Part shown: one piece after another, positions 1 through 64,000 of the stretch
How positions within the stretch are numbered: position 1 is the stretch's first letter
How the letters are laid out: each line of letters begins with the position of its first letter
Assembly: GCA_047495785.1 (NCBI GenBank)
Contig: JBLDXI010000001.1
Coordinates: 1,054,001-1,118,000 of the forward strand
Reading direction: 5' to 3'
DNA from: Lepidodermella squamata
Taxonomy: Eukaryota; Animalia; Gastrotricha
Length of the DNA: 64,000 bases
The notes under the pieces: model-generated
Told to the model about the DNA's origin: nothing
Seen by the model: the letters and a program-made list of their open reading frames with translations, nothing else
The model's database searches: none
Position numbers and translations under genes: made by a program

Positions 1-477
1 CAAAATATTATCGACGCGCACATCTCGTCTGGTGGCCGTTAACCACCGCACACCTAGGCGACGCTTACTCCCCCCTGTTATACTCTGCTGCTGCTGCCAA
101 TAATAATAACAGTAATACCTAACTGCGCGATGAGTGCATTTCTATTGCGTTATACAACTGAGCACACAATGGACAGGTATACGATCTCGCTGCTCTTGTC
201 TTATCTTTCCTAGGCGCGCGCAAACACTCGCGCTCACTCGCTCACCTGCGCGCACCTCGACGCTGATTGGTCGGCCGCGCATCGCGCCAGCCAACGGCAG
301 CCCAGCCTGCCCGCTGCCGTCAATCATCCGTATACAGAGATATTAATAAGAACAATAACAATAACTTTCGCGCATACCACACTCAGCCCAGCGAGGCACG
401 AAAAATCTTCTTCATTTTCGCTCGATTCACATTTATTACTATCAAGTTTTCGGTAGTTGAACCTAAACCCACCGAAA

Positions 478-3400
478 ATGACCTCAGCCCTTACGATTGA
501 CAATCAGAGACGCGCGAATACGTTCTCGATCGCTAACATCCTCGGAATCGATACAACAACTGGCGTCGGATCGTCGGCTGGCAGTGCCGAGATAAACCAC
601 CGAAAACGAAAGATCGCTCCAGCTCATAGCGGCAGCTTCGATGACGACCAGCCGAACGCATTTCGCCGGCGGCACAGCAACGAAAAATCATCACCGGATA
701 GCAACAATCAGAACAGACGGCAGCAATCACTTCATGTCGATATCGAAGGCTCGAATGACGACTTTCCTAATGCAGGTACGTATTAGTTTTACTTCCGATT
801 AAGGTGCTTTGAATCCCTGACTAATGTGAATCATTTTCTCTTCGAGATTTGACCAGAAATTACGGTCCTTATTTTATATATTAGGAGTTCAAATAGGAGT
901 ACTAGTATTCAATTATAGTATTAAATTAGAAGTATCAGTATTAGTAGTTCAATAGAACATTTTGTCAAGGTTCAACTCAAGTTTATTTTGTCTTTTATTA
1001 TTCGGCTCAAATCAATCGACTTTCTGCGTTGATTTGAAATCGCAGCCCTTGTGTCCTGGGTGAAAATTCTAGTTAACCCGGGTGCGTTTCTTTAGACGCA
1101 GTCGGAAGATTGCATTCAAACGTTGATATCTCTCAATCTTCATCGTTTTAAAATTGAAAATTTCACGCCTTTCTATAGAAAAGTTTGCTTCATTTTACCT
1201 GTCAAGTTCGTTTCTTTTCGTTCAATTTTGGTACGCCGACGCATTTTTGCTATTGGCTCTCCCCTATTTTCACAAGGAATATCGATATAAAACCGGACTG
1301 GTTTTAGTCTTAGCTAATTTTAGCGTTAATCTTAATCGTTAGCGGTGGCTATAAGCAAATTTTCGCTTATATTTTTGGCGTGAATATTGCGCGCTTATGT
1401 TGCGCCTGCCTGTCAAATGCGCAGCGCTAGTGCGTCAAAAGGCGCGGCGGTGTGAGGTGCAATAAATTCAATCTAAGAAGCTCAATTATTAAACAATAAC
1501 AGAGACCCCTCGCTCTAGGCATAGGGTGCGATTGACGCAGTTTGCGAGTGATAATAAAACCAAAATTATTATCATATTAACGAGCCACGCGCTTAATCAT
1601 CACGCAGCACCGGTGTCTGCTGCTGCCGCAGTTAATTAATTCGAATATACTCCCTTGAATATTTTATCATTTCGAACGCGCGTTCGCCCGCGCATTTTTT
1701 GCGCCGAGGTGCGCAAAAATTTGGCGCGCGCGCGCGGAAATTGCTGTGCGATATTCGCACTTGGCCAAAGTTGAGCATTTCCGGCTGGCGGCGGCGTGTC
1801 GCGGCGCGCCTCGCTGCCGATCTGGCAATATTTGCTCGGTGTGATGCGGGTGTCGATGAACTCTCATCTCGCCATAATAATGTAATGTGCGATACCTATA
1901 AATAACACACCGGCGGCCGTCGGCTATTTAGAAGTAGCCCGGCGTGTCCATCATCATCGAGGCGCGCTTTTTGTCTCTTCGGCAGAGGAATTTCCCGAGA
2001 CACGGCGGCGCCAAATTTGCCCTTTTATTACAATGTAATTATCGCTATAATATGATAACAAGAGAGAGAGAAGGTAATACACCGAGTTTGCTTTGTAACA
2101 CAGACGGTGTATGGGCTAATAAATATAACTATAACAATAACATGGCCCCGTGTAGAGTGGGTATCACTCGTCATCCATTACCACCCGAGAGATTGGCGTA
2201 TTTGCGCGGCTAATAAGGCCTATCATCGCCGTGCCGTGTCGTTGTCGTTGTCGTCATGCGCAGGTATTTGATAGTCTAGTGCCAACTATTATTATTAATA
2301 TTAGTATTGATGTTGTTGGACAAGAAAGCGCGCGCATCTGATGCCGCCTCTTCGGCAGCTTCTTGACCCGCAATTTGGCCGCGATGCGATGGCCAATCGT
2401 CGCCGTGCTAATATATATATATACCTATTATAATACAACTCGCAACTAATAGCAAATGGCATTCTTCAAGTCGATTCTCAGCACCGGGCTAATGAGCTAT
2501 ATAGGATGGTATAACTAGTAACTAGACAACAAGTGGGCTATTTATCGACGATATGAAGAAAGAAGCAAATAAAAAATGAACCTAAAAAATTCCACCTTAA
2601 TTAATTTTTTAATTTTTTTTCAGAAACGCAACCTTTTATCGGCAATCATCACCATCATCACCCTGCCGCTTACTCACCGTCAGCTAGCGAGTCGGAAATC
2701 GATGTTCTGGTCGACGCCGATGATGAAGACGATAACTGCATGGTCGACGAAGATGGCAACATGTTGGACGATACGGATGACAACGGGCGATGCGCGACCG
2801 CCAACACATCAGGCGCATCGGGCAGTGGTCCGAACCACAAGCGCAAGCCGCGTGTTCTATTCTCGCAGAACCAAGTTTTTGAACTTGAACGCCGATTCAA
2901 GCAACAGAGATACCTATCAGCGCAAGAGCGCGATCAATTGGCGGCGAATCTTAACCTAACCCCGACTCAGGTGAAAATCTGGTTTCAAAACCGGAGGTAC
3001 AAATGCAAACGCCAGACGCAAGATCAGTCGTTCGAGCTGCTGAGAATCAGCCACGAGAAGGCGTTGAGGGACATTTGGCTTCACATGCATGAAACGGCTC
3101 AGATGAACCAAGCTGCGGCAGCTTCGAGTTTCCTGAACCCGGCAGCTTTGAGCATGTTAACTGGAAGTTTCCAAGCCCCTGTTGCGCCGCCCGTTTTGTT
3201 GCCACCCTCGCCGGCGCCGGCGCCAGTAGCCGCGAATCCGTTCGTCAACAACCCGGCTCTACTTGCCCTGCTAACATCGGCCGCGAATGCGAATCGAAAC
3301 CCGACCGCTGATGATTTGATGGCGAAGTTGTTGGCGCAGTTGAACCCCGGCGCCGCAGCGGCTTTCAACCCGCTCGCCGCGATGTTGGGCGCGACGCTGA

Positions 3401-3519
3401 CCCCGGCGTCATCGCTTCAAATCTCGCCGCCATCACCCTCGGCCGCAGCTTCGTCATCATCGCCTAAAGCATCGCCATCGTCATCACAACATCGCGCAAC
3501 CCCAACAACAACGAAATAA
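478..3519 (+). CDS. NK4: NK4/tinman (Nkx2.5-type) homeobox transcription factor; exons 478-775 and 2624-3519
   Basis: Exon 1 carries the TN/eh1 motif FSIANILG. Donor AG|GTACGT at 776 (phase 1) joins TTTTCAG| at 2623 in frame. Homeodomain [59 protein letters not shown] has NK2-class Tyr54 and an Nkx2.5-like QDQSFEL tail. Confidence 0.92.
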
Positions 3520-4343
3520 TTGGGGCGTAAAAAAATTCGCAAAATTGAAGAATAATCAAATCTCACGAGTCGCAATTTTAAAAGTGATCATTTTTGTATA
3601 AAACATATTGAATTTTTTTGTTTCTCTTCGACTTCTCCTCCGCGTAGAACTACACCTGTTTCGGTTTTTTCTCATCCATCCGCCCTGAGAGATATTGACA
3701 ATAATGTGTGCAAAACTCGCAACGCGCAAGTCGCTGTTGTTTTTTGTAAAAAAATAATAACATTTATATTATGACCTAATTATTGCTGAATACGTTTATT
3801 CTTATTATTCGATGGAAATCTCCGCAAGGGTCTCAGAAAAATTGTATATTAATGTGATTGCTGGGCAACCTTTTATTATAACACCTTGAATTTTATCGAT
3901 TAACGATGAGATTAATCGGGCTTATTATCTGATTGACTTTGTAAAAAATTCCTCCTCACCTGGCGAAAACTCGCAACGAATACATACAAGGATGAATGAC
4001 GATATTAATGTTATATATAATGTTATTTAATTTTAAAGGCATAGCAATGATTTTTGTTTCGAGTGTGCAATAAAGACACAGAATGCTAAACAATGTTTCG
4101 GGTTGTTTATAATATAATATAAAAATGATCTCATTTTACAGGTCACTCGAGAGGGTAAATACGGAGCCTGCCAAAGCAGCCAGAAATTACGTCATCTTAT
4201 ACCTTTATTTACCTATTAGCATGCTGAACGCACGAATTATTACCGCGAGGTGTGACTCGGAGTCACGCCTCGATTCCATAAGCAAAAAATGATCTCATAT
4301 ATTACATCATTTCAGCAGGGCTGTAATTCATCATTTATTCGCT

Positions 4344-6702
4344 ATGAGGAACCGCGCGTTTTTGTTCGCTTTTATTTTCGCGACCATCGCTGGGCGATGT
4401 TTGAGCTTAATCAATGTTCAATTGGACGATTTACCTGGCTCTGAGAGTGGGTTCGCGGTAGAAAATGATGATGAAACTGATGACTCATCACGAGAGGACG
4501 ATGACATGGCTGATATCAGTAATGCCACCCTAGCGAACTTAACCTTCGATCACGACCCAGCTTCCATGCCTCCTAAAAGCAAACCTCCACCAACAAGTAA
4601 CAAAAATTGATTATAAACTGAATTTTTTATTCATTATAATTTAGCGAGGTCAAGGTTCAGCCTTACTAGGCTAATGAGGCCAAGCCAGGTGTTCACAGAG
4701 TTGTCGCAAATGGAGGAGGACTTAGTTGAAAGCTCGGCCCTCGACATTGGAGATGGCCGTCGTCTCGTGAGATACGCCCATCGTTTCGCTGGCCTCGACG
4801 TATGGGACTCGTCTACGTCGCTGATGGTCGATAACGTTCATTTCGGCGGGTTCCTGCGCACGGCTGGCAACAACCTGAAGCTACGGCTCAATCTATCGCG
4901 CAAAAATACCGGCCGCATGAACGCGCGAAGTTTGATCATTCCAAAGGACGAAAGTGCTTGTATTAAGCTGGCTCAAAGTCAAACTGGCTTCAAAGTCAAC
5001 GACGTTACGTCGGAGCGATTTATTTACGAGCTGAACTCAACTGTAACTATAGCCGATCTATTCGACCTTCGCGGGCCTGGCTTCGACGCAAATGGGACCC
5101 CGAACCAGTTATATTGCCTCTACGACGCTTTGGGAAGATCTGTCATCAAAACCTGGAAAGGTATCGCCCATTTCTACGGCGATGGTGGTAATGTGAAGAT
5201 CGGGAAATTCCGCTACGGTGTCGACCGGGAGAAGTTACCCGCGACCCAATTACCAAGTGGAAATGGCGGTAAGGTGAGGCAGAACGGGACGTGTCGCATG
5301 ACGACGGCTAACGGCTACGTCACCGTGTGGGACTTGCACCAGTCGACGAATCGTGTGAGACCTGGTTCCGGTTCACCGGTTTCGTACGATTGTAAAAAAG
5401 GCGTTTCGGACTCGATAAACGGCGGTTATGGTCCATCGCACGACTGCTTTTTCTATGCTAGTAAGACTGTTCAGATGCTTATGGACCCTGAATGGGGAGG
5501 TGCGACTCGAATCGAAGAAGTCAGCCCAGTTAAATCGATCACTGTCGGAGTTCATTACGGATCGAAATACGACAATGCGGTCTGATTTGCCACCTTAATT
5601 TTTTATCTGAAAAATCTCATTTTTTATTACAGTTTTGGGACGGCTATGGCCTTCACATGGGGGATGGAAACACCCTTTTCTACTCATCTTGCAGCTGTTA
5701 TGATGGTAAAAAGTTTGCTCTAAACCCAAATCCTCCTTAATTATTAAATTTCAGTAATGGCTCATGAGATTGGTCACGCTGTTACAGCAGCAACGTCACG
5801 ACTGATTTACCAGGGCGATGCAGGGTGTTTAAACGAGGCATTTTCCGATATGACTGGGGAAGCGCTTAAAACTTATTTGAAAATTAAAAACGATTGGAAA
5901 ATCGCGAGCAGCTGCCTAAAAACAGTAATTTGTTGTAAAATCCAGAGATTTTTTCGAACCTTTTGCTGATTTTCAGAGACAATTTTTGAGAAACCTTGCA
6001 GAGCCAATGACTATGGATCAATACAAACCGCCAATGGAGCCGCATTCTTGCAGTCCAATTTTCAACCACGCTTTTTATAAACTTGCAACTTCGAAAGGCT
6101 GGGATGTTAAAAAGGCGTACCGAGCCTTCGCCTTTGCCAACCGAATGTATTGGACGGCTGAGACTAGCATGACATCAGCGGCTTGCGACGTGGTCAACGT
6201 TGTCGATCAGTTGAAGCTAGGCGATCCTCGCGATGTCATAGCCGCGTTTTCAGTTGTGAAAATCAACGTTACCGGGTGCATTGCTAACGCTTCACAGCCG
6301 AACGCTGTGGCTGGTGATAGCGTGGCGGAGTTGAAAAACTGCGAGGCAATCACTTCATTGACAGCGAAAACTGGCGAGGCGATTCATTTCAAGATAAAAC
6401 TCCCGGTTGATGCGACTAAGCAGTACGTTACGGTGAAAGGTACAACTGGCGACGCGGACTTGTACATCAATATTGGCCAAAAAGCAACTGAGGCAAGTTT
6501 AAACGAAAAAATCATGTTGGGAAACAAGAATAAACGTTGTTGCTTTCTATAGACCAAGTGGAGATGGAGGCCATATTGGGATGGCAGCAATGAGTTTGTG
6601 AATGAAGACTTGGAACCTGGCACGGCTGGGATGTACTACTACATTATGCTGATGGCAACGAGTACATTCAGCGATGTTGAACTTTACGCCTGCTACTATT
6701 AA
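4344..6702 (+). CDS. Secreted M4 (thermolysin family, LasB/vibriolysin-like) zinc metalloprotease with propeptide and C-terminal PPC domain; exons 4344-4596, 4645-5579, 5633-5705, 5755-5924, 5977-6492, 6553-6702
   Basis: Signal peptide; FTP-like RYAHRFAGLDVW; WKGIAH/FYGDGGNVKIGKFRYG; YDNAFWDG..GDG..FY; HEIGH zinc motif; NEAFSD third ligand; catalytic His in EPHSCSPIFNHAFYKLA; PPC-like GDADLYI...RPYWDGSNE...YYYIML. All five introns (48-60 nt) preserve frame. Confidence 0.9.
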
Positions 6703-7329
6703 ATTCAAAGAAATCTGTCGATGATTTTAATTTGAAATCCGGTGCTTCCTTCTGATTGCAAAGTTAATTGATAATAAATTATTTAATACAGCTATCAAAT
6801 AGCTATGTCGGCCACAATAGGAAGCATAGTGACGCTAAAATTGGTAAATGGGGACAGTATTTAGGCGAAACCTGAGCCGTTTAGCCACAAAAAATATTAG
6901 TTTCTATGTTATTTTTCCGAGACGCAATTTCGATAGCGTTATTATGAATCCTGGAAAATCCTGGAGAGACACTTGCTCTCCGTTCTCATGCTAAATAATT
7001 TCCAAGCTTTTTCATAATTCTTCACCTTTTTTAAGACCTAAAATCTTTACAACTTCCCTTTCAAAACGTTAGAATCGGAAGTTTTTGTAAACTAAAAGCA
7101 GGTTTAAACCTCGAAGAAGCCGTTGTTTTATTTAAATAAATATTCAGGAATCACGCCGATTTTGCGTGTGCTGGAAACAGTTTGGAATCGGTCTGAAGCA
7201 AAATCGATGCCCAATCGATAACATTATTTGGGACCTCATCTCGGAGGCTGTTTATTGTCTTCGAACACCTCTCACAGTCGGATTTTTATGTTAGGAAATA
7301 TCGTTCAACATATTCATGGGAAAAAAACA

Positions 7330-7401
7330 AGGCCCAGGCGGGAATTGAACCCGCGATCTTCTGTTTACGAGACAGACGCTCTACCACTAAGCTACTGAGC
7401 C
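7330..7401 (-). tRNA. tRNA-Thr(CGT)
   Basis: Reverse complement GGCTCAGTAGCTTAGTGGTAGAGCGTCTGTCTCGTAAACAGAAGATCGCGGGTTCAATTCCCGCCTGGGCCT folds as a cloverleaf with anticodon CGT and T-loop GTTCAA. A T7 Pol III terminator follows (7321-7327). Confidence 0.95.
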
Positions 7402-9890
7402 TGATACGGTATCACAATATTTCAAAAAATTGTAAAATTAGCTGGAACCAAATTCTGGATCCCTGCGTCCTGGCAAATTCGAACAGTCATTGGATATGTT
7501 TCGTCTATTTTTAGATCGTGGATAATCTTGATGCATGAAGGCCTGGCATCATTCGATATCATCGAGCAACAGCCGTTTACCTAGTTATTTTTAGATCGAT
7601 TAAGCGTTATTTAACACGCTAATGCAGCCCGCCTACCCATGCCGGTATTTAAACGTCCGTGAAGCGTTCCGCTAGACCGCACACGGCTCTAGCGATTTAG
7701 CGCGCAAAATTTTTCGATGTATCCTACAGCGATGTCTTCTGTTTGATCGACGCGCAAATGAAGGCGCGCGAGCTCGTGATAACGCGCAGTGCGCACAAAT
7801 GTTTACGCGTGTGGCGCGCGCGCGCTAATATAGCAGCGGGCGCATCGCGCGTACGTAATACTAACCCACATTAAGGAGGAGGCGCTGCGATATATATATA
7901 TTTTGAAGAGCGCAAATCGGCGCAAATGTGGCCGTGCAGCAATCGAGATGCGGTTACATGCTATATCCATCTTCGCGCGATTTTCTGTAACGGCCTACTC
8001 AGTGTTAAACTATGCCAACCTCACTCGCATCCTATGTAATACCAGGTTGCCGCGTGTAACCATTTGGAGTAGTAGTAATAACGCCACTAATATCGGCCAA
8101 ATAGCGCGGTATTTCCCCAGAATGGACAACATCGTATCTGTGCAATGTTCAGTGTACCAACTTCTATGCGCTGTGTAAATTTTTCACTTGTTTGCGTATT
8201 TTCCCACCTTTCAGACTTGGGAGGCGTCTAGGACTAATAACCCATACATTTTTTCATCGCGAGTCTCGCATTTAAATGGTTTCAATAGACATTCGCTAAT
8301 TTTAATGCTATCTGTTCAATGATGGCCGTCTATTTACGTAACCACGTCTTTCATCTGGATCAGTTTTCTGCAGGTCCAAAATACACCTTCAAGGTAATAA
8401 AATGCTTTTCACTTGAGAAAATTGCAAAACACAAAATGTGTTAGGCTAAATTTACCTATGGGTTTTCCGTGATTTTTTTCGCTCAATATTATTCTTTGAT
8501 CTTTCAATTTTCTCGCCAATATTAAAGGAATGGTTCTTATTTTCTCAGCAGACGATTAACGATAACGTCATTTGTTGACTATATTCATGCTGAGCGCTAG
8601 TTCAAAATAATGTTTCTTAAATTTGTTAGAATCGATCATTTCCTGTTCATTCGATGTCCAATGACCATCGGTAATTTTATTGGCGTCTGAAGCGTATAAC
8701 CCTACATAACAAGACATCATGATTCGAAAATAGCGTACTTTTATAGGCGAATTTCGTCTATAACCGGCTATAGTTATGATGTATCGGGAATGTAATAAAT
8801 CGGCGTGAAATGCATCGCGCGCGATAAATTTTAAAATAGCCGAACAATGCTGGTAGTGTAGTGGTGGGAGAGCGGTAGTGGATTAGCCGCGCGCGCTTCC
8901 CGCCAGGCGCGTCTGGCTTTGACAGCCGCGCGACAGTTGTGGCTAGTCAGTCAGTATTAGTTTTTTCTCTCCCAGCGATAAATAACGATAAAGACATGGG
9001 ACATTCGATGCGCATTTACTCGCTCAGCATCGTCATCGATGAATCGCGTCCATTTATACGCGCTATGCTATCGCTTAATAAAATGACAGCGGTTGGTAAA
9101 AATACTACCACTACTACTAGTAGTAGCTGTTATAATAATAATAATAGCAGTAATAATGCAGAGCAAGCGCGTTTTGTTGTTTCTTTTGCTCACATAGATA
9201 GCGCGAGTACCAGTAGCAGCAGCAGCAGGCCGCGTTTTTGCTCAGCGTAGCGCGAAAGCCGAATATATAAGCGAATGCGCGTGCGCGCTATTCGATCGGT
9301 TTTCGCGCGCGCGCACAAATAATGCGCGCCGATGATGATATATCACATGCGCACAAAAATAGTTAATAATAATAATAATGGCTAAGAGAACGCTGAAAAA
9401 CGCACGCTACTTTTTCTTATTATTTTACTATACGTAGCCAGGCTATACAGTCATCGCAAATGTACTATCATTATTACTACGATTCTGGAGGAGCCTCTCG
9501 GCTGCTGTTGCTCGCGCCCTAAAAATTGGTCGATATTTTGACGGCACCAAACAAAATAATAATAATGACAAGGGCTGTGCGTTATCCGCTGTCCATTAGG
9601 TTGACCTGCTTCGAATATTTATCGAAATACGCTTCTATATATAAATTCATTGCGGCGCCGATGGAAATTTCGCCCGGCAGCGCTGTATATAAACTATATC
9701 AAATTATTACTACCATTATTCATACTAAACATAAATATAATATAAATTGACGGGCATTTTTGTAGGGACCGTCGTTGTTTCATTATTAGAAAAACCGCTA
9801 GAAACAAACAAAAACGCACCAAAGTGCGCAGAATTATCTGTTGTTATATTCCGGATTGACCTAAAAAAATCTCCGCTTTTCATCTTCTAG

Positions 9891-12800
9891 ATGTTGCTAC
9901 CTTTTTGTAAAAAATTAAAATTGCTAAGTAATTATCTCAGTTTAAATGGCCTCGTATTACTCGTTGTCTACAACTGCTTATTGCCGTCGCTAACGTCGGC
10001 TAATTATCATTCTAAAAAGCTGTACGATGATTTGCTCAAAAGCGGACGCTACAACAAGCTCATTAGGCCAGTTGGCAACAATTCGGACCGTTTAACAGTC
10101 AAACTCGGCCTTAAATTGTCTCAACTCATCGATGTCGTAAGTTCAACATTTCAAAATCAGAAAACTGACCACCGCTTTGACCATATGTTATTTTCAGGAC
10201 GAGAAAAATCAAATCATGACCACAAACGTGTGGCTGCGCCACGTAAGTTTTAGTCGAACTATATCCTAATTTTTCCAAAATTTTAGACAATTTATTACGA
10301 CAAATCCGAAAAATTGTTCACAAATTTAACTAGGTGTGGGATGACTACAAATTAGTTTGGAACCCGAGGCATTACGGTGGTGTGAAAGAACTTTACGTAC
10401 CTGGTAAGTTCCGGCCAAATTTCAATCACGTGATCACATTTAGCCCGTCTGTCCTTCTTAAAAAGCTGAAGACATTTGGCTGCCGGACATAGGTAAATAA
10501 ACATTCATTTTCGGCCGTGATCCTTAGTTGAATAATTTATGCATTCAATCGATGGCCAGTTTTATACAATAAGTAAGTGAATGAGTCAATTCCGCAAGAA
10601 ACCACAGGATCGAACGAAAACGCTAAAATTTGGTTTTTATTCGTTGTATTTTGTATATTTAATTGTCGTAAAATTGTTTGTGTATTATTATGTTTCGCTT
10701 TGCTGCTTTTAATATGGGTTCAATTATACCGGTTGATTATAGGAATGGCGGGATCTTAGCCTTCAATGGAATCCTGAAGAATACGGCGGTCTGACCGCTT
10801 TTTTATTGCCTAGCGAAGATATATGGCGCCCTGATATAGGTAATTGATAACAGAAAATAACCAGAAAAATTCAAAAGCTTAACAATTCGATTTTTTGAAG
10901 TTCTTTATAACAAGTAAGCAAGGAATGGTCATTGAAATTAAACTAACTGATTGAGTGGGGTGGTATTTTCTACTAACGAACTCGGGCCTGAGACTAATTT
11001 TAAAAGGGTTGAATTTGCATATAATAACGATTTTGCATGCAGCTTCGAATCCTTGAATGTTCTATTAGCTTCCGAGACGTCTATCAATGAATTACGTAGT
11101 CTAGTCACAACGCCTTTTTCGAAAATACATACCTGCACTCTTTTATGTTCAATCTCACCACATTCATCGCTCTAGTCTTTGTAGTTTAGATCACTTCGTA
11201 GCTTCAGCACGTTTTTTTTCATAGAATTTTAAAACATTTATTTTTCAGAAAATAATTACCAGGTTCTAGATTTATTACTTTCTGCGTCATTGACAGAGGA
11301 AGGCGGTCAAGTATCATCTTAAAAAATCTCAAAGTCTGCCTTAAAGTGTTAAAAATTCTAACTGAGGGAAAGAAAGCGGAGTAGGAATGTTATCGAAAGG
11401 AGCCGTAATTTTCCTTTTGGAGTTACCGATGGTTGTTGACTTGAAATTTCCAAATCTCAAATGTTGAAAGAGGCGTCATCATCATAAAATTTTGAAAAAA
11501 TGTATCGTCTCGTTTTTCCTACACAAAATGAATGAATTATTCTCAATTTTTTACCTTTAGAATGTGATTGTTTTACCGAACTCTTCTATATTCCTTCCCT
11601 TTGAAGATTCGTTATACCGCCTGAATGATTCAGGTTTCTTGGTTACGAAAACATTTTTACCCTTCAGTGAATGCTCAATTTTTATCCTGAATTTTTGGGG
11701 GACCATACCTGGGATTTAAGGTCAAATATAACCGCGAATGCTTCCTATGTTGTCACCTATGTTGGAATGGTTTACCCTTTTTCGTTGTAACATTATGCTT
11801 GGTTTCCCGCATGTTCAAATTTGAGTTGCCGCATGTTTATTTTTTTTGCGATTTGAAACATTTCGTTCGAGCGTGTTTTTCCTATTGTTCGTACCACTCA
11901 ATTTTAACCTCCGTGTTTTTTTTCTTTTTTTCATCACCACCTGCAACCTGTAGTGCCGACGGCAATTATGAAGTGACGCTGATGACGAAGGCGACATTGT
12001 ACCCGAATGGCACTGTCGTTTGGGAACCGCCAGCCATCTACAAGAGTTCGTGTACCATCGATGTCGAGTACTTTCCGTTCGGTTAGAGGCTTGATTATTA
12101 GGTTGAGGTGGATTTTTCTAAATTTCTTTTCATCCGATTTTAAAGACGAGCAAACTTGTGAGATGAAATTCGGGTCGTGGACATACGATGGCTTTCAAGT
12201 TGACCTGAAACACATGTCACAACGCGACAATGTCGAGAAGGAAGAGGCTCACGTTAAAATTCCTGCAGCTATCGACTTGTCGTCATTTTACGAGAGGTAG
12301 CGCGATAAATTCATTTTAGGTTAATTTCATTATTAATCATTCTGCTGCTTTGCCGCTAAGTGTCGAGTGGGATTTGTTGGATGTGCCAGCAGAGCGGAAT
12401 GAGAAGCACTACCCTTGCTGCCCAGAGCCGTATCCTGATATTACTTTCAAAATCTTCCTACGCAGGAAGACGCTTTTCTACACTGTCAACTTGATAATTC
12501 CATGTGTTGCGATGTAAGTCGGAATAACAAGGCTTCCATTGATAGCCAATCTCGCGAACTCATTTTCCACCGTGGAAAATGGGTTTCACGAGGTTGGACG
12601 TGCTTTGGAAGTCCTTGATCGGATCGGCGTTGAGACGGATTTTGACGCGTTTGTATTTTGCCTCCAGCTCGTTCCTGACAGTTCTTGTGTTCTACCTGCC
12701 ATCTGACTCTGGGGAGAAAATTACTCTCTGCATTTCAATTCTGCTTTCTTTAACTGGTTAGTAAAAGAGAGTTTCCTGAAGACCGCACAGGTCGATGGGA

Positions 12801-13659
12801 ACTCTTGTAACAATTAAGGCAGACAATGAGGTTTAACCGTTGTTTTTGTGTTTATTCGCGAACACCAACAGTGTTCTTCCTCTTGTTATCCGAAATCATC
12901 CCACCGACTTCACTCGTCGTGCCGTTGATCGGCAAGTACCTGCTGTTCACAATGATCTTAGTCACACTCTCTATTATAGTAACGGTAAGTCGGCGAGGGT
13001 TAAAAATACCATCTCGCTCCGGGTTTGGAATGGGTCGGGGTATGAAAATTGTTCCTTTCTCTAGGTTATTGTGCTGAACGTTCACTTCCGCAACACTGCC
13101 ACCCATAACATGGCGCCGTGGGTGAAAAAAGTCTTCCTACACATCCTACCCCGTCTACTGGTGATGAAGAGACCGACTCTAACGCAAGAGGCCGCTGAGA
13201 TTCGCGCCGCAGCTGACCGCGGCCGCTCAAATTCACAGGCTCACGTCGAGGCGACAGGAGCTTTCCTCGACGACGACAGGCTTTCCGTCGACAGTTTACT
13301 AGCCGATGAAGATGATAACGGCTTCTCCGATCAATTACCTTCTTACGGCCCGGAGCATTACAGCCCCGAGGCCGTGAAGGCAATGGAAGGAGTTCAGTAC
13401 ATCGCAAATCATCTAAAGCGGGAAACTGAAGCTGTTAATGTGAGTTGATGCATTTTTCAGAGGAGTTGAAAAGACTTTTCTGGTATGTTTTTAGACAAAA
13501 GAAGATTGGAAATACGTAGCAATGGTGTTGGACCGGTTGTTTTTGTGCATCTTCACTACAGCTTGCTGCGTAGGAACATTCGGTATCATTCTCCAAGCGC
13601 CGTCGTTATACGACCTCAGAAAACCACTTGCCATAGCGACGCTGGAGCAGGAATACTAA
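9891..13659 (+). CDS. Nicotinic acetylcholine receptor alpha subunit; exons 9891-10136, 10198-10242, [cassette A 10334-10403+10466-10492+10560-10572 OR cassette B 10743-10839+10901-10913], 11954-12081, 12146-12296, 12361-12513, 12668-12756, 12872-12984, 13065-13439, 13495-13659
   Basis: [14 protein letters not shown]; [12 protein letters not shown]; WxPDIVLYNNADG; Cys-loop [15 protein letters not shown]; loop B GSWTY; loop C YPCC (alpha type); TM1-3 including the cation-selective GEK; [17 protein letters not shown]4. Splice phases are consistent. Confidence 0.95.
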
Positions 13660-14129
13660 TGCTATTTGTATTTCGACTTCAATTCTTCACCTGTCCCCGA
13701 TGATAATGCATTGCGACGGCAACAGGCGCCATCACGAGCGGGCCTTGTTTTTGATATCAAATATAGCTAATAATTCGATCGAGCTATCTACTTCTTCTCA
13801 TTGCTATTTCAATTTGAAAATTTATTAGTCAACAAATTGTTGGAAATTTTTTATCTACACTTCATCGATGAAGCCTAATAGTTACATTTACTATAGCTTT
13901 GTCGTAATAAAAAGCAGTTTCTCAACTATGCTTTCAATCCTATGAGAAGTCGAACTATCGTTTTTGTTTAAATTCGAATTCAAACGTGAAGCAGATTCCA
14001 CGGGACGCAAGAGGCCATCATCTTAAACTGGCGATAGTACCTATAGACTCAATCACCGTCTCCCTCCTTCATATCTGTTGCTGTAAAGAGAGCAGAAGAA
14101 TATTCGAAGTTGCTTCGATGATGACGTAG

Positions 14130-15283
14130 TCAAAAATTTGTCATTGGGTAGAACTGGCTCAGTTCTGAGCAATTGATTTGAACTGGTTGTCGATAAGTCC
14201 GTTCGTTATATTTGTAAGCCCAATATTCATACCACTCTTCGCGGTGATTCCAGTCAGATTCTGAACACAGAGAAATGTCTACATCGTTCCAGAAAAGCTG
14301 AAGTACTTACCCAAGCAAATGTTCAGATCGAAAACCCTTGTGAGGTAATTGTAGTAGTCAAAGGGAATATTCACCTCAACGCCTTCAAACAGTGTCCTGC
14401 GCAAAGGAATAACCGTATCGAGAGAATGCTGATTTAAGAAACATGGTTATGAACTATCATGACGCTTGTTATATAAGTTGATTACTTTTACGCCGTGGAC
14501 TTCTGGATCTTCAATCAGGAGATCTGCTAGATTATGATCGGGGTCATTAGGATCATATATAGCGCCTTCTCCGGCCGAGCGTGAATGCAAGATCATAACG
14601 AATATGTCAAGGAAAGGCCATCTCCATTCTATCCCTAGTCGATCAATGAAAATGGACAAAGATTCGGCGGTAGAAAAGCATTTGAGCTTGTAACTTTTTT
14701 CCGTCGCTATTCCGATTTGCCCATATTTGTCAACAAAATCTTGAGCTGCCGATGCTAAAATAAGGCGCTCAGCATACTTTTCAACATCCCTGCCCAGTTC
14801 AGGATCGCTCGGAATGATCGCCACGTCAATATCATCATCCCACGGAATCATTGATTTGTTGTGACGATACCAGCCGATCAGCGTGCCGGAGTGGATGTAG
14901 TGAATGATCCCTGCTCTATCGAGGAGCTCTTCACAAGCTCGTAGGCAAAACGCATACCATTCATGTTCTGTTCGATTAAGGACATCAGGAAAGTGCTCCT
15001 CAACGAAAGTAGAGCTAACACCGGCGATTTGCTCATTCTGTACCGACGGCATTACTCCCAGATCGATATTTTCCTTATTTGGCACCGAATAATTCCACAA
15101 AATCAATCCCAAAGTGATGTCTCCTGATTCCTCCATTTTTTTAATTGACACATAATTGACAAGCAAAAATTGCGATAAGACGAATGCAATAACGAACAGA
15201 GGCAAGAGAAACTGTTCAAGCCGAATATTTTTTAATGAAAGAGGCATTTTATTTTTGCGACTGGACCGGGAATTTCGTTCCAT
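14130..15283 (-). CDS. LicD-family type II membrane phosphotransferase, copy 1 (exons 15283-14486, 14428-14311, 14260-14130; start could be 15247)
   Basis: N-terminal TM; GTLIGWYRH..IPWDDDID; WRWPFLDIF; FEGVEVNIP; WNHREE; ends YPMTNF*. Confidence 0.88.
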
Positions 15284-15844
15284 GAGCATGTGAACACCGC
15301 ACAGCGAACAGCTGAGCAAACTTACGGAATATTCACTACGCTAACACTTCTCAGCTCAGCTCTGTCGGCTGGAAAACAGTTCATATGCCGTCTATATCCT
15401 CTGGCTTTTCGGTGTGATGACTAATCACGAAACCTAGTCTGCGGCCTTAACTATTTTAGCCTGTAACTAGCAATAATGGACCCGCAAATTTCTTGGTTCC
15501 GGATTCTGGCTAGAGAGCATGATAATGATTTCGAACAGTAGGTTGCATGAGATAAGTGAAAATTCACTTCCGATAAAGATCAACAGTTCAGATCAGTAGA
15601 AACTTTATTACTCATTCAAACTACGAACCGTGGTTTAACCCGTGATTGATATCACTCTGTTTACTTGTAGAGCAAGATAATTTACCCGGTTTATCATGGT
15701 TTTGAGAAAAATCATGGTCCTTCAACGGTATTAAAGAGACTGGTGTATAGCATTTATCTGCAATAATTCTGACGATAACTAATTAAAATCGGGAGTAGCA
15801 TTATTCTAGTCTAAAATCGCAGTCAAAATCGTTTTTAAAAACAC

Positions 15845-16181
15845 TGTGAAACCACTTAAAAGTCCACCCCTGACGCGCACGCCTATTGGTCCATCGATCG
15901 TTGCTATGACTCCTGCTATGACTGAAACGTTCAGTCGTGCGATCCATAAAAATTTTTGCAACTAGTTTTTTTTGCCGCAGTAATTTGCCACGATTAATAT
16001 GGAGTTTGCGATCGTGGTCAATGGAAACCGTGCAGAGGGTGTGGCAAGGTCATTTTTTACATAAGTAAAAAATAATTTAATAGTGGACCGCACGACGGAA
16101 ATGTTTCATCCGGGAGTCATAGCAACGATCGATGGACCAATCAGCGTGCGCGCCAAAGTTCAACTTTTTAGTGGTTTCACA
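15845..16181. mobile_element. MITE/foldback-like element with about 100 bp imperfect terminal inverted repeats
   Basis: 15845-15946 is the imperfect reverse complement of 16084-16181 (shared core ATTGGTCCATCGATCGTTGCTATGACTCC). No coding capacity and no clear TSD. Confidence 0.7.
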
Positions 16182-16571
16182 ATGACCACGAGAAAATTGC
16201 GCAACATGAAATACAATTTGCGTCAGTTCTAAATAGCATATGAAAATGTAGTGTCCAAATTTCTTCCGTCCAAATGTAGAGGTTTCTTAACCTATTTCTT
16301 AAAATTCAAGGTTGGCTCCGAAATTCCTCAAAATTTACCTGTTGATCCAGAATCTTCGCCCCGAGGTTTCGCATTTTTGTCCATATTTTTCAGACGAAAG
16401 GTTAATTTTCAAAAATAAAAAAACGTGTTTTATCCAAAGTTAGAGTTAGTTACGGTATGTTATATTTAAAAGCGAATAAATTTTTCACTATAAAATATAT
16501 TCTATTTGAGCTAGCTTTCAAGATGTATAAGCATAAGAAGGATGTTCGAAGTTGCAACGATGGTGACGTAA

Positions 16572-17717
16572 TCAAACATTTGTCATAGGGTAGAACTTTC
16601 TCAGTTCTGAGCAGTTGATTCGAACTGGATGTCGAAAAGTCCTTTTGTCTTTTCCGCTATACCAATATTCATACCGCTCTTCGCGATGATTCCAGGTGGA
16701 TTCTAGAAACAGAAAATTGTCGATATCGTTCAAGAAAAGCAGAAAACGTACCCATACAAATTTTCATGTCAAAAACCGTCGTGATGTAATTGTGGTAGTC
16801 AAAGGGAATATTCACCTCAACGCCCTCGAACAAAGTCCTACGCAAAGGACTAACCATATCGAGGGGAAGCTGATTAAAGAGGCGTTATTATAAACTATTA
16901 TGAAGCATAGTGAATAGAAAAGTACTTTTACGCCGGGGACGTCTGGATCTTCAATCAGGAGATCTGCTAGATTTTCATCCGGGCCTTTGGGATTATACGT
17001 AGCCCCTTTTCCTGCTGAGCGTGAATGCAAGATCATGACGAATATGTCTAGGAAAGGCCATCTCCATCTTATATCTTTTCTTTCAATGAAAAGTGACAAC
17101 GATTCGTCGGTAGAAAAACATTTGAGCTTGTAACCATCTTGCGTCGCAATTCCGATTTGCCCATATTTGTCAACATAATCTTGCGCTGCCGATGCTAAAA
17201 TAAGACGCTCAGCATACTTTTCTACATCGCTTCCCAGTTCAGGATCGCTCGGAATGATCGCCACGTCAATATCATCATCCCAAGGAATCATTGATTTGTT
17301 GTGACGATACCAGCCGATCAGCGTACCAGCGTGGATGTAGTGAATAATCCCGGCTCTATCGAGGAGCTCTTCACAAGCTCGTAGGCAAAACGCATACCAT
17401 TCATGTTCTGTCCGATTAAGGATATCAGGGAAGTGCTCCTCAACGAAAGTAGAGTTCGCACTATGCTCATTCTGCACAGACGCTATTACTCCCAGATCGA
17501 TATGTTCCTTATTTGGCACAGAGTCATTCCACAGCGTGAAGCCCAAATTGACGTCACCAAATTTCAGGATTTTTCGAAGTGAAACATAATTGACACACAA
17601 GTATTGCGATAAGACGAATGCAATAATGAACAGAGACAAGAGAAACTGTTTAAGTCGAATATTTTTTAATGAAAGAGGCATTTTATTTTGGCGACTGGAC
17701 TGTGAATTTCGTTCCAT
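16572..17717 (-). CDS. LicD-family phosphotransferase, copy 2 (3 exons)
   Basis: Close paralog of copy 1; GTLIGWYRH, IPWDDDID; ends YPMTNV*. Confidence 0.88.
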
Positions 17718-18043
17718 GAGCATGCGAACTTTGTACAGCTGAACCAACTGATAGAATATTCACTACGATTCTATGTCACCATATCTTCTCTGCTCAGCAA
17801 TGTCGCCAGGAAAAAATGTCATGTCAGTTATGTCCACTGGCTTTTCAGTGTGACGACTGACGGCTCATAGTAATTATGAATCTCGCAAATAAAATTTGTG
17901 AATTCCCTGAGCTCAAGCGAAATATATCAGATAACGATTTATTGCCACGATATAGCCAATATATTTTGGGCTGTCTTATTTTCGGCCAGATATAAGATAT
18001 AAGTATAGCTGAAAGAAATTCGAATCAGTGATAGGTGAAGTAG

Positions 18044-19117
18044 TCAAACATTTGTCATGTGGTAATATTTCTTCAGCTCTGAGCAATTGATTCCCACGGG
18101 ATCTCGATATGTCTCTCGGCGAAATTTGTTGAACCAATATCTTTCATACCGCTCTTCGCGATGATTCCAGGTAGACTCTGTGCAAAAAGTAACCCTAACT
18201 TACTCACTGGGAAAAACAGGGATAACTTACCGAAACAAATTTTCAAATCAAAAACCGTCGTGAGGTAATTGTAGTAGTCAAAGGGAATTTTCACCTCCAC
18301 GCCTTCGAACAAGGTCCTACGCAAAGGAATAACCCTATCAAGAGGATGCTGGTTCAAGAAAAGTGATTAGGCTATTGAGAAAGTTAATGTAATAAGTTAC
18401 TTTCACGCCAGGAACTTCAGGGTCTTCAATCAGGAGTTCTGCAAGATCTTGAAAGCGATCTTTCGGATCATGAATGGCTCCTTTGCCTGCTGACCTTGAA
18501 TGCAAGATCATGACGAATATGTCAAGGAAAGGCCATCTCCATCTCCATCTTATATCTCTTCTCTCAATGAAACGCGACGATGCTTCGGAAAGAGAAAAAC
18601 ACTTGAGCTTGTAACCATCTTGCGTCGCTATTCCGAATCTCCCGTATTTCCTAACGAAACTTTCCTCTGCGGCTGTTCGAGCGAGACGCTCAGCGTACTT
18701 CCTAACGTCACAGCCCAGTTCAGGATCGCTCGGAATGATAGCCACATCAATATCATCATCCCAAGGAATCATTGATTTGTTGTGACGATACCAGCCGATC
18801 AGCGTGCCGGAGTGGATGTAGTGAATGATCCCGGCTCTATCGAGGAGCTCTCCACATGCTCGTAGGCAAAACGCATACCATTCATGCTCAGTCCGATTTA
18901 GCACATCAGGGAAGTGCTCCTTAACGAATGAAGAGTTCAGGCCGGCATGTTGCTCACCCTGCACCGCTGGATTTGTTTCCAGCTCGATATTGCTTAAATC
19001 CTTCCTTATTTGGATTGACACATGACTGATAAAGAATTTTTGCGAAAGGATGAAGACAATAACAAAGAGAGGTAAAAGAAGTGTCTTAGGTCGAATATTT
19101 ATCACTAAACGAACCAT
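18044..19117 (-). CDS. LicD-family phosphotransferase, copy 3 (3 exons)
   Basis: Same motifs; RWRWRWP; ends YHMTNV*. Confidence 0.88.
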
Positions 19118-19933
19118 TTAAGTCAAGCGATTAGACGGGTGAAAACTTCGCCTCATGAGCACTGAAACGGCAAAATCCAAACAGCTGAAAAAACATACAG
19201 ATGGCAACGACAGAACGTGTGAGTCTCTCATCACTGCTCGGAAAAATCAAGTTCTCAGCAATATCGCAGATTAAACAATGGTTAAGATTATTTCTTATTC
19301 GAAGCGCGTTTATTGTTTCGACTAGAAGTCAGGCAGTCATTTTCAAGGATTAGGCTATTATGTAAATTTAGGGATCATGCCGAAAGCAGTCTACGGCAGG
19401 CCTTGGCAGGATGTGAAAGCAAGTTACAGATAACAACAGCCTCAATTCTGCTGTAAAAAAAACTGTAAAACGGTTTTGTACGTTAAATAAAGAAGCAGCG
19501 AGCGGCCCGCCTCGGAGCGCCAGTCCCGCTCCTCTCACATAGCTTTGAACGATAGCTTTGACGCGGGCAAAGGCAATCCTTGCTGTAATTTTATTCTTAA
19601 TTCTTACTATTACTGTGTACGACGTACTTTCAATGGGGTGGCTAAAGTTTCGTCTTCTTGGGAAAGAACGAAAATGTTAACTCCAAGGTTTCCTTCCCCT
19701 CGCCCAGGTCAACCAACGAAAATGAAAACCACGTAAATTAGTGTACAGGCACCAACATGGGAAAAAACGAAAATTACGGCGCATTCAATTTAAGAAGTAC
19801 ATTGAAACACAATGTACTTGTTAAACATTGTGTAACAATCATCGCTAAAGGATTATTCTATAGTTAGCCATGCAGAAATAAATGTTCCCCTTGATCTTCA
19901 GAGATCCGAACAAGCGAAGAGATACGCGGTCAC

Positions 19934-20938
19934 TCATATATTGGTGAAAGAATAATATTCGCGCAGATCCAAACATCGAATTTGAACCGGCAACCGCCCG
20001 TTACCGCCTTCATACTCCTGAAACCAATCTTCCAGCCCTTCTTCGAGGTGGTTAAAGTAGGATTCTGCGTACATAATTAAAATTGGCAGTTAAATTTCAA
20101 TAATTAAATTTCAATATAGGCGCATCGACGTACCGCTGCATATATTCAAATCGAAATGGGTAGTGAGGTATCCAAGAGGATCGAATGGAACGTTCACCTC
20201 CACACCTTCAAAAGTTGTTCTTTGCAAAGGGGCGACTAAGCGGAAACTACACTCCTTTTGTGACATCCCGAGATCTTGAATCCCAATATCTCCAACATCT
20301 ATTGCGAGATTCGAAGGATCATAAAAGACACCTTTGCCCGATGAAATAGCGTGCAAAGTCATAACAAAGATGTCAATATAAGGCCATCTCCATGTCACAC
20401 CCTCTTGTTCGACAGAAATTGACATAGATGGATTGAAAGAATAACATTTGATGCTATTATCGTTCTGTACAGCTATTCCGAATCGCCCATATCGCTCAAC
20501 AAAGTCTTTCTCAGCTGCTGCTCGAACGAGACGCTCTGCGTACTTCCAAGTATTCCAGCCCAGTTCAGGATCACTTGGAATGATAGCCACATCAATGTCG
20601 TCATCCCACGGAATCATTGATTGGTTATGGCGGTACCAGCCGATCAGTGAACCAGAAAAGATGAAATGAATGATATGCGACCTATCTAGAAGCTCTTCAC
20701 ATGCTCGTAGGCAAAACGCATACCATTCATGCTCAGTCCGATTTAGGACATCAGGGAAGTGCTCGTAAACGAAAGCTGGATTCACGATAAAATCGCTCTG
20801 AACTTGAATTGGCGTTACAGTTGTCGAGTCTGCCGGGTTGACCCCAGTTTCTTTGAAAAGTTGAATTAAGGTCACAGCTGTTATACTGAGAGGCACGAGT
20901 ATTATGAAAGAGCGGACAGATCGCAGTAGATGAAACAT
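19934..20938 (-). CDS. LicD-family phosphotransferase, copy 4 (2 exons: 20938-20134, 20064-19934)
   Basis: GSLIGWYRH, IPWDDDID; ORF reads through the usual intron-1 site into TFEGVEVNVP; last exon YFNHLEE...YSFTNI*. Confidence 0.87.
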
Positions 20939-21426
20939 CTTCCTCGCGCTAAATCGCCGTTGATACCGTGGGCACTTTATTAGAAATGGCAATGCAGCTG
21001 AACAAACGTTAAAAATCGTGCCTTATAGAAGGTGAAATACGCTCCTCTACTTACGCCTCTACTTACGTCAGAGTGCTAGACGATTAAAAAACATTGGATT
21101 ACTTTTGGGCAAAAACCACAGGGCAAATCAGCAATCGTGAGCATGAATGAACTATAACGAGCTAGTTCAGTCTTTAGGAATTTTCATTGTCCATTTCAGT
21201 GATTTGCCCATCAGCCCATCAGTTAGGTTTGGTAGTCAGCTTTTTTCACGCGTTAAAAACGTCCTCGTATCAGTCAGCTGGACTGTTCCAATTTTCCTAT
21301 TACTTCTTACGAAAGACATGATTGATGATTGTTTACTAACAGTCGTTGTTGAAAAACATAAGCGAAAGAACAATCTATAGTGCAATATTCGTTCTGCGAT
21401 TATGTACTGCAACAAAATGCCTAACG

Positions 21427-22503
21427 CTACCAAATATTTGTGAATGAGTAGTAATCCGTCAGCTCCGAACAATTGATTTCGAGCGGCCATCGGAAATTCG
21501 CTTCGTCCCAGTCTTTGTTCCAGTTTTGATAGTTTTCATGGCGGTGATTGTAACCAGATTCTATTAAAATCAGAAAATCACAGCAATCAACTTCTACCTA
21601 GCGAAAGAAACTTACCCCGACATACACACACGTCGTCGAAATAGGAATGCAGGAATCTTTCATGATCTAAAGGCACGTTGACAGCAACACCTTCGAACGT
21701 GGTTTGACAAAGCGGCATTATAGTGTTCAAAGGATGCTAAAAATCGAAACGCAAAACATGTACTGAGAAATGATTGTTTTCACGAAAAATACTTCCTGGT
21801 TTCCTGAGGTATTCGGATCCTCCAATACGAAATCTGCGATGTTTGCTGATTCTGAATATGAAGGTTCATAGAAGACATATTCGCCTGTAGAGCTCGAGTA
21901 TAGGTACAGGAAGAAAATGTCAAGGAAAGGCCATCTCCAAGCAAAATCCAGCCTGTCGACTCTCCGTGACAGTGATTCGTTGAGAGAAAAACACTTCAGC
22001 CTATCACCGTACTGTGTAGTTATGCCAATATGTCCATATTTCTCAACAAAATCGTTCTCCGCCGCTGCTAGAATGAGATGCTCAGCGTACTTTTCAGCAT
22101 CCCAGCCCAGTTCAGGATCACTCGGAATGATGGCAAAATCAACATCGTCATCCCACGGAATCATTGATTTGTTATGACGGTACCAGCCGATAATTGAGCC
22201 AGAATAGAGGAAGTGAATGATCTTCGCTCGATTGAACAGTTCGGTACATGCCCGCAGGCAAAACGCGTACCATTCATGGTCAGTACTATTGAGTAGTGGA
22301 AGGAAGTGCTCGTTGATAAATGATGAGTTAACGTTAGCCTGAAACTTCGTCGCCGAAATCGACACTTTCGGCTTACGATCGACTTCTCTTTCCCATTTGA
22401 TAGCGATCGGAATGACTGCAGCAATTTGCAATAGTGCTAGAGGTATTACCGTCAAAGATAGTATTACCAACAGAATACGAGGACTAATAGGTATCCTGGT
22501 CAT
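21427..22503 (-). CDS. LicD-family phosphotransferase, copy 5 (3 exons)
   Basis: GSIIGWYRH, IPWDDDVD; last exon YNHRHE...YSFTNIW*. Confidence 0.87.
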
Positions 22504-23663
22504 TTTTCAGTCACATGTCAGAAACTGGTTGAAATTCAGATCAGTTGTGAGACAGACATTTTCTGCTTAGCATCTGAACAAACAAACCCATCATTCAGAC
22601 GATACCTATCATATAAAATTTGCCGAATCGTATGTACTTATGTGGCTTAGCTTTTGAAGAACAAATTTCATGTTCTCAATTTCCGAATCGATTGGTAATC
22701 CAAGGCTGTGATAAGTGAGCCCTTCATCCGAGTGGCCATGGCGGCGTTAACAGTTGCTCATCGTCTCTTCATCTTCGTTATCGCATCTTCGAAACTTCGA
22801 ATAGGCGAGGGCAGATCTTATCCACCATCTGAATAAACATATTATGGCTATGACTCAAGATGATCGTAAAATCACATTGAAATCCAGCTGGTTAATTTGC
22901 ACTGGAGACATTTTCAGCTGGACAGCATCTAACAAATATTTTTGTGATTATTATCCTGAATACAACCTCCTACTCAAAGCAAAATTACAGAGCATCACGA
23001 TGATGAATGCATTCAAGCTGTATAAAACCCATGGCATTATTTGCCTATTATTGTGGAATAAAATCGGCTCTCTCAAACTTGAATAGGGGGTTGACAAGTA
23101 TTCGAAATAGGTAAGGAGTGGCGTAACGACTGCCGGAAACATCTCGCTAGCAGTCCTGTTAGAGTGGAACACCCCAACAGCATTAATGATCCGAATATGA
23201 AATTTGAGCATTTTTCATTTAACTCGAACATGAGAATGCCAGACCTATTGGTCGGCCTCGATTATTTGAGCATTCGATTGAGGTGATCGGATAGTCAATA
23301 ATGCCCAATGGATTCTGGTACTAATCGTCATTGGCAAAAATGGTTGCGGTTTGACTTGATCACTCAAAGGCCATTGTTGAACTGTTAAAAAGTGATGAAT
23401 GGAATTTTTAATGACTGATGCAAAAAAAGATTTTCACACACGTTCTCTCTCTTTTTCAGAAAAATTCTGCATTCTATTTTCTCTGAGTGCGTCAGGCGAC
23501 TCTTTCCTTTCTGGAACATTGGATATTAAATTAAATGCCAGAAATTTCCTAAGCGAGAAATAGCACTTCAGCCAAGCTATTTCAGAGCGAAACCACGGCT
23601 TTGTTAACGCAATTTTCTGCTCTAAAATGGCTCACACATTGTTTTACATTTCAGAATAGGAAA

Positions 23664-24513
23664 ATGCCATTGAGTATTTTGTTGCTTACCTTATTCTTAG
23701 CCTTCTCTCGCAGTGAGAGCATTCCTGAGCATCAGGTTTGGGCAAAAGCCAGGTTTGTAATTCGGAATATACTCAAGAATCTTTCAGGACCCAGCAAAAG
23801 CAAAAGTTACGGACAAAGTTTTCTTTGATATCTCAATTCGAAACGAGCATGTTGGAAGAATCGTTCTTGGCCTCTTCGGTGACTTGGCTCCTAAAACGGT
23901 ACTCAATTTTCGCACAATCGCAGAGGGTTCGAAATACGACGAGAAAACTGGACTTCATCTGACCTACGTCAACTCTATCTTTCATCGAATAATCAAAGAC
24001 TTTTGTTGCCAAGGAGGTGACATTGTTTCTAAAAACGGCTATGGCTCAATCACAATTTATGGCACTACGGTAAAGACTTGAAAATGCCATTGGATAGGTC
24101 CTAATTTGATTTTTTTCCAGTATCACGACGACGATCCTGCTATACTGAATCACACGCAAGGCTATCTTCTTTCAACTGCTCATCATGGTCCAAATACCAA
24201 CGGCTGTCAATTTTCAGTTTTGGCGAAATCGACACCGTGGCTTGACGGGAAACACGTTGTTTTCGGTCGCATCTTAGAAGGCTTTGACGTCTATGATAAA
24301 ATGAACAGCCTGAAAACAGGTGCGAATGATTGGCCTATTGATCCGCCTGTAATCACTGCGAGCGGCATCCTGTCTTCGGGCCCGCTTTCGATGAATGGCA
24401 TGAGATCAACGAATGTGTTACTCGGTCTAGCTGGTAGCATGTCCTTTGGTGCTATCCTAATTTGGCTGAGATCCAGCCGTATTCATCAAGCATTTGTAGA
24501 GAAAGAACTCTGA
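23664..24513 (+). CDS. Secretory-pathway cyclophilin (PPIase) with C-terminal hydrophobic anchor, NinaA-like; exons 23664-23735, 23788-24069, 24121-24513
   Basis: Signal peptide; VTDKVFFDI..GRIVLGLFG..PKTV.NF; FHRIIKDF..QGGD; GPNTNGCQF; WLDGKHVVFG; hydrophobic VLLGLAGSMSFGAILIWL near the C-terminus. Confidence 0.9.
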
Positions 24514-25012
24514 AAATAAATTCTTTAATTCGCTAAAAGGTGAGTTTATGACTTGAATGTTGCTACTTGCACTGGCACTTATTGGGCATCTTATTAGATC
24601 AGAATATCATGATTGAATCATCTCAGGAAAGAATAAGGTTTTAGTATCAGTTTCTGCTCAATGTAACCTCCTCGTACGATGCAGTCATATTGCTCAAGAT
24701 AACTACCTCTGCCTGCCTTTTTTATATCGCCCAACATTGAATGACTTGTGCCGAATGATAAGAAATGATGCAATTTTCTTGCAGCACAATAAGGATGAGC
24801 AGACCTTTCACGCCCCAGAATGTCAACAAAACCACATCAAGAGTGTCCTATTTCTCCGCTATCTGTTTCTGATTCATGTTGAAGTAATTCATATTGCGGA
24901 TTCCAGAGGTTTCTCGGGCGGTATAAAGCCGAGAGGTGAAAGGCAGCTGACAGTGTATTTTGCTTGACGACAGTTCTATCCTTCTGGCTTTCCGACCGAA
25001 CAATTCCGAAAC

Positions 25013-25926
25013 ATGGGCAAAAAACGCTACGCCGTTTTGGAAACCTTGCACGTTTTCAAAAATCCTTTGCTTGAGACTAAGGCAAGAGATGACGGTTTTA
25101 ATATCGTATGCCTCCATGTAATTTTCTAATTTTTCAGGCGATCGACATCAAATCCCCCGATTTCCAACAATGGGCCCTCTATGGAGATAAACTCATTGAC
25201 TCCTATTTACTGGATGAGTTGCCTAGCAACGGGCCATTGCGAGACATTGTAAAGAGCAATGACATCTTGGGATCTATTGTTATAACGTTAGTTATTTCGG
25301 AAATCAAGTATACAGTATAAATTTTGTATTTATTGCATTCCGGATTTTCAGTAGGGGCATTGGTGGAATCGGCCGAGCGCAAAGGCAAATGGCTGATGGC
25401 CAGCTTGCCCAGCAAATCGTTGACCTCCAGACAAGCTACCGGCAGTTAGCTCGGCAAAATCCGCAATCTAATTGCGGAGCTTTCTATCGACCTGGTTTCC
25501 TGGAGAATCGATCTTGCAAAGTCTACGCTGTTCCCAAGACGCTAGGAGACATTTTCGAAGCTTACATATTCGCCATATGGCATGACGTTGTTGGCGATGA
25601 AGCAGCGAAGATGAAAGTAGTCAACAGCGTTCTGCATAAAGCTTTACGCCCTTTCATTGGTAAGAAATGGAAATTCTCGAGGTTATGCTATACATTCTAC
25701 TCCCCTTACAGATTATTGTCTGGCTGTTGGTATTGAGAATCCTACACTTAAGTATTGCAACGAGCTGACTGACTCTGTGAATACTGGGCGTCGATTTGTC
25801 ACGGAGTTTCTACATATTAGCAAATTTCGAGGAGTTGGACGAAATACCGATGTTGCTAACGCCGCGGCGGCTTTGATCCTTTGGACAAAAAACAAGGGAC
25901 GCTGGCCGTGGTTGATTCAGCGATAA
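25013..25926 (+). CDS. Small RNase III + dsRBD-like protein resembling the C-terminus of Dicer; exons about 25013-25081, 25138-25286, 25352-25659, 25712-25926 (5' end uncertain)
   Basis: HVFKNPLLETKA; degenerate signature FQQWALYGDKLIDSYL; VPKTLGDIFEAYIFAIWHD (Dicer RNase IIIb-type); KFRGVGRNTDVANAAAA (Dicer dsRBD-type). Splice phases are consistent. Confidence 0.72.
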
Positions 25927-25941
25927 AGCCATTAATACAAT

Positions 25942-26190
25942 TTATTGAATAACTACTGTATCATTAGTGAATAATATTCCAGAATAGCCATCTGAATTGT
26001 CTTCAATTGTAACTACTGGCTGATATTGCTCGTCGACAATAATGGCGGAGATGTCGACCGGGTGCTGTTCCGTATTGAAGCGAAGTCGAGCGTTGTTGAG
26101 GTAGCTATTGAAAGCAACGAGGCTGGTGATGATGAAGCAGCTAGCAACTGAAAACATCGCTGCCACTTGATATCGAATAGCTACTGTCAT
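25942..26190 (-). pseudogene. 82-aa ORF with N-terminal TM helix; probable truncated LicD-array member or small membrane protein
   Basis: Same strand and spacing as array genes (ATG 135 bp after the stop of copy 6). Short basic N-tail, TM and stem, but no catalytic domain. AATAAA overlaps the stop. Confidence 0.4.
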
Positions 26191-26325
26191 TTCTCGTCTA
26201 TATGAACCATGTGAAGCTCATGAAATTTCCTTCTGATATTTTATTATTGCCCTAGTTATATTGACAAAGTTGCAGCTGAATAAAAAAGATGCCCACACCA
26301 GAATTTGGCAACTAGTAATTCGCGC

Positions 26326-27684
26326 TCAGGTTTTAGTAACAAGCTCTGATGAATTCGAATAACTGAAGATGGCATCCAGGTTCGTCATTGGGTATATCGC
26401 AGCTAGCTGCGAGCAGTTCAGCTTTGGCGTCTTACCCAGTACGTACGCTTCGACGCGATGGTCCCAGGTTTGTCCTGCGGAGATTAAATAATGTAACGCA
26501 TTTAACATGCAAAGCGAAATAGAAATTGATCGTGCTGCCTTCATAAAGCTCCTAGTTTAATATGAGGTGGGGTTTAATGCCTCAGGCGCAAATCATCCCA
26601 AAGCTTCAAACCACAGAAATTAAGAAATTGCATTGGTTTCCCCATTATTGGTCGTTACATGTACTTCATTAGCAGCATTATTATAACGTAAATTACCTAC
26701 CTGAGCAAATCGTCAGATTGTAGCTGTTCCACAGCACCTTTGCCGGGTCCTTAGGAATGTTGACTTCAACACCCTCGAAAGTCGACTTGCTGAACGGATA
26801 AATCCATTTCCAAGGAAACTGAAAGTTTAAGAAAATCGATGAAACGGCGCTGCATAACATTCCTTTTTGTATCTATCACTGATCCAAATCGTAATTAAAG
26901 GAATAATTTTTATCATTTCATGGAAGACATCGCCATGCAGTAATTGTAACAATGTAAACTTACGAACATGGAAATTATCATATCTATAATCCGGGTCAGA
27001 TACGAGAACATCTTCGATATCGACATTGAAAGGGTCATAGATTTGCTCGCCACTTGAAATCGACGTTACGTTCATCAAATGAATGTCGAGGAATGGCCAG
27101 CGCCATCTGTGTTTTCGGATAGCGAATGAGTCCCTGTCAGACAACGAGAAACATTTCATCCGAGCGAATTTGCTCTCAGCAACGAATTTGAATGGCCCGA
27201 ATTCTTTCATAAACTCAGATCGAGCTGTTACTTTTCGCAGTAGCTTGGTGTAATTATGGTGGTTTCCTCCGAATTTGGCTATGGTTGGCAACAATGCCAC
27301 GTCGATGTCATCGTCCCACGGGATCATTGACTTGTTATGCCGGTACCAGCCAATCAGGCTGCCAGAATACAGAAAATGCGACAAGCCAGCATATTCAAGG
27401 GCTTTCAGGCAGGCTCGAAGATTGAAGGCGTACAATTCGTGCTGTTTCTCGTTCATAACATCTTCATACAGTTCATCCAAGTCAACCGACTGATTGGTAG
27501 AGGCTGCGACTTTCATATTCCCATGACTATCACGAATCGTCAACTGTACAAGCATCGTGGTGATATCGAGGCCATTAGAATTTTGAGAGGTTAGTTCGTC
27601 GAGAATTTGTAACAAAGCAAGCACCCCGAATAAAAAAATGAAGCATAGAAAACCATAAGGAATGAATTTATTAAGAGACGTCAT
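26326..27684 (-). CDS. LicD-family phosphotransferase, copy 6 (3 exons)
   Basis: GSLIGWYRH, IPWDDDID; exon 2 FPWKWIYPFSKSTFEGV; exon 3 WDHRVE...YPMTNL. Confidence 0.88.
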
Positions 27685-28486
27685 GGACTTATCCTATACT
27701 GATCGAGATGACGTCAGGATAACGGTATAAAATCTTTGCCGATCTTCGTGTGAAGACTGCATGATGCGCCAAGAAATTTGGCAGCTGTACAAACACAAAT
27801 AAGATAACACCGAGCTTTATCCAAATTCAGTTCGCTATCCCATTGAGCTTGGTTTTTGGTTTAAAGCCATTTGACTTAGTGCTAAGTACTTGAAAAATGA
27901 CGATCGTGATGTTTGCCTGCCGAATGATTCATCGGGGTTTACTTTATTTTACTCATTCCGCTGTCATTTGCTTACGACTCTCGATTCATCAAAATTGTCT
28001 TCATTTTCATTAGCGTGAACTTCAGTCATGGTTGAGATCTTACTCGTGATGCCGCTGAATAAACACGCCTTCCTGCGCCTACGAGTTCTTATAGCGCAGT
28101 AATTTGCCTAATACTGCGCAGAATCAAGTGACCATTGAAACAAACAAGCTGGCGGTTGTGCGACATCTGAACACATTTCTTGCATTTCCACTGGGCGCTG
28201 ACACTTGCGTTGGCGGGCTTTGTATTGACACACTATCTACTGGTTTCATGCCGCGATGAAGATTTTGAACAAGACCGTAGAAAATGCGAGGCTGTGCACT
28301 AAATCGTCTTTTTATTATTGTGCAGAAAGACTGTCAACAACTGATCGAAAAATGTATTTTATTGAGGCTGCTTCGCTGGATTTAAGAAACTTATTGTACT
28401 TATCACGAATTAAGAGACAGCCCAATATATCACTTTGCGGAAAGTCCTGACTGATAATTTGTAGAAAACCGTTTCCGACATGGCGC

Positions 28487-29603
28487 TCAAGGCAAACCAG
28501 ACTCTGTAGACTCCGCATAACCGTAGATAGCATCCAAATTTGTCATCGGGTATGTTGCAGCCAGTTGCGAGCAGCTGATCCCAGGCGCTTGAGCAAAGTT
28601 TATCATTGTTTCCAAGCGATGGTCCCATATTGGTCCTGAAACAGAATAATTCTCTCAAACGCTGAACTAAAATAACCACTTCTCCGCGCCAGAAAGCATA
28701 ATTCCATTCTTAACAAACCTAAACAAACCGTCAGATTATAAGTTTTCCAGAGAACTTTCAGGGGATCTTTTGGAATGTTGACCGGAACTCCCTCGAACAT
28801 CGATTGGTCGTAGGGATGAATCCATCTCAGAGGAAACTGAAACATCGCTATACTGTCGCTATATGGCGATGCATAACGCTCCTTACTTTGAATTTTTGGC
28901 CGTACATTAAATCCGGATCAGCCACTAGAACATCGTCGCTGTCTGCTTCATTGGGGTTATAGATTGGCTCGCCAGTGGAGATAGACGTTACGTTAAGCAA
29001 GTGGATATCGAGGAAAGGCCAACGCCACGGTTTATCCCCTTGAACAGGACGTGAATTCATTTTAGAAAGCGAGAAGCATTTCATCCGAGTGACATCCATC
29101 TCAGCGGCAAAGTCGAAGAGCCCAAATTCCTCGATGAACTCCGGTAGAGCGGCAGCTTCACGCAATATTTCCACGTACGCATGGTGGTCTCTTCCGAATT
29201 CGGCTATTGTTGGCATCAGAGCAAAGTCAATGTCATCGTCCCACGGGACCATTGACTTGTTATGCCGGTACCAGCCAATCAGGCTGCCAGAATACAGGAA
29301 ATGTGACAAACCAGCGTATTCAAGGGCTTTCAGACATGCTCGCAGATTGAAAGCGTACAATTCATGTTCCTTTTCACTCAAAGCATCTTCGAAAAGCTCG
29401 TCAATCGCATAAGAACTCGTCGCTGTATCAACTACGTGGCTAGCTCGAACGTTGAACAGATGGCGCAGCGCGGCAGATATATGAATGGACAGTGATTCTT
29501 GAAAACTACGAGGTGATGTCAACCTTGCGACGATTATAAACAAGTTGAAGCAACCAAAGGCTATGACTAATCGGGTATATTTTGTAAGCATCGCTTTTCT
29601 CAT
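28487..29603 (-). CDS. LicD-family phosphotransferase, copy 7 (3 exons)
   Basis: Closest to copy 6; VPWDDDID; exon 3 WDHRLE...YPMTNLDAIYG. Confidence 0.87.
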
Positions 29604-30403
29604 GCACCGAGGCTGATCGCTTAAGTCTATGGCTATCAGTAAGAGGATGCATGAGTTGTGAGCTATGGCATCTGTATAAACAAAAACATCCCAGACATTA
29701 GCGATCGATGTAACGTTTACCACGCTAACAAACTGAAAGCCTTAGACATAGGGTATTTCGATGCTATGTTCGATTTGAATAGGTAGCAGTAATCTTCAAT
29801 TTCAAGACTTGATTGGCTCTGCACATTTTTCATATAAACCACGATCGATTTTGAATGCATTTGGAAACAAATTAATTGCTTTTCTTTGGCCTTGGGTCTT
29901 CTGTCGTGCATCATTTACATTTACATTGTGTTATATGCATTTACCGTCGGCATATAACTTCACCTCATGAAACCTAGGCCGAAGCTCGATGTTAGCCTCG
30001 CGCGTAAGTGTAGAGGGAGGACTGGGTCACACGATGCACCTACACATCCTTCCATCCCTGCTACAGCGTACAGCGTACTCATGGTTAATGTACTCTATCG
30101 TACCCCTAGCGTCACGCGGCCTCGAGCAAAGGTTTCACATTGTCTACTCGAGTAGCATTTTTTAGGCGTTAAACCCACGACCTTATGCACATAGGCTAGC
30201 TTCCTTATCCACTAGGCCAGTGCTCCCCAAAGTGCATCATGCTGCTGGATAAATAAATCTTGGCAGCATATCTTGAGCAGCTGATCATTTTTGAAGTGGC
30301 TGATGTTTGATCAGTGTAAATAAGAAAAATAACCAGTGCTTCCGCTCTTTTGCGTCGGCGGACAAGCTCAGGTTTATTGAATGATTCCTCTATAGTTCCT
30401 GGC

Positions 30404-31446
30404 CTATTTCAAAATTGTGTCCATATTCGTCAAAGGGTAGTATGGAGCAAGATCGGCACAGGGAACAGTGACAGCGGGTTTATGATAAACTAAATAGAAT
30501 TCGCCGCGATGATTCCATGTCGATTCTATCATTTATAAAAAAAAATTGAACATATCATAACAGTTATCAATTGACCCACCTTTGCAGAACTTTAGATTGT
30601 AGGCTAATGTGAGGTAGCGATGAGTATCGTGAGGAATATTGACTTCGACCCCTTCGAACATCGCCTTCCGTACGGGCCAAACTACTTCAAGTGGATACTG
30701 GAGCGAAAAAACAAAATAATTTCGTCATTGTCACTAAATTTTAGGTGGACAACTTTTTCATCGGATATATCGGGAGCCTCGAGTATAACATCAGCTCTGT
30801 CGACACCTGCTGCGAGTGGGTTGTCGATCTCTTCAAGCGTTGATTTTAAATAAGGCACCATGATGAAGATATCGAGAAATGGCCACCGCCAGTCTATGTA
30901 ATCGAAGGTTGTAATCGAATACGACAGCGACTCATCGAGTGAAAAGCATTTGATCTTGAAGTCCTCTTGCGTTGTTATACCAATCCTGCCATACTGGGCG
31001 ATGTAGTCTTCCTCGGCTGCCAACTTGATTAGATATTCTGCATACAGATCAACATCTCTACCAAGTTCGGGCATTGTCGGAATGATTGCTACGTCAACAT
31101 CGTCGTCCCAAGGAATCATTGATTTGTCATGCCGGTACCAGCCAATCAGCGAGCCAGCGTGGATGTAGTGAACCATATTGGCCCTATCCAACAGATCCAT
31201 GCAAGCGCGCATGTTGAAAGCATACCATTCGTGCTCGGTTTCATCAAGGATGTCCGGATAATGTTCTTCAATGAAAGAATCATTCAAGGGTAAACTAGCT
31301 CCGCTGATGAGAACCTTCTTTGGCGGCGTTTTAGCTACACCTTTGTCAGTGCTTTGTTTCAGTAGAATCACCGTAAAAATGAATACAGCAGCTGCAAGAG
31401 AGCTGCAGATAATACAGGAAGATAATCTTCTCGGAAAAGGAAACAT
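30404..31446 (-). CDS. LicD-family phosphotransferase, copy 8 (3 exons)
   Basis: HEWYAFNMRAC; GSLIGWYRH; IPWDDDVD; exon 3 WNHRGE...YPLTNM. Confidence 0.88.
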
Positions 31447-32393
31447 GGCTTTATCTGCTGAAATCGCACCTTTGCCAACTAGTTAAGCTGGACTGGCATC
31501 TGATTAAATAGAAACGCCGACTCAAGTGCTCGTCTACAATCATAATCTCGTTTATGCCGAGAAGTACGTCATCTTTCCTGAACTAAAAAACACGGGGCTT
31601 TAACCCTTTTCTAACGGTGGGACAAGTTAAGGAAATTCGACTTTGACGGTAAATGAAGGTAAGAATCGATCGCAAGAAAAAATATTCCCTATAATCAAAT
31701 ATTTCTTATTTTAAACTTTAAACTTTTATTTTCGCTAACTAAATTTATCGGCGGCTATGCTGCATGAAAAAGTTTGCCTTGATCGAATCGGTTTCAGCGC
31801 ATCCTTAATGGCCAACATCTCCATAAGACGAAGCAGTCCCATTTGTTGCGACCTTTCGCCTTGACATTAGAACCTCGATGTTATATATCAGTGTCCTCCT
31901 TCGCAACACCATGGCACACATTTTTGAAAGGGTCCGAATTACTTGGAACGTCTGAATTTTCTTCCTTACCAAAATTTCAGGGGCGAGGTTTGAAACCCAC
32001 ATATATGCAAATTATAGCGTCCATAATACCAAAATTAATTTACCAAATGCATGTTTCAAGTTCCTGAAAATCAGGTAAAAATAAGAAAATTCTTCAAATT
32101 TGCAGGAAAATCAGAAATTACCTTGGCTCGCATTAGGCTCAAAAGATGACATTTTGGGAGGGAAATTGATAAATTGCACATAAACTCGCTAAACATTTTT
32201 ACTGATGAATCGAATCCTATAAAAACTGCAACACTCTGGTGAGGCTTGAAATATTTTTATTCACCATGCAGCTTTCTCCTCAAATGTGATGATTGTCACA
32301 GACAGAAATAATAAATGATTCAAAATTGTGTAAGTCAGATTAAACCCCAACCAGGTTTATTGCAGGCTTCAGAATAATTTTTATTGTTAACTG

Positions 32394-33688
32394 TCAACCC
32401 TGATAAATTGACGCTAGGTTAGTGAATTTAACAAATCCTGTAAGTTGAGAACAATTCACACGCGTCACTTTTTCCCAATCGACTTCAATCTCCTCCTTCC
32501 GATGATTGTACCACATCGCTATAAGATGATTAACAGCTTAATTGAATCTGTTTTATATTCACTACAAACCTTACCTTCACATAATTTAAGGTTATAAGTT
32601 TTGCTGAGCACTTTTTCGACTTCTCGAGGCAGGTAAACGCCGGAACTTTCGAACCGGCCTCTTCTCAATGGGAAAATCCAATTCAGCGGATACTTGAATC
32701 AAATAACCTATGATTAAATTAGTTTAAAGAATGGAGGTTTCCTTACCTGAAAATCGGAATCACGGGGATCTTCGATCAGAACATCTGTTAAATTCGTGGC
32801 CCAAGGATCGAAAACTCGATCCCATGTCGCTTCAGAGTAGACGTGCATGAAATGAATATCGACAAAAGGCCAGCGCCAGGACATGCTACTAATTGCGAAA
32901 GAATCATCCTCCGACTGCGAGTAACACTTCAGTTTGATACCGTCCTGTTCCGCAATCGTCAGATTACCGAAAATTTGCTGGAACATGAACTCATCCGCTT
33001 TCCTCTGCAGCATTTCTCTGTAAAACGTCAAGTTACGATCAGCCTCTGGGAATGTTGGCAGAAGGGCTATGTCGATATCATCGTCCCAGGGTATTACTGA
33101 CTGGCCATGTCGGTACCATCCTATAAGGCTACCACCATACAGGAAAAACGTGGCGCCGGAACTTTCTAGAAGAGATACGCAACTTCTCAGAACACTGACG
33201 TACATGTGATGCTCTTTAGGGGTCATAGCGGTTCGAAAAATCGTTCGCAGAGGCTCATCTTCGCTCTTTAGATTGGTTGTAGTCGCCGTTGTATTCGACA
33301 TTGTCTGATTTGCTATCCTGGCGAAGACTGGCTGACTCCTCTTTTTGCCGAAGAAACGAGCGCCAGAGTTTGAGAGCTGTATGACCTTTTTAGTGGAATT
33401 CCCCGGGAATCGAAGCAATTCATCGACAATATCAGTCGTGTTGCGCTGATCCTCCTTAAGGACACTTCTTGCCTTTGAAATCGGCGCGAATTCATCGAAA
33501 ATCGCTTCGGCCCGATCGTCCGAGATTTCGAAGTCTTCTACGTCGATTTCATCCTCCAAACTTCTCATCTCTTCGCCACCGTCGAATTTCAATTTGAAAA
33601 ATAGAAAAAAGCCTGACGAGACTATTACAGTACAGGCGAGTAGGGCCAGGCCCCATCTGGCAGACCGCCGGCGTAGGATGTTCCGCAT
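32394..33688 (-). CDS. LicD-family phosphotransferase, copy 9 (3 exons, long stem)
   Basis: GGSLIGWYRH; IPWDDDID; exon 3 WYNHRKEE...KFTNL. Confidence 0.88.
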
Positions 33689-34281
33689 TGAGGAGCGTTT
33701 TTTACGCCTTTGACCTCAGGAAGCTCAGGATAAATTATTGGGTAATTAAGGCCAGGTGGCGCATGTTAGCGAATTGCGATGATTTTTAACAACTCTCAAC
33801 TTGAAAATTCGAAAAGATGAATCGAAAATTTCGGGTTTAAGAATAATCGTCAGGTAACATCTAGAATTTAAGAAAACGTCACCAATTTAAAAAAAATGAT
33901 TAAAATCGTAAAATTAAAAAAAAAACTTCGCTGGGATGAGCCATTTCCTTTTATTAAAATATTAAAAATAATTAGCGGTTTTATTTTATTATTCAGTGTT
34001 TTCCGATGTTGTTATTTGCATGTTTCTTTCTCCGGCCACTGGTAATTTGTCAATGAGCAGGTGCGTGTTATGATGCCACCATAGTTTATATTGATATGTT
34101 TTCCACGGGAGGCGGGAGGAATATGTTCCGATCGGAGAGCAGATATAAACAGCTGCGAAGCCGCCGGAAATATGTTGATACTTTCCCGTGCGATTATAGC
34201 GTCACGTCGCCATGTAATAAACATCGTTATTTTCAAAAAATTCGCAACATTTATTTTTTTCATCTCAGTTTTGAGAAACAA

Positions 34282-35312
34282 TCACTGCGTCCTGATGTTC
34301 GTAAAATTGTACATCGATGTTAAAGTTGAGCATTCAACTATTTGGCTGAGAACATGAACCTCGTTGCGATGATCATAGCTCGCCGCTAGAAAGAAAAACA
34401 GGAGCAAATATAAATAAAACAAATTCAATGATGACTCACATTTGCAAACGCTGATATTGTAAGACGAACTTAGCAAGGCGGCAGCATTTTTCGGTACAAA
34501 AACTGGAACGTTTTCGAAAGTTGACGATTGGAGCGGAAATATCCAGTCATACTTGTAGTTATCCTGGGATGAATGAATTAGACAAATTCTAAAATACCTA
34601 TGCTAATACAACATACCACTTGATATCGCAAATCTGTGATAACAACTTTGCCGTCTGATTCTAGGTTTTTCATTATAAAAAAGTCGATATAAGGCCATCG
34701 CCAGCTATAGCCAGGAATCTCCCAGGAAATTCGCGCATCGGTCGAGTAACATTTCAGGAAACCTTCCCCAGTTGTGTGAACACCGAAACTCGGCTCATTT
34801 GTCGTAACAGAACTGATAACATCAGCAATTTCCGATTCTTGAAGGTTCCCAGATTGATAGATAGCGAAATCGATGTCGTCATCCCACGGTATCCTTTTGC
34901 CTCCATGTCGATACCAGCCGAGAAGTGTTCCGTATGTGATTGAATGCGTTAAATTTGAGGCTCGAAGCATTTTGTTGCATTCTTCCAGAACTTTCCTAAA
35001 AGCCAATCGCTCTTCTTCAGATCGAAGCGCTTGCTCGAAATCACTCTGCCTGTCCCAATCTTTGAGCACCTTTTTAGTTGTTGTTTCTTCAAGGCGTTTC
35101 GTTGTTGTTTTAGACTTGAGCCGATTTATGTAGAATTCTTCATTCGAGTTGATGGTTTGAATAACTAGCGTAGATTCCGAACCTCGGCTTACCCTGACTA
35201 TCGCAAAATTGAGAAGTAAGACAGCTACAACAACGGCCAGCGAATAAAGAAATCGAAGATTTACCGGTAGTGTAATTGGCTGGTTTTGATTAAATGCAGC
35301 CGAGTTAATCAT
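34282..35312 (-). CDS. LicD-family phosphotransferase, copy 10 (3 exons)
   Basis: GTLLGWYRH; IPWDDDID; exon 3 YDHRNE...YNFTNI. Confidence 0.88.
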
Positions 35313-35512
35313 GATATACCTGAAGGACTAAGAATAGCGAGCCATGGAATCATGCGCCTTCTGAATGGATATCCCGTGTTTACTCGAACTCCTAGATCTC
35401 AGACACTCGTTGTTTTTTTGACAAGCATCGTAGCAGAACAATAGGATGCCCTTGAATAGGCTTTACCAAGCGCTTCCTGTTCTCATGAGTCGTATCCAAT
35501 TTATTAGAAAAG

Positions 35513-36566
35513 CTATCTTTGATTATGAAGAAAGTCCAAATTTGTGAAATTGTAATGACTAGCCAGTTGAGAGCAGTCCACTTGCTGTATGGTGACTTCG
35601 TCCAACCCGAGCTCTTGTCGGTGATTCCAATAAGAAGCTAATTAAATCAATTAAAAATCAATGAAAAAGTTCCCAGAAATTAATACCTTGGCAGATGTCG
35701 ATGCTGGAGTATCTTCGTCTAAGGACTTTCTCAACATTCCTAGGGACAGAAACTTCAACTCCTTCGAAAATAGAGTGTTTCAACGGGAATATCCATTCGC
35801 TAGGAAACGAGAACCCGCCATGGCGCTCAATTTCCTTCACAGTTTTAGACATCGGATCTGATCGAAGAAGGAAAATATCAATGAAGGGCCAGTGCCATTG
35901 CATTCCAGGAATTTTTCTCGAAATTTTCGGTGACTTGGAAAAGCATTTTAAAGCCCGTATATTTTTCTGATTAAATATCGTAAAATTCGGGTATAATTCC
36001 TTGAATGTCGCGTTGGCCCTCGCGCTGTTCACGATCAGCTGTCTGTAATTCGAATTTCGCCCAATCATCGTTGAGTATAGCGCAAGGTCAATATCGTCGT
36101 CCCACGGTATCATTTTCCTACCATGCCGATACCAGCCAATCAATGACCCATAAAATAGGGAAAAGGTCAAATTAGCATTTCTCAGCATTTCGACGCATCC
36201 TTTAAAAGTAGTTACAACAGCCTGGTGTTGATCTTCATTCAGCGCGCGGCGGAAAATTTTCGAAATTTCGGATCGGTTGAGCTTCGGCTTATCGGTCAAT
36301 ACGTAATAATCCTCCGATTCAGATTCGTTGAACCTCAAGCCGTGGTAAAATTTCATGAGACGTAAATAATTTTCCGAATAATCGTCAGATTCATCGTCGT
36401 TATTTTCTTCTTTACCGATCTGCGAAATCGGGTTCCCATTCAATTTCCGATCGCTTAGTCGAATTTGTAAATTAAATGTGATGAAAGCTGCGAGTGAGAA
36501 TAGAGACAAGGCGCTGAGCCAGAATGCGATGAGTTGCCCAAAGATTCTCGGTGATAAGTTGCTCAT
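35513..36566 (-). CDS. LicD-family phosphotransferase, copy 11 (2 exons)
   Basis: GSLIGWYRH; IPWDDDID; no intron 1; last exon WNHRQE...YNFTNL. Confidence 0.88.
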
Positions 36567-37063
36567 TTAAACATGAACAAGAGAGAAAATTTACTGCGGC
36601 TACGACAAACAAGCTATGTTGTAGTATATTTTGCCATCGTTCCACTAGTGGAATGTGAGAATTAAACCTCGTTGAAAACACGTCTATTTATTTCACAGCA
36701 CGACTAAAATGTGCTTGCTGACCAGTGTTGTTTTCCTAATCCTTCTCATTCATCAAAGTTGCTCTCTGACTATAAAGGGACTGATAATATTATTTTGACC
36801 GCAATTAAGCATTCATTTCGTCGTTGGTGCAGCAAAAAGTCCTATCTCCATCCAAAATCGAAAATGAGATATTAACAGTTGGCTGCTCAGTTTTTCACGC
36901 TGGTCAGTGATCTGAAAACCGCATTATAAAATTCGCCAAGGATCAAAAGTTGAATCCTCCACTTTCATGGATTTTTTTTCGAGTTTAACTTATCCAGTAC
37001 GAGTGAAGTTATTTAATGCCAGAACTCCAGATCCAACCAGTCCTTTTTCTGCGGAATTGAATC

Positions 37064-37293
37064 GAAATCGAAAGCTGAAGAATCGCAAATTCGCGTTTTA
37101 CGGTGGATCTTTGATTAACCATTTGGACTATACACAGAAACTTTGTCCCAAGGCCGGAATCAGCTAGATGCGACTGATGAAGAACATGGGCTCGTCTACT
37201 GGTTAGCAATCTTCAAATTTTCTGTGTAGTCCAAATGGTTAATCAAAGATCCACCGTAAAACGCGAATTTGCGATTCTTCAGCTTTCGATTTC
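37064..37293. repeat. Near-perfect inverted repeat of about 80 bp (37064-37145 / 37214-37293, 68 nt spacer)
   Basis: GAAATCGAAAGCTGAAGAATCGCAAATTCGCGTTTTACGGTGGATCTTTGATTAACCATTTGGACTA recurs as its exact reverse complement; the inner ends of the arms differ by a 2-nt indel and one mismatch. Confidence 0.9.
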
Positions 37294-37819
37294 AACTTTT
37301 CCACTTAGAAAAGTCCTATCTCCATGGTAGAGGGCATCAAAAGAGCTACATGCAGCTTAAAAAGTATTCAATCTCGACATAAAATGGTGATTACTCGGAA
37401 AAATCGGAAGCAAATATAAAAAATCGCGAGGATTCGAACTACAACTGTGCGATCCTCAATGACTAGCGTACAAATCAGACATATTTTATCAAAATTATTA
37501 CAAAATAGCGCCAAAAATAAATAATTTCGCGAGGACTCGTAACACAATCGTTCAAAATAACATGAACAGTTAATAAAAAATCCAACAAAAAGTCCTATCT
37601 GCATAGCGCTATAACGATGCGTCACTGGTCGAAATGGCCGACACCATTCGATTCGCCTGATCTTAATCTTAAAGTGAAGTCAGCACAGTTTTTGCTGAAC
37701 ATTTTGAAAATTAAGCTGTTTTTCGATTGATCTATAACAATTATTTTCGACTTTTTGCCGACGATTTACAACAAAATCGGAATATAAAAATATTGTTTAT
37801 TCACTATCTCAAAAAATAT

Positions 37820-38887
37820 TCAACTTAGAAAGCGTTCAATTTCCTCTAAATTTGTAAAATTATACATTTGACTCAGTCGGTTGCATTTAACAGATATGAC
37901 TTTTGTCCAGTCGAGGTAATCTTCCACGCGGTGGTCGTAATTCCGAGCTGGAAATCGGAAATCATAACAAATCCTAATAATTTCAAATAAATTTGAAACT
38001 CACACTGGCATATACTGGGATTTTCATATGTCGGGAGTAGAGCTGGTAAAGGTTTATTTGGTACCAATACTGGAATTCCTTCGAATTCAGATCGTTGAAG
38101 AGGGAATACGGTGTCGTAATCGTAGACGTATTGCTGGAAATAAAAGACAATTTTACCAATTTTTTCAATATTTTTGGACAATTCCTACGTCGCCATGAAC
38201 TAGAGGCAGTCGAATTAGGACGTCGTTCGATTTTTTCGGATTAATTTTCAACACATTAGTAATTTCTTCGCCATTGGACTTGCGGATAGCTTCCATCGGG
38301 AAAATGTCGACATAAGGCCACCGCCATTCACCGTCAAAGCTCGCCCGCGAGCCTTTCAGGGCCGGTGAAGATGACGAACACTTCATAAGCTGCCACAGGG
38401 GCGAGCTGTAAATTTTAAAGCCAGGATAAATCGATTTAAACGACGAATTTCTCGCTGCTACATCGTTAGTCATATTCGCTAGGTAATCAACGTCAAGTTT
38501 GGTAGGAAGCGTTGGGTAGATGACAATATCCATATCATCGTCCCAGGGGATGAACCGGCGACCGTGCCTGTACCAGCCGAGCAGGGTCCCGTATTGCAGG
38601 GAATAGGTTAAATTCGCATTAAGCAGCATCTCGATACAACCGGCAAGTGTTGTAGCCATCGCAAGGCGTTCATCGTCGCTTAAAATCGCGGCGAATTGAG
38701 TTCGAATCCGGACATCTCTCGTCGGAAATCTGCCAACGTGATTCGTGTCAAAAACCGAATTTTTCGGTGTAGTATCCGATTTTAAAGCGATGAATCGATG
38801 CAGTATTAAAATAGAAACCGAGAAGCCGATGAAGATTTTGATAGGTAAAGAAGATGAAATGCTGGCGAAGAGCGCACCTCCTAGCAT
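37820..38887 (-). CDS. LicD-family phosphotransferase, copy 12 (3 exons)
   Basis: GTLLGWYRH; IPWDDDMD; exon 3 YDHRVE...YNFTNL. Confidence 0.88.
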
Positions 38888-39220
38888 GTTATCATGGCTT
38901 TCTCAACCTGACCATCTAAAAAACAATCACAAGACCATTTATTGAGGGCGAATATTGCATGGGTTATTGACGTGGGTCAGCTGCAGGCTAGTTACATGCA
39001 AGCTCGTGCCGTGGGCTTGAAACGATACGTTATCTATTATGATGAAAAAAGAACGAAAAACGCGGGTGGTAATTACACCAGTTTAATTGACGCGCCATAA
39101 CGGTCATCATCTTAGAAAAACTTTATTGGCGGCAAAAGTTGAAACACAAAAAACAATAGAGCGCTTATAACACATCATGTATGTATATTTCTATATACGC
39201 GTGTGTGTACATATATAAGA

Positions 39221-40344
39221 TTAGTAGTCGAGGTTTGTAAAGTTATACAGATGCGTAAGTTGTTGACACCTGACAATGCTCAGCATAGATCCATCGACGT
39301 ACGTTTCACTCGCGTGGTTGTAACCGCGGGCTATAATGAAGGGACATGAGTGGAGAAAACATAACGAGAGCTAATGACGAGGCTTACATTGACAGGTGTT
39401 GATATCGTAGTTTTGCTCAAGCACCTTTTTCGGCTGCCGTGGCACTAATACGTCGAGGCCCTCGAATGTTGACTTTTGCATTGGGAAAATCCAATCATAG
39501 GAAAAATCGACAACCTGAGAAAAAAAGATAAAACCATTTAAAATATCTAAAGCGAAGATCTTACCTCCCCATACACAGGCGGCTGTTTGATAACAATATC
39601 TTGTTGAGCTTCGATTGAATTTGAAAGACTTGAATTGTTAACCACGTCGAAGATCGGCTGGTCAGTTTTCTTCGAATAGGCAAGTAGGAAGAATATATCG
39701 ACTAGAGGCCACCGCCAACCCCATCGCGAGACTTGTTGCGATACTTTACTCGAGCTTGAGTAGCATTTCAAAACGCCGGGATAATCGGGTATTTCCATTA
39801 TACGAAAGCTTGAACCGAATTTCGCCTCAAATGCCTCATTTCCCCTCGACGCTTTTCTCAATCGGCCGATGAGGTAATTTGAGTCCATTTCGACCTGGGA
39901 TGAAGGAAATACCGCGATATCGACATCGTCGTCCCAAGGTATAAATTTCCCACCATGCCGGTACCAGCCAATCAGGGACCCGTAGAATAAAGAATATGTC
40001 AAATTGGCATTTCTCACCATTTCCAAACAGGCCTCGAGGGTGAAAAGCATAGCTTGCCGCTGGGTTTCGTTCATAAAAATTGCGTAGTGTTTCTTGAGCT
40101 CTTCCGGCGATAGATCACTTCGATAGGTCTCCCCGTCTCGGAATATTGTTTTCGGGCTCCGCATTTCTAATTCAAATTCGTGAAGGTCCATCCTATCCAT
40201 CGATTCTTTACCTCGCCAAATTACGCCCGAATCCGGATGGACTTGATTTAGGATAATGTTGAACATGCTGATTGTCACGGACAGGGTGGTGAAGAAAACC
40301 AGCAGACCACATGCTCTCACGTAGTACGATACTACTGATGTCAT
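39221..40344 (-). CDS. LicD-family phosphotransferase, copy 13 (3 exons)
   Basis: GSLIGWYRH; IPWDDDVD; exon 3 YNHASE...YNFTNLDY*. Confidence 0.88.
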
Positions 40345-40570
40345 TTAACAGCTTAATAGTATAGTCAAAAGACCTCTTGTTTGTAGACTGTTTCAATGGC
40401 CTAAATATTAAGCAAACTATGCAGTGTTATTGTAACGCGCGTGATAAAAAGCTATTATTTGGAGAGTAAAAAAATATGCTGCTTAGCTGGCCCCTCGTGT
40501 CAAGAGAATCCCCGGTGCATGAGCGTTTTTTTATAAACCAATTATTTTTAAGGTAGCTTGCTTTTTATTA

Positions 40571-41639
40571 TCAGCTTTCAGCATTCAGATTAGTAAAATT
40601 GTACATAAATGAAAGCTCTGAGCAGTCAATTTCAGCTCGCAGCGCTGACTTATTGATTTTTCCTTCAATCTTATGATCCGCTGTTCGGCCTAAAAAAAAC
40701 GGAAAATTATGAATCATGAAGGTTACTTCGTTTATGCATACCTTTGCATCGTTTAATATTCTTGTATTGTCGAGTCAGCACTTCGAACGGCTTGTTTGGA
40801 ATAGGAACTGTGATTCCCTCAAACTTGTCCATTTTCAGAGGAAAAATCCAATCGTGGTCGTAAGACGTCTAAAATAAGGAAAGAAAGATGCCGAGTTTTG
40901 AATCATGAAAATCGCCTACATTGCCGTACATTTCAGGATCTAAAATTTCGATGTCATCCTTATTGATATAAGGGTCGTGAAAGACATCGCAAATCTGTTC
41001 ACTCGTCGATTTTGAATTCGCCCGCATAAGAAAAATGTCGATAAAAGGCCAGGTCCAGTAAACCTGATCGATCGGCTTTGAAACACCCTCCCTGTAGCCC
41101 CAGCACTTCAAAATGTTCCAATAAGGGCTCTCGAACACTTCAAACTCATAGACGCCGTATCTGTCCTCGAAAACAGGATTATCTTCTTTAGCTTGGTTCA
41201 GTTTGTACTCCAGCTGGCTGGCAGTATCGCATTCGCTGCTTGAAGGATAGACTACCAGGTCGATATCATCATCCCAGGGCACCATCTGGCCACCATGACG
41301 GTACCAGCCTAATAAAGATCCGTAATGCAGGGAGTAGTTCAACTTGGCCAATTTGAGCAACTCGGTACAGCCTCGTAAGGTCAGCTGCATGAATTTCCTC
41401 TCCGCTGCAGTCATCACCGGCGAAAAAGCTTCACGCAAAGTATCGCCAGCTTTATGTTCACCTAAATGCTTCAGTCCAGCTGGATGCTTTGATTTGGCTG
41501 GAATTTTGTCTATGGGTCCATCGTGTCGCTTGATCTCCGGGTAGCTCGGTGACTTTAACACTAGGAGTAAAGTGGCGATGCAGAAAAATGCTATTATTAG
41601 GAGCAAATGCCTGATTCGATATAAGCTGAAAACCGGCAT
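40571..41639 (-). CDS. LicD-family phosphotransferase, copy 14 (3 exons)
   Basis: GSLLGWYRH; VPWDDDID; exon 3 ADHKIE...YNFTNL. Confidence 0.87.
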
Positions 41640-41823
41640 TTGAATTAGCTCCAAATGCGTTAACTATGTACCGAGCTTGAAAATTAGCTTGAGTGTGAAA
41701 ACAACGCAATATGCGGGCAGCTTCTTTAAACAAACAAGCCCGCGAAATGGCACCGTATCATTTTAATTTCATTAATTGCAAGACGTATTAATTTCACAGG
41801 TAAAAATAGTAGTGTCAAATACT

Positions 41824-43837
41824 TTATTTTTGCTTGGAATCTCTGTTTGATACCACAGCGGCTGTAAGTTTTGGCCAGTAATCACTCCAGAACTGAATTT
41901 CAAAGTGAATAGAGGCTTCAATAAAAAAGGTGTAGAAATTAAATTACTTTACACTGCCGAAGCTTCAATTCGCAGATGAAATCGTCTTTTTCGTAGTGGA
42001 CTATCGTCGAGTTGCTGAGCTCGAAATACCGATGGGAGCATTCATCACCGGTGAAAGTTGGCCATTCTCGCAGCTTACTGCAAGAGTTTGATGAGAAGGC
42101 GCTATTGTTGCCATTGGGATTCCTTATAAGCCCATTTTAAAGTTAATAGATTAGGGCTAACAGTCATTCGAAGTAAAATACCCTGTTGTCACGAAATTGG
42201 ACCAATATTGAAGCAGCTTCTTCGAAAACGTCTTTTCATCCTCGGCGTAACCGTATTCTGCTGCATACGGAGCCATTTGCTCGCCCCAGAGAAAGCTCAA
42301 CTCGTCACCATGAAGAACGCCCATCCATTCGGGTACCAAACCCTGTTGAAAACAGAATATTTCCTAGCCATTCAAAAATTGAGATGATACGAACCAAGGA
42401 AGGTCTGTGAGTGAAATGATAAGCATAAACGGGGACTTTGTGGCTAGCAACGATTTTAGCCCATTCGAACGTAGGACAAGAAAAGGCGTAGTCACCAACA
42501 GCCTGGACGGCCGCATCAATGATTTCACTCCCCTGAGGAATGCCATTGCTTCTCGGCCAATAATGAAGCTTCATAGCTTGAAGCTGGAGAGGGTCCAGTT
42601 GAGGATCAGGTGAACCTGCGAGAATTCGATAACCAACTGTCAAAAGGTCTTCGTAATGTGTTAAATTCAGATTATCCACCGAAGTAACGTTATCTTGAGG
42701 CGAGAATGGCAGTAAAGCTTCAGCAACTGGGCTTTGCAGGAAGAACCAAGACCCTTCATCTCTATCATCACCAATTATTATTGGGACCTTTGCGAAGTCC
42801 CCGGCTAGTAGCATATCACGAGGATTCCTCGGCACGAAATCGCCATCGACAAATGGCCCACTGCCAAAACCGGTTCCTTGCGAAAGCGGGTACAAATCAG
42901 CCCGAGCAATGTCCATAGCATCAACTGATCGGAAGCACGAAATCATCTCTGTAACATTTTGCGACGTTGAATTCCCACATTTTGGCGATATTGATCTATA
43001 AGCTTGATCCATAATGAGTTTTACCGTTCTATTTGAGTACTGGGCCCATTCAGCTAAAGCACTCCCTGACTGTAAAATCGCCCTGTGGAATAAATTTCGG
43101 CTGTAGGGTGACAAAATTAGGTAGGAAACTGTGACAGAACCAGCACTTTCCCCGCCAATAGTAACACGGCTTTTATCACCACCGAAACTGCCGATGTTGC
43201 TTTGAATCCATCTTAAAGCTTCAGTAGCATCCCAAAATCCCGCATTAGCAACGGCGCCTTGGTCATTTTTGCCGAAATACGAGAAACCAAGAGTTCCTAT
43301 GCGGTAGTTCAATGTGACTACTACGACATTTCCATGCCCACTGAAAATAGTGCCGTTATAGGTGTAAGTCATGCTGGTGCCAGAAACGAAGCCATTTCCG
43401 AAAATGAATGTGTATACTGGGATGGGTTTATCTGCCTCGCCCTTAATCACAGCGTCTAGAGTTGCTTTCGGCACCCAAATGTTTAGCTGAAGACAATCTT
43501 CACCGATAGTTGAATTAGCTGGAATGGTATCTCTGACGAAATTCATGAAGATATTTCCGCCAAGGACTTGAGTACACGTCGTTGCAGGTTTTGTCGCGTC
43601 CAAAACTGAAGTCCATGGCCGTTTCGGGACTGGCTTAGCAAATCGAAGTTTCCCAATGGGTGCCTCGGCGAAAGGGATTCCCGTGAACTCGTAAACATCT
43701 TGCTTATTAGTCGCGACTTGAATCAGCCGACCACGAATAGGCCCAACTGTAGAATTAACTACAACAGTCGGTGGAATTTGAGCAGTCCCAGCGTGTATAA
43801 AAATTGATAAGATAACAAAAAAATGAATTAAAGACAT
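41824..43837 (-). CDS. Secreted type-B carboxylesterase, cholinesterase-like, copy 1; exons 43837-42395, 42342-42182, 42122-41948, 41892-41824
   Basis: Signal peptide; FTGIPFAEAPIGKLRF; EDCLQLNIW; GESAG nucleophile; DEGSWF; WMGVLHGDEL; ends FWSDYWPKL... Confidence 0.92.
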
Positions 43838-45081
43838 CTGAAAAAGTCACAAATAAAAACTGTTAAGCTATGTATTTAGCTTTCCATCAATGCACCTATT
43901 CTTGCTGTATTTTTTTTTCGTGATAGTATTCGTAATGCCTCTATATTGCCGTAGCTTGAAATGATAAATAGCTGGCCCGTGTATAAGACATTACATCGTA
44001 GCACTATTTTATACAAATATTTCTTAGTCTGTACGAAGAAATGAATACATCGCAGTATGTGGAGCGCAGAAATTAAATGAAAACCTTGATATCAAGGGCA
44101 TGAACTGCAGTTCACATTCTTCGCTGGTATAATTGTCATTGTATAGCCGGCATCATTTAAAATATGACAAGTTGATAAATCTTGGCATCTAGCCATGCAA
44201 TACAAAAAGGGGCAAGTGACAGGGAGCAATGAATGGATGCTGATGGCTGAAAAGTACAAAAATCGTGGTTCAATTTGGGACATAACGGATACATACCTAG
44301 TCAAAGAGGTAAGAGAGTATGAAATCTGGTTGAAATTTGGGCGGATGCGGGCAATTTGAGAAATTGAAAATGTGGCGAATTTGAAGAAAATCGCCTCGCT
44401 TGACCAGGCCTAAAAACTAAAAAGGTGTGATTTTCGACTATATGAAACAATTTTAATTTTAAATTTTAAATTCAGCGAGAATTCTGAGAGCGTAAAAGGT
44501 CAGCAAGTTGTTAAATTTAATGCGACAAATTGCCAATTGCCGAGGTCAATTTTGCAAATATTACCCAGCAACAAATTTTTTTCAATCAATCCAAGTCAAA
44601 TCAGGATTTGAAACAACCTGCTCTTATCTTCAAGTTCACCTAATAATAATTCAAAATGTGTTCAAGCTTACATCTGCCTTCAAAGCACACCGACTCAAAG
44701 ACCGCAACTTTTAACAACAACAAATCGTGGCTTCGGTCCGAATCACACTTTTTTATTACGTATACCATGTAGAATTTTATCATTCATGAAATTCTTTTAT
44801 TCAATTGTTACTACATATTTTTCATGAATCAGCCGGGTTGGCAACTAAAAATCGGAGCCTCGAGGATTTATTTATGATATACGTGATATCCTATCGAATC
44901 TACGTGGATAGTTCCACAAAAGCGATGAAAAGAATTTGTGGCAAAATCACATTGAGTGCAAAATATCGGGCGTGAACAATGCGAAAAATGACAGGCTTGT
45001 TAGGTGCGAGGAACACGGCAAATGCACCAGCCGCGCTGTATGAGTTGATTTTAATACACCCGCGCAGTCCTGTATCGAAAA

Positions 45082-46227
45082 ATGTTTAAGGAAGACGAAC
45101 CGCCGTGGTGTTGCTTCTTTCACTCGGTTCATTCCGGGTCACTGGCAACATGCTGCCACGTGTTTTTCAGCGGCCTCATCGACTTTGCCGTGTTCACAAT
45201 TGTCTACTTTTGCGCGATTACTACACCAGCAGCCCCGCCTGTAATTTACGCCGACGAGGAGATCGACGCCATATCATCACACCATCTAAACGGCAGGAAG
45301 ACTACAACCACCCCACGGTCAGATATTCCGCAGCTCATGTCAACCAAAGAGCAACTCGGTTACAAAAACGGAGCATTGTTCATCGCTGCCTTGGACATTT
45401 ACGGCATCATCGTCACGGCAATGCTTCTATCAGAAGTCATGCAGAGAAAGCATAGATTCCTTAATACGTGGGTCTACCTCATCATGCCAGCTTACATTTC
45501 ACAAATAGTCGGGCCAATTTACCTGGCGTACATTTTCTTAACCCATCGAACTATGCTGGTTCGTTTAATTTTGAAGATTTCTCTGGGGTTTTAAATTGAT
45601 TTTAAACAGCCTTATATCCATATGACTTGGTTTCAATTCATAAGTTCAGCTTATGTGACTTTCTGGCTAATGCGAAATTCTATAAATGTGAGTAATGATG
45701 ATTGAATTTAAACGGCTGAAAATGATGATTTTTTCGTCCAGTTTTACACGATTTATTGCGTGAAGATGTACCGGCATGTTTTGCTAACCTCTGGCACGTC
45801 AGCAGTCAGGCGTTCGTCAATGGAATCCGGGCAGCGAGAACTGGCTCTCAAGCGCCGAGCTGCTGCTAATGAGGCGAAGCTGAAAGTTCCGAAGCCAAAG
45901 CCTCGAGCTGAACTTGAATTATTCCGCGTATCGGCGATGCATTTCGCTAATTTCAACATCATGGCAAGCAATGCTTTCGTGCCAAACCCAGCTGTTCCTG
46001 TTACTACCACTGTGCCGGTTGATGATGACGATAAGCCCCGGGATGCCGAACGAATTCAGGAACGCCGCCTCGAATGGCTGCAGCAACGTATGAAATCGCA
46101 GTACATGCAAAAGCGGGGCACGACAAGTCCCATCGCGGCAACTGCGGACAGTCAGCAGCCGAAGGGTGTTCTGAAAAGTCCAAATAGCCCGCCAATCCTC
46201 AGTCCTTTACATGTTACATTCAAGTAG
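45082..46227 (+). CDS. Uncharacterised 4-TM membrane protein (LAPTM-like layout); exons 45082-45558, 45610-45687, 45742-46227
   Basis: N-terminal CC..H.V..G motif, four hydrophobic segments, polar C-tail; two phase-0 GT-AG introns join the ORFs in frame. Confidence 0.7.
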
Positions 46228-46265
46228 TTTGACGTTGCTCCTCGATTATTTTATTCTTCTTGCAA

Positions 46266-47460
46266 TTATGACGCTTCAAGATTTGTCATGTTGTACATGA
46301 AAGTCAGCTTGGAACACGGAACTATTCCCAGCTTTGCCGTAGTAGCGCTTTCTCGCGAGTGATCGAAGCCTCGTGCTGCAATAAAAACGAGAAAAAATGA
46401 GTCGAATCGTGTTCATAATAAAAATAACTCACTCTGGCATATTGCTATGTCAAACGACGTCTTTCTCAATGCCTGCCTTGGGTCATTCGGGACGTTAACG
46501 TCGACACCCTCGAAAACGGCGGGCCTCAGTGGCATTATATCGTCATAGCTGTAAATTATCTGCAAGAAAACGAGTGATAATGAATATGAAATCTTCAAAG
46601 CTGAATTTATGAGTGGCTTCGAAAGGAAAGACTCACTCAAAGTTGGAGTTTCCTTGCTAATAATTTTACTCACATTTAACGCCAAATTCAAACTGTATTT
46701 TCATCATTATTTGGCGTTGCAAGTTGCAAGGCGAATTGTTAAAAGTTACACTGTCCCAGCGTTACGGTATTTGACACTAAACTTGACCAAAACAAAATCA
46801 AAACACATTTAACGTGAATTCACTTACATTTCCCAAGTTAACAGGATTGTGGAATGATATGTCGCGTTTCGGTTCATGCCTCTCGATATCGGAAATAATT
46901 TCGCCAGACGAGTTAGACATTGGAAGCATCAGCATGATATCAACATACGGCCATCTCCAATCTTTCGATGCGATGCGCTTTGTTAGTTTTGATGACTTGG
47001 GGTAGCATTTCAGCATATTGATCGTGGGCAAGTCGATCACTTTTAAATCGCCGAATATCGAACGAAACGTTGCGTTATTTTCCAGCCGCCGTTCAATGAT
47101 CTCTGCGTAATAAGCAGAAGGTTTCGTCAGTTTCGGTAGGGTGATCAAATCGACATCATCATCCCACGGAATCATGTTGCCTCCGTGACGGTACCAGCCG
47201 AGTAAGCTGCCGTAGTAGATGAAGAATGGCAGGTCGACAATTCGCAGAATTTCACTACAAGCTGCCAGGGCAAGCTTTAGCGCGTCACGCTCTTCCTTGG
47301 TTAATACAGGTGCGAAGTATTCAGCCATCTCAGCTTGAGTCAAGTTGGCGCGGAAGACTTGCTCCGATTGCAAAGATATGACGAATATAGCTATGGGAGG
47401 TAGCGTGGCTAAAATCACTAGCAAGCATCGACGCAGAACGATAACCAATTTTAGTTTCAT
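46266..47460 (-). CDS. LicD-family phosphotransferase, copy 15 (3 exons)
   Basis: GSLLGWYRH; IPWDDDVD; exon 2 IMPLRPAVFEGV; exon 3 FDHSRE...YNMTNL. Confidence 0.86.
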
Positions 47461-48419
47461 TCCTATTATAGGCTCGAATACTTTAGCGCGATAGTTGTGT
47501 TCCTGCGCTGGACAATTTGCTGGACGATTATACGAAATAACGCCCCTTAGCATATAGGTTTCATCAATATAGCATATAGGTTGTAAATATACAAATCTTG
47601 TCTTCCCTTTGCCCCTTGATATAGGTTGCTATACACTGTAAATATACAAATACTGTCTTCTGTCTTCCTGTACGGCATATAAAAACCGCCCGAGAGTGCT
47701 AACACCGATGAGTGCTCATACGCATCATATGATATATGGTTGCGATGACGTGGGTGCACTCAGGTAACACTGGCACCCTATTTTTACACTTCGACGCCCA
47801 TAGATGAGACAATGCCTAGACAAGTCTTGGACAACAACTCATACGCCGCACTAAAAGCTCGTTTTTGCCCATCAGTGTGGATGTCTATTTCGGCATCACA
47901 CTCCTTTTATTTTCCCTATGATAAATCTACATGCAAGGCAACATCGGTCCCGCGATTCTAAATATCACGCAAGAAATTTAAAAGAACTGTAGGAATTTTA
48001 TTGGCATAATTTTCACAATCGGGATCGCCGAAGTGCTAATCTTGATTTTTACCGAATTATCCAGTCCTCCTCTCGCCTCTTGTCAGCCGTTTTTAGTAAA
48101 AATCCTCCTAATGGACTTGAGTAAAAATATGTACACAGCTCCCAATTGAACATTTCCTCAAATTGTACTCAATTTCAAAACACCACGGCATTTCATCATT
48201 TTTTCATTATTTTTGAGTTTGAGCTGTGAAAACTGACGAATCTCATGTTATGAAGTTACGAAATTCCACTTGAATTTGCAATTTGCTTCGGCGAACTTAT
48301 TCATGATATCCTCATATTCTCATGATCATATCCTCGAATCTAAACGGTATCCTTTTGATTTTTACTGTCGTTGGCAAATTTTCGATTTTTATAAAAAAAA
48401 TATTTGTTGCTATTATTTG

Positions 48420-50427
48420 TCAATTAAACTCTGAGTTCCTCGATACCACAGCAGCTTCTAGTTTTGGCCAGTAATCACTCCAGAACTGAATAAAGGAAGA
48501 AAATTTGAAATCAAATAAAAGCTAAAGAAAATTAACTTTACTTGACACTGCCGAAGCTTTAATTCGCATATGAAATCGTCTTTTTCGTAGTGGACTATCG
48601 TCGAGTTGCTGAGCTCGAAATACCGATGGGAGCATTCATCACCTGTGAAAGTCGGCCAGTCTCGCAGCTCATCGCAAGCTTGAGCTGAGCAGGAATCTTT
48701 ACTACCATTGGGGTCTCTTTTCATTCCATTTTAGCGTTAAAATGAATAAATCTAATGAGTGTGTAAAATACCCGGTTGTCACGAAATTGGACCAGTATTG
48801 AAGCAGCTTCTTCGAAAAGGTCTTTTCATCCTCGGCATAGCCGAATTCTGCAGCGTACGGCGCCATTTGCTCGCCGAAGAGGAAGCTCAACTCGTCACCA
48901 TGCAGAACGCCCATCCATTCAGGTACAAAACCCTGTTGAAAATTGAATAGCTCATGGAGATTATTAAATATACAATCCGATGATACGAACCAAAGATGGT
49001 CTGTGAGTGAAATGATATGCATAAACAGGGACTTTGTGGCTAGCCACGATTTTCGCCCATTCGAACGTAGGACAAGAGAAGGCGTAATCACCAGCAGCCT
49101 GGACGACCGCATCAATAATTTCACGTCCCTGAGGAATGCCATTACTTCTCGGCCAGTAATGAAGCTTCATAGCTTGAAGCTGGAGAGGGTCCAGTTGAGG
49201 ATCTGGCGAGCCCATCAGAAGTCGATATCCAATTCTCAAAAGATCTTCGTAATGAGTCAAGTTCAGATTATCCACTGAATGAACATTGTCTTGGGGCGTA
49301 AAAGGCAGCAAAGTCTCGGCGATAGGGCTTTGTATGAAGAACCAAGACCCTTCGTCTTTATTATCGCCGATTATTATCGGAATTTTTGCGAAATCCCCGG
49401 CTAGCAACATATCACGAGGATTCCTCGGCACGAAATCGCCATCAACAATTGGCCCACTGCCAACACCGGTTCCTTGCGAGGATGGATACAAATCTGCCTG
49501 TGCAATGTCCATAGCATCAACAGATCTTAAGCACAAAATGATATCGGAAGCGTTTTGCGATGTTTGATTGCCACACTTCGGCGAAATAAATCGATAAATT
49601 TGATCCATTATGAGTTTATTCGTTCTAGCTGAATGCTGAGCCCACTCTGCGAAAGCAGTGCCGGATTGTATTATCGCGCGGTGGAATAAATTTCTACTGT
49701 GGGGTGATATAAGCAGGTAGGAAACAGTAGCAGCCCCGGCGCTTTCTCCACCGACAGTTACATGGTCCTTATCCCCGCCAAAACTAACGATGTTGCTTTG
49801 AATCCATCTTAAAGCTTCAGTAGCATCCCATAGCCCGGCATTGGCTACAGCGCCGAGGTCATTCGGGCCGAAATACGAGAAGCCGAGAGTTCCGACTCGG
49901 TAATTAAATGTGACAACTACGACATTGCCAAGTCCGCTGAAAATTGTTCCATTGTAGGTGTAAGTCATACTGGAACCAGAAATAAACCCGCCGCCGTAGA
50001 TGAAAGTGTAAACTGGAATGTTCTTCAGGGCTACTCGGCCTTCAATCACGCCATCCAACGTATTTTTCGGTACCCAAATGTTTATCTGAAGGCAGTCTTC
50101 GCCGACTGCTGAATCTACAGGGATGGTATCTCGCGTAAAGTTCAATAAAAGACTTCCGCCAAAGAATTGAGTGCACGTGGTTGCTGGTTTTGTTGCGTCC
50201 AAAACTGATGTCCATGGTTGTTTTGGGACTGGTTTTGCAAATCGAAGTTTCCCAATGGGTGCCTCGGCGAAAGGGATTCCCGTAAACTCATAGACAGGTT
50301 GTTCAGCTTGAATTAACCGACCTCGAATAGGTCCAGCTTTAGTATTTACTACGACGGTCTGCGGATTTTGAGAAGTCACAAGATTCAAGTAGATTGATAG
50401 GATAAGACTAATCCCCAGCAAAGCCAT
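48420..50427 (-). CDS. Secreted type-B carboxylesterase, cholinesterase-like, copy 2 (4 exons)
   Basis: YGGGF oxyanion loop; GESAG; DEGSWF; WMGVLHGDEL; same intron positions as copy 1. Confidence 0.92.
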
Positions 50428-51098
50428 TTTCTATAAAACTATCAGAGAGCTTCCAACTCTAATGCAGTTTTTCATCAACGCAAGAAATGGTATATTCTTT
50501 TTACTACTTTCTCATGGAGCATTCATGTACACCGGTAAAAAATAGCCGACTCAGTATGTATATGCGATGCCTAGCCCTATACAAATATACAGATGCGGGG
50601 ATATAGTAAAAACAACCGCGATAGAGAGCGCAATTCTCGGTGGTAAAAGTCCGATAACGCCTGGATGATGTGTAATTCACTGATAATAAAGGGTCGAAAG
50701 GAGCGACCTGTTGAAAACTATTGGCTAACTGGGTTAATTGGGTGAAGATGCCGAAAAAGGGGAACTTTGATGACCGCGGCGATTGGTGGGGGATTGCTCT
50801 TTTCTCTTTCCCTAGCAAAGTTTTTTCGGTTTCATATTGTGATTACCTATTACGGCACTCTTATGGGAAATTCGATCATAATCAAATATCAGGTTCTCAG
50901 TCTCATCAGCCTTTTGGCGGAGCTAACGCGAATTCGACAAACTAAACCCAGTTTTCTTCTCACTGAAGCGTCAATAGACCATCTTGTTTTATACGCGGTT
51001 CAGCTTGCCGGCCATCGGCCAGATTTGAGTAAAGGTGTAAATGGATATCCCCTAAATTCACGATTTTCGCAATACCACAGTGGAGCAATTTTTTTTAT

Positions 51099-52298
51099 TT
51101 ACATTGAAATATTACTCATCTCATGTAATCTCGACAATCGGCTGCAATCAACTTTTGCCAAGTTTTTGAAATCGGTGAAATGTTCTGTCGCATGGTCATA
51201 TCCTCGAGCTGGAAAATAATTAAAGAAAATGTTCCAAAATGTTGACATTTTTTTAGTTGGAAAACTTACATACGCACTCGCGAACGTTGTAGTTCTGCTG
51301 TAGTACTTTATCCGGTTGACGAGGAACGTAGACGTCAACGCCCTCGAAAGTTGAACGTTGTAATGGAAATATCCAATCGTAAGAATAATTGACCTAATAT
51401 GAATGAAAAAATTGGTATAATTCAAATTGAAATCGTAAAAACCTACGAGCCCATAACCGGATGGCTGCTGAATGATGATTTCATTCTGATCCAGACTAGA
51501 ATTACCAGCTATATTGAAGATTCGACTGCCCGTGTGATTCGAGATAGCTCCCATTATAAAAACATCGACAAACGGCCATCTCCAATCGGTTGTTTCTATT
51601 TCTTGTGAGATATTATCCGCTTGCGAGTAGCACTTGAGAATTCCGTTTCGAGAGGTGGCAAATACTGTAAAATTAGTTCCGAATTCCGCCTTAAAATCCG
51701 AGCTCCTGGCAGTAGCATTTTTAATTAAATCCGCGTAGTAATAGGAGTCTTTTTCTTCATCCAGTGAAGGAAACACGGCAATATCAACGTCATCGTCCCA
51801 AGGAATGAATTTACCGCGATGTCGGTACCAGCCGATAAGCGATCCGTAAAATATTGAATGGGTAAGGTTAGCGAGCTCTAACATCCGATTGCAAGCCTTG
51901 AGCGTCAAACGCATAGATTCATATTGATTTTCGGTGAAAGACGGGGCGAAAATCGTTTTGATTTCCGAATCAGTCAAGTTAGTCTGGTAAATTCGTGGAC
52001 CGTCGTGCTGAGTCCTATTCCTAATGACGTCGATTAGGCGAAGCATGTCCGCAAATTTAAGGACGAGTTTTTTTATATTCTCAGTTTGATCTGATGACAT
52101 AGAATTGTTGTGGTCAGGGTTGATAGCATCCTCGGACTTTCGTATTTGTCCTTTCTCGATAAGATCCTTTTTTGGTGACGGAGTTCGCAATTGAAGGTCG
52201 AATATCAGCATATTCGCTGCGATGGCAGTAAAGAGAATCGCAGCGAATAAATACCGCAAAAATTGAGAAAATGACGGATAGGATATTGGATAATGCAT
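51099..52298 (-). CDS. LicD-family phosphotransferase, copy 16 (3 exons)
   Basis: GSLIGWYRH; IPWDDDVD; exon 2 (YDWIFPLQRSTFEGV) is in a different frame from the listed ORF; exon 3 YDHATE. Confidence 0.87.
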   Translation of the reverse strand: MHYPISYPSFSQFLRYLFAAILFTAIAANMLIFDLQLRTPSPKKDLIEKGQIRKSEDAINPDHNNSMSSDQTENIKKLVLKFADMLRLIDVIRNRTQHDGPRIYQTNLTDSEIKTIFAPSFTENQYESMRLTLKACNRMLELANLTHSIFYGSLIGWYRHRGKFIPWDDDVDIAVFPSLDEEKDSYYYADLIKNATARSSDFKAEFGTNFTVFATSRNGILKCYSQADNISQEIETTDWRWPFVDVFIMGAISNHTGSRIFNIAGNSSLDQNEIIIQQPSGYGLVGFYDFNLNYTNFFIHIRSIILTIGYFHYNVQLSRALTSTFLVNRIKYYSRTTTFASAYVSFPTKKMSTFWNIFFNYFPARGYDHATEHFTDFKNLAKVDCSRLSRLHEMSNISM

Positions 52299-52484
52299 GA
52301 TAATATGAAGGGTGTTTATAAGAAAATTGGTTCAATTCCCTGAGTGTCAGGATAGTCAAATACTGGCCTCTTACTGCAGGACATGCCACACATACCACGT
52401 ATTACAATGAAAAAATGGTTGGCAGCAAGTTTTTGAACCTGCTAAACGCTTTATTTTTTATACCTACGACCAGGGCGCTTTATT

Positions 52485-53630
52485 TCAATCTAGATTTTCA
52501 CCCAATAGCTCATACTCATGAGGGTAATTTGGCTCCAAATTAGTTAGATTATACATGAAGCTGAGCTGGCTACAATTGACGACCCCACGATCTTCGATAG
52601 ACTTGATTTCTAGTTCTTTAAGGTGGTCGTATTCACGGGCTAAATATGAATGAATTAAACATTTTATTAGGTTACAATAATTTAACTCACATTTGCAAAT
52701 ACGGAAGTTGTAGTTTTGCCTCAATATCGGCTCAATTTTGTTAGGGATATTCACATCCATATCCTCGAATGTAGATCTCCGCAGAGGGAAAACCCAGTCG
52801 TATCGAAATAACACCATGCCTTGGAAAGCGTATGGCTGCTGAATGATGATATCAGCTGTATCTCCTGCGCTAAATTCCCCGACAACATTGGCGATCTCCT
52901 GGTGCGTTGAATTATAGTAGGCGCCCATTAGAAAGACGTCAACATAAGGCCATCGCCATTTATCGGTGTTAGGCAGTGGTTGCGAGATATCAGGCGATGG
53001 TGAGTAACATTTGATAGTCCTAAGAACATCATTAACTACGATCGAAAAATTATCGAACCTCGGGAAGCCCGCCATGGATGTCTTCAAAACCGTATAATAA
53101 TCCGTAATGTTTCGAAGTTTTTCCGAAGATGGGAAGATAACGATGTCGATATCATCATCCCAGGGGATGAAATGACCAGCATGACGGTACCAGCCGAGAA
53201 GAGAGCCGTAATAGAGTGAATACGTGAAATTGGCCTGTTCCAGGATCTCAATGCATGTTTTTAAGGTGAATTTCAGCGCTTGCCGTTGTTTTTCGCTAAT
53301 TTGAGGCGAGAAAAGCCGAACCATATCTGACTTCGTGAGATTCGTCCTGAATGCTAATTTGGTAGTTGTCTCCTCCTGAGGAAACATGAGATTTCTAAGG
53401 CCAGAAAGCTCATCTCGAAAATCATTCAAATCGATAAATTGAAGTTTCTCTGTAAAAGTTTCAGGACTTCTAGTCGTCTCAGTGAAGTAGTACTTGAAGT
53501 TCCAAGCTGCGATGATGTCTCGATAGGACTTATCTTCGTTCAGTTCCACGTAGAATAGCAGCAGCATTGTAACGAAAGTCGGCAGGAAAATAAGCGCTAA
53601 ACATAACGCTCGACGTTGTAGGTAATTCAT
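52485..53630 (-). CDS. LicD-family phosphotransferase, copy 17 (2 exons; intron 52640-52690)
   Basis: GSLLGWYRH; IPWDDDID; no intron 1; YDHLKE...YNLTNL. Confidence 0.88.
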   Translation of the reverse strand: MNYLQRRALCLALIFLPTFVTMLLLFYVELNEDKSYRDIIAAWNFKYYFTETTRSPETFTEKLQFIDLNDFRDELSGLRNLMFPQEETTTKLAFRTNLTKSDMVRLFSPQISEKQRQALKFTLKTCIEILEQANFTYSLYYGSLLGWYRHAGHFIPWDDDIDIVIFPSSEKLRNITDYYTVLKTSMAGFPRFDNFSIVVNDVLRTIKCYSPSPDISQPLPNTDKWRWPYVDVFLMGAYYNSTHQEIANVVGEFSAGDTADIIIQQPYAFQGMVLFRYDWVFPLRRSTFEDMDVNIPNKIEPILRQNYNFRICKCELNYCNLIKCLIHSYLAREYDHLKELEIKSIEDRGVVNCSQLSFMYNLTNLEPNYPHEYELLGENLD

Positions 53631-53810
53631 GCGCTATTTCGTCAGCAAATTTCAAGGTACTAAAAAGTGTTGCACATAATGTAACAATGCGTACAAATTT
53701 TGTAAATAGGCTTTTGTATAACGAGTGCAAAGTTTGTATAACGAGTGCCTCAAAGTGTGAATTTGGTATTACAAACTTTTTATTCAATTTTCAAGTGGAA
53801 AAATGGGTGA

Positions 53811-54947
53811 TCATTTGATGTTTGTTACACGGAGTAGTCTTTTCAGGATCTTGCAAGCAACTTTTGGCAGAGAAAAATTTCCGACAGCCGAGTCAAAGCG
53901 ATAGAGCCATTGGCTTGCTGAGAAAATGTTGAATTTAGCTAAATTTTGATCATTTTTTTTTATAAAATACCTTGACACGATTCGATGTGATAGATCCTTT
54001 TCAGAATTTTGAGCGGCTGATTAGGGACGTAGACAGGAATTCCCTCAAGCTTTGAAGGCTTCAAAGGGAAAACCCAATCGAAAGGATATGCCAACTGTGA
54101 AAATATGTAAAAATAAATTGCTTAAAAATATAAATTACGTTACTTTGCCCCGCCGCCAATGATGTCGAGCTTTGATGACTAAATTTCGCGATATTTCAGA
54201 ATGAATTCGGTCGAAATTGTAGAAAACCGCAGATTTATTGATTAAGGACGCAGCTTGGACGATGTTAATGTCAACGAAGGGCCATCTCCAGTTTTGAACG
54301 GGGCTTGATACGTCGCTATCAGTCGAAAAACATTTGACATTGATCGTACCGCCTTCGAAATCTTCGGCAAACGTTGAAAAATTGCCAAATTTGCGTTGGA
54401 AAGTTGCGTTTGTAATGGCGATTTCAAGCAGAGACCACGCGATGCCCATTCCTCCAGCGTGATTGTCTCGCCTTGGGTAAACGACCAGCTCCAAATGATC
54501 ACTCCATGGGATGAAACTGTGGTCATGTCGGTACCAGCCGAGTAAAGTACCATGAAATAGAGAGAATTCAATGCCAGCATTATTTAAAAGCTCAATACAG
54601 CCTTTTAGAGTTTTACGACTTGCTTCAAGTTCCGAAGCGTTCAGAGCCGGGGCGAAAGCTTCTTTGATTTCTGTCAAATCGTCCAGCTGTTCAAACCGGT
54701 GGGGTGAAGCGTATTCTGAAAGGCCTATCTCAGCCTTAGTTCCAACCTCGTGATGATCCGATAAGGTAATTTCGCTTTTCGGCGGTTTTGTCGTAGTAGT
54801 AAGGTCGCGAGTTGAATCATCGAAGAAACATGGCTTTCCCAGGGTGAAGATGGTTAGCAGAAGGCTCGATGCGAAGACAACGACCAAAAGGCATTGCACA
54901 AAGCTGTTTCTCATGGCATTACCTGAAAAGCACTTGTTACGGGCCAT
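53811..54947 (-). CDS. LicD-family protein, copy 18, degenerate catalytic motif (3 exons)
   Basis: GTLLGWYRH retained but IPWSDHLE replaces IPWDDDID; exons intact and in frame. Confidence 0.83.
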
Positions 54948-55106
54948 GCTGAGGTTTTTTACGCCTCTTAATGCCACAATGGCTAACACGAGCGTTGGCG
55001 TATTTACGTTGTTTATACAAAAAGGTGACCGTAAAAAATCTCAGTTAGGAGCCTTTTTATTTTAATGAGAAACTATCACAGATCTCTCGAGTTGCCAAGT
55101 TAATAA

Positions 55107-56453
55107 TTAATATTGGGTCATGTTCACGGTGGAGAAATGAGCATAATCGTCTTCAGTCATAGATTTATCTTGCTCGAATCCGAATCTCGGCCGTTTCGCG
55201 CGGTATTTCGGCCAGATTAAATTCGTAAAATTGTAATAATTCGCCAGCCTCGAGCAGTTAACAGTTCCAATCGATGTCCTCGATAGTCCTTTCTCCAAGC
55301 TATGAATATACCACGGAGCTGAAGAAAATAAAAAAAATAAAAAAATTACTTGAAAATGGGGAGTCTCACATTGACAAAGCCGAAGATTGTAAGATCTAAC
55401 AAGAACTTTTCCCGGGTTATTCGGTACGAAAACATCGACAGATTCGAACTTGGCAGGTTTCAGCGGGAAGATCCAGTCGTAAGGGTAAGAAAATTTGCTT
55501 TTCGAGGTTTGGCCAATCAGGCGGACGAAAATATTCTCGCTGATTTCAGAGAAATTTCTCATCAAATTTCTGTACTCCTTCCCGGTTTTCAACGAAATTC
55601 CTTCTGCGACGAAGAAATCAATGTAAGGCCAATTCCATTGCTTCCCTGGGACGCTTTTCGAGTATTCAGGTGATAGTGAAAAACATTTAATTGTATCCTT
55701 ATTGTAAGGGATCATGTTGAATTTCCCGAAAGTTGTTAGAAATGTCAAATTTGACAATGCCGTGCTTCTCATCCTTACCGCCATCTCGGTATTACTCGGA
55801 AAATCCGAGTCGGAAAAAATCACTAAATCCATGTCATCGTCCCAGGGTATAAAGCTACCATTATGGCGATACCAGCCAATCAAAGAGCCGAACATTAACG
55901 AAAAGTTCAGCTTCGCCGATCGGACGAGTTCGACGCAACCTTTCAAAACATGTCGGTACATTTCGTAATCGGTTTTCGAAAGTCTTCGGCGGTAAACATC
56001 TCTCATTTCTTCGTCCGTGAAATTGCTTCGATAAATCTTTTCCGCTTCGTTGACGTTATGAAAGTAGTCGTAATAGCTAACGTTATACGTCGCTTCCATT
56101 TCCGTAGAATTGGCCGAAATTCGCGTTGTTGTTCGCCTTACCCTTGACCGAGTATCTTCGCTTTTGCGGATTTCAAGTTGGAACGACGTTGTTTTTAATG
56201 GAACCTCCTTTGCCCCAGATTGGGAAGACAGCTGAGAAAGCATCTTAGGTTTGCGAGTTTTGTCCTCATGATAATAGAAAACAGCACTCTCGGCGTAAAG
56301 ATCGAAAAATTCCGATTTTTCCGCGTCATTTCCAGACGGAATAGGATCAATTTTATCCGGCTGGTTTTCCCAAAATATAAAAATTGTTAATATTGCTACA
56401 GCGATGATAGTTACTAGCCTATAAGCTAGCCGTTTTAATACTAGCATAGTCAT
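55107..56453 (-). CDS. LicD-family phosphotransferase, copy 19 (2 exons; intron 55319-55369)
   Basis: GSLIGWYRH; IPWDDDMD; long stem; C-terminal extension. Confidence 0.88.
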   Translation of the reverse strand: MTMLVLKRLAYRLVTIIAVAILTIFIFWENQPDKIDPIPSGNDAEKSEFFDLYAESAVFYYHEDKTRKPKMLSQLSSQSGAKEVPLKTTSFQLEIRKSEDTRSRVRRTTTRISANSTEMEATYNVSYYDYFHNVNEAEKIYRSNFTDEEMRDVYRRRLSKTDYEMYRHVLKGCVELVRSAKLNFSLMFGSLIGWYRHNGSFIPWDDDMDLVIFSDSDFPSNTEMAVRMRSTALSNLTFLTTFGKFNMIPYNKDTIKCFSLSPEYSKSVPGKQWNWPYIDFFVAEGISLKTGKEYRNLMRNFSEISENIFVRLIGQTSKSKFSYPYDWIFPLKPAKFESVDVFVPNNPGKVLVRSYNLRLCQCETPHFQVIFLFFLFSSAPWYIHSLEKGLSRTSIGTVNCSRLANYYNFTNLIWPKYRAKRPRFGFEQDKSMTEDDYAHFSTVNMTQY

Positions 56454-56637
56454 CTCGTAACACTATGTAACATGAAATGCTTGAGCCTTGTAGCGAGTAG
56501 GATGGACAAAAACAAAATGTTTGTCAACACCGAGTGCACAGTTTTAACGTTTTGATACTCATCAGTATTACTTTTATTTTTTTCGAGAAATTCGGATGCT
56601 TATTTATATCACAGATCGCCGAAGAATTGGAATTGCC

Positions 56638-57905
56638 TCATAGATTCAACTTGCTTGTATCGAATCTTAGTCGCTTTGCGAGAATGTTCGGCCAGCTTAA
56701 ATTCGTAAAATTATATAAATTTGCGAGCCTGGTACAGTTGACAGCGGCAATAAGTCTCCTCGATAACCCTTTCTCCAAGCTGTGAATGTACCAGGAGGCT
56801 AAAAAATATTGTTGAAGAATAGAAAAAATAGCTATGAAAATATCAAAGTCTTACATTGACAAAGCCGCAGAGTGTAAGACCTGATTAGAACTTTTCCAGG
56901 GCTATTCGGTACGAAAACATCGACAGATTCGAACTTGGCAGGTCTCAGCGGGAAGATCCAGTCGTAAGGGTAAATGAATTTGCTCTGCGGAATTTGACCT
57001 GGAAGACGGACAAGCAGATCGGAGTCATCTTTGCCAACTCTCATCGGCTTTTTCATCGAGGTATGTCTATCAAGTATCTCTGCGACTAAAATGTCGATGT
57101 AAGGCCACATCCACGGATATCCTGGGACAATTTTCGAATATCCACGCGATGTTGAATAGCATTTAATTGTATCCTTGTTAGACGGCAATATGTCAAACCT
57201 TCCGAATGTTGTAAGGAATGTAAAATTTGACAATGCCGCCATTTTCATTCTAACCGCAATGTCGATATTACTCGCCCAGCTATTGTCGGGAAAAATGACT
57301 AGATCAACATCGTCGTCCCAGGGAATGAAGCTCTCGTTATGCCGATACCAGCCTATTAAAGAGCCAAACATCAACGAAAAGCTCAGTTTTGCCGACCTTG
57401 CTAGCTCGGTACATCCTTTCAATACATGTCGGTAGGCCTGGTATTCGGAGTCTGACAATGCTCGTCGATAAACTGTTCCCAGCTCTTCGTCCGTAAGGTT
57501 GCTTCGATAAACCTTTGTCTCATTGAATTCGTGAAAGTAGTCATAATAGCTGACATTGTACGTCGCTTCGAGCTCGGTAATATTACCCGAGCTTACCGTT
57601 GTAGTTCGCCTTATTATTGCAGCTGTTTTTGCTGTTTCCGATTTCTTCGCATCTGATTGGGAAGGTCGAGAAAGCCGCGGCAAAGTAATGGAAACTTTAG
57701 GCTCTGTTTCGTCCTCGTGGTAATAGAAAAAATCATTCTCCTTAACGAAAGGTCCCATGATTTTCGCCGTTTTCGCGACTTCTGGAAACTGAATTGGCGT
57801 TTCATCGGCCTGCCAATTGCTTAGAAGCGTTAAAATTGACAATGCTGCTACAACGATCAAAATTAGTCGTTTCGAAGTTAGCCGACGTAATACTACCTTA
57901 TGCAT
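56638..57905 (-). CDS. LicD-family phosphotransferase, copy 20 (2 exons)
   Basis: Close paralog of copy 19; IPWDDDVD; last exon WYIHSLEKG...YNFTNL. Confidence 0.88.
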
Positions 57906-58015
57906 CTCGTTTCACAGGTAAAAGATCTACTTGAACTAATGATGCTAATAGTAATACTTATGCATAAAAAATAGACAGCAAGTGCATCATAATTTTATTA
58001 CGTTTAACAGCAATT

Positions 58016-59313
58016 TTAATACTCATCATAAGCCGCATAAAATTCCTGGATCTCATCCAAGTTGGTTAATTTCGATATCGCTGCGATTTGCGAACAGTTC
58101 ACCGAAACAAATTGCTCAGCTGGTTCAGCCACATTCAAATATGCTGGAAATTAATCCAAGATTTATTCTTTAATTTTCCGGCGATTTTGGCTTAAATTAT
58201 TACCTGAGCAAAGGTCCAGGTGATAATCAGCTGATAGGACCGACAGGGGATTGCTTGGAACAAAAGTCTCGATGCCTTCAAATTCGGTAGGTACCAGCGG
58301 AAAGATGTCATCAATGTGAAAAATTTGCTGAAAATTGAACATTTTATGAGAAATTTTGTAGTAATTTTCCGACATCTTACTGTTTCATTTAGCTCGAAAC
58401 CAGCTGGTGTGATCGCAACATCTCTGCAGGCCAAATTTGCATAAGCAACCAAATTGTGGAGGCTTACATTAGTGGAGATAGACTGGGCCTCCATCAAAAA
58501 GATGCTCACATACGGTTGGGAACGTTTGCTTTCAGACGAAATTTGCAAGCATTTCAAATAATTGCCAGATTCCAGAACATTCAACTTCGGAAATTTCGAC
58601 CTGAATGCCTGATTTCGGCTAGCATTATCGTTCAAAAGCCGAGCGACAAATGAGGTGTTCCACGGGTGATTAAATGACGAGAATAGCGCCAGGTGGGCCG
58701 CTTCATTCCACGGGACAAAACCAGCATCGTGTCGGTACCAGCCGAGCAGCGAATCGTAAAATAACGAGTAGGCTATCCCAGAATTTTCAAGCATTTCAAT
58801 GCAACCGCGAAGGGTCGATATTAACAAATTTCGGTCATCCTGCTTTAATTTCGGCCCGAAATAATTTAAAAGCTGAGCCTGATTTAAAACCGATGAATTC
58901 ACGTGAGAGAGCTGGTGTTCAGTCAGCCCTTCGAGAGGATCAAAGTCGCTCGAATTAGTTGCTGGCAATGTTTCATTGCCGGGATCCTTCGGCAGAAATG
59001 CGGCGCCGAAAGCAGTTAGAGGTTTTTCAGTGTTGAACCGACTTCTTTTCCGCTTGACTGATTTCGGCGTTGGAACCGCGAACGGCTCCAGACGCTTTCG
59101 AACTTGAAACTCGAGAATTTTAACATTAATTTCAGCCTCAATCGAAGTTTTCGGCTCGGTATGTACGAATATTTGTTCGTATTTAGAATGCTGACTGGGC
59201 GGGCTAGTGGCTCCAGGCCGTTCGGTAACAACAATGTAAACAGCCTCAGCCACCAGGGCAGTGATGATAAAGACAGCAATTAAGCCTCGATTCGCGATTA
59301 AAAATGCAATCAT
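58016..59313 (-). CDS. LicD-family protein, copy 21, degenerate catalytic motif (3 exons)
   Basis: YDSLLGWYRH...VPWNEAAH; WRWP replaced by RSQP; exons intact and in frame. Confidence 0.82.
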
Positions 59314-59510
59314 TTGTTAGAAAAAATTAACAAAAAAACGCCCGCGTTTGAAATTACAAATAAAAAACTGCTCGAGTGAAGTATTCGCGTCAATTACTAT
59401 ACCATAGCTAGGAAAAAGTCGTGACCAAGTAATGTGTGGACGCTGCCAGGGCTCGAAACCACAGAAAAAATGATGAAGGCTGATTTTAATCACGAAAATT
59501 CAATCGTTTT

Positions 59511-60822
59511 TTATTCATAAGAAAGATAGTAACGTTCCACCTCGTCAAGGTTAGTTATGTTATAAATTCCCTCCAGCTTTGAGCAAGTCACCTTGGAAAT
59601 CGTATTTTCATCGACATTTTCTTCTATCCGATGATTCCTGTGATTAGCTGAAAAAATCAAGTTCAGCTCTTAAATTCACTCAGCTATAGAAGATAACTTA
59701 CTGACACACAAATCAACATGAAAATTTGCTACCAGGACAGGTAACGGATCTTGTGGAATCCACACATCAAAACCTTGGAATGTATCACGTCGTAACGGGA
59801 AAATCCAATCGTACCAATAAGTTGCCTGATCAAATTAATGGTTATAATAAAAGATAAAAATCCAGATTACTTACCGTTTCCCATTGAACACCCGAAGGCT
59901 CACCGATATACGCATCCCACAACTCCGTGCTGTTGTAGTTTACTATATCGTAAATTGTCGTATTCTGCGATTTCGACATTGCCTCCATCGGGAAAAGGTC
60001 GACAAACGGCCATTTCCAGGTCGCATTTTCCTTGCTATTTAAAATGGGTTGTGAGATATTCGGAGAGTCTGAATAGCATTTCAGAATAATTCCACCTAAA
60101 GCTATTTTAAATGGCCCGAATACAGCCCGAAAAGTAGCGTTGTTATCAGAGGCGGCTTCAAGCATTTCAGCAATGCGAGTTAGGTTCCATGGTTCGTCGA
60201 AAGACGAAAACATCGCAAGATCAGCATCGTCGTCCCACGGAATTAAACGACGGTTATGCCGGTACCAGCCTAGCAATCCACCGTAATATAACGAGTAGGT
60301 AATGTTCGCATTCTGCAAAAGCTCGATGCAACCTCGCATGGTGAAAACAAGAGCTTCTCGTTCCTTATCAGTCAGCGCTGGTTTGAAGTGCTCTCTCAAC
60401 TCGTTTTTGGTCAAGTTCATCGAGTAATACCAGTGAAAATATGCATGCTCACTGTAATCTGTGTTGTTCTCGCTTCCAACAGCTGTACTACTATCGCCTA
60501 TACTACTATTGACGTGTGATTTTTCCGTCGCCGCTGTCACTCTAGCAGGCTGCTGTTTGATTTGAGTTGTTTTAGTTTTTGTCGAATTCGACAGAGTTCC
60601 AGAAACAAATAAGCGGCTTCGGGCTTTGATTCCTTCAGTTGGTGTTGGGATTTTAGTTGAAAGTCGCGACGTTGTGAGGACCAGCTTATCGTTTGTTGGG
60701 AGAAGGCTATCGTCAGTTCCCGACCTCTCCATTACGACGATTATGGTGAAAACCTGAAAGCTGAGGGCGCAGAAGATGAGTAAAACCAAATATTTGCGCC
60801 TCGCGCCTAGGAACACCAGCAT
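59511..60822 (-). CDS. LicD-family phosphotransferase, copy 22 (3 exons, Ser/Thr-rich stem)
   Basis: GGLLGWYRH; IPWDDDAD; exon 3 RNHRIEE...YNITNL. Confidence 0.87.
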
Positions 60823-61451
60823 ATTGGATAGTCGACCGAAAAAGGAAGGGTTGTTTCAAGCCACTGAACACTGCTGGACGTTAAACAACATCGCATAGAT
60901 ATATATGTGTGTATCACGTTTACTATATTTTGTTTCGTGCTTTTACGCTTTTTTACGTGCTCGTTTGGTGTATCTCCAGTTATTTCTGCCATGTTAAATT
61001 GTAATATGTTGGATCAATTTGGCAGAAAAGTGTAAGAGAAGTTTTTTCAGAAAAGAATTGCTTTCTCGCTTTTTACCTATTACCTCTGTTCTCGAAATGT
61101 GATCGGTCGCCAATAGCTTAAAAAGTTTCGCTTTAAGAAGCGAGAGCTTGAAAGAGAAAATCGCCATTCTTTAGGCTTTAAAACTGCTTCAATTTCGATT
61201 CAATTAGAGTTGTAAATTTATTTTAACCGCTCAGACAAAGTCTCGTAATACGTCGTTGAATAACTCGGATTCAGGCTTGTTTACGTCAGCTTCAAGGTGA
61301 CCGGCGACAAGTATGACATCGGTGTTGCTTTACGTGAATGAAGAGGCAAAATGATTCATTACAAATGGCTCTTTACTTGCCACCTGACACCTTAACGTAA
61401 AAAAGCCGAAATCCGAGATATTCAACGACGCTATAAGATATAGCTATATGT

Positions 61452-61742
61452 AGGCTGATTTTATTCACGAAAATTCAATCACCATTGGACGTTAAATAAC
61501 TCCACATACGTATGCACTACGTTGTTACTATATTTTTATTGTTTCGTGCTTTTACGCTTTTTAACGTGCTTGGTTGCATAGTTATTTCTGCTCGGCTTCA
61601 TTATATTTCAAGTCAATTTTACAAAAAACCAAATACAACACTTGGCGGGTTTCATCAGCCCAATGACGAAGTAGAATGGCTTTCTCGCGTTTGCTTGAAT
61701 GTTCTCTTGAAATGTGAGCGATCGACAGAAGCTGAAAAAGTT
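61452..61742. repeat. Diverged duplicate of both flanks of LicD copy 22
   Basis: 61452-61480 matches 59477-59505 (28/29 nt). 61486-61742 matches 60875-61127 in blocks, e.g. TTGTTTCGTGCTTTTACGCTTTTT and AGTTATTTCTGC. Confidence 0.75.
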
Positions 61743-61916
61743 GCCATTAGGCCATTAGGCAAGCAACGCAGCGGTGACCTTTTGCTGCTTATTGCCACTA
61801 ATTAGCAATGAAGCCGACCTTTGCTGTCTGCGTTTTATTACTTATGTGGTGAAAAAGCGTGCGATTTGATTACTTCAGCCATCACGCATCTATTGCCTGT
61901 TTGACCCGTTTCAAAA

Positions 61917-62929
61917 ATGAAAACCAGATCAACAACTGATATTTCTGCGTCGAATGTTCTTCAGCCCATCGATTGCAACGCTTTTTCGCCGACTAGTCTT
62001 GTCGCGCCGATTTTCGCGTCTATCGACACTGGCGATGTAAATGATTTCAAAGCAAAATTCAACTGCCACTTCGCCGCATCTGGATGCGAATCGCCATCAG
62101 CCTTGTTTCTCGCCGAGTTGTTCCATTATTCGATCGCTGCTGGTCAGCTGAAAATTGCACAGTTTCTCCTCGACGATTATCTAGTGCCTGTTGACGCTTT
62201 GAATCCAGTCAACGATCGAACGTTACTCCAGGAGGCGTCGGAGGTTGACAACTTGGCCATAGTTCGATTTCTAGTCAGAAACAAGGCCAATCCACACTCG
62301 AAAAGCCTGTCTCCGCTCGATCGTGGCATGACTGCTCCACATCTTGCTGCTTGGAAAGGACATCTACATATTCTTCAATTTTTCTTCAACTTTTACAAAG
62401 GTGATTTTTAAATAAAACTATTTAAAACCCCACCTTAAATAATTTGTGTGTGATTTCAGATAGCGAAGCCGACATCGAGAAATTGGTTTCGATGCAGACA
62501 GATTTTGGCGCCGATGTTTTACTTGTTGCGGCTATTTTCGGTCACAAGTTCGTAGTCAAATACCTGCTGACCGAAACGTCTGTCAATCCGCTATCGAATA
62601 ATTCTACCGGCACGACAGTGGCTCACATTTTCGCTCAGGAACGCTGGACAGGAATGATGCGCTATCTAATTGAAGCCCATGGAAGCCCGGAGCTGCTTCT
62701 AGCTACGAACAACCGAGGCGCCAACCCACTGCATTTCGTTGTGTCGGGCACGGAAAACGGCAGGCTAAAGTACTGCTACGATATTCTCGAATTATTGCTT
62801 AATTACGCCCCGCAGTTGCTGATCATGAAAGACAGAAAAGGCCAGACTCCCATTGACCTGGCTTTCAGAACCGGAATCGCTGATTTGGCTGGATATTTGG
62901 AGCGCAGGAAATTAACTTGCGGCATTTAA
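61917..62929 (+). CDS. Ankyrin-repeat protein; exons 61917-62400 and 62460-62929
   Basis: GMTAPHLAAWKGHLHILQFF, GANPLHF and GQTPIDLA repeats; phase-1 GT-AG intron. Confidence 0.88.
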
Positions 62930-63023
62930 AAAGCGATTAAAATGCTCAAAGACTTGATTTTTTATTTCAATTTTGATTTTGGTTTTCATGGTAATAAAAT
63001 TCGCTTGCTCATCACTGGGTCTT

Positions 63024-64000
63024 TCAAACATTGGTCAGGTTAAAAAAATTCTTCAGCCGAGTACACTTCACCCGCGTTGGATGTAAGCTGATTAGCTTCT
63101 CGTTCATATGATCGTAATGGCGAGCTGAAATATTCGAAGACTCGAATTTTAATGGAAGGAAAAAAAACAAATTGTAAATTTACCTTGACAGAGCCCATAT
63201 TTCGGGTAAGTAGATTTGAGCACAGTTTTCGGGTCGTTAGGTACAAAAACACTCAAGGCCGATTCAAAAACTGATTGTTGGAGCGGGAAAATCGAATCAT
63301 AACCGAACTTCACCTTCAATTTGCAGTTTCAATTAAAACAATTGATCGTCTATTCTTCAACTGACCCTGGGGAAGTCTTCGTAAGCCACCACGTCGTATT
63401 GATAACCGTAAGGCGGTTTTCGCATGACAAAAATGTCAACAAACGGCCATCGCCAGGTGTAATTGCTTTTAATCTGCCTTGAAACGTCGGGCGATGTCGA
63501 AAAACACTTGATTTTAGACCTGCCGACCGGCTGAAACTCGTAAGATCCGAAAGTTTTCACAAAGTAAACGCTGCGAGCAGTTGAATCGCGTAAATTTTGC
63601 GAAATCAACTGCGTGTTGAAACTACGCTGTTTTCTCGTAAAAGCAGGTAAATCTGTATAGACGGCAAGGTCGAGATCGTCATCCCAGGGTATTGCCACGC
63701 CTGCATGTCGATACCAGCCGAGCAACGAGCCGTAAAATAGCGAAAATTCGAATGTTGCTAAATTTAAAGCTTCGACGCAAGCGCGTAATGTTTCGACGTA
63801 AACTTCTCGATCTTTTCCTCGGAGAACAGGAGCAAAAATTTGCTGCAGCATCGACCGGGTATGATTAACGCGGGTTCTTCCATTATCAGGTCGTTTCGCC
63901 TTGACTTTGACCGATATTTCTATAATATGAACTGGTATTGGTCTCGATTTTTCTGAATTTGTGATGAAAATGAAAACTACGCTGCTAAATGCTGAAAATG
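63024..64000 (-). CDS. LicD-family phosphotransferase, copy 23 (5' end beyond the window)
   Basis: GSLLGWYRH; IPWDDDLD; WRWPFVDIF; exon 3 YDHMNE...FNLTNV*. ORF is open to the window edge. Confidence 0.85.

What the first reader, a model, noticed from the sequence alone, without database searches (positions are those of the whole stretch)
4344..6702. Bacterial-type LasB/vibriolysin M4 protease with a PPC domain and five spliceosomal introns (horizontal-transfer candidate)
Seen: the architecture signal-propeptide-M4-PPC is split by five short introns and sits between an animal homeobox gene and a tRNA/nAChR gene, so contamination is unlikely. Known: this architecture and the segments WKGIAH/xxGxGGNxKIGKxxYG, NGGYGPxxD, NEAFSDMxGE and GWDxKKAxxxFxxANRxYWT are typical of gammaproteobacterial secreted elastases; M4 is not a standard animal family. 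Zinc ligands and the catalytic Glu, His and Tyr are retained. Inference: an old, domesticated bacterial gene used for digestion or matrix degradation.
Basis: partly seen in the sequence, partly recalled or inferred. Interest (0 to 1): 0.8.

Follow-up and report, generated by a model that had tools for sequence, protein, structure and literature searches.

The report
Bacterial-type M4 protease gene in animal
A small invertebrate carries an intact, spliced and expressed gene for a secreted zinc protease of the bacterial elastase/vibriolysin kind, almost certainly of bacterial ancestry, in a gene family otherwise found among animals only in molluscs.

Summary
Window 4344-6702 (+) is a six-exon gene for a 698-residue protein: signal peptide, propeptide, M4 catalytic domain, PPC domain. 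RNA-type contigs from two studies remove all five short introns exactly; four are GT-AG and one is GC-AG.

All catalytic residues are kept, and the best solved matches are LasB and vibriolysin MCP-02. Listed coding polymorphisms are 23 synonymous against 6 non-synonymous, and listed indels lie only in introns or the 3' end. A diverged relative on metagenome contigs has the orthologue in the same place, between the homeobox and nAChR genes.

An exhaustive HMMER search found the nearest kin only on eukaryote-like contigs of that same metagenome project (at least six genes, with 0 to 5 introns). Next come a mollusc-wide family, then bacteria. The best bacterial hit beats the best mollusc hit (alien index about 60).

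Bacterial origin is well supported. Whether this lineage and molluscs share one ancient acquisition is unresolved (AU p 0.40-0.46). Function is inferred, not shown, and I did not identify the host species.

The scan's first readers noted paralogues on two other pieces of this genome; I could not check them.

The parts
4344..4596 (+). Exon 1: start codon, signal peptide (MRNRAFLFAFIFATIAG...) and an acidic N-terminal stretch that the syntenic orthologue lacks
   Evidence: N-terminal 12-aa hydropathy 2.5. The exon 1/2 junction is spliced in X2. Alignment to the orthologue.
4597..4644 (+). Intron 1, 48 nt, GT-AG, phase 1, 15% GC; absent from the L001 orthologue
   Evidence: (joint 4596>4645)
4645..5579 (+). 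Exon 2: propeptide with an FTP-like motif, then the N-terminal lobe of the catalytic domain. By homology the mature enzyme starts near residue 260 (WKGIAH|FYGDGGN). Holds Cys301 and Cys334, which correspond to the LasB Cys30-Cys58 pair.
   Evidence: PDB pro-elastase 1.8e-08, MCP-02 8.8e-07, with piece residues 176-311 aligned to mature residues 3-114. Also.
5580..5632 (+). Intron 2, 53 nt, GT-AG, phase 0, between YDNA and FWDG. It is the only intron shared with the syntenic orthologue, where it is 59 nt (L001 9752-9810).
5633..5705 (+). Exon 3 (FWDGYGLHMGDGNTLFYSSCSCYD); holds the clade-specific Cys418
5706..5754 (+). Intron 3, 49 nt, GT-AG, phase 1; absent from the orthologue and from all paralogues examined
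5755..5924 (+). Exon 4, the active-site helices. HEIGH (His424 at 5763-5765, Glu425, His428), Tyr439, the third zinc ligand Glu448 in NEAFSD, Asp452, and the clade-specific Cys445 and Cys474.
   Evidence: Pfam Peptidase_M4_C 32 bits. PDB alignment to residues 139-191 of 7ecc, MCP-02 and LasB. Also.
5925..5976 (+). Intron 4, 52 nt, GT-AG, phase 0; found in the window lineage only
5977..6492 (+). Exon 5: catalytic His500 (LasB His223), the C-terminal helical lobe, Cys547 and Cys578 (the LasB Cys270-Cys297 pair), a linker, and the first half of the PPC domain
   Evidence: Pfam Peptidase_M4_C 31.5 bits. PDB pro-elastase 4e-15. Also.
6493..6552 (+). Intron 5, 60 nt, GC-AG (GCAAGT donor), phase 0, inside the PPC domain; found in the window lineage only
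   Evidence: X3 joint 6490>6551 with 2 ambiguous letters, which equals 6492>6553, plus X2 loose ends that read the neighbouring exon; the PPC profile match runs across the junction.
6553..6702 (+). Exon 6: second half of the PPC domain and the stop codon
   Evidence: the profile of bacterial PPC tails matches residues 601-696 at 53 bits, against 8.8 for the best of 200 shuffles.
6703..6790 (+). 3' untranslated end with AATAAA at 6773-6778. RNA contigs stop at about 6771; the exact poly(A) site is not mapped.
2740..3519 (+). Upstream neighbour: last exon of an NK4/tinman-like homeobox gene (host gene and synteny anchor)
   Evidence: 84% identical to the L001 counterpart. X1 record 1 joins 3050-4522 in one DNA contig.
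7329..7402 (-). tRNA-Thr(CGU) between the protease and receptor genes; not found in the syntenic locus L001
9993..13659 (+). Downstream neighbour: nicotinic acetylcholine receptor alpha-subunit gene (YPCC loop C). Its exons are 85-100% identical to those of L001.

Best explanation
This is a functional nuclear gene of an animal. It encodes a secreted zinc endopeptidase of family M4, in the pseudolysin/vibriolysin branch, and its ancestor came from a bacterium by horizontal transfer.

Shown:
- The gene is transcribed from both alleles and all five introns are spliced out.
- It sits between host genes, in synteny that is conserved in a diverged relative.
- It is under purifying selection.
- It keeps every catalytic residue, both LasB-type cysteine pairs and the full bacterial domain order.

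Inferred:
- The N-terminal hydrophobic segment sends the protein into the secretory pathway.
- The roughly 240-residue propeptide (FTP-like motif) acts as a folding helper and inhibitor. It is cut off near residue 260, as in LasB and MCP-02.
- The mature enzyme uses His424, His428 and Glu448 to hold zinc, Glu425 as the base, and Tyr439 and His500 to stabilise the transition state.
- The C-terminal PPC beta-sandwich helps bind substrates or is trimmed off.

After acquisition the family gained eukaryotic signal peptides, four invariant extra cysteines (probably two new disulfides) and introns. It duplicated into at least six genes in the relative. The physiological role, extracellular digestion or defence, is a guess.
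For: Gene model.

Splicing and expression:
- X2 and X3 contigs from two studies skip all five introns. The DNA run X1 keeps them and shows two alleles at similar depth.
- X2 carries both allelic variants.

Selection:
- Of 29 listed coding differences, 23 are synonymous.
- All listed indels lie in introns or the 3' end.

Family membership:
- Pfam Peptidase_M4_C is above threshold on exons 4 and 5.
- PDB best hits are LasB/pro-elastase, PlM4P and MCP-02, ahead of thermolysin.
- Residues equivalent to LasB H140, E141, H144, Y155, E164, D168 and H223 are invariant in all 7 clade members.
- An AlphaFold model of the orthologue's C-terminal 300 aa has pLDDT 92.7. It superposes on MCP-02 and LasB at 1.6-2.0 A, and its tail matches a PPC domain.
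- The PPC profile hits the window protein at 53 bits.

Residence in the host genome:
- The orthologue P0001 on L001/L002 lies between a homeodomain gene and a receptor gene, collinear with the window.

Bacterial ancestry:
- The exhaustive HMMER search gave only 130 hits. The nearest are eukaryote-like contigs of one metagenome project, then molluscs, then bacteria.
- The best bacterial full-length hit, P0099, is in a typical bacterial gene context and has the same FTP-M4-M4_C-PPC order. It scores 252 bits (E 8e-76), against 179 bits (E 2.6e-50) for the best mollusc.
- Paralogues have 0 introns (P0006, P0008), 1 (L001) or differently placed introns (L003). Only intron 2 is shared, and only with the orthologue.
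Against: - No enzymatic, proteomic or tissue data exist, so activity and role are inferred.
- Asp221 (LasB numbering), which orients the catalytic His, is Glu here and varies across the clade. Calcium ligand Glu175 is Lys.
- The exon 2 piece alone gets no Pfam hit at E<0.01.
- No specific donor can be named. The clade sits on a long stem in an unresolved backbone.
- A sister relation to the mollusc family is not rejected, so the transfer may be far older than this lineage.
- X2 and X3 are not on record as RNA. I call them RNA-type because they lack the introns.
- I did not identify the host species. 'Probably a rotifer' comes from other agents' unchecked notes.
Confidence: 0.85

Rival explanations
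1. There was one ancient acquisition, shared with molluscs. A bacterial M4 gene entered a common ancestor of molluscs and this animal's lineage, was inherited vertically and was lost in most descendants. The window gene is then a member of an old animal M4 family, not a lineage-specific transfer.
For: - In the 64-row careful tree the two animal clades are sisters, at 50/80 support.
- A constrained search beat the quick free tree by 43 lnL.
- Moving the window clade next to the molluscs costs only 1.7-2.1 lnL, with p-AU 0.40-0.46.
- The mollusc family is itself old: cephalopods branch basal to bivalves within it.
Against: - The free 112-row quick tree and both free 89-row trees (quick and careful) keep the clades apart. 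Only 2% of bootstrap trees in the 89-row careful tree join them.
- Two long branches may attract each other.
- There are no shared derived characters. The signature cysteines differ (418/445/474/502 against a different pair in molluscs) and no indel is shared.
- The scallop gene's single intron is in the signal peptide, and none of the window's intron positions is shared.
- The best bacterial hit outscores the best mollusc hit.
- This reading needs many losses, since no named hit comes from any other animal phylum.
Confidence: 0.3
2. M4 is an ancestral eukaryotic or metazoan gene, inherited vertically and lost almost everywhere. No transfer from bacteria took place.
For: Two animal groups have intron-bearing M4 genes, and their monophyly is not rejected.
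Against: - The exhaustive search found no named hit from any other animal phylum.
- Both clades sit among proteobacterial sequences and keep the complete bacterial FTP-M4-PPC layout.
- Family members are intronless or intron-poor, and intron positions are not shared.
Confidence: 0.06
3. The gene is bacterial contamination or a misassembly, and does not lie in the animal genome.
For: Only the bacterial-type sequence and domain order.
Against: - Five spliceosomal introns are removed in RNA-type contigs.
- An independent DNA contig joins the homeobox 3' region to exon 1 (X1 record 1, 3050-4522). Another runs from exon 5 past 7320.
- There are two alleles at host-like depth.
- The same gene order occurs in a second species.
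Confidence: 0.01
4. The gene is expressed, but the protein is a catalytically weak or dead protease that has been turned to a binding or regulatory role.
For: Asp221 is replaced and variable across the clade. Calcium ligand Glu175 is Lys. Four new cysteines lie near the active site.
Against: - All zinc ligands, the general base Glu, and Tyr155 and His223 are invariant in seven diverged members.
- Lys at position 175 also occurs in 11% of the bacterial homologues.
- Purifying selection acts on the gene.
Confidence: 0.07

Closest known systems
Pseudolysin (LasB elastase, Pseudomonas aeruginosa; PDB 1ezm, 8cr4) and vibriolysin MCP-02 (PDB 3nqx)
   Same: - The same fold and catalytic machinery: HEXXH, the Glu of NEAFSD, Tyr155 and His223.
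- Both cysteine pairs are kept.
- The propeptide-then-catalytic order is the same, and like many vibriolysins the protein has a C-terminal PPC domain.
- These are the best PDB matches by sequence and, for the orthologue model, by structure.
   Different: - Identity is only about 30-37%.
- The gene is nuclear and animal, with five introns and a eukaryotic signal peptide.
- There are four extra invariant cysteines, at LasB positions 134, 161, 190 and 225.
- Asp221 is Glu and Glu175 is Lys.
- There is an insertion after the GGNxKxG motif and a 7-residue deletion before His223.
- No PepSY domain was detected.
Mollusc 'elastase-like' / 'virulence metalloprotease-like' genes (e.g. Ylistrum balloti XP_060074769, Ostrea edulis XP_048756120, Octopus vulgaris 'M4 family metallopeptidase')
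   Same: These are animal nuclear genes for vibriolysin-type M4 proteases with a C-terminal beta domain. They are probably of bacterial origin, and a sister relation to the window clade is not rejected.
   Different: - Identity to the window protein is 25-29%, below the best bacterial hits.
- They carry a different signature cysteine pair.
- The scallop gene has one intron, in the signal peptide.
- Their neighbours are cathepsin L genes.
- I found no paper describing them.
Expressed, intron-bearing genes of bacterial origin in microscopic invertebrates (e.g. bdelloid rotifers; PMC3499245, PMC4632278, PMC11258130, seen as titles and abstracts only)
   Same: The same kind of event: a bacterial enzyme gene resident in an animal genome, with introns gained, a eukaryotic secretion signal and expression.
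   Different: - In my paper searches no listed paper on animal gene transfer held 'thermolysin' or 'Peptidase_M4'.
- No named rotifer protein appears among the hits.
- The host here was not identified by me.

Membership tests
Peptidase family M4 (thermolysin family; Pfam PF01447 + PF02868) | HEXXH zinc motif plus a third zinc ligand Glu about 20 residues downstream in NExxSD (Glu-zincin) | tested here: met
   HEIGH at residues 424-428 and NEAFSD with Glu448. These align to LasB H140, E141, H144 and E164 and are invariant in the clade.
Peptidase family M4 (thermolysin family; Pfam PF01447 + PF02868) | Transition-state residues Tyr157 and His231 (thermolysin numbering; Tyr155 and His223 in LasB) | tested here: met
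   Tyr439 and His500 align to LasB Tyr155 and His223
Peptidase family M4 (thermolysin family; Pfam PF01447 + PF02868) | Pfam models above the gathering score | tested here: met
   - PF02868 scores 32.2 and 31.5 bits on the exon 4 and exon 5 pieces (cut-off 24.4).
- PF01447 is not hit on the exon 2 piece at E<0.01.
- PF01447 is hit on the orthologue's second exon at 24.8 bits (cut-off 22.4) and is on record for paralogues P0002-P0008.
Peptidase family M4 (thermolysin family; Pfam PF01447 + PF02868) | Thermolysin-like fold | tested here: met
pLDDT 92.7, and Foldseek gives rmsd 1.6-2.0 A over 187 columns to MCP-02, PlM4P and LasB.
Peptidase family M4 (thermolysin family; Pfam PF01447 + PF02868) | Zinc-dependent endopeptidase activity inhibited by phosphoramidon | not testable with these tools
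   Needs the protein
Pseudolysin/vibriolysin branch of M4 | Closer to LasB and vibriolysins than to thermolysin, bacillolysin or aureolysin | tested here: met
   For the orthologue's C-terminal half the PDB ranking is LasB 3e-31, MCP-02 2e-27, ProA 9e-21, bacillolysin 3e-15, thermolysin 5e-12. The window pieces give the same order.
Pseudolysin/vibriolysin branch of M4 | Two disulfides, Cys30-Cys58 and Cys270-Cys297 | tested here: met
   Cysteines are present at the aligned columns (window C301, C334, C547, C578), as in 78-99% of bacterial homologues. Pairing itself was not tested.
Pseudolysin/vibriolysin branch of M4 | Asp221 partner of the catalytic His, and calcium ligands Asp136, Glu172, Glu175, Asp183 | tested here: not met
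   Asp136, Glu172 and Asp183 are kept. Glu175 is Lys. Asp221 is Glu in the window and varies across the clade (E, Q, D, A, Q, S, S). Residue numbering partly rests on my memory of LasB.
PPC domain (bacterial pre-peptidase C-terminal domain, PF04151) | C-terminal beta-sandwich that matches PPC profiles | tested here: met
   - A local profile built from 24 bacterial M4 tails hits window residues 601-696 at 53 bits, against 8.8 for the best of 200 shuffles.
- The orthologue scores 24.8 bits on PF04151, just under the 25.9 cut-off.
- Its model matches PPC structure 5sv5 with TM 0.71.
- The window's Pfam pieces gave no hit because intron 5 splits the domain.
FTP propeptide motif (PF07504) | Pfam FTP match in the propeptide | tested here: inconclusive
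   The orthologue scores 14.8 bits, E 0.025, below the 21 cut-off. The window exon 2 piece gives no hit at E<0.01. The motif region aligns between the two proteins.
Horizontally acquired bacterial gene resident in an animal genome | Physical linkage to host genes, spliceosomal introns and expression | tested here: met
Horizontally acquired bacterial gene resident in an animal genome | Outside its own clade the gene scores better against bacteria than against animals, and it is absent from most animals | tested here: met
   - Best bacterial hit E 8e-76, best mollusc hit E 2.6e-50. The difference in ln E is about 60.
- No named hit comes from any other animal phylum in the exhaustive or word-based searches.
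Horizontally acquired bacterial gene resident in an animal genome | An acquisition independent of other animal lineages, or a named donor | tested here: inconclusive
   The backbone is unresolved. The regraft AU test gives p 0.40-0.46 for sisterhood with molluscs.

The most novel reading that the evidence does not exclude
The window gene and the mollusc-wide 'elastase-like' genes descend from a single bacterial M4 gene captured before molluscs and this animal's lineage split. That would make it a very old domesticated bacterial protease family in animals, kept in a few lineages and lost in the rest.

Within this family, the window gene gained four of its five introns after splitting from a still-syntenic orthologue. 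This would give a dated series of intron gains, from 0 through 1 to 5.
Probability: 0.3. Interest if true: 0.65.

Novelty: new member of a known kind. Interest (0 to 1): 0.5.

Why it matters
M4 proteases are textbook bacterial secreted enzymes and virulence factors, and animals are generally said to lack them.

- This locus shows a fully domesticated animal copy: secretion signal, introns, expression from both alleles, purifying selection and family expansion.
- The work also turned up a mollusc-wide family that seems undescribed in the literature I could search.
- Members of the family with 0, 1, two or more, and 5 introns, one of them in conserved synteny with the window gene, form a clean natural series. 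It can be used to study how transferred genes gain introns and adapt to the eukaryotic secretory pathway, for instance through new cysteine pairs.

If the host is a rotifer, as other agents suggest, gene transfer as such is no surprise. The interest then lies in the enzyme family and in the possible link to molluscs.

Tried and rejected
- Pfam on the exon 2, 1, 3 and 6 pieces gave nothing. This was resolved with PDB searches, the orthologue's uninterrupted exon and a local profile.
- The word-based search with exon 2 found only P0001, so I ran the exhaustive search.
- Identifying the host failed. The carboxylesterase ORF gave no close named relative: at most 37% identity, spread over ticks, nematodes and molluscs. 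Sample accession numbers are in no paper.
- Paper searches for M4 or thermolysin transfer into animals, rotifers or bivalves returned nothing relevant.
- treekit's AU test on the careful 89-row tree did not finish.
- My first manual AU test compared the careful free tree with a constrained tree from a fast search. It is confounded and should be ignored. I replaced it with a minimal regraft test.
- The introns are not copies of one another or of other window sequence, so nothing suggests introner-type elements.
- The cys-loop receptor fused to M4 in a Saccostrea gene model looked at first like shared synteny with the window. I rejected it as evidence: the gene order differs, the receptor is divergent by eye, and from my own knowledge such receptors are very numerous in bivalves.
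As a precaution I laid reads only on 3050-7320, leaving out the homeodomain and the tRNA.
Full report
**Observation**

The region 4344-6702 (+) assembles into a six-exon open reading frame of 2097 nt, 698 aa. The exons are 4344-4596, 4645-5579, 5633-5705, 5755-5924, 5977-6492 and 6553-6702. The five introns are 48-60 nt long and AT-rich (15-32% GC, against 49% in the CDS). Four are GT-AG and the fifth is GC-AG with the donor GCAAGT. No other copy of the gene lies in the window.

**The gene lies in an animal genome**

- Upstream is an NK4/tinman-like homeobox ORF at 2740-3519 (Pfam Homeodomain, E 3e-21).
- Downstream are tRNA-Thr(CGU) at 7329-7402 (-) and a multi-exon nicotinic receptor alpha-subunit gene with the YPCC loop.
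- The DNA run X1 gives one contig covering 3050-4522, from the homeobox 3' region into exon 1. Another contig runs from 6475 past 7320.
- X1 also shows two alleles at similar depth. For example, two contigs over 5546-5831 differ at 22 letters plus 2 gaps.

**Expression and splicing**

Contigs of X2 (2015, 'organism B') and X3 (2014, 'organism A') lack the introns precisely.
- Joints occur at 4596>4645, 5578>5632 (cut +1), 5704>5754 (cut +1) and 5924>5977.
- The joint 6490>6551 has two ambiguous letters. That equals 6492>6553, the GC-AG reading.
- X2 loose ends at 6492 and 6551 read the neighbouring exon.
- Neither run is on record as RNA. I infer RNA from the missing introns.
- X2 carries both allelic variants at 4523-4564 and 6240-6294, so both alleles are expressed.

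**Selection**

Of the 29 coding differences listed, 23 are synonymous third-position changes and 6 are non-synonymous, the latter falling in 4 codons. A further 48 differences were not shown in that table. Every listed indel lies in an intron or after the stop codon.

**What the protein is**

- Pfam Peptidase_M4_C is above threshold on the exon 4 and exon 5 pieces.
- The PDB sequence searches rank LasB/pro-elastase, PlM4P and vibriolysin MCP-02 first. Then come Legionella ProA, bacillolysin, thermolysin and aureolysin.
- By these alignments His424, Glu425, His428, Tyr439, Glu448, Asp452 and His500 correspond to LasB H140, E141, H144, Y155, E164, D168 and H223. All are invariant in the seven members of the gene's own clade.
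- Cysteines stand at both LasB disulfide positions.
- Two residues depart from LasB. Asp221 is Glu here and variable in the clade. Calcium ligand Glu175 is Lys, as in 11% of the bacterial homologues.
- Four cysteines, at LasB positions 134, 161, 190 and 225, are present across the clade with a single exception, in a truncated gene call. They are absent from at least 99% of the other homologues, most of them bacterial, and from molluscs. They probably form two new disulfides.
- The N-terminus is a hydrophobic signal-like segment, as in the orthologue and paralogues.
- The propeptide carries a weak FTP-like motif. In the orthologue it scores E 0.025, below the Pfam threshold.
- Residues 601-696 match a profile built from 24 bacterial M4 PPC tails at 53 bits, against 8.8 for the best of 200 shuffles. 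The match runs across the intron 5 junction.
- An AlphaFold model of the orthologue's uninterrupted second exon (300 aa) has pLDDT 92.7. It superposes on MCP-02 and LasB at 1.6-2.0 A, and its tail matches a PPC domain (5sv5, TM 0.71).

**Relatives**

The exhaustive HMMER search of 1.84 billion representatives with the exon 2 piece found only 130 proteins at E<=0.001. The top hits are listed below.

| Protein | Identity to the exon 2 piece | Locus | Notes |
|---|---|---|---|
| P0001 | 43% | L001/L002 | syntenic orthologue |
| P0002 | 35% | L003/L004 | paralogue, differently placed introns |
| P0003, P0004 | 30%, 34% | L005 | tandem pair |
| P0006 | 35% | L007/L008 | intronless, 675 aa |
| P0008 | 31% | L009 | intronless, 673 aa |

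- All of these lie on eukaryote-like contigs from one metagenome project. Their neighbours include homeodomain, HMG-box, ankyrin-kinase and sulfotransferase genes.
- L001 is collinear with the window from the homeobox gene through the protease and the receptor to a LicD gene. Identity there is about 84-90% in the homeobox exon, 85-100% in the receptor exons and 39-47% in LicD.
- The protease itself is about 42% identical over its whole length by my count from the alignment, and 55% in the catalytic domain. L001 is therefore a true orthologue in a well-diverged species.
- The orthologue shares only intron 2, at YDNA|FWDG, phase 0. It is uninterrupted at the positions of introns 1, 3, 4 and 5.
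- P0002 and P0003 are uninterrupted across the positions of introns 2-4. L003 has introns at other places.
- On parsimony, introns 3 and 4, and probably 1 and 5, were gained in the window's lineage. Intron 2 was gained in the common ancestor of the window gene and L001.

**Other animals**

- Named hits in a second clade are all molluscs: Ylistrum, Pecten, Mizuhopecten, Argopecten, Pinctada, Ostrea, two Saccostrea species, Mytilus, Octopus vulgaris and Argonauta hians.
- The scallop gene lies on a 939-kb contig between cathepsin L genes. It has a single intron, in its signal peptide.
- In the 89-row trees this clade has 99-100 support, and cephalopods branch basal to bivalves. That points to old vertical descent within molluscs.

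**Bacteria**

Named bacterial hits are Proteobacteria. They include Pseudoalteromonas, Rheinheimera, Zooshikella, Shewanella and Veronia. Nearest to the mollusc query are Rhodanobacter, Lysobacter, Thermomonas, Collimonas and Chitinimonas.

P0099 is the best full-length bacterial match to the window protein: 252 bits, E 8e-76, aligned over window residues 88-697. It sits in a typical bacterial gene context and has the FTP-M4-M4_C-PPC order. The best mollusc hit scores 179 bits, E 2.6e-50. The difference in ln E is about 60.

**One transfer or two**

- The window clade has 100/100 support in every tree.
- Its relation to the mollusc clade is not resolved.
  - The two are weak sisters (50/80) in the 64-row careful tree.
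  - They are apart in the 112-row and 89-row trees. Only 2% of bootstrap trees in the 89-row careful tree join them.
  - A constrained search beat the quick free tree by 43 lnL.
- The fairest test moved only the window clade, placing it next to the molluscs in the careful tree.
  - This cost 1.7 lnL under LG+C20+F+G4 (p-AU 0.40, from only 1000 resamples) and 2.1 under LG+F+G4 (p-AU 0.46).
  - The reverse move, molluscs to the window clade's position, is rejected at p 0.02-0.03.
- I found no shared derived character (cysteines, indels or introns) that links the two animal clades.
- I therefore rate separate acquisitions as somewhat more likely than a single one, but the question stays open.

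**Mechanism**

Transcription, splicing, conservation of the catalytic and structural residues, and purifying selection are shown. Secretion, propeptide-assisted folding with autoprocessing near residue 260, zinc catalysis, and a substrate-binding or trimmed PPC domain are inferred by homology with LasB, MCP-02 and other vibriolysins. The physiological role, digestive or defensive extracellular proteolysis, is a guess. The expansion of the family to at least six genes in the relative is compatible with that guess but does not prove it.

**Host**

I did not identify the species. The homeobox and nicotinic receptor genes show it is an animal. Notes by other agents on this genome call it 'probably a rotifer' and report spliced-leader genes; I did not check these. 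No named rotifer protein appears among the M4 hits. First-reader notes s1-430973 and s1-394104 report further M4 paralogues on other pieces of this genome, and I could not reach that DNA.

**Verdict**

The horizontal-transfer reading is well supported, with the caveat about molluscs. The gene is a new member of a known kind of event and a known enzyme family, and is of moderate interest.

Noticed in passing
window 14447-60822, mostly minus strand: A long tandem array of single-ORF genes lies here. Eight of the nine non-esterase ORFs I scanned (290-448 aa) hit the LicD family (phosphocholine/ribitol-phosphate transferase type). Two carboxylesterase genes (42305-43837 and 48964-50427) are interspersed. 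The syntenic locus L001 has only one LicD gene at this place.
   Followed up: partly
L006 (Ylistrum balloti), L010, L013 (Saccostrea echinata); proteins P0278-P0294: A mollusc-wide family of vibriolysin-type M4 genes covers scallops, pearl oyster, oysters, mussel, octopus and argonaut. NCBI annotates them as 'elastase-like' or 'virulence metalloprotease-like'. The scallop gene has one intron, in the signal peptide, and two of the loci (L006 and L010) have cathepsin L-type neighbours. I found no paper on this family.
   Followed up: partly
L013 10001-15263 (Saccostrea echinata, protein P0285): The NCBI gene model fuses a cys-loop receptor (Neur_chan_LBD + Neur_chan_memb) to the M4 protease, so a receptor gene lies directly upstream of M4 on the same strand. 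This is reminiscent of the M4-nAChR neighbourhood in the window. The order differs and the receptor is divergent, so it is probably coincidence.
   Followed up: partly
L005 1044-4463; L007 10001-12028; L009 2866-4887; L003 10001-12140: The metagenome relative has at least five further M4 paralogues: a tandem pair, two intronless genes of 673-675 aa, and one with introns at positions different from the window's. P0006 and P0008 carry still more cysteines around the active site.
   Followed up: partly
window 7329-7402 (-) versus L001: tRNA-Thr(CGU) sits between the protease and receptor genes in the window. ARAGORN finds no tRNA anywhere in the syntenic locus L001.
   Followed up: partly
window 4480-6800 in run X1: Two alleles at about equal depth differ by up to about 8% over short stretches (22 letters and 2 gaps in 286 nt at 5546-5831). 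This is a very heterozygous or haplotype-collapsed region.
   Followed up: no

Follow-up and report, generated by a model that had tools for sequence, protein, structure and literature searches.

A long run of related, co-oriented genes in the gastrotrich Lepidodermella squamata raises the question of what these genes encode, whether they are functional genes or decaying duplicates, and how the run arose. A six-frame motif scan of the window (the whole 64,000-nt stretch of L. squamata DNA analysed here) reveals 23 occurrences of the peptide GWYRH, all on the minus strand and spread from position 14130 to the window end, and tblastn with two full copies as queries recovers the same 23 LicD-type copies and none further. 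The two approaches agree with the 23 co-oriented genes reported in the initial annotation, and our first gene model ends at 14130, where that annotation had the array begin. Because the last copy runs off the window end, the array extends to the edge; it comprises at least 23 genes, a count that applies within the window.

The copies are named here by the position at which the codons for GWYRH start, and all of the coordinates given are on the minus strand. Clade A opens the array with c14875 (14130–15289; 350 aa, three exons), the positional counterpart of a single LicD gene in a related species (see below), and c17315 (16572–17723; 346 aa), which is 80% identical to it. These are followed by c18796 (18044–19117; 320 aa), c20641 (19934–20938; 311 aa, two exons), c22188 (21427–22503; 324 aa), c27351 (26326–27684; 327 aa), which has longer introns of 149 and 226 nt, c29276 (28487–29603; 327 aa) and c31143 (30404–31446; 312 aa). 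The next copy, c33121 (32394–33688; 394 aa), has a long stem and falls outside both clades. Clade B comprises c34919 (34282–35312; 310 aa), c36137 (35513–36566; 334 aa, two exons), c38578 (37820–38887; 318 aa), c39969 (39221–40344; 338 aa), c41309 (40571–41639; 321 aa), c47199 (46266–47553; 320 aa), with a first intron of 268 nt, c51833 (51099–52298; 361 aa), c53195 (52485–53630; 364 aa), c55877 (55107–56453; 431 aa), c57353 (56638–57905; 403 aa), which is 59% identical to c55877, c60270 (59511–60822; 402 aa), and c63719 (63024–64000), whose 5′ end is cut by the window edge. Lying among these are two degenerate copies, c54539 (53811–54947; 344 aa) and c58743 (58016–59313; 394 aa).

The array is not pure, and two carboxylesterase genes, one ankyrin gene and one cyclophilin-like/other block lie inside it. 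The first carboxylesterase gene (42305–43837; first-exon ORF, with GESAG intact) encodes a secreted member of the carboxylesterase/cholinesterase family that is not LicD, and the second (48964–50427) is 80% identical to the first. The array-embedded carboxylesterase is at most 37% identical to tick, nematode, mollusc and bacterial proteins alike. An apparently bacterial-type M4 protease gene is situated a few kb from the array. An assembly artefact was ruled out, the copies being about 30% identical to one another and an independent DNA-like run covering the region at 95–99% identity.

Most of the gene models are computational and were picked by similarity to paralogs, with longer introns, and at most two of them, allowed in seven copies. 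All 22 complete copies have intact spliced frames of 310–431 aa with one or two GT..AG introns, in accord with the initial annotation. The introns are mostly 44–83 nt, three being 149–268 nt, and their positions are conserved between the LicD-type copies. Spliced RNA contigs confirm three of the introns, one in c53195 (52640–52690) and two in c54539 (54095–54143 and 53918–53970).

The predicted proteins share several features. First, a strongly hydrophobic 19-mer lies about 5–25 residues past the ATG in all 22 complete copies (as far as about 42 residues when a more upstream ATG is used), with a mean Kyte-Doolittle value of 1.9–2.8 and followed by a variable stem of 19–112 residues. The complete copies thus all have the predicted architecture of a Golgi type II transferase, with a short cytosolic tail, single signal anchor, stem and lumenal catalytic domain, as previously described, but the stems called Ser/Thr-rich in that description are only moderately so (11–31% Ser plus Thr, with c60270 the richest at 31%). 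Second, the core G(S/T/G)L(I/L)GWYRH-x5-PWDDDxD is present in 21 of 23 copies, and the two that lack it are the degenerate ones already singled out, with PWSDHLE in c54539 and PWNEAAH in c58743. Third, LxxC and KC are invariant, C-x-x-L/I is found in every copy, and the paralogs keep the four cysteines attributed to them; W-x-W-P is absent only from c58743. Of two further motifs, (N/D)HxxE occurs in 19 copies, takes the form IHSLE in c55877 and c57353, and is absent only from the two degenerate copies, and the one proposed as terminal Y(N/P)xTN(L/V/I) occurs in all copies as x-x-T/S-N-(L/V/I/F/M) with a few variants. N-glycosylation sequons are also present in the array copies.

The initial annotation assigned the genes to the LicD/fukutin family and proposed a profile search as a check. 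With membership defined as a score above the Pfam gathering score of 22.6 bits, 22 of 23 copies match LicD (PF04991; E≤0.001, best 5.5e-21), c58743 being unmatched, and the whole-ORF scores of six copies are 25.6–72.6 bits. The sole sequence relative of the array-family profile among solved structures is FKRP (E = 2e-6), in an alignment that spans the hG[GS] and DxD motifs and places PWDDDxD against PWDYDVD of FKRP. An AlphaFold model of c53195 (pLDDT 86.8, pTM 0.87) has as its best PDB fold matches 13 FKRP chains (E of about 3e-7 to 3e-6), other enzymes of the NTase fold ranking next; the matches to LnuA, CD-NTases and poly(A) polymerase place it within the NTase (Pol-beta-like) fold. The third catalytic carboxylate corresponds to the nearly invariant Asp after W-x-W-P, an assignment made by fold position only. 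These matches support the family assignment. The nearest characterised proteins (FKRP, mf1 and bacterial LicD) are about 20–28% identical or less and match mostly around the N-terminal motif.

We therefore propose, with a probability of roughly three in four, that the locus is an old, lineage-expanded tandem array of type II membrane proteins with a lumenal LicD/fukutin-type phosphotransferase domain, the active copies of which transfer alcohol-phosphate from a CDP donor to glycans of the secretory pathway. The chemistry, the Golgi/lumenal location, the diversity of acceptors and the biological role, including the part in microbial or host interaction put forward in the initial annotation, are inferred. 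An active copy would bind a CDP-activated alcohol (CDP-choline, CDP-ethanolamine, CDP-glycerol or CDP-ribitol, as judged from bacterial LicD, mf1 and FKRP/fukutin), with a divalent metal presumably held by the D-D-D-x-D cluster and the further Asp after W-x-W-P; the alcohol-phosphate would then be moved to a glycoprotein or glycolipid, at a hydroxyl of one of its sugars, and CMP released. Among the paralogs the catalytic core and the four cysteines are kept and the stem and surface segments differ strongly; this divergence suggests that their acceptors differ, and perhaps also their donors or sites of expression.

The substrates could be of another kind, and LicD-fold enzymes of this array might act on lipids, on a secreted teichoic-acid-like poly-alcohol-phosphate or, after shedding, on food, microbes or other foreign material, instead of on the animal's own glycans. 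The targets of bacterial LicD members do include LPS, teichoic acids and glycolipids, that of mf1 being a glycolipid (PMC11982090). The long variable stems could permit shedding, and the array contains two genes for secreted esterases. However, the array copies have signal anchors only, with no signal-peptidase-type secretion signal found, there is no pointer to a polymer pathway within the window, and FKTN and FKRP, the sole members characterised in animals, act on the glycan of a glycoprotein (PMC4873967; PMC6965139). We consider action on such targets unlikely.

A second alternative is that this is a birth-and-death array of mostly redundant duplicates, many of them pseudogenising, whose diversity reflects drift and whose two degenerate copies are dying. 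The copies range from 21% to 80% in pairwise identity, with a median of 30%, and dS is saturated among copies at about 30% identity. Loss of catalytic residues in two copies fits this picture, as does the near absence of RNA coverage for c55877 in the one RNA run used, and the dN/dS of 0.19–0.37 in eight measurable paralog pairs is fairly relaxed for an enzyme, though these values, obtained by a comparison that the initial annotation had suggested, do indicate constraint. Several observations run against decay. First, frames, splice sites, signal anchor, the four cysteines and the non-catalytic motifs are kept in 22 of 22 complete copies despite this divergence. Second, the differences between two of the copies and their counterparts in a second strain or species are mostly synonymous (22 synonymous, 15 non-synonymous). 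Third, RNA contigs show transcription of at least three of the four copies examined, coverage being good for c53195 and c54539, thin for c51833 and essentially lacking for c55877 (the low values referring to RNA run X2), and 27% of sampled words from 32300–41700 are also found in the same RNA run. Fourth, the degenerate c54539 is itself transcribed and is correctly spliced at both introns. The array genes are real, intact and under purifying selection, and mostly redundant, dying duplicates appear quite unlikely.

The count of two degenerate copies given previously stands, but they are better described as predicted to be catalytically dead than as merely degenerate. Both c54539 and c58743 have lost the Asp cluster as well as (N/D)HxxE and have kept the rest of the fold, and c58743 has lost the Asp after W-x-W-P too. 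Their frames are intact. They are predicted pseudoenzymes, probably dead enzymes retained by selection, and probably serve as non-catalytic partners or binding proteins. One could extend this to a combinatorial system of glycan decoration, in which each active copy would set a phosphodiester-linked group on its own acceptor and the dead copies would pair with active paralogs for acceptor recognition. FKRP functions in dimeric form, one subunit aiding acceptor binding for the other, which makes pairing of dead and active copies plausible, but the extended proposal as a whole is tentative and rather unlikely. If this is true, the array would be a source of the animal enzymes, long sought, through which glycans acquire phosphocholine or phosphoethanolamine. 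Many invertebrates bear on their glycans phosphocholine, phosphoethanolamine and related zwitterionic groups, which innate immune proteins bind strongly, and the animal enzymes adding phosphocholine and phosphoethanolamine are unresolved (PMC6994554; PMC11982090). LicD-family proteins are obvious candidates for this step, and a single locus here offers 21 diverged, apparently active candidates as judged by their motifs, together with two natural, putatively catalytic-null paralogs and a one-gene relative for comparison, making it a convenient entry both to the biochemistry and to the growth of a glycan-modifying repertoire.

The comparison with that relative bears on how the array arose. A metagenome contig of a related species carries the same flanking genes (homeobox, M4 protease and nAChR) and a single LicD gene at the locus, after which come MFS, DHHC and PHD genes. 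The array is therefore lineage-specific, as the initial annotation had supposed, the nearest relative that could be detected having one LicD gene at the syntenic locus; monophyly of the clade A and clade B copies of the window is not rejected. The one-gene contig could alternatively reflect loss or rearrangement of an array instead of expansion here. Other metagenome contigs that carry family members (L004–L006) have no synteny with the window beyond the LicD core and are thus uninformative on the array locus. The array is less novel than was claimed, since a LicD expansion has been published for the rumen fluke Calicophoron daubneyi, with 19 genes against a mean of 2.3 (PMC11727788); this was the only such case found in the literature on LicD tandem arrays and invertebrate LicD proteins. 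What the array represents is a large expansion within a known, poorly studied enzyme family; as a system it is of a kind already known.

A bacterial licD gene acquired horizontally in recent times and then amplified would fit the apparently bacterial-type protease nearby and a word-index protein search with one copy that returned only weak metagenome LicD proteins (at most about 28% identity), but such an origin is highly improbable and was rejected, as relatives sharing the C-terminal x-H-x-x-E and C-x-x-L were found in limpet, tubeworm and ctenophore by exhaustive profile search, the Atlas neighbours are eukaryotic clusters (molluscs, nematodes and oomycetes), and the array genes combine a eukaryotic type II architecture with spliceosomal introns whose positions are conserved. 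Searching the word index with the family alignment gave no closer relative, and the near-blank result from this index is uninformative because relatives missed there turned up in the exhaustive profile search.

Among known systems, FKRP (PDB 6KAJ–6KAN) and fukutin are, like the array proteins, type II membrane proteins with a lumenal LicD domain of NTase fold. FKRP likewise has an hG[GS] motif followed by W-D-x-D-x-D; its D360, D362, D364 and D416 are each essential (PMC6965139), and it probably shares with the array copies, by analogy, the same metal-dependent CDP-alcohol chemistry. However, FKRP and the array copies are only about 22% identical and alignable mainly over some 200 residues. 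FKRP's C4 zinc-finger loop and its stem domain (PMC6965139) are both absent from the array copies, which have one conserved Cys (LxxC) before hG[GS] and match FKRP in the catalytic core only, so that they lack the features of FKRP orthologues. Nor do they look like fukutin orthologues, since Pfam scans of the copies gave no match to FKTN_N; the fukutin cluster is a distant Atlas neighbour (score 0.88, rank 30). At the C-terminal end the array copies have a distinct module that carries x-H-x-x-E, a further pair of Cys and the terminal T-N-L, and FKRP and fukutin are single-copy in vertebrates, in contrast to the multi-copy array.

Bacterial LicD proteins and mf1 of Mycoplasma fermentans (PF04991) share with the array the Pfam LicD match and the D-D-D-x-D cluster of four Asp residues, which is conserved across LicD proteins, and mf1, which depends on metal, uses CDP donors to transfer phosphocholine or phosphoethanolamine (PMC11982090). 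Identity to these is at most about 28%, and the array copies differ from them in having introns, a signal anchor, a stem, conserved cysteines and sequons. The overall motif set, including x-H-x-x-E and C-x-x-L, is shared by uncharacterised metazoan LicD/FKTN/FKRP-domain proteins such as those of Patella vulgata (XP_050418138) and Ridgeia piscesae (KAK2180047), though at 25–32% identity only, and we found no characterised animal LicD member outside fukutin and FKRP in the literature. Calicophoron daubneyi is likewise an invertebrate with a lineage-specific LicD expansion. The available part of the fluke report gives a gene count, not an array, for LicD genes that may or may not be of the same branch as the array family; by comparison, the L. 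squamata locus is a single block of co-oriented genes, 23 or more in number, two of them predicted to be dead, and its syntenic counterpart in a relative has one gene.

A six-frame scan of the window for the core pentapeptide GWYRH reveals 23 matches, all on the minus strand, from 14875 to 63719, and tblastn of the window with two full-length copies as queries yields these 23 loci again and no additional one. Each copy is named here by its GWYRH codon-start position. The extended core G(S/T/G)L(I/L)GWYRH-x5-PWDDDxD is present in 21 of the 23, the others being the degenerate copies 54539 and 58743. The scan and tblastn show the count, strand, core motif and two degenerate copies of the initial annotation to be exact, and its start coordinate, 14130, is the final stop-codon base of the first gene model; copy 63719 is truncated by the window edge.

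Gene models were made by enumerating GT..AG introns 3′ of each core and keeping, for each copy, whichever path was free of stops and agreed most closely with the paralogs. The C-terminal half is complete in every copy, with one or two introns (the first is missing from five copies), mostly 44–83 nt long with three exceptions of 149, 226 and 268 nt. All 22 complete copies have an open frame 5′ of the core to an ATG, with a strongly hydrophobic 19-residue segment close behind, a predicted signal-anchor (type II) layout, and the predicted proteins are 310–431 aa long. There are several shared features. First, LxxC and KC are invariant. Second, W-x-W-P is found in every copy except 58743. Third, 19 copies carry (N/D)HxxE and two carry IHSLE. 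Fourth, all copies have C-x-x-L/I late in the protein and T/S-N-(L/V/I/F/M) at the terminus. The cysteines, (N/D)HxxE and terminal motif described previously are upheld; the stems, described as variable and, in several copies, Ser/Thr-rich, do vary in length (19–112 residues) but are only moderately rich in these residues (11–31%).

Many co-oriented LicD neighbors (window 51099–60822 and 34282–41639) have stop-to-next-ATG spacers of just 110–230 nt, and with AATAAA lying 0–60 nt past the stop in the close-packed genes, about 100–150 nt remain for any promoter. This density is operon-like; neither of two spacers examined is bridged by RNA contigs. Two secreted carboxylesterase/cholinesterase-family genes (42305–43837 and 48964–50427) lie within the array on the same minus strand and are 80% identical, with a signal peptide and an intact GESAG serine motif. 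The widest gap within the proximal copies (clade A, below), 22504–26325, is occupied by genes on the plus strand that have no relation to LicD, namely a fragment of a cyclophilin-type isomerase (24106–24513) and an ORF (25389–25736). An ankyrin-repeat gene (61917–62929) lies on the plus strand, opposite to LicD, between the last two copies; an ankyrin gene also adjoins a LicD pair at the metagenome locus L006, and no sequence similarity was detected between the two ankyrin genes.

Assignment to the LicD/fukutin family is supported by several lines of evidence. Pfam LicD (PF04991) matches 22 of the 23 copies, the exception being 58743, and a profile of all 23 searched against all solved-structure sequences has FKRP (fukutin-related protein), which transfers ribitol-phosphate, as its sole match (E 2e-6), the alignment spanning the hG[GS] motif and PWDDDxD (PWDYDVD in FKRP). 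An AlphaFold model of copy 53195, from an alignment of 76 paralogs and database relatives, is confident (pLDDT 86.8, pTM 0.87), its only weak internal segment being 17 residues of an in-frame intron included in the modelled sequence. Foldseek places 13 FKRP chains on top, with E values of about 3e-7 to 3e-6 and 22% identity over about 200 aligned columns, followed by other nucleotidyltransferase-fold enzymes; together, LicD, fukutin and FKRP form a well-established family of this fold (PMC2794190). FKRP D360, D362, D364 and D416 bind the two metal ions, and changing any one of them to alanine abolishes activity (PMC6965139). Conservation of the D-D-D-x-D cluster extends across LicD proteins, of which the Mycoplasma fermentans enzyme mf1 carries out metal-dependent phosphocholine or phosphoethanolamine transfer from CDP donors (PMC11982090). 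Residues 1, 3 and 5 of DDDxD in the window copies align to D360, D362 and D364, and an Asp that follows W-x-W-P in nearly all copies is, from its strand position, likely the counterpart of D416.

Both degenerate copies have all three Asp counterparts replaced, by S, H and E in 54539 (PWSDHLE) and by N, A and H in 58743 (PWNEAAH). The Asp after W-x-W-P is kept in 54539 and lost together with that motif in 58743. (N/D)HxxE is lost in these two copies and in no other, and its loss solely where the Asp cluster is missing argues that this motif, too, is part of the active site. In both copies GWYRH is retained along with the cysteines and the T-N-(L/I) terminus, as is W-x-W-P in 54539; we read them as predicted retained pseudoenzymes. 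In a metagenome relative with two adjacent LicD genes (L006 7666–11098), one protein, P0019, has a degenerate Asp cluster (PWDDTVH) in its first domain, and a second, canonical domain begins at its C-terminus, a 'dead plus live' layout.

DNA of the window is present in two public sequencing runs, X1 and X2. X1 (95–99% identity) resembles genomic DNA, from a strain or species that differs slightly from this one. X2 (at least 99% identity) is RNA, since its contigs skip 52640–52690 and 53918–53970, both CT..AC on the plus strand (GT..AG on the gene strand) and both contained in X1 contigs, and a letter-by-letter check shows the loose end of another contig joining 54094 straight to 54144. Three predicted introns are thereby confirmed. 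Among four copies examined within 5.5 kb, 53195 and the degenerate 54539 are well covered, 51833 thinly and 55877 almost not at all, and 27% of sampled words from 32300–41700 (six more copies) are present in X2. Contigs cannot rank expression, and the claim is therefore limited to transcription and splicing of several copies. Where X2 contigs have loose ends, at 53910 and 54144, one of them places an exon-2-like stretch, several letters off the window (FDWIFP for FDWVFP), beside exon 1 of 54539; an expressed allele or near-identical paralogue of this copy probably exists.

Pairwise protein identity among the copies has a median of 30% and a maximum of 80%, and dS is saturated in most pairs; the eight with estimable dS give dN/dS of 0.19–0.37. 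Between X1 and the window, copies 51833 and 53195 have 37 listed differences, 22 synonymous and 15 non-synonymous, and as about three-quarters of sites are non-synonymous, purifying selection is again indicated. Neutral decay is hard to reconcile with the open frames, splice sites, anchor and four cysteines retained despite deep divergence, in the degenerate copies as in the others.

HMMER against 1.84 billion representative proteins gives 13,206 matches at E <= 0.001 and three at E <= 1e-30, the closest being metagenome-assembly proteins. The nearest named relatives, all uncharacterised, are from the limpet Patella vulgata, the tubeworm Ridgeia piscesae and the ctenophore Pleurobrachia bachei; in those of the limpet and tubeworm, the array's x-H-x-x-E and C-terminal cysteine motifs recur. 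The contigs that carry the best match, P0018, are in synteny with the window's left part, with a homeobox gene (84% protein identity), an M4 protease (39–41%) and a nicotinic-receptor gene (81–85%) in identical order and relative orientation; LicD identity is 40%. The M4 (thermolysin-type) gene beside the array, at window 4674–6552 and at 16079–18102 of metagenome locus L001, is a fast-evolving secreted protease. Exactly one LicD gene adjoins the receptor gene in this relative, followed by two genes for MFS transporters and by a DHHC and a PHD gene, which supports the lineage-specific repertoire proposed in the initial annotation.

A maximum-likelihood tree places the window copies in three groups: clade A (14875–31143, with P0018 within), clade B (34919–63719, with two other metagenome proteins within) and copy 33121 between them, so that the phylogeny is mirrored by physical order, proximal copies forming clade A and distal copies clade B. 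AU tests do not reject monophyly, excluding outside proteins, of either the eight clade A or the fourteen clade B copies, and under constraint the trees even score marginally better. The simplest history is an ancestor with about one gene of each type, both amplified in place in the L. squamata lineage. Alternatively, copies may have been lost in the relative, or a rearrangement may have united clades A and B.

The array is an old and very large expansion, under constraint, of an enzyme type already known; it includes two natural copies predicted to be dead, and its donor, acceptor, location and ecological role we infer provisionally from the family. A literature search found no paper about this LicD branch, about rotifer LicD or about a tandem array this large. 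Which enzymes attach phosphocholine or phosphoethanolamine to the glycans of animals has been described as unresolved (PMC6994554), and the array is a useful candidate set for this question in invertebrate glycobiology, rather than a new kind of system. In the accessible text of PMC11727788, a LicD expansion in Calicophoron daubneyi, a rumen fluke, is reported without functional study; it comprises 19 genes, compared with an average of 2.3 for other flatworms, whereas the array described here has at least 23 copies.

Follow-up and report, generated by a model that had tools for sequence, protein, structure and literature searches.

The gastrotrich Lepidodermella squamata, in a genome of short introns, carries, at positions 25013 to 25926 of the forward strand of the window (the whole stretch of 64,000 nucleotides analysed here), a transcribed gene for a protein of 246 residues in which a single RNase IIIb-like domain is followed by a tail resembling a double-stranded RNA-binding domain (dsRBD). 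The RNase III proteins of animals are taken to be Dicer, Drosha and a mitoribosomal relic; stand-alone single-domain forms of RNase III are known from bacteria, fungi and plants. We favour, with some reserve, the reading that this gene, here called mini-Dicer, is an independent and expressed gene for a soluble RNase IIIb and dsRBD protein that was derived from Dicer and then amplified, and that its product would be a catalytically weakened nuclease or binder of dsRNA that tunes the Dicers.

A transcribed gene of four exons

The gene model comes from public sequencing runs, of which one (X1) holds cDNA-type contigs and another (X2) DNA-type contigs. X1 is recognised as cDNA-type by GT..AG joints at introns of mini-Dicer and of the neighbouring cyclophilin gene that are missing from X2, by template-switch adaptor sequence on contig ends and by zero depth across the intergenic positions 24538-24939. 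One X1 contig of 1370 nt spans all three mini-Dicer introns and gives a model of four exons, 741 nt in total, with 246 codons, in which the frames of the four segments join in consistent phases:

24955..25012 (+), 5' UTR, 58 nt with no ATG within; the adaptor abuts the genome at 24955
25013..25081 (+), exon 1, 69 nt, opening with the ATG, 23 codons; N-terminal helix of the RNase III-like domain, with the motif F-K-x-P-L-L
25082..25137 (+), intron 1, 56 nt, GC..AG, phase 0; exon end aag, then GCAAGA...TTTTTCAG
25138..25286 (+), exon 2, 149 nt; degenerate signature motif W-A-L-Y-G-D at 25171-25188, then a conserved S-N
25287..25351 (+), intron 2, 65 nt, GT..AG, phase 2
25352..25659 (+), exon 3, 308 nt; second half of the RNase IIIb-like domain
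25660..25711 (+), intron 3, 52 nt, GT..AG, phase 1, immediately after P-F-I
25712..25926 (+), exon 4, 215 nt including the stop at 25924-25926; dsRBD-like tail

A second X1 contig starts at 24955 with the template-switch adaptor immediately before it, so that the message begins 58 nt ahead of the ATG and takes in no helicase, PAZ or RNase IIIa exons. The stop codon of the upstream cyclophilin gene lies at 24511-24513, about 500 nt before mini-Dicer. A full-length Dicer unites helicase, PAZ and two RNase III domains in a single polypeptide, a layout that mini-Dicer does not have. The stand-alone frame of about 245 residues that the first-pass annotation had read from the letters, too close to cyclophilin to leave space for helicase, PAZ or RNase IIIa, is confirmed by the 246 codons and the cDNA 5' end. 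The gene was correctly placed there; two exon borders had to be corrected from the X1 joints, and the GC..AG nature of intron 1 had been missed. The joint of that intron appears in X1 as 25079>25136 with four letters ambiguous, and resolves to GC..AG. The observed message, whose 5' end is at 24955, makes no use of an upstream acceptor that had been suspected at 24973. Absence of transcripts, or splicing into distant exons of a full Dicer, had been named as what would speak against a separate gene; the message is present in X1 and uses no upstream exon.

The X1 contig depth of mini-Dicer is 160.8, compared with about 17-20 for cyclophilin, which suggests that the gene is well expressed, contig depth being a poor measure of expression. 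Downstream of the stop, the stretches 25927-26200 and 25960-26130 fold no better than shuffled sequences (z -0.41 and 0.11), and thus no 3' hairpin was found there. One X1 cDNA contig extends from the exons of mini-Dicer as far as 26473, where a CT..AC joint, 26473>26700, follows; this is the intron of a minus-strand message (window 25711-26700). Within the limits of contigs, which show neither strand nor ends, this joint indicates that the 3' ends of mini-Dicer and of a convergent LicD-like gene overlap or abut, and they could thus give rise to natural antisense RNA. Between the two lies an open frame of 82 codons on the minus strand (window 25942-26190), with a hydrophobic N-terminus, a stop 16 nt from the mini-Dicer stop and no Pfam match, which may be a small gene or just part of the 3' UTR of the convergent message.

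Other features of the neighbourhood were noted. A tandem array of at least 25 genes of the LicD family (PF04991) occupies window 14498-63884 (C1:1068498-1117884) on the minus strand, its members being 30-60% identical to the copy at 26830-27684, and the pair of cyclophilin and mini-Dicer forms a plus-strand island within it. Genome-wide there are more than 50 LicD matches, some of them next to the mini-Dicer paralogue on C54. A link between mini-Dicer and the adjacent LicD gene was considered and rejected as evidence, because the LicD genes form a huge array here. The cyclophilin gene itself (window 23600-24513, +), whose introns are confirmed by X1 joints, has a hydrophobic C-terminal tail (KD 1.75 over 19 residues) that suggests a membrane-anchored protein.

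The domain is that of RNase IIIb

Homology to RNase IIIb is established for mini-Dicer by profile comparison. When the profile of exon 3, a four-row alignment of the family, was run against all PDB chains, it matched the RNase IIIb part of Drosophila Dicer-2 (E 3.5e-6), human Dicer IIIb (2eb1, E 2.9e-5), the IIIb-dsRBD part of mouse Dicer (3c4b, E 1.1e-4) and, at E 5e-4 to 7e-4, plant DCL1 and full-length human Dicer. Bacterial RNase III followed at E 0.2-0.5, and the IIIa domain of Dicer-2 gained merely 2 bits in the same search. The N-terminal half of the domain aligns colinearly with the N-terminal halves of IIIb in the two Dicers and the Drosha of the same genome (hhalign probability 92%, E 5.6e-7). 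Against the PDB the profile of this N-terminal block, which carries the signature motif, gave nothing, and the homology of this half shows only when profiles are compared with those of the Dicers encoded here.

The Pfam RNase III models (PF00636 and PF14622) match no exon of mini-Dicer, the exons having been scanned singly, which lowers scores. Exons of the paralogues align in each case with the C-terminal part of the Pfam Ribonuclease_3 model, at E 0.0011, 0.04 and 0.019, all below threshold; in this exon-by-exon scan the best of them attains 20.1 bits where the gathering score asks for 27. A feature search of the ESM Atlas returned scores below 0.9, with RNase III families in some of the neighbouring clusters, and is taken as a lead only. 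The first-pass annotation had seen one RNase IIIb-like domain and proposed its comparison with the Dicer C-terminus; the matches agree with this, going to Dicer IIIb and not to IIIa, nor to Drosha first.

Probable descent from the 3' end of Dicer

The genome encodes two full-length Dicers, one Dicer-1-like (C17) and one on C7. The phase-1 intron that follows P-x-I at the end of the RNase III domain of mini-Dicer recurs in both of them with identical residue and phase, and also in the paralogues C19-1, C19-2 and C20. Mini-Dicer and Dicer-1 further agree in the distance between this intron and the N/S-P of dsRBD helix 1. A common intron of the same phase and an equal spacing argue for duplication of the 3' end of Dicer at the DNA level, and not for a retrocopy. 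In a genome-wide search with the family profile, Drosha (16.3 bits) ranked behind the two Dicers, whose IIIb domains scored 27.8 and 25.6 bits, and no IIIa domain was matched. Together these comparisons point to mini-Dicer as a partial DNA-level duplication of the Dicer 3' end. That the gene is a genomically encoded derivative of the Dicer C-terminus, as had been proposed from the window letters, is borne out by its own 5' end, its IIIb profile matches and the intron common to both Dicers. Within the RNase IIIa domain of the Dicer-1-like gene itself (C17:3197334-3200396), an acidic insertion and a long Arg-Gly repeat were seen.

An active site without one glutamate

Set against the consensus E-R-L-E-F-L-G-D, the signature motif of mini-Dicer reads QQWALYGD (25165-25188), with Gly and Asp kept and both Glu lost. 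The second catalytic motif, PKTLGDIFEA (25533-25562), has its Lys, Asp and Glu all present. In the numbering of Aquifex RNase III, with human Dicer residues in brackets, the site is as follows:

25174-25176 (+), position 40 (E1705), Ala in mini-Dicer
25186-25188 (+), position 44 (D1709), Asp kept
Asn (N1742), kept, within the conserved S-N
25536-25538 (+), Lys (K1806), kept
25548-25550 (+), position 107 (D1810), Asp kept
25557-25559 (+), position 110 (E1813), Glu kept

Apart from the Asn, these residues had been read in the same way from the sequence before, including the change of Glu to Ala, which can now be placed at 25174-25176 and is shared by two paralogues. In human Dicer, E1705 ligates the metal Mg-A together with D1810 and E1813 (PMC13334501). 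The corresponding E41A change leaves E. coli RNase III weakly active and a poor binder of dsRNA (PMC8708148, Table 1). The Leu that follows the Ala of position 40 corresponds to the 'ball' residue of the ball-and-socket dimer contact described for RNase III (PMC3991619). The blocks W-A-L-x-G-D and P-K-T-L-G-D-x-F-E-A recur in C19-1 and C19-2, whose exon 3 shares only 29-37% identity with that of mini-Dicer. As both blocks are common to copies so diverged, the Glu-to-Ala state is old and maintained and not a recent lesion.

An atypical dsRBD-like tail

The tail has the helix-1 motif N-P-x-L..N-E and the beta3/helix-2 motif KFRGVGRN...AAAA (25822-25872), and ends in a family-specific W-P-W (25903-25911) that Dicer does not have. 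Its resemblance to the Dicer dsRBD, already noticed in the first-pass annotation, is consistent across comparisons but weak. Exon 4, scanned singly against the dsRBD models PF00035 and PF20932, reached Dicer_dsRBD at E 0.036 with 15.1 bits against a cut-off of 26. The tail family profile found only dsRBDs in the PDB, at E 0.046-0.58, among them ADAR2 (0.046) and ILF3 (0.24 to 0.36) over nearly the whole domain, and the window tail matches the Dicer-1 dsRBD exon of the genome in 10 of 17 residues (E 5e-4). An AlphaFold model of the tail exon from a four-row alignment had a pLDDT of 49.5 and was unusable. The dsRBD homology of the tail is thus likely, and weaker than the homology of the RNase IIIb domain.

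In dsRBDs the lysines of region 3 (K-K-x-A-K) grip the RNA backbone. They are replaced in mini-Dicer, which has T-D-V-A-N in their place; paralogues have I-D-L-A-K and S-D-L-A-R. The change in mini-Dicer makes RNA binding by the tail doubtful, and we infer that the tail may resemble protein-binding more than RNA-binding dsRBDs.

A family of at least seven loci

An exon-by-exon search of the genome found paralogues on C19 and C20, and the four-row exon-3 profile added more on C19, C34 and C54, giving at least seven mini-Dicer loci, which had escaped the first-pass annotation:

C1 (the window gene), lacks only the Glu of position 40; ends just past W-P-W
C19-1, active site as in C1; ends just past W-P-W
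C19-2, active site as in C1; ends just past W-P-W
C19-3 (L023:892-1755), second motif P-Q-S-L-S-I-V-Y-K-A; hydrophobic C-terminal stretch, KD 2.3-2.5 over 19 residues
C20, position 40 Glu, position 44 Gly, second motif P-E-V-L-S-K-Y-L-K-A; stops shortly past W-P-F
C34 (L024:1927-2286), second motif P-E-E-L-G-T-I-F-E-A; hydrophobic C-terminal stretch
C54 (L025:1291-2283), signature and second motif both unrecognisable; hydrophobic C-terminal stretch

W-P-W or W-P-F stands at the tail end of every member. Intron 1 is common to C1, C20 and C54, and intron 2 to C1, C19-1, C19-2 and C20, position and phase having been checked for the C19 and C20 copies. The tandem cluster on C19 is like the window gene in W-A-L-x-G-D, P-K-T-L-G-D-x-F-E-A, W-P-W and introns 2 and 3, and its exon 1 is colinear with that of mini-Dicer. 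The window gene differs from the cluster in being an unlinked copy on C1, in an identity of 29-37% over exon 3 and in its extra GC..AG intron 1.

The active site is further degenerate in four members, and three of these four have a hydrophobic C-terminal stretch. Persistence of four paralogues without further catalytic residues indicates that the family can evidently do without catalysis. The strongly hydrophobic stretches of C19-3, C34 and C54, the three members whose active sites are the most degenerate, were read from open frames and sit behind the W-P-W/F motif, and these three may be tail-anchored, dead half-Dicers.

Constraint and distribution

X1 and X2 differ from the window at 3-5% of positions, with indels in the flanks and in an intron and none in the coding sequence of mini-Dicer. 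Eight of the 14 codon differences listed between mini-Dicer and the X1 strain change the residue, as against one of 18 in cyclophilin; being confined to the differences listed, this comparison is an indication and not an estimate of dN/dS. The protein is intact yet fast-evolving, and the high share of replacement changes fits either an arms race or relaxed constraint. It was also observed that X1 and X2, filed under two different organism labels, carry the same differences from the window (23600-27600), nearly all of them silent in cyclophilin. Such a common set of differences indicates that the reference is far, in synonymous distance, from the sampled strains or haplotype.

Relatives outside this genome were sought in three large sequence collections. 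Word-index searches, limited by their length windows, found none with either exon 3 or the 287-residue frame of C19-3 as query, and a scan of metagenome contigs with the exon-3 profile likewise returned none. An exhaustive HMMER search with exon 3 among 1.84 billion representatives gave no match at E up to 0.001, the query itself included. The missing self match means that the library does not hold this genome, and absence elsewhere is therefore weak evidence. In the searchable reviews and surveys of Dicer evolution, single-domain forms are placed in yeasts, protists and plants only, the one exception being a probable partial gene model from a tapeworm. Within the collections searched, the mini-Dicer family was thus found in no other organism and in no paper, with the weak force that such absence has.

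Proposed function and alternatives

The favoured reading of mini-Dicer as a weakened, Dicer-derived protein would run as follows. The 3' end of a Dicer gene would have been duplicated at the DNA level and then amplified into a fast-evolving family of loci. Single RNase III domains act as dimers, and mini-Dicer would pair with itself or with a paralogue, as every single-domain RNase III must; the hydrophobic 'ball' residue being kept, it could plausibly do so by way of the usual interface. Such a pair would create a cleft that binds dsRNA. Each active site has the signature Asp, the Asn, the Lys and both acidic residues (Asp, Glu) of the second motif, and lacks the Mg-A Glu. With this one ligand missing and the other residues kept, a weak or conditional dsRNA endonuclease would be expected, or else a pure binder of dsRNA or of Dicer. 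We regard a weakly active nuclease as close to an even prospect, and a non-catalytic binder or regulator as a lesser possibility that still deserves serious thought. In either form mini-Dicer would compete with or tune the full-length Dicers, functionally akin to plant RTL1, and the altered nuclease, decoy or regulatory role suggested in the first-pass annotation may be of this kind.

The strict retention of three of the four carboxylates, the catalytic Lys and the Asn in three such diverged paralogues would also suit a fully competent dsRNA endonuclease, whose homodimers would cut long dsRNA without measuring it, like RTL1 or budding-yeast Dcr1, with water, another ligand or another metal in the place of the Glu. 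The weak activity that E. coli E41A retains and the high X1 contig depth, poor measure that it is, fit such an enzyme as well. We nevertheless find it unlikely: all members in which the other residues are kept lack the Mg-A ligand, no conserved acidic residue lies nearby to stand in for it, the region-3 lysines of the tail are lost, and changes of E1705 are reported to abolish IIIb cleavage in human Dicer. Mini-Dicer could also be a transcribed relic of a partial Dicer duplication that is decaying or functionless, and the share of replacement changes among the codon differences listed, the degenerate active sites of many paralogues and the lack of a homologue found outside this genome are all consistent with that. 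Such a relic is improbable, however, given a 246-codon frame that is intact over four exons and accurately spliced, coding sequence free of indels in X1 and X2, whose flanks and intron carry them, motif blocks conserved among paralogues of about 30% identity, and W-P-W/F in all members.

A caspase-generated C-terminal fragment of C. elegans DCR-1 acts as a DNase, and the similar domain content (IIIb and dsRBD, no N-terminal parts) is the sole point in favour of an analogous function here. The worm fragment has an intact IIIb site and part of IIIa, while mini-Dicer is without one metal ligand, and nothing in the locus points to cell death, so that a DNase of this type would seem very improbable. 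The two-domain layout and the degenerate active site recall mL44, the mitochondrial ribosomal protein in which an RNase III-like domain and a dsRBD are joined without catalysis. We give hardly any credence to a protein of the mL44 type, for no mitoribosomal chain is among the matches of the exon-3 profile to all PDB chains at E up to 1, the intron and the motif P-K-x-L-G-D-x-F-E are common to mini-Dicer and Dicer, and seven fast-evolving paralogues are unlike the pattern of a ribosomal protein.

Relation to known systems and significance

The C-terminal module of animal Dicers (2eb1, 3c4b) agrees with mini-Dicer in its two domains, in their order and in the phase-1 intron between them; mini-Dicer has the Dicer-like blocks P-K-x-L-G-D-x-F-E and G-V-G-R-N..A..AAA, and its best profile matches are to this module. 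It differs from the module in standing alone, as a gene for 246 residues that has a transcription start of its own, in a new C-terminal W-P-W, and in the replacement of the Mg-A Glu by Ala and of the Leu before it by Trp, together with the loss of the dsRBD lysines. Plant RTL1, an RNase III without Dicer-specific domains that suppresses siRNA production (PMC4687873), is likewise small and coexists with full Dicers, and serves as our working model for function. RTL1 is however a plant protein whose function requires a working RNase III domain, whereas the intron of mini-Dicer indicates descent from an animal Dicer IIIb. Budding-yeast Dcr1, a 'Dicer' that lacks helicase and PAZ, has one RNase III domain and forms dimers (PMC10328071). 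Its active site is intact, it carries two dsRBDs and it derives from enzymes of the Rnt1 type; mini-Dicer has a single, atypical dsRBD and an impaired metal site.

An expressed, multi-copy family of single-domain proteins derived from Dicer would be a new small-RNA component in an animal. The family is also a natural experiment on the Mg-A glutamate, a hotspot position of DICER1 syndrome: three members lack that Glu only, and four are degenerate at more positions. Active sites graded in this way make the use of the domain in cutting, in binding or in pairing directly testable. More tentatively, and as a reading that we would not yet call probable, the family may constitute a new animal class of RNase III made from the last third of Dicer, in which soluble half-Dicers with a deliberately weakened metal site and their dead kin, some of these perhaps anchored in membranes by a hydrophobic tail, would pair with each other or with Dicer and so gate the entry of dsRNA into small-RNA pathways. 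If this is true, the gastrotrich would possess an endogenous, fast-evolving layer of regulators of RNAi or antiviral defence of a kind undescribed in animals.
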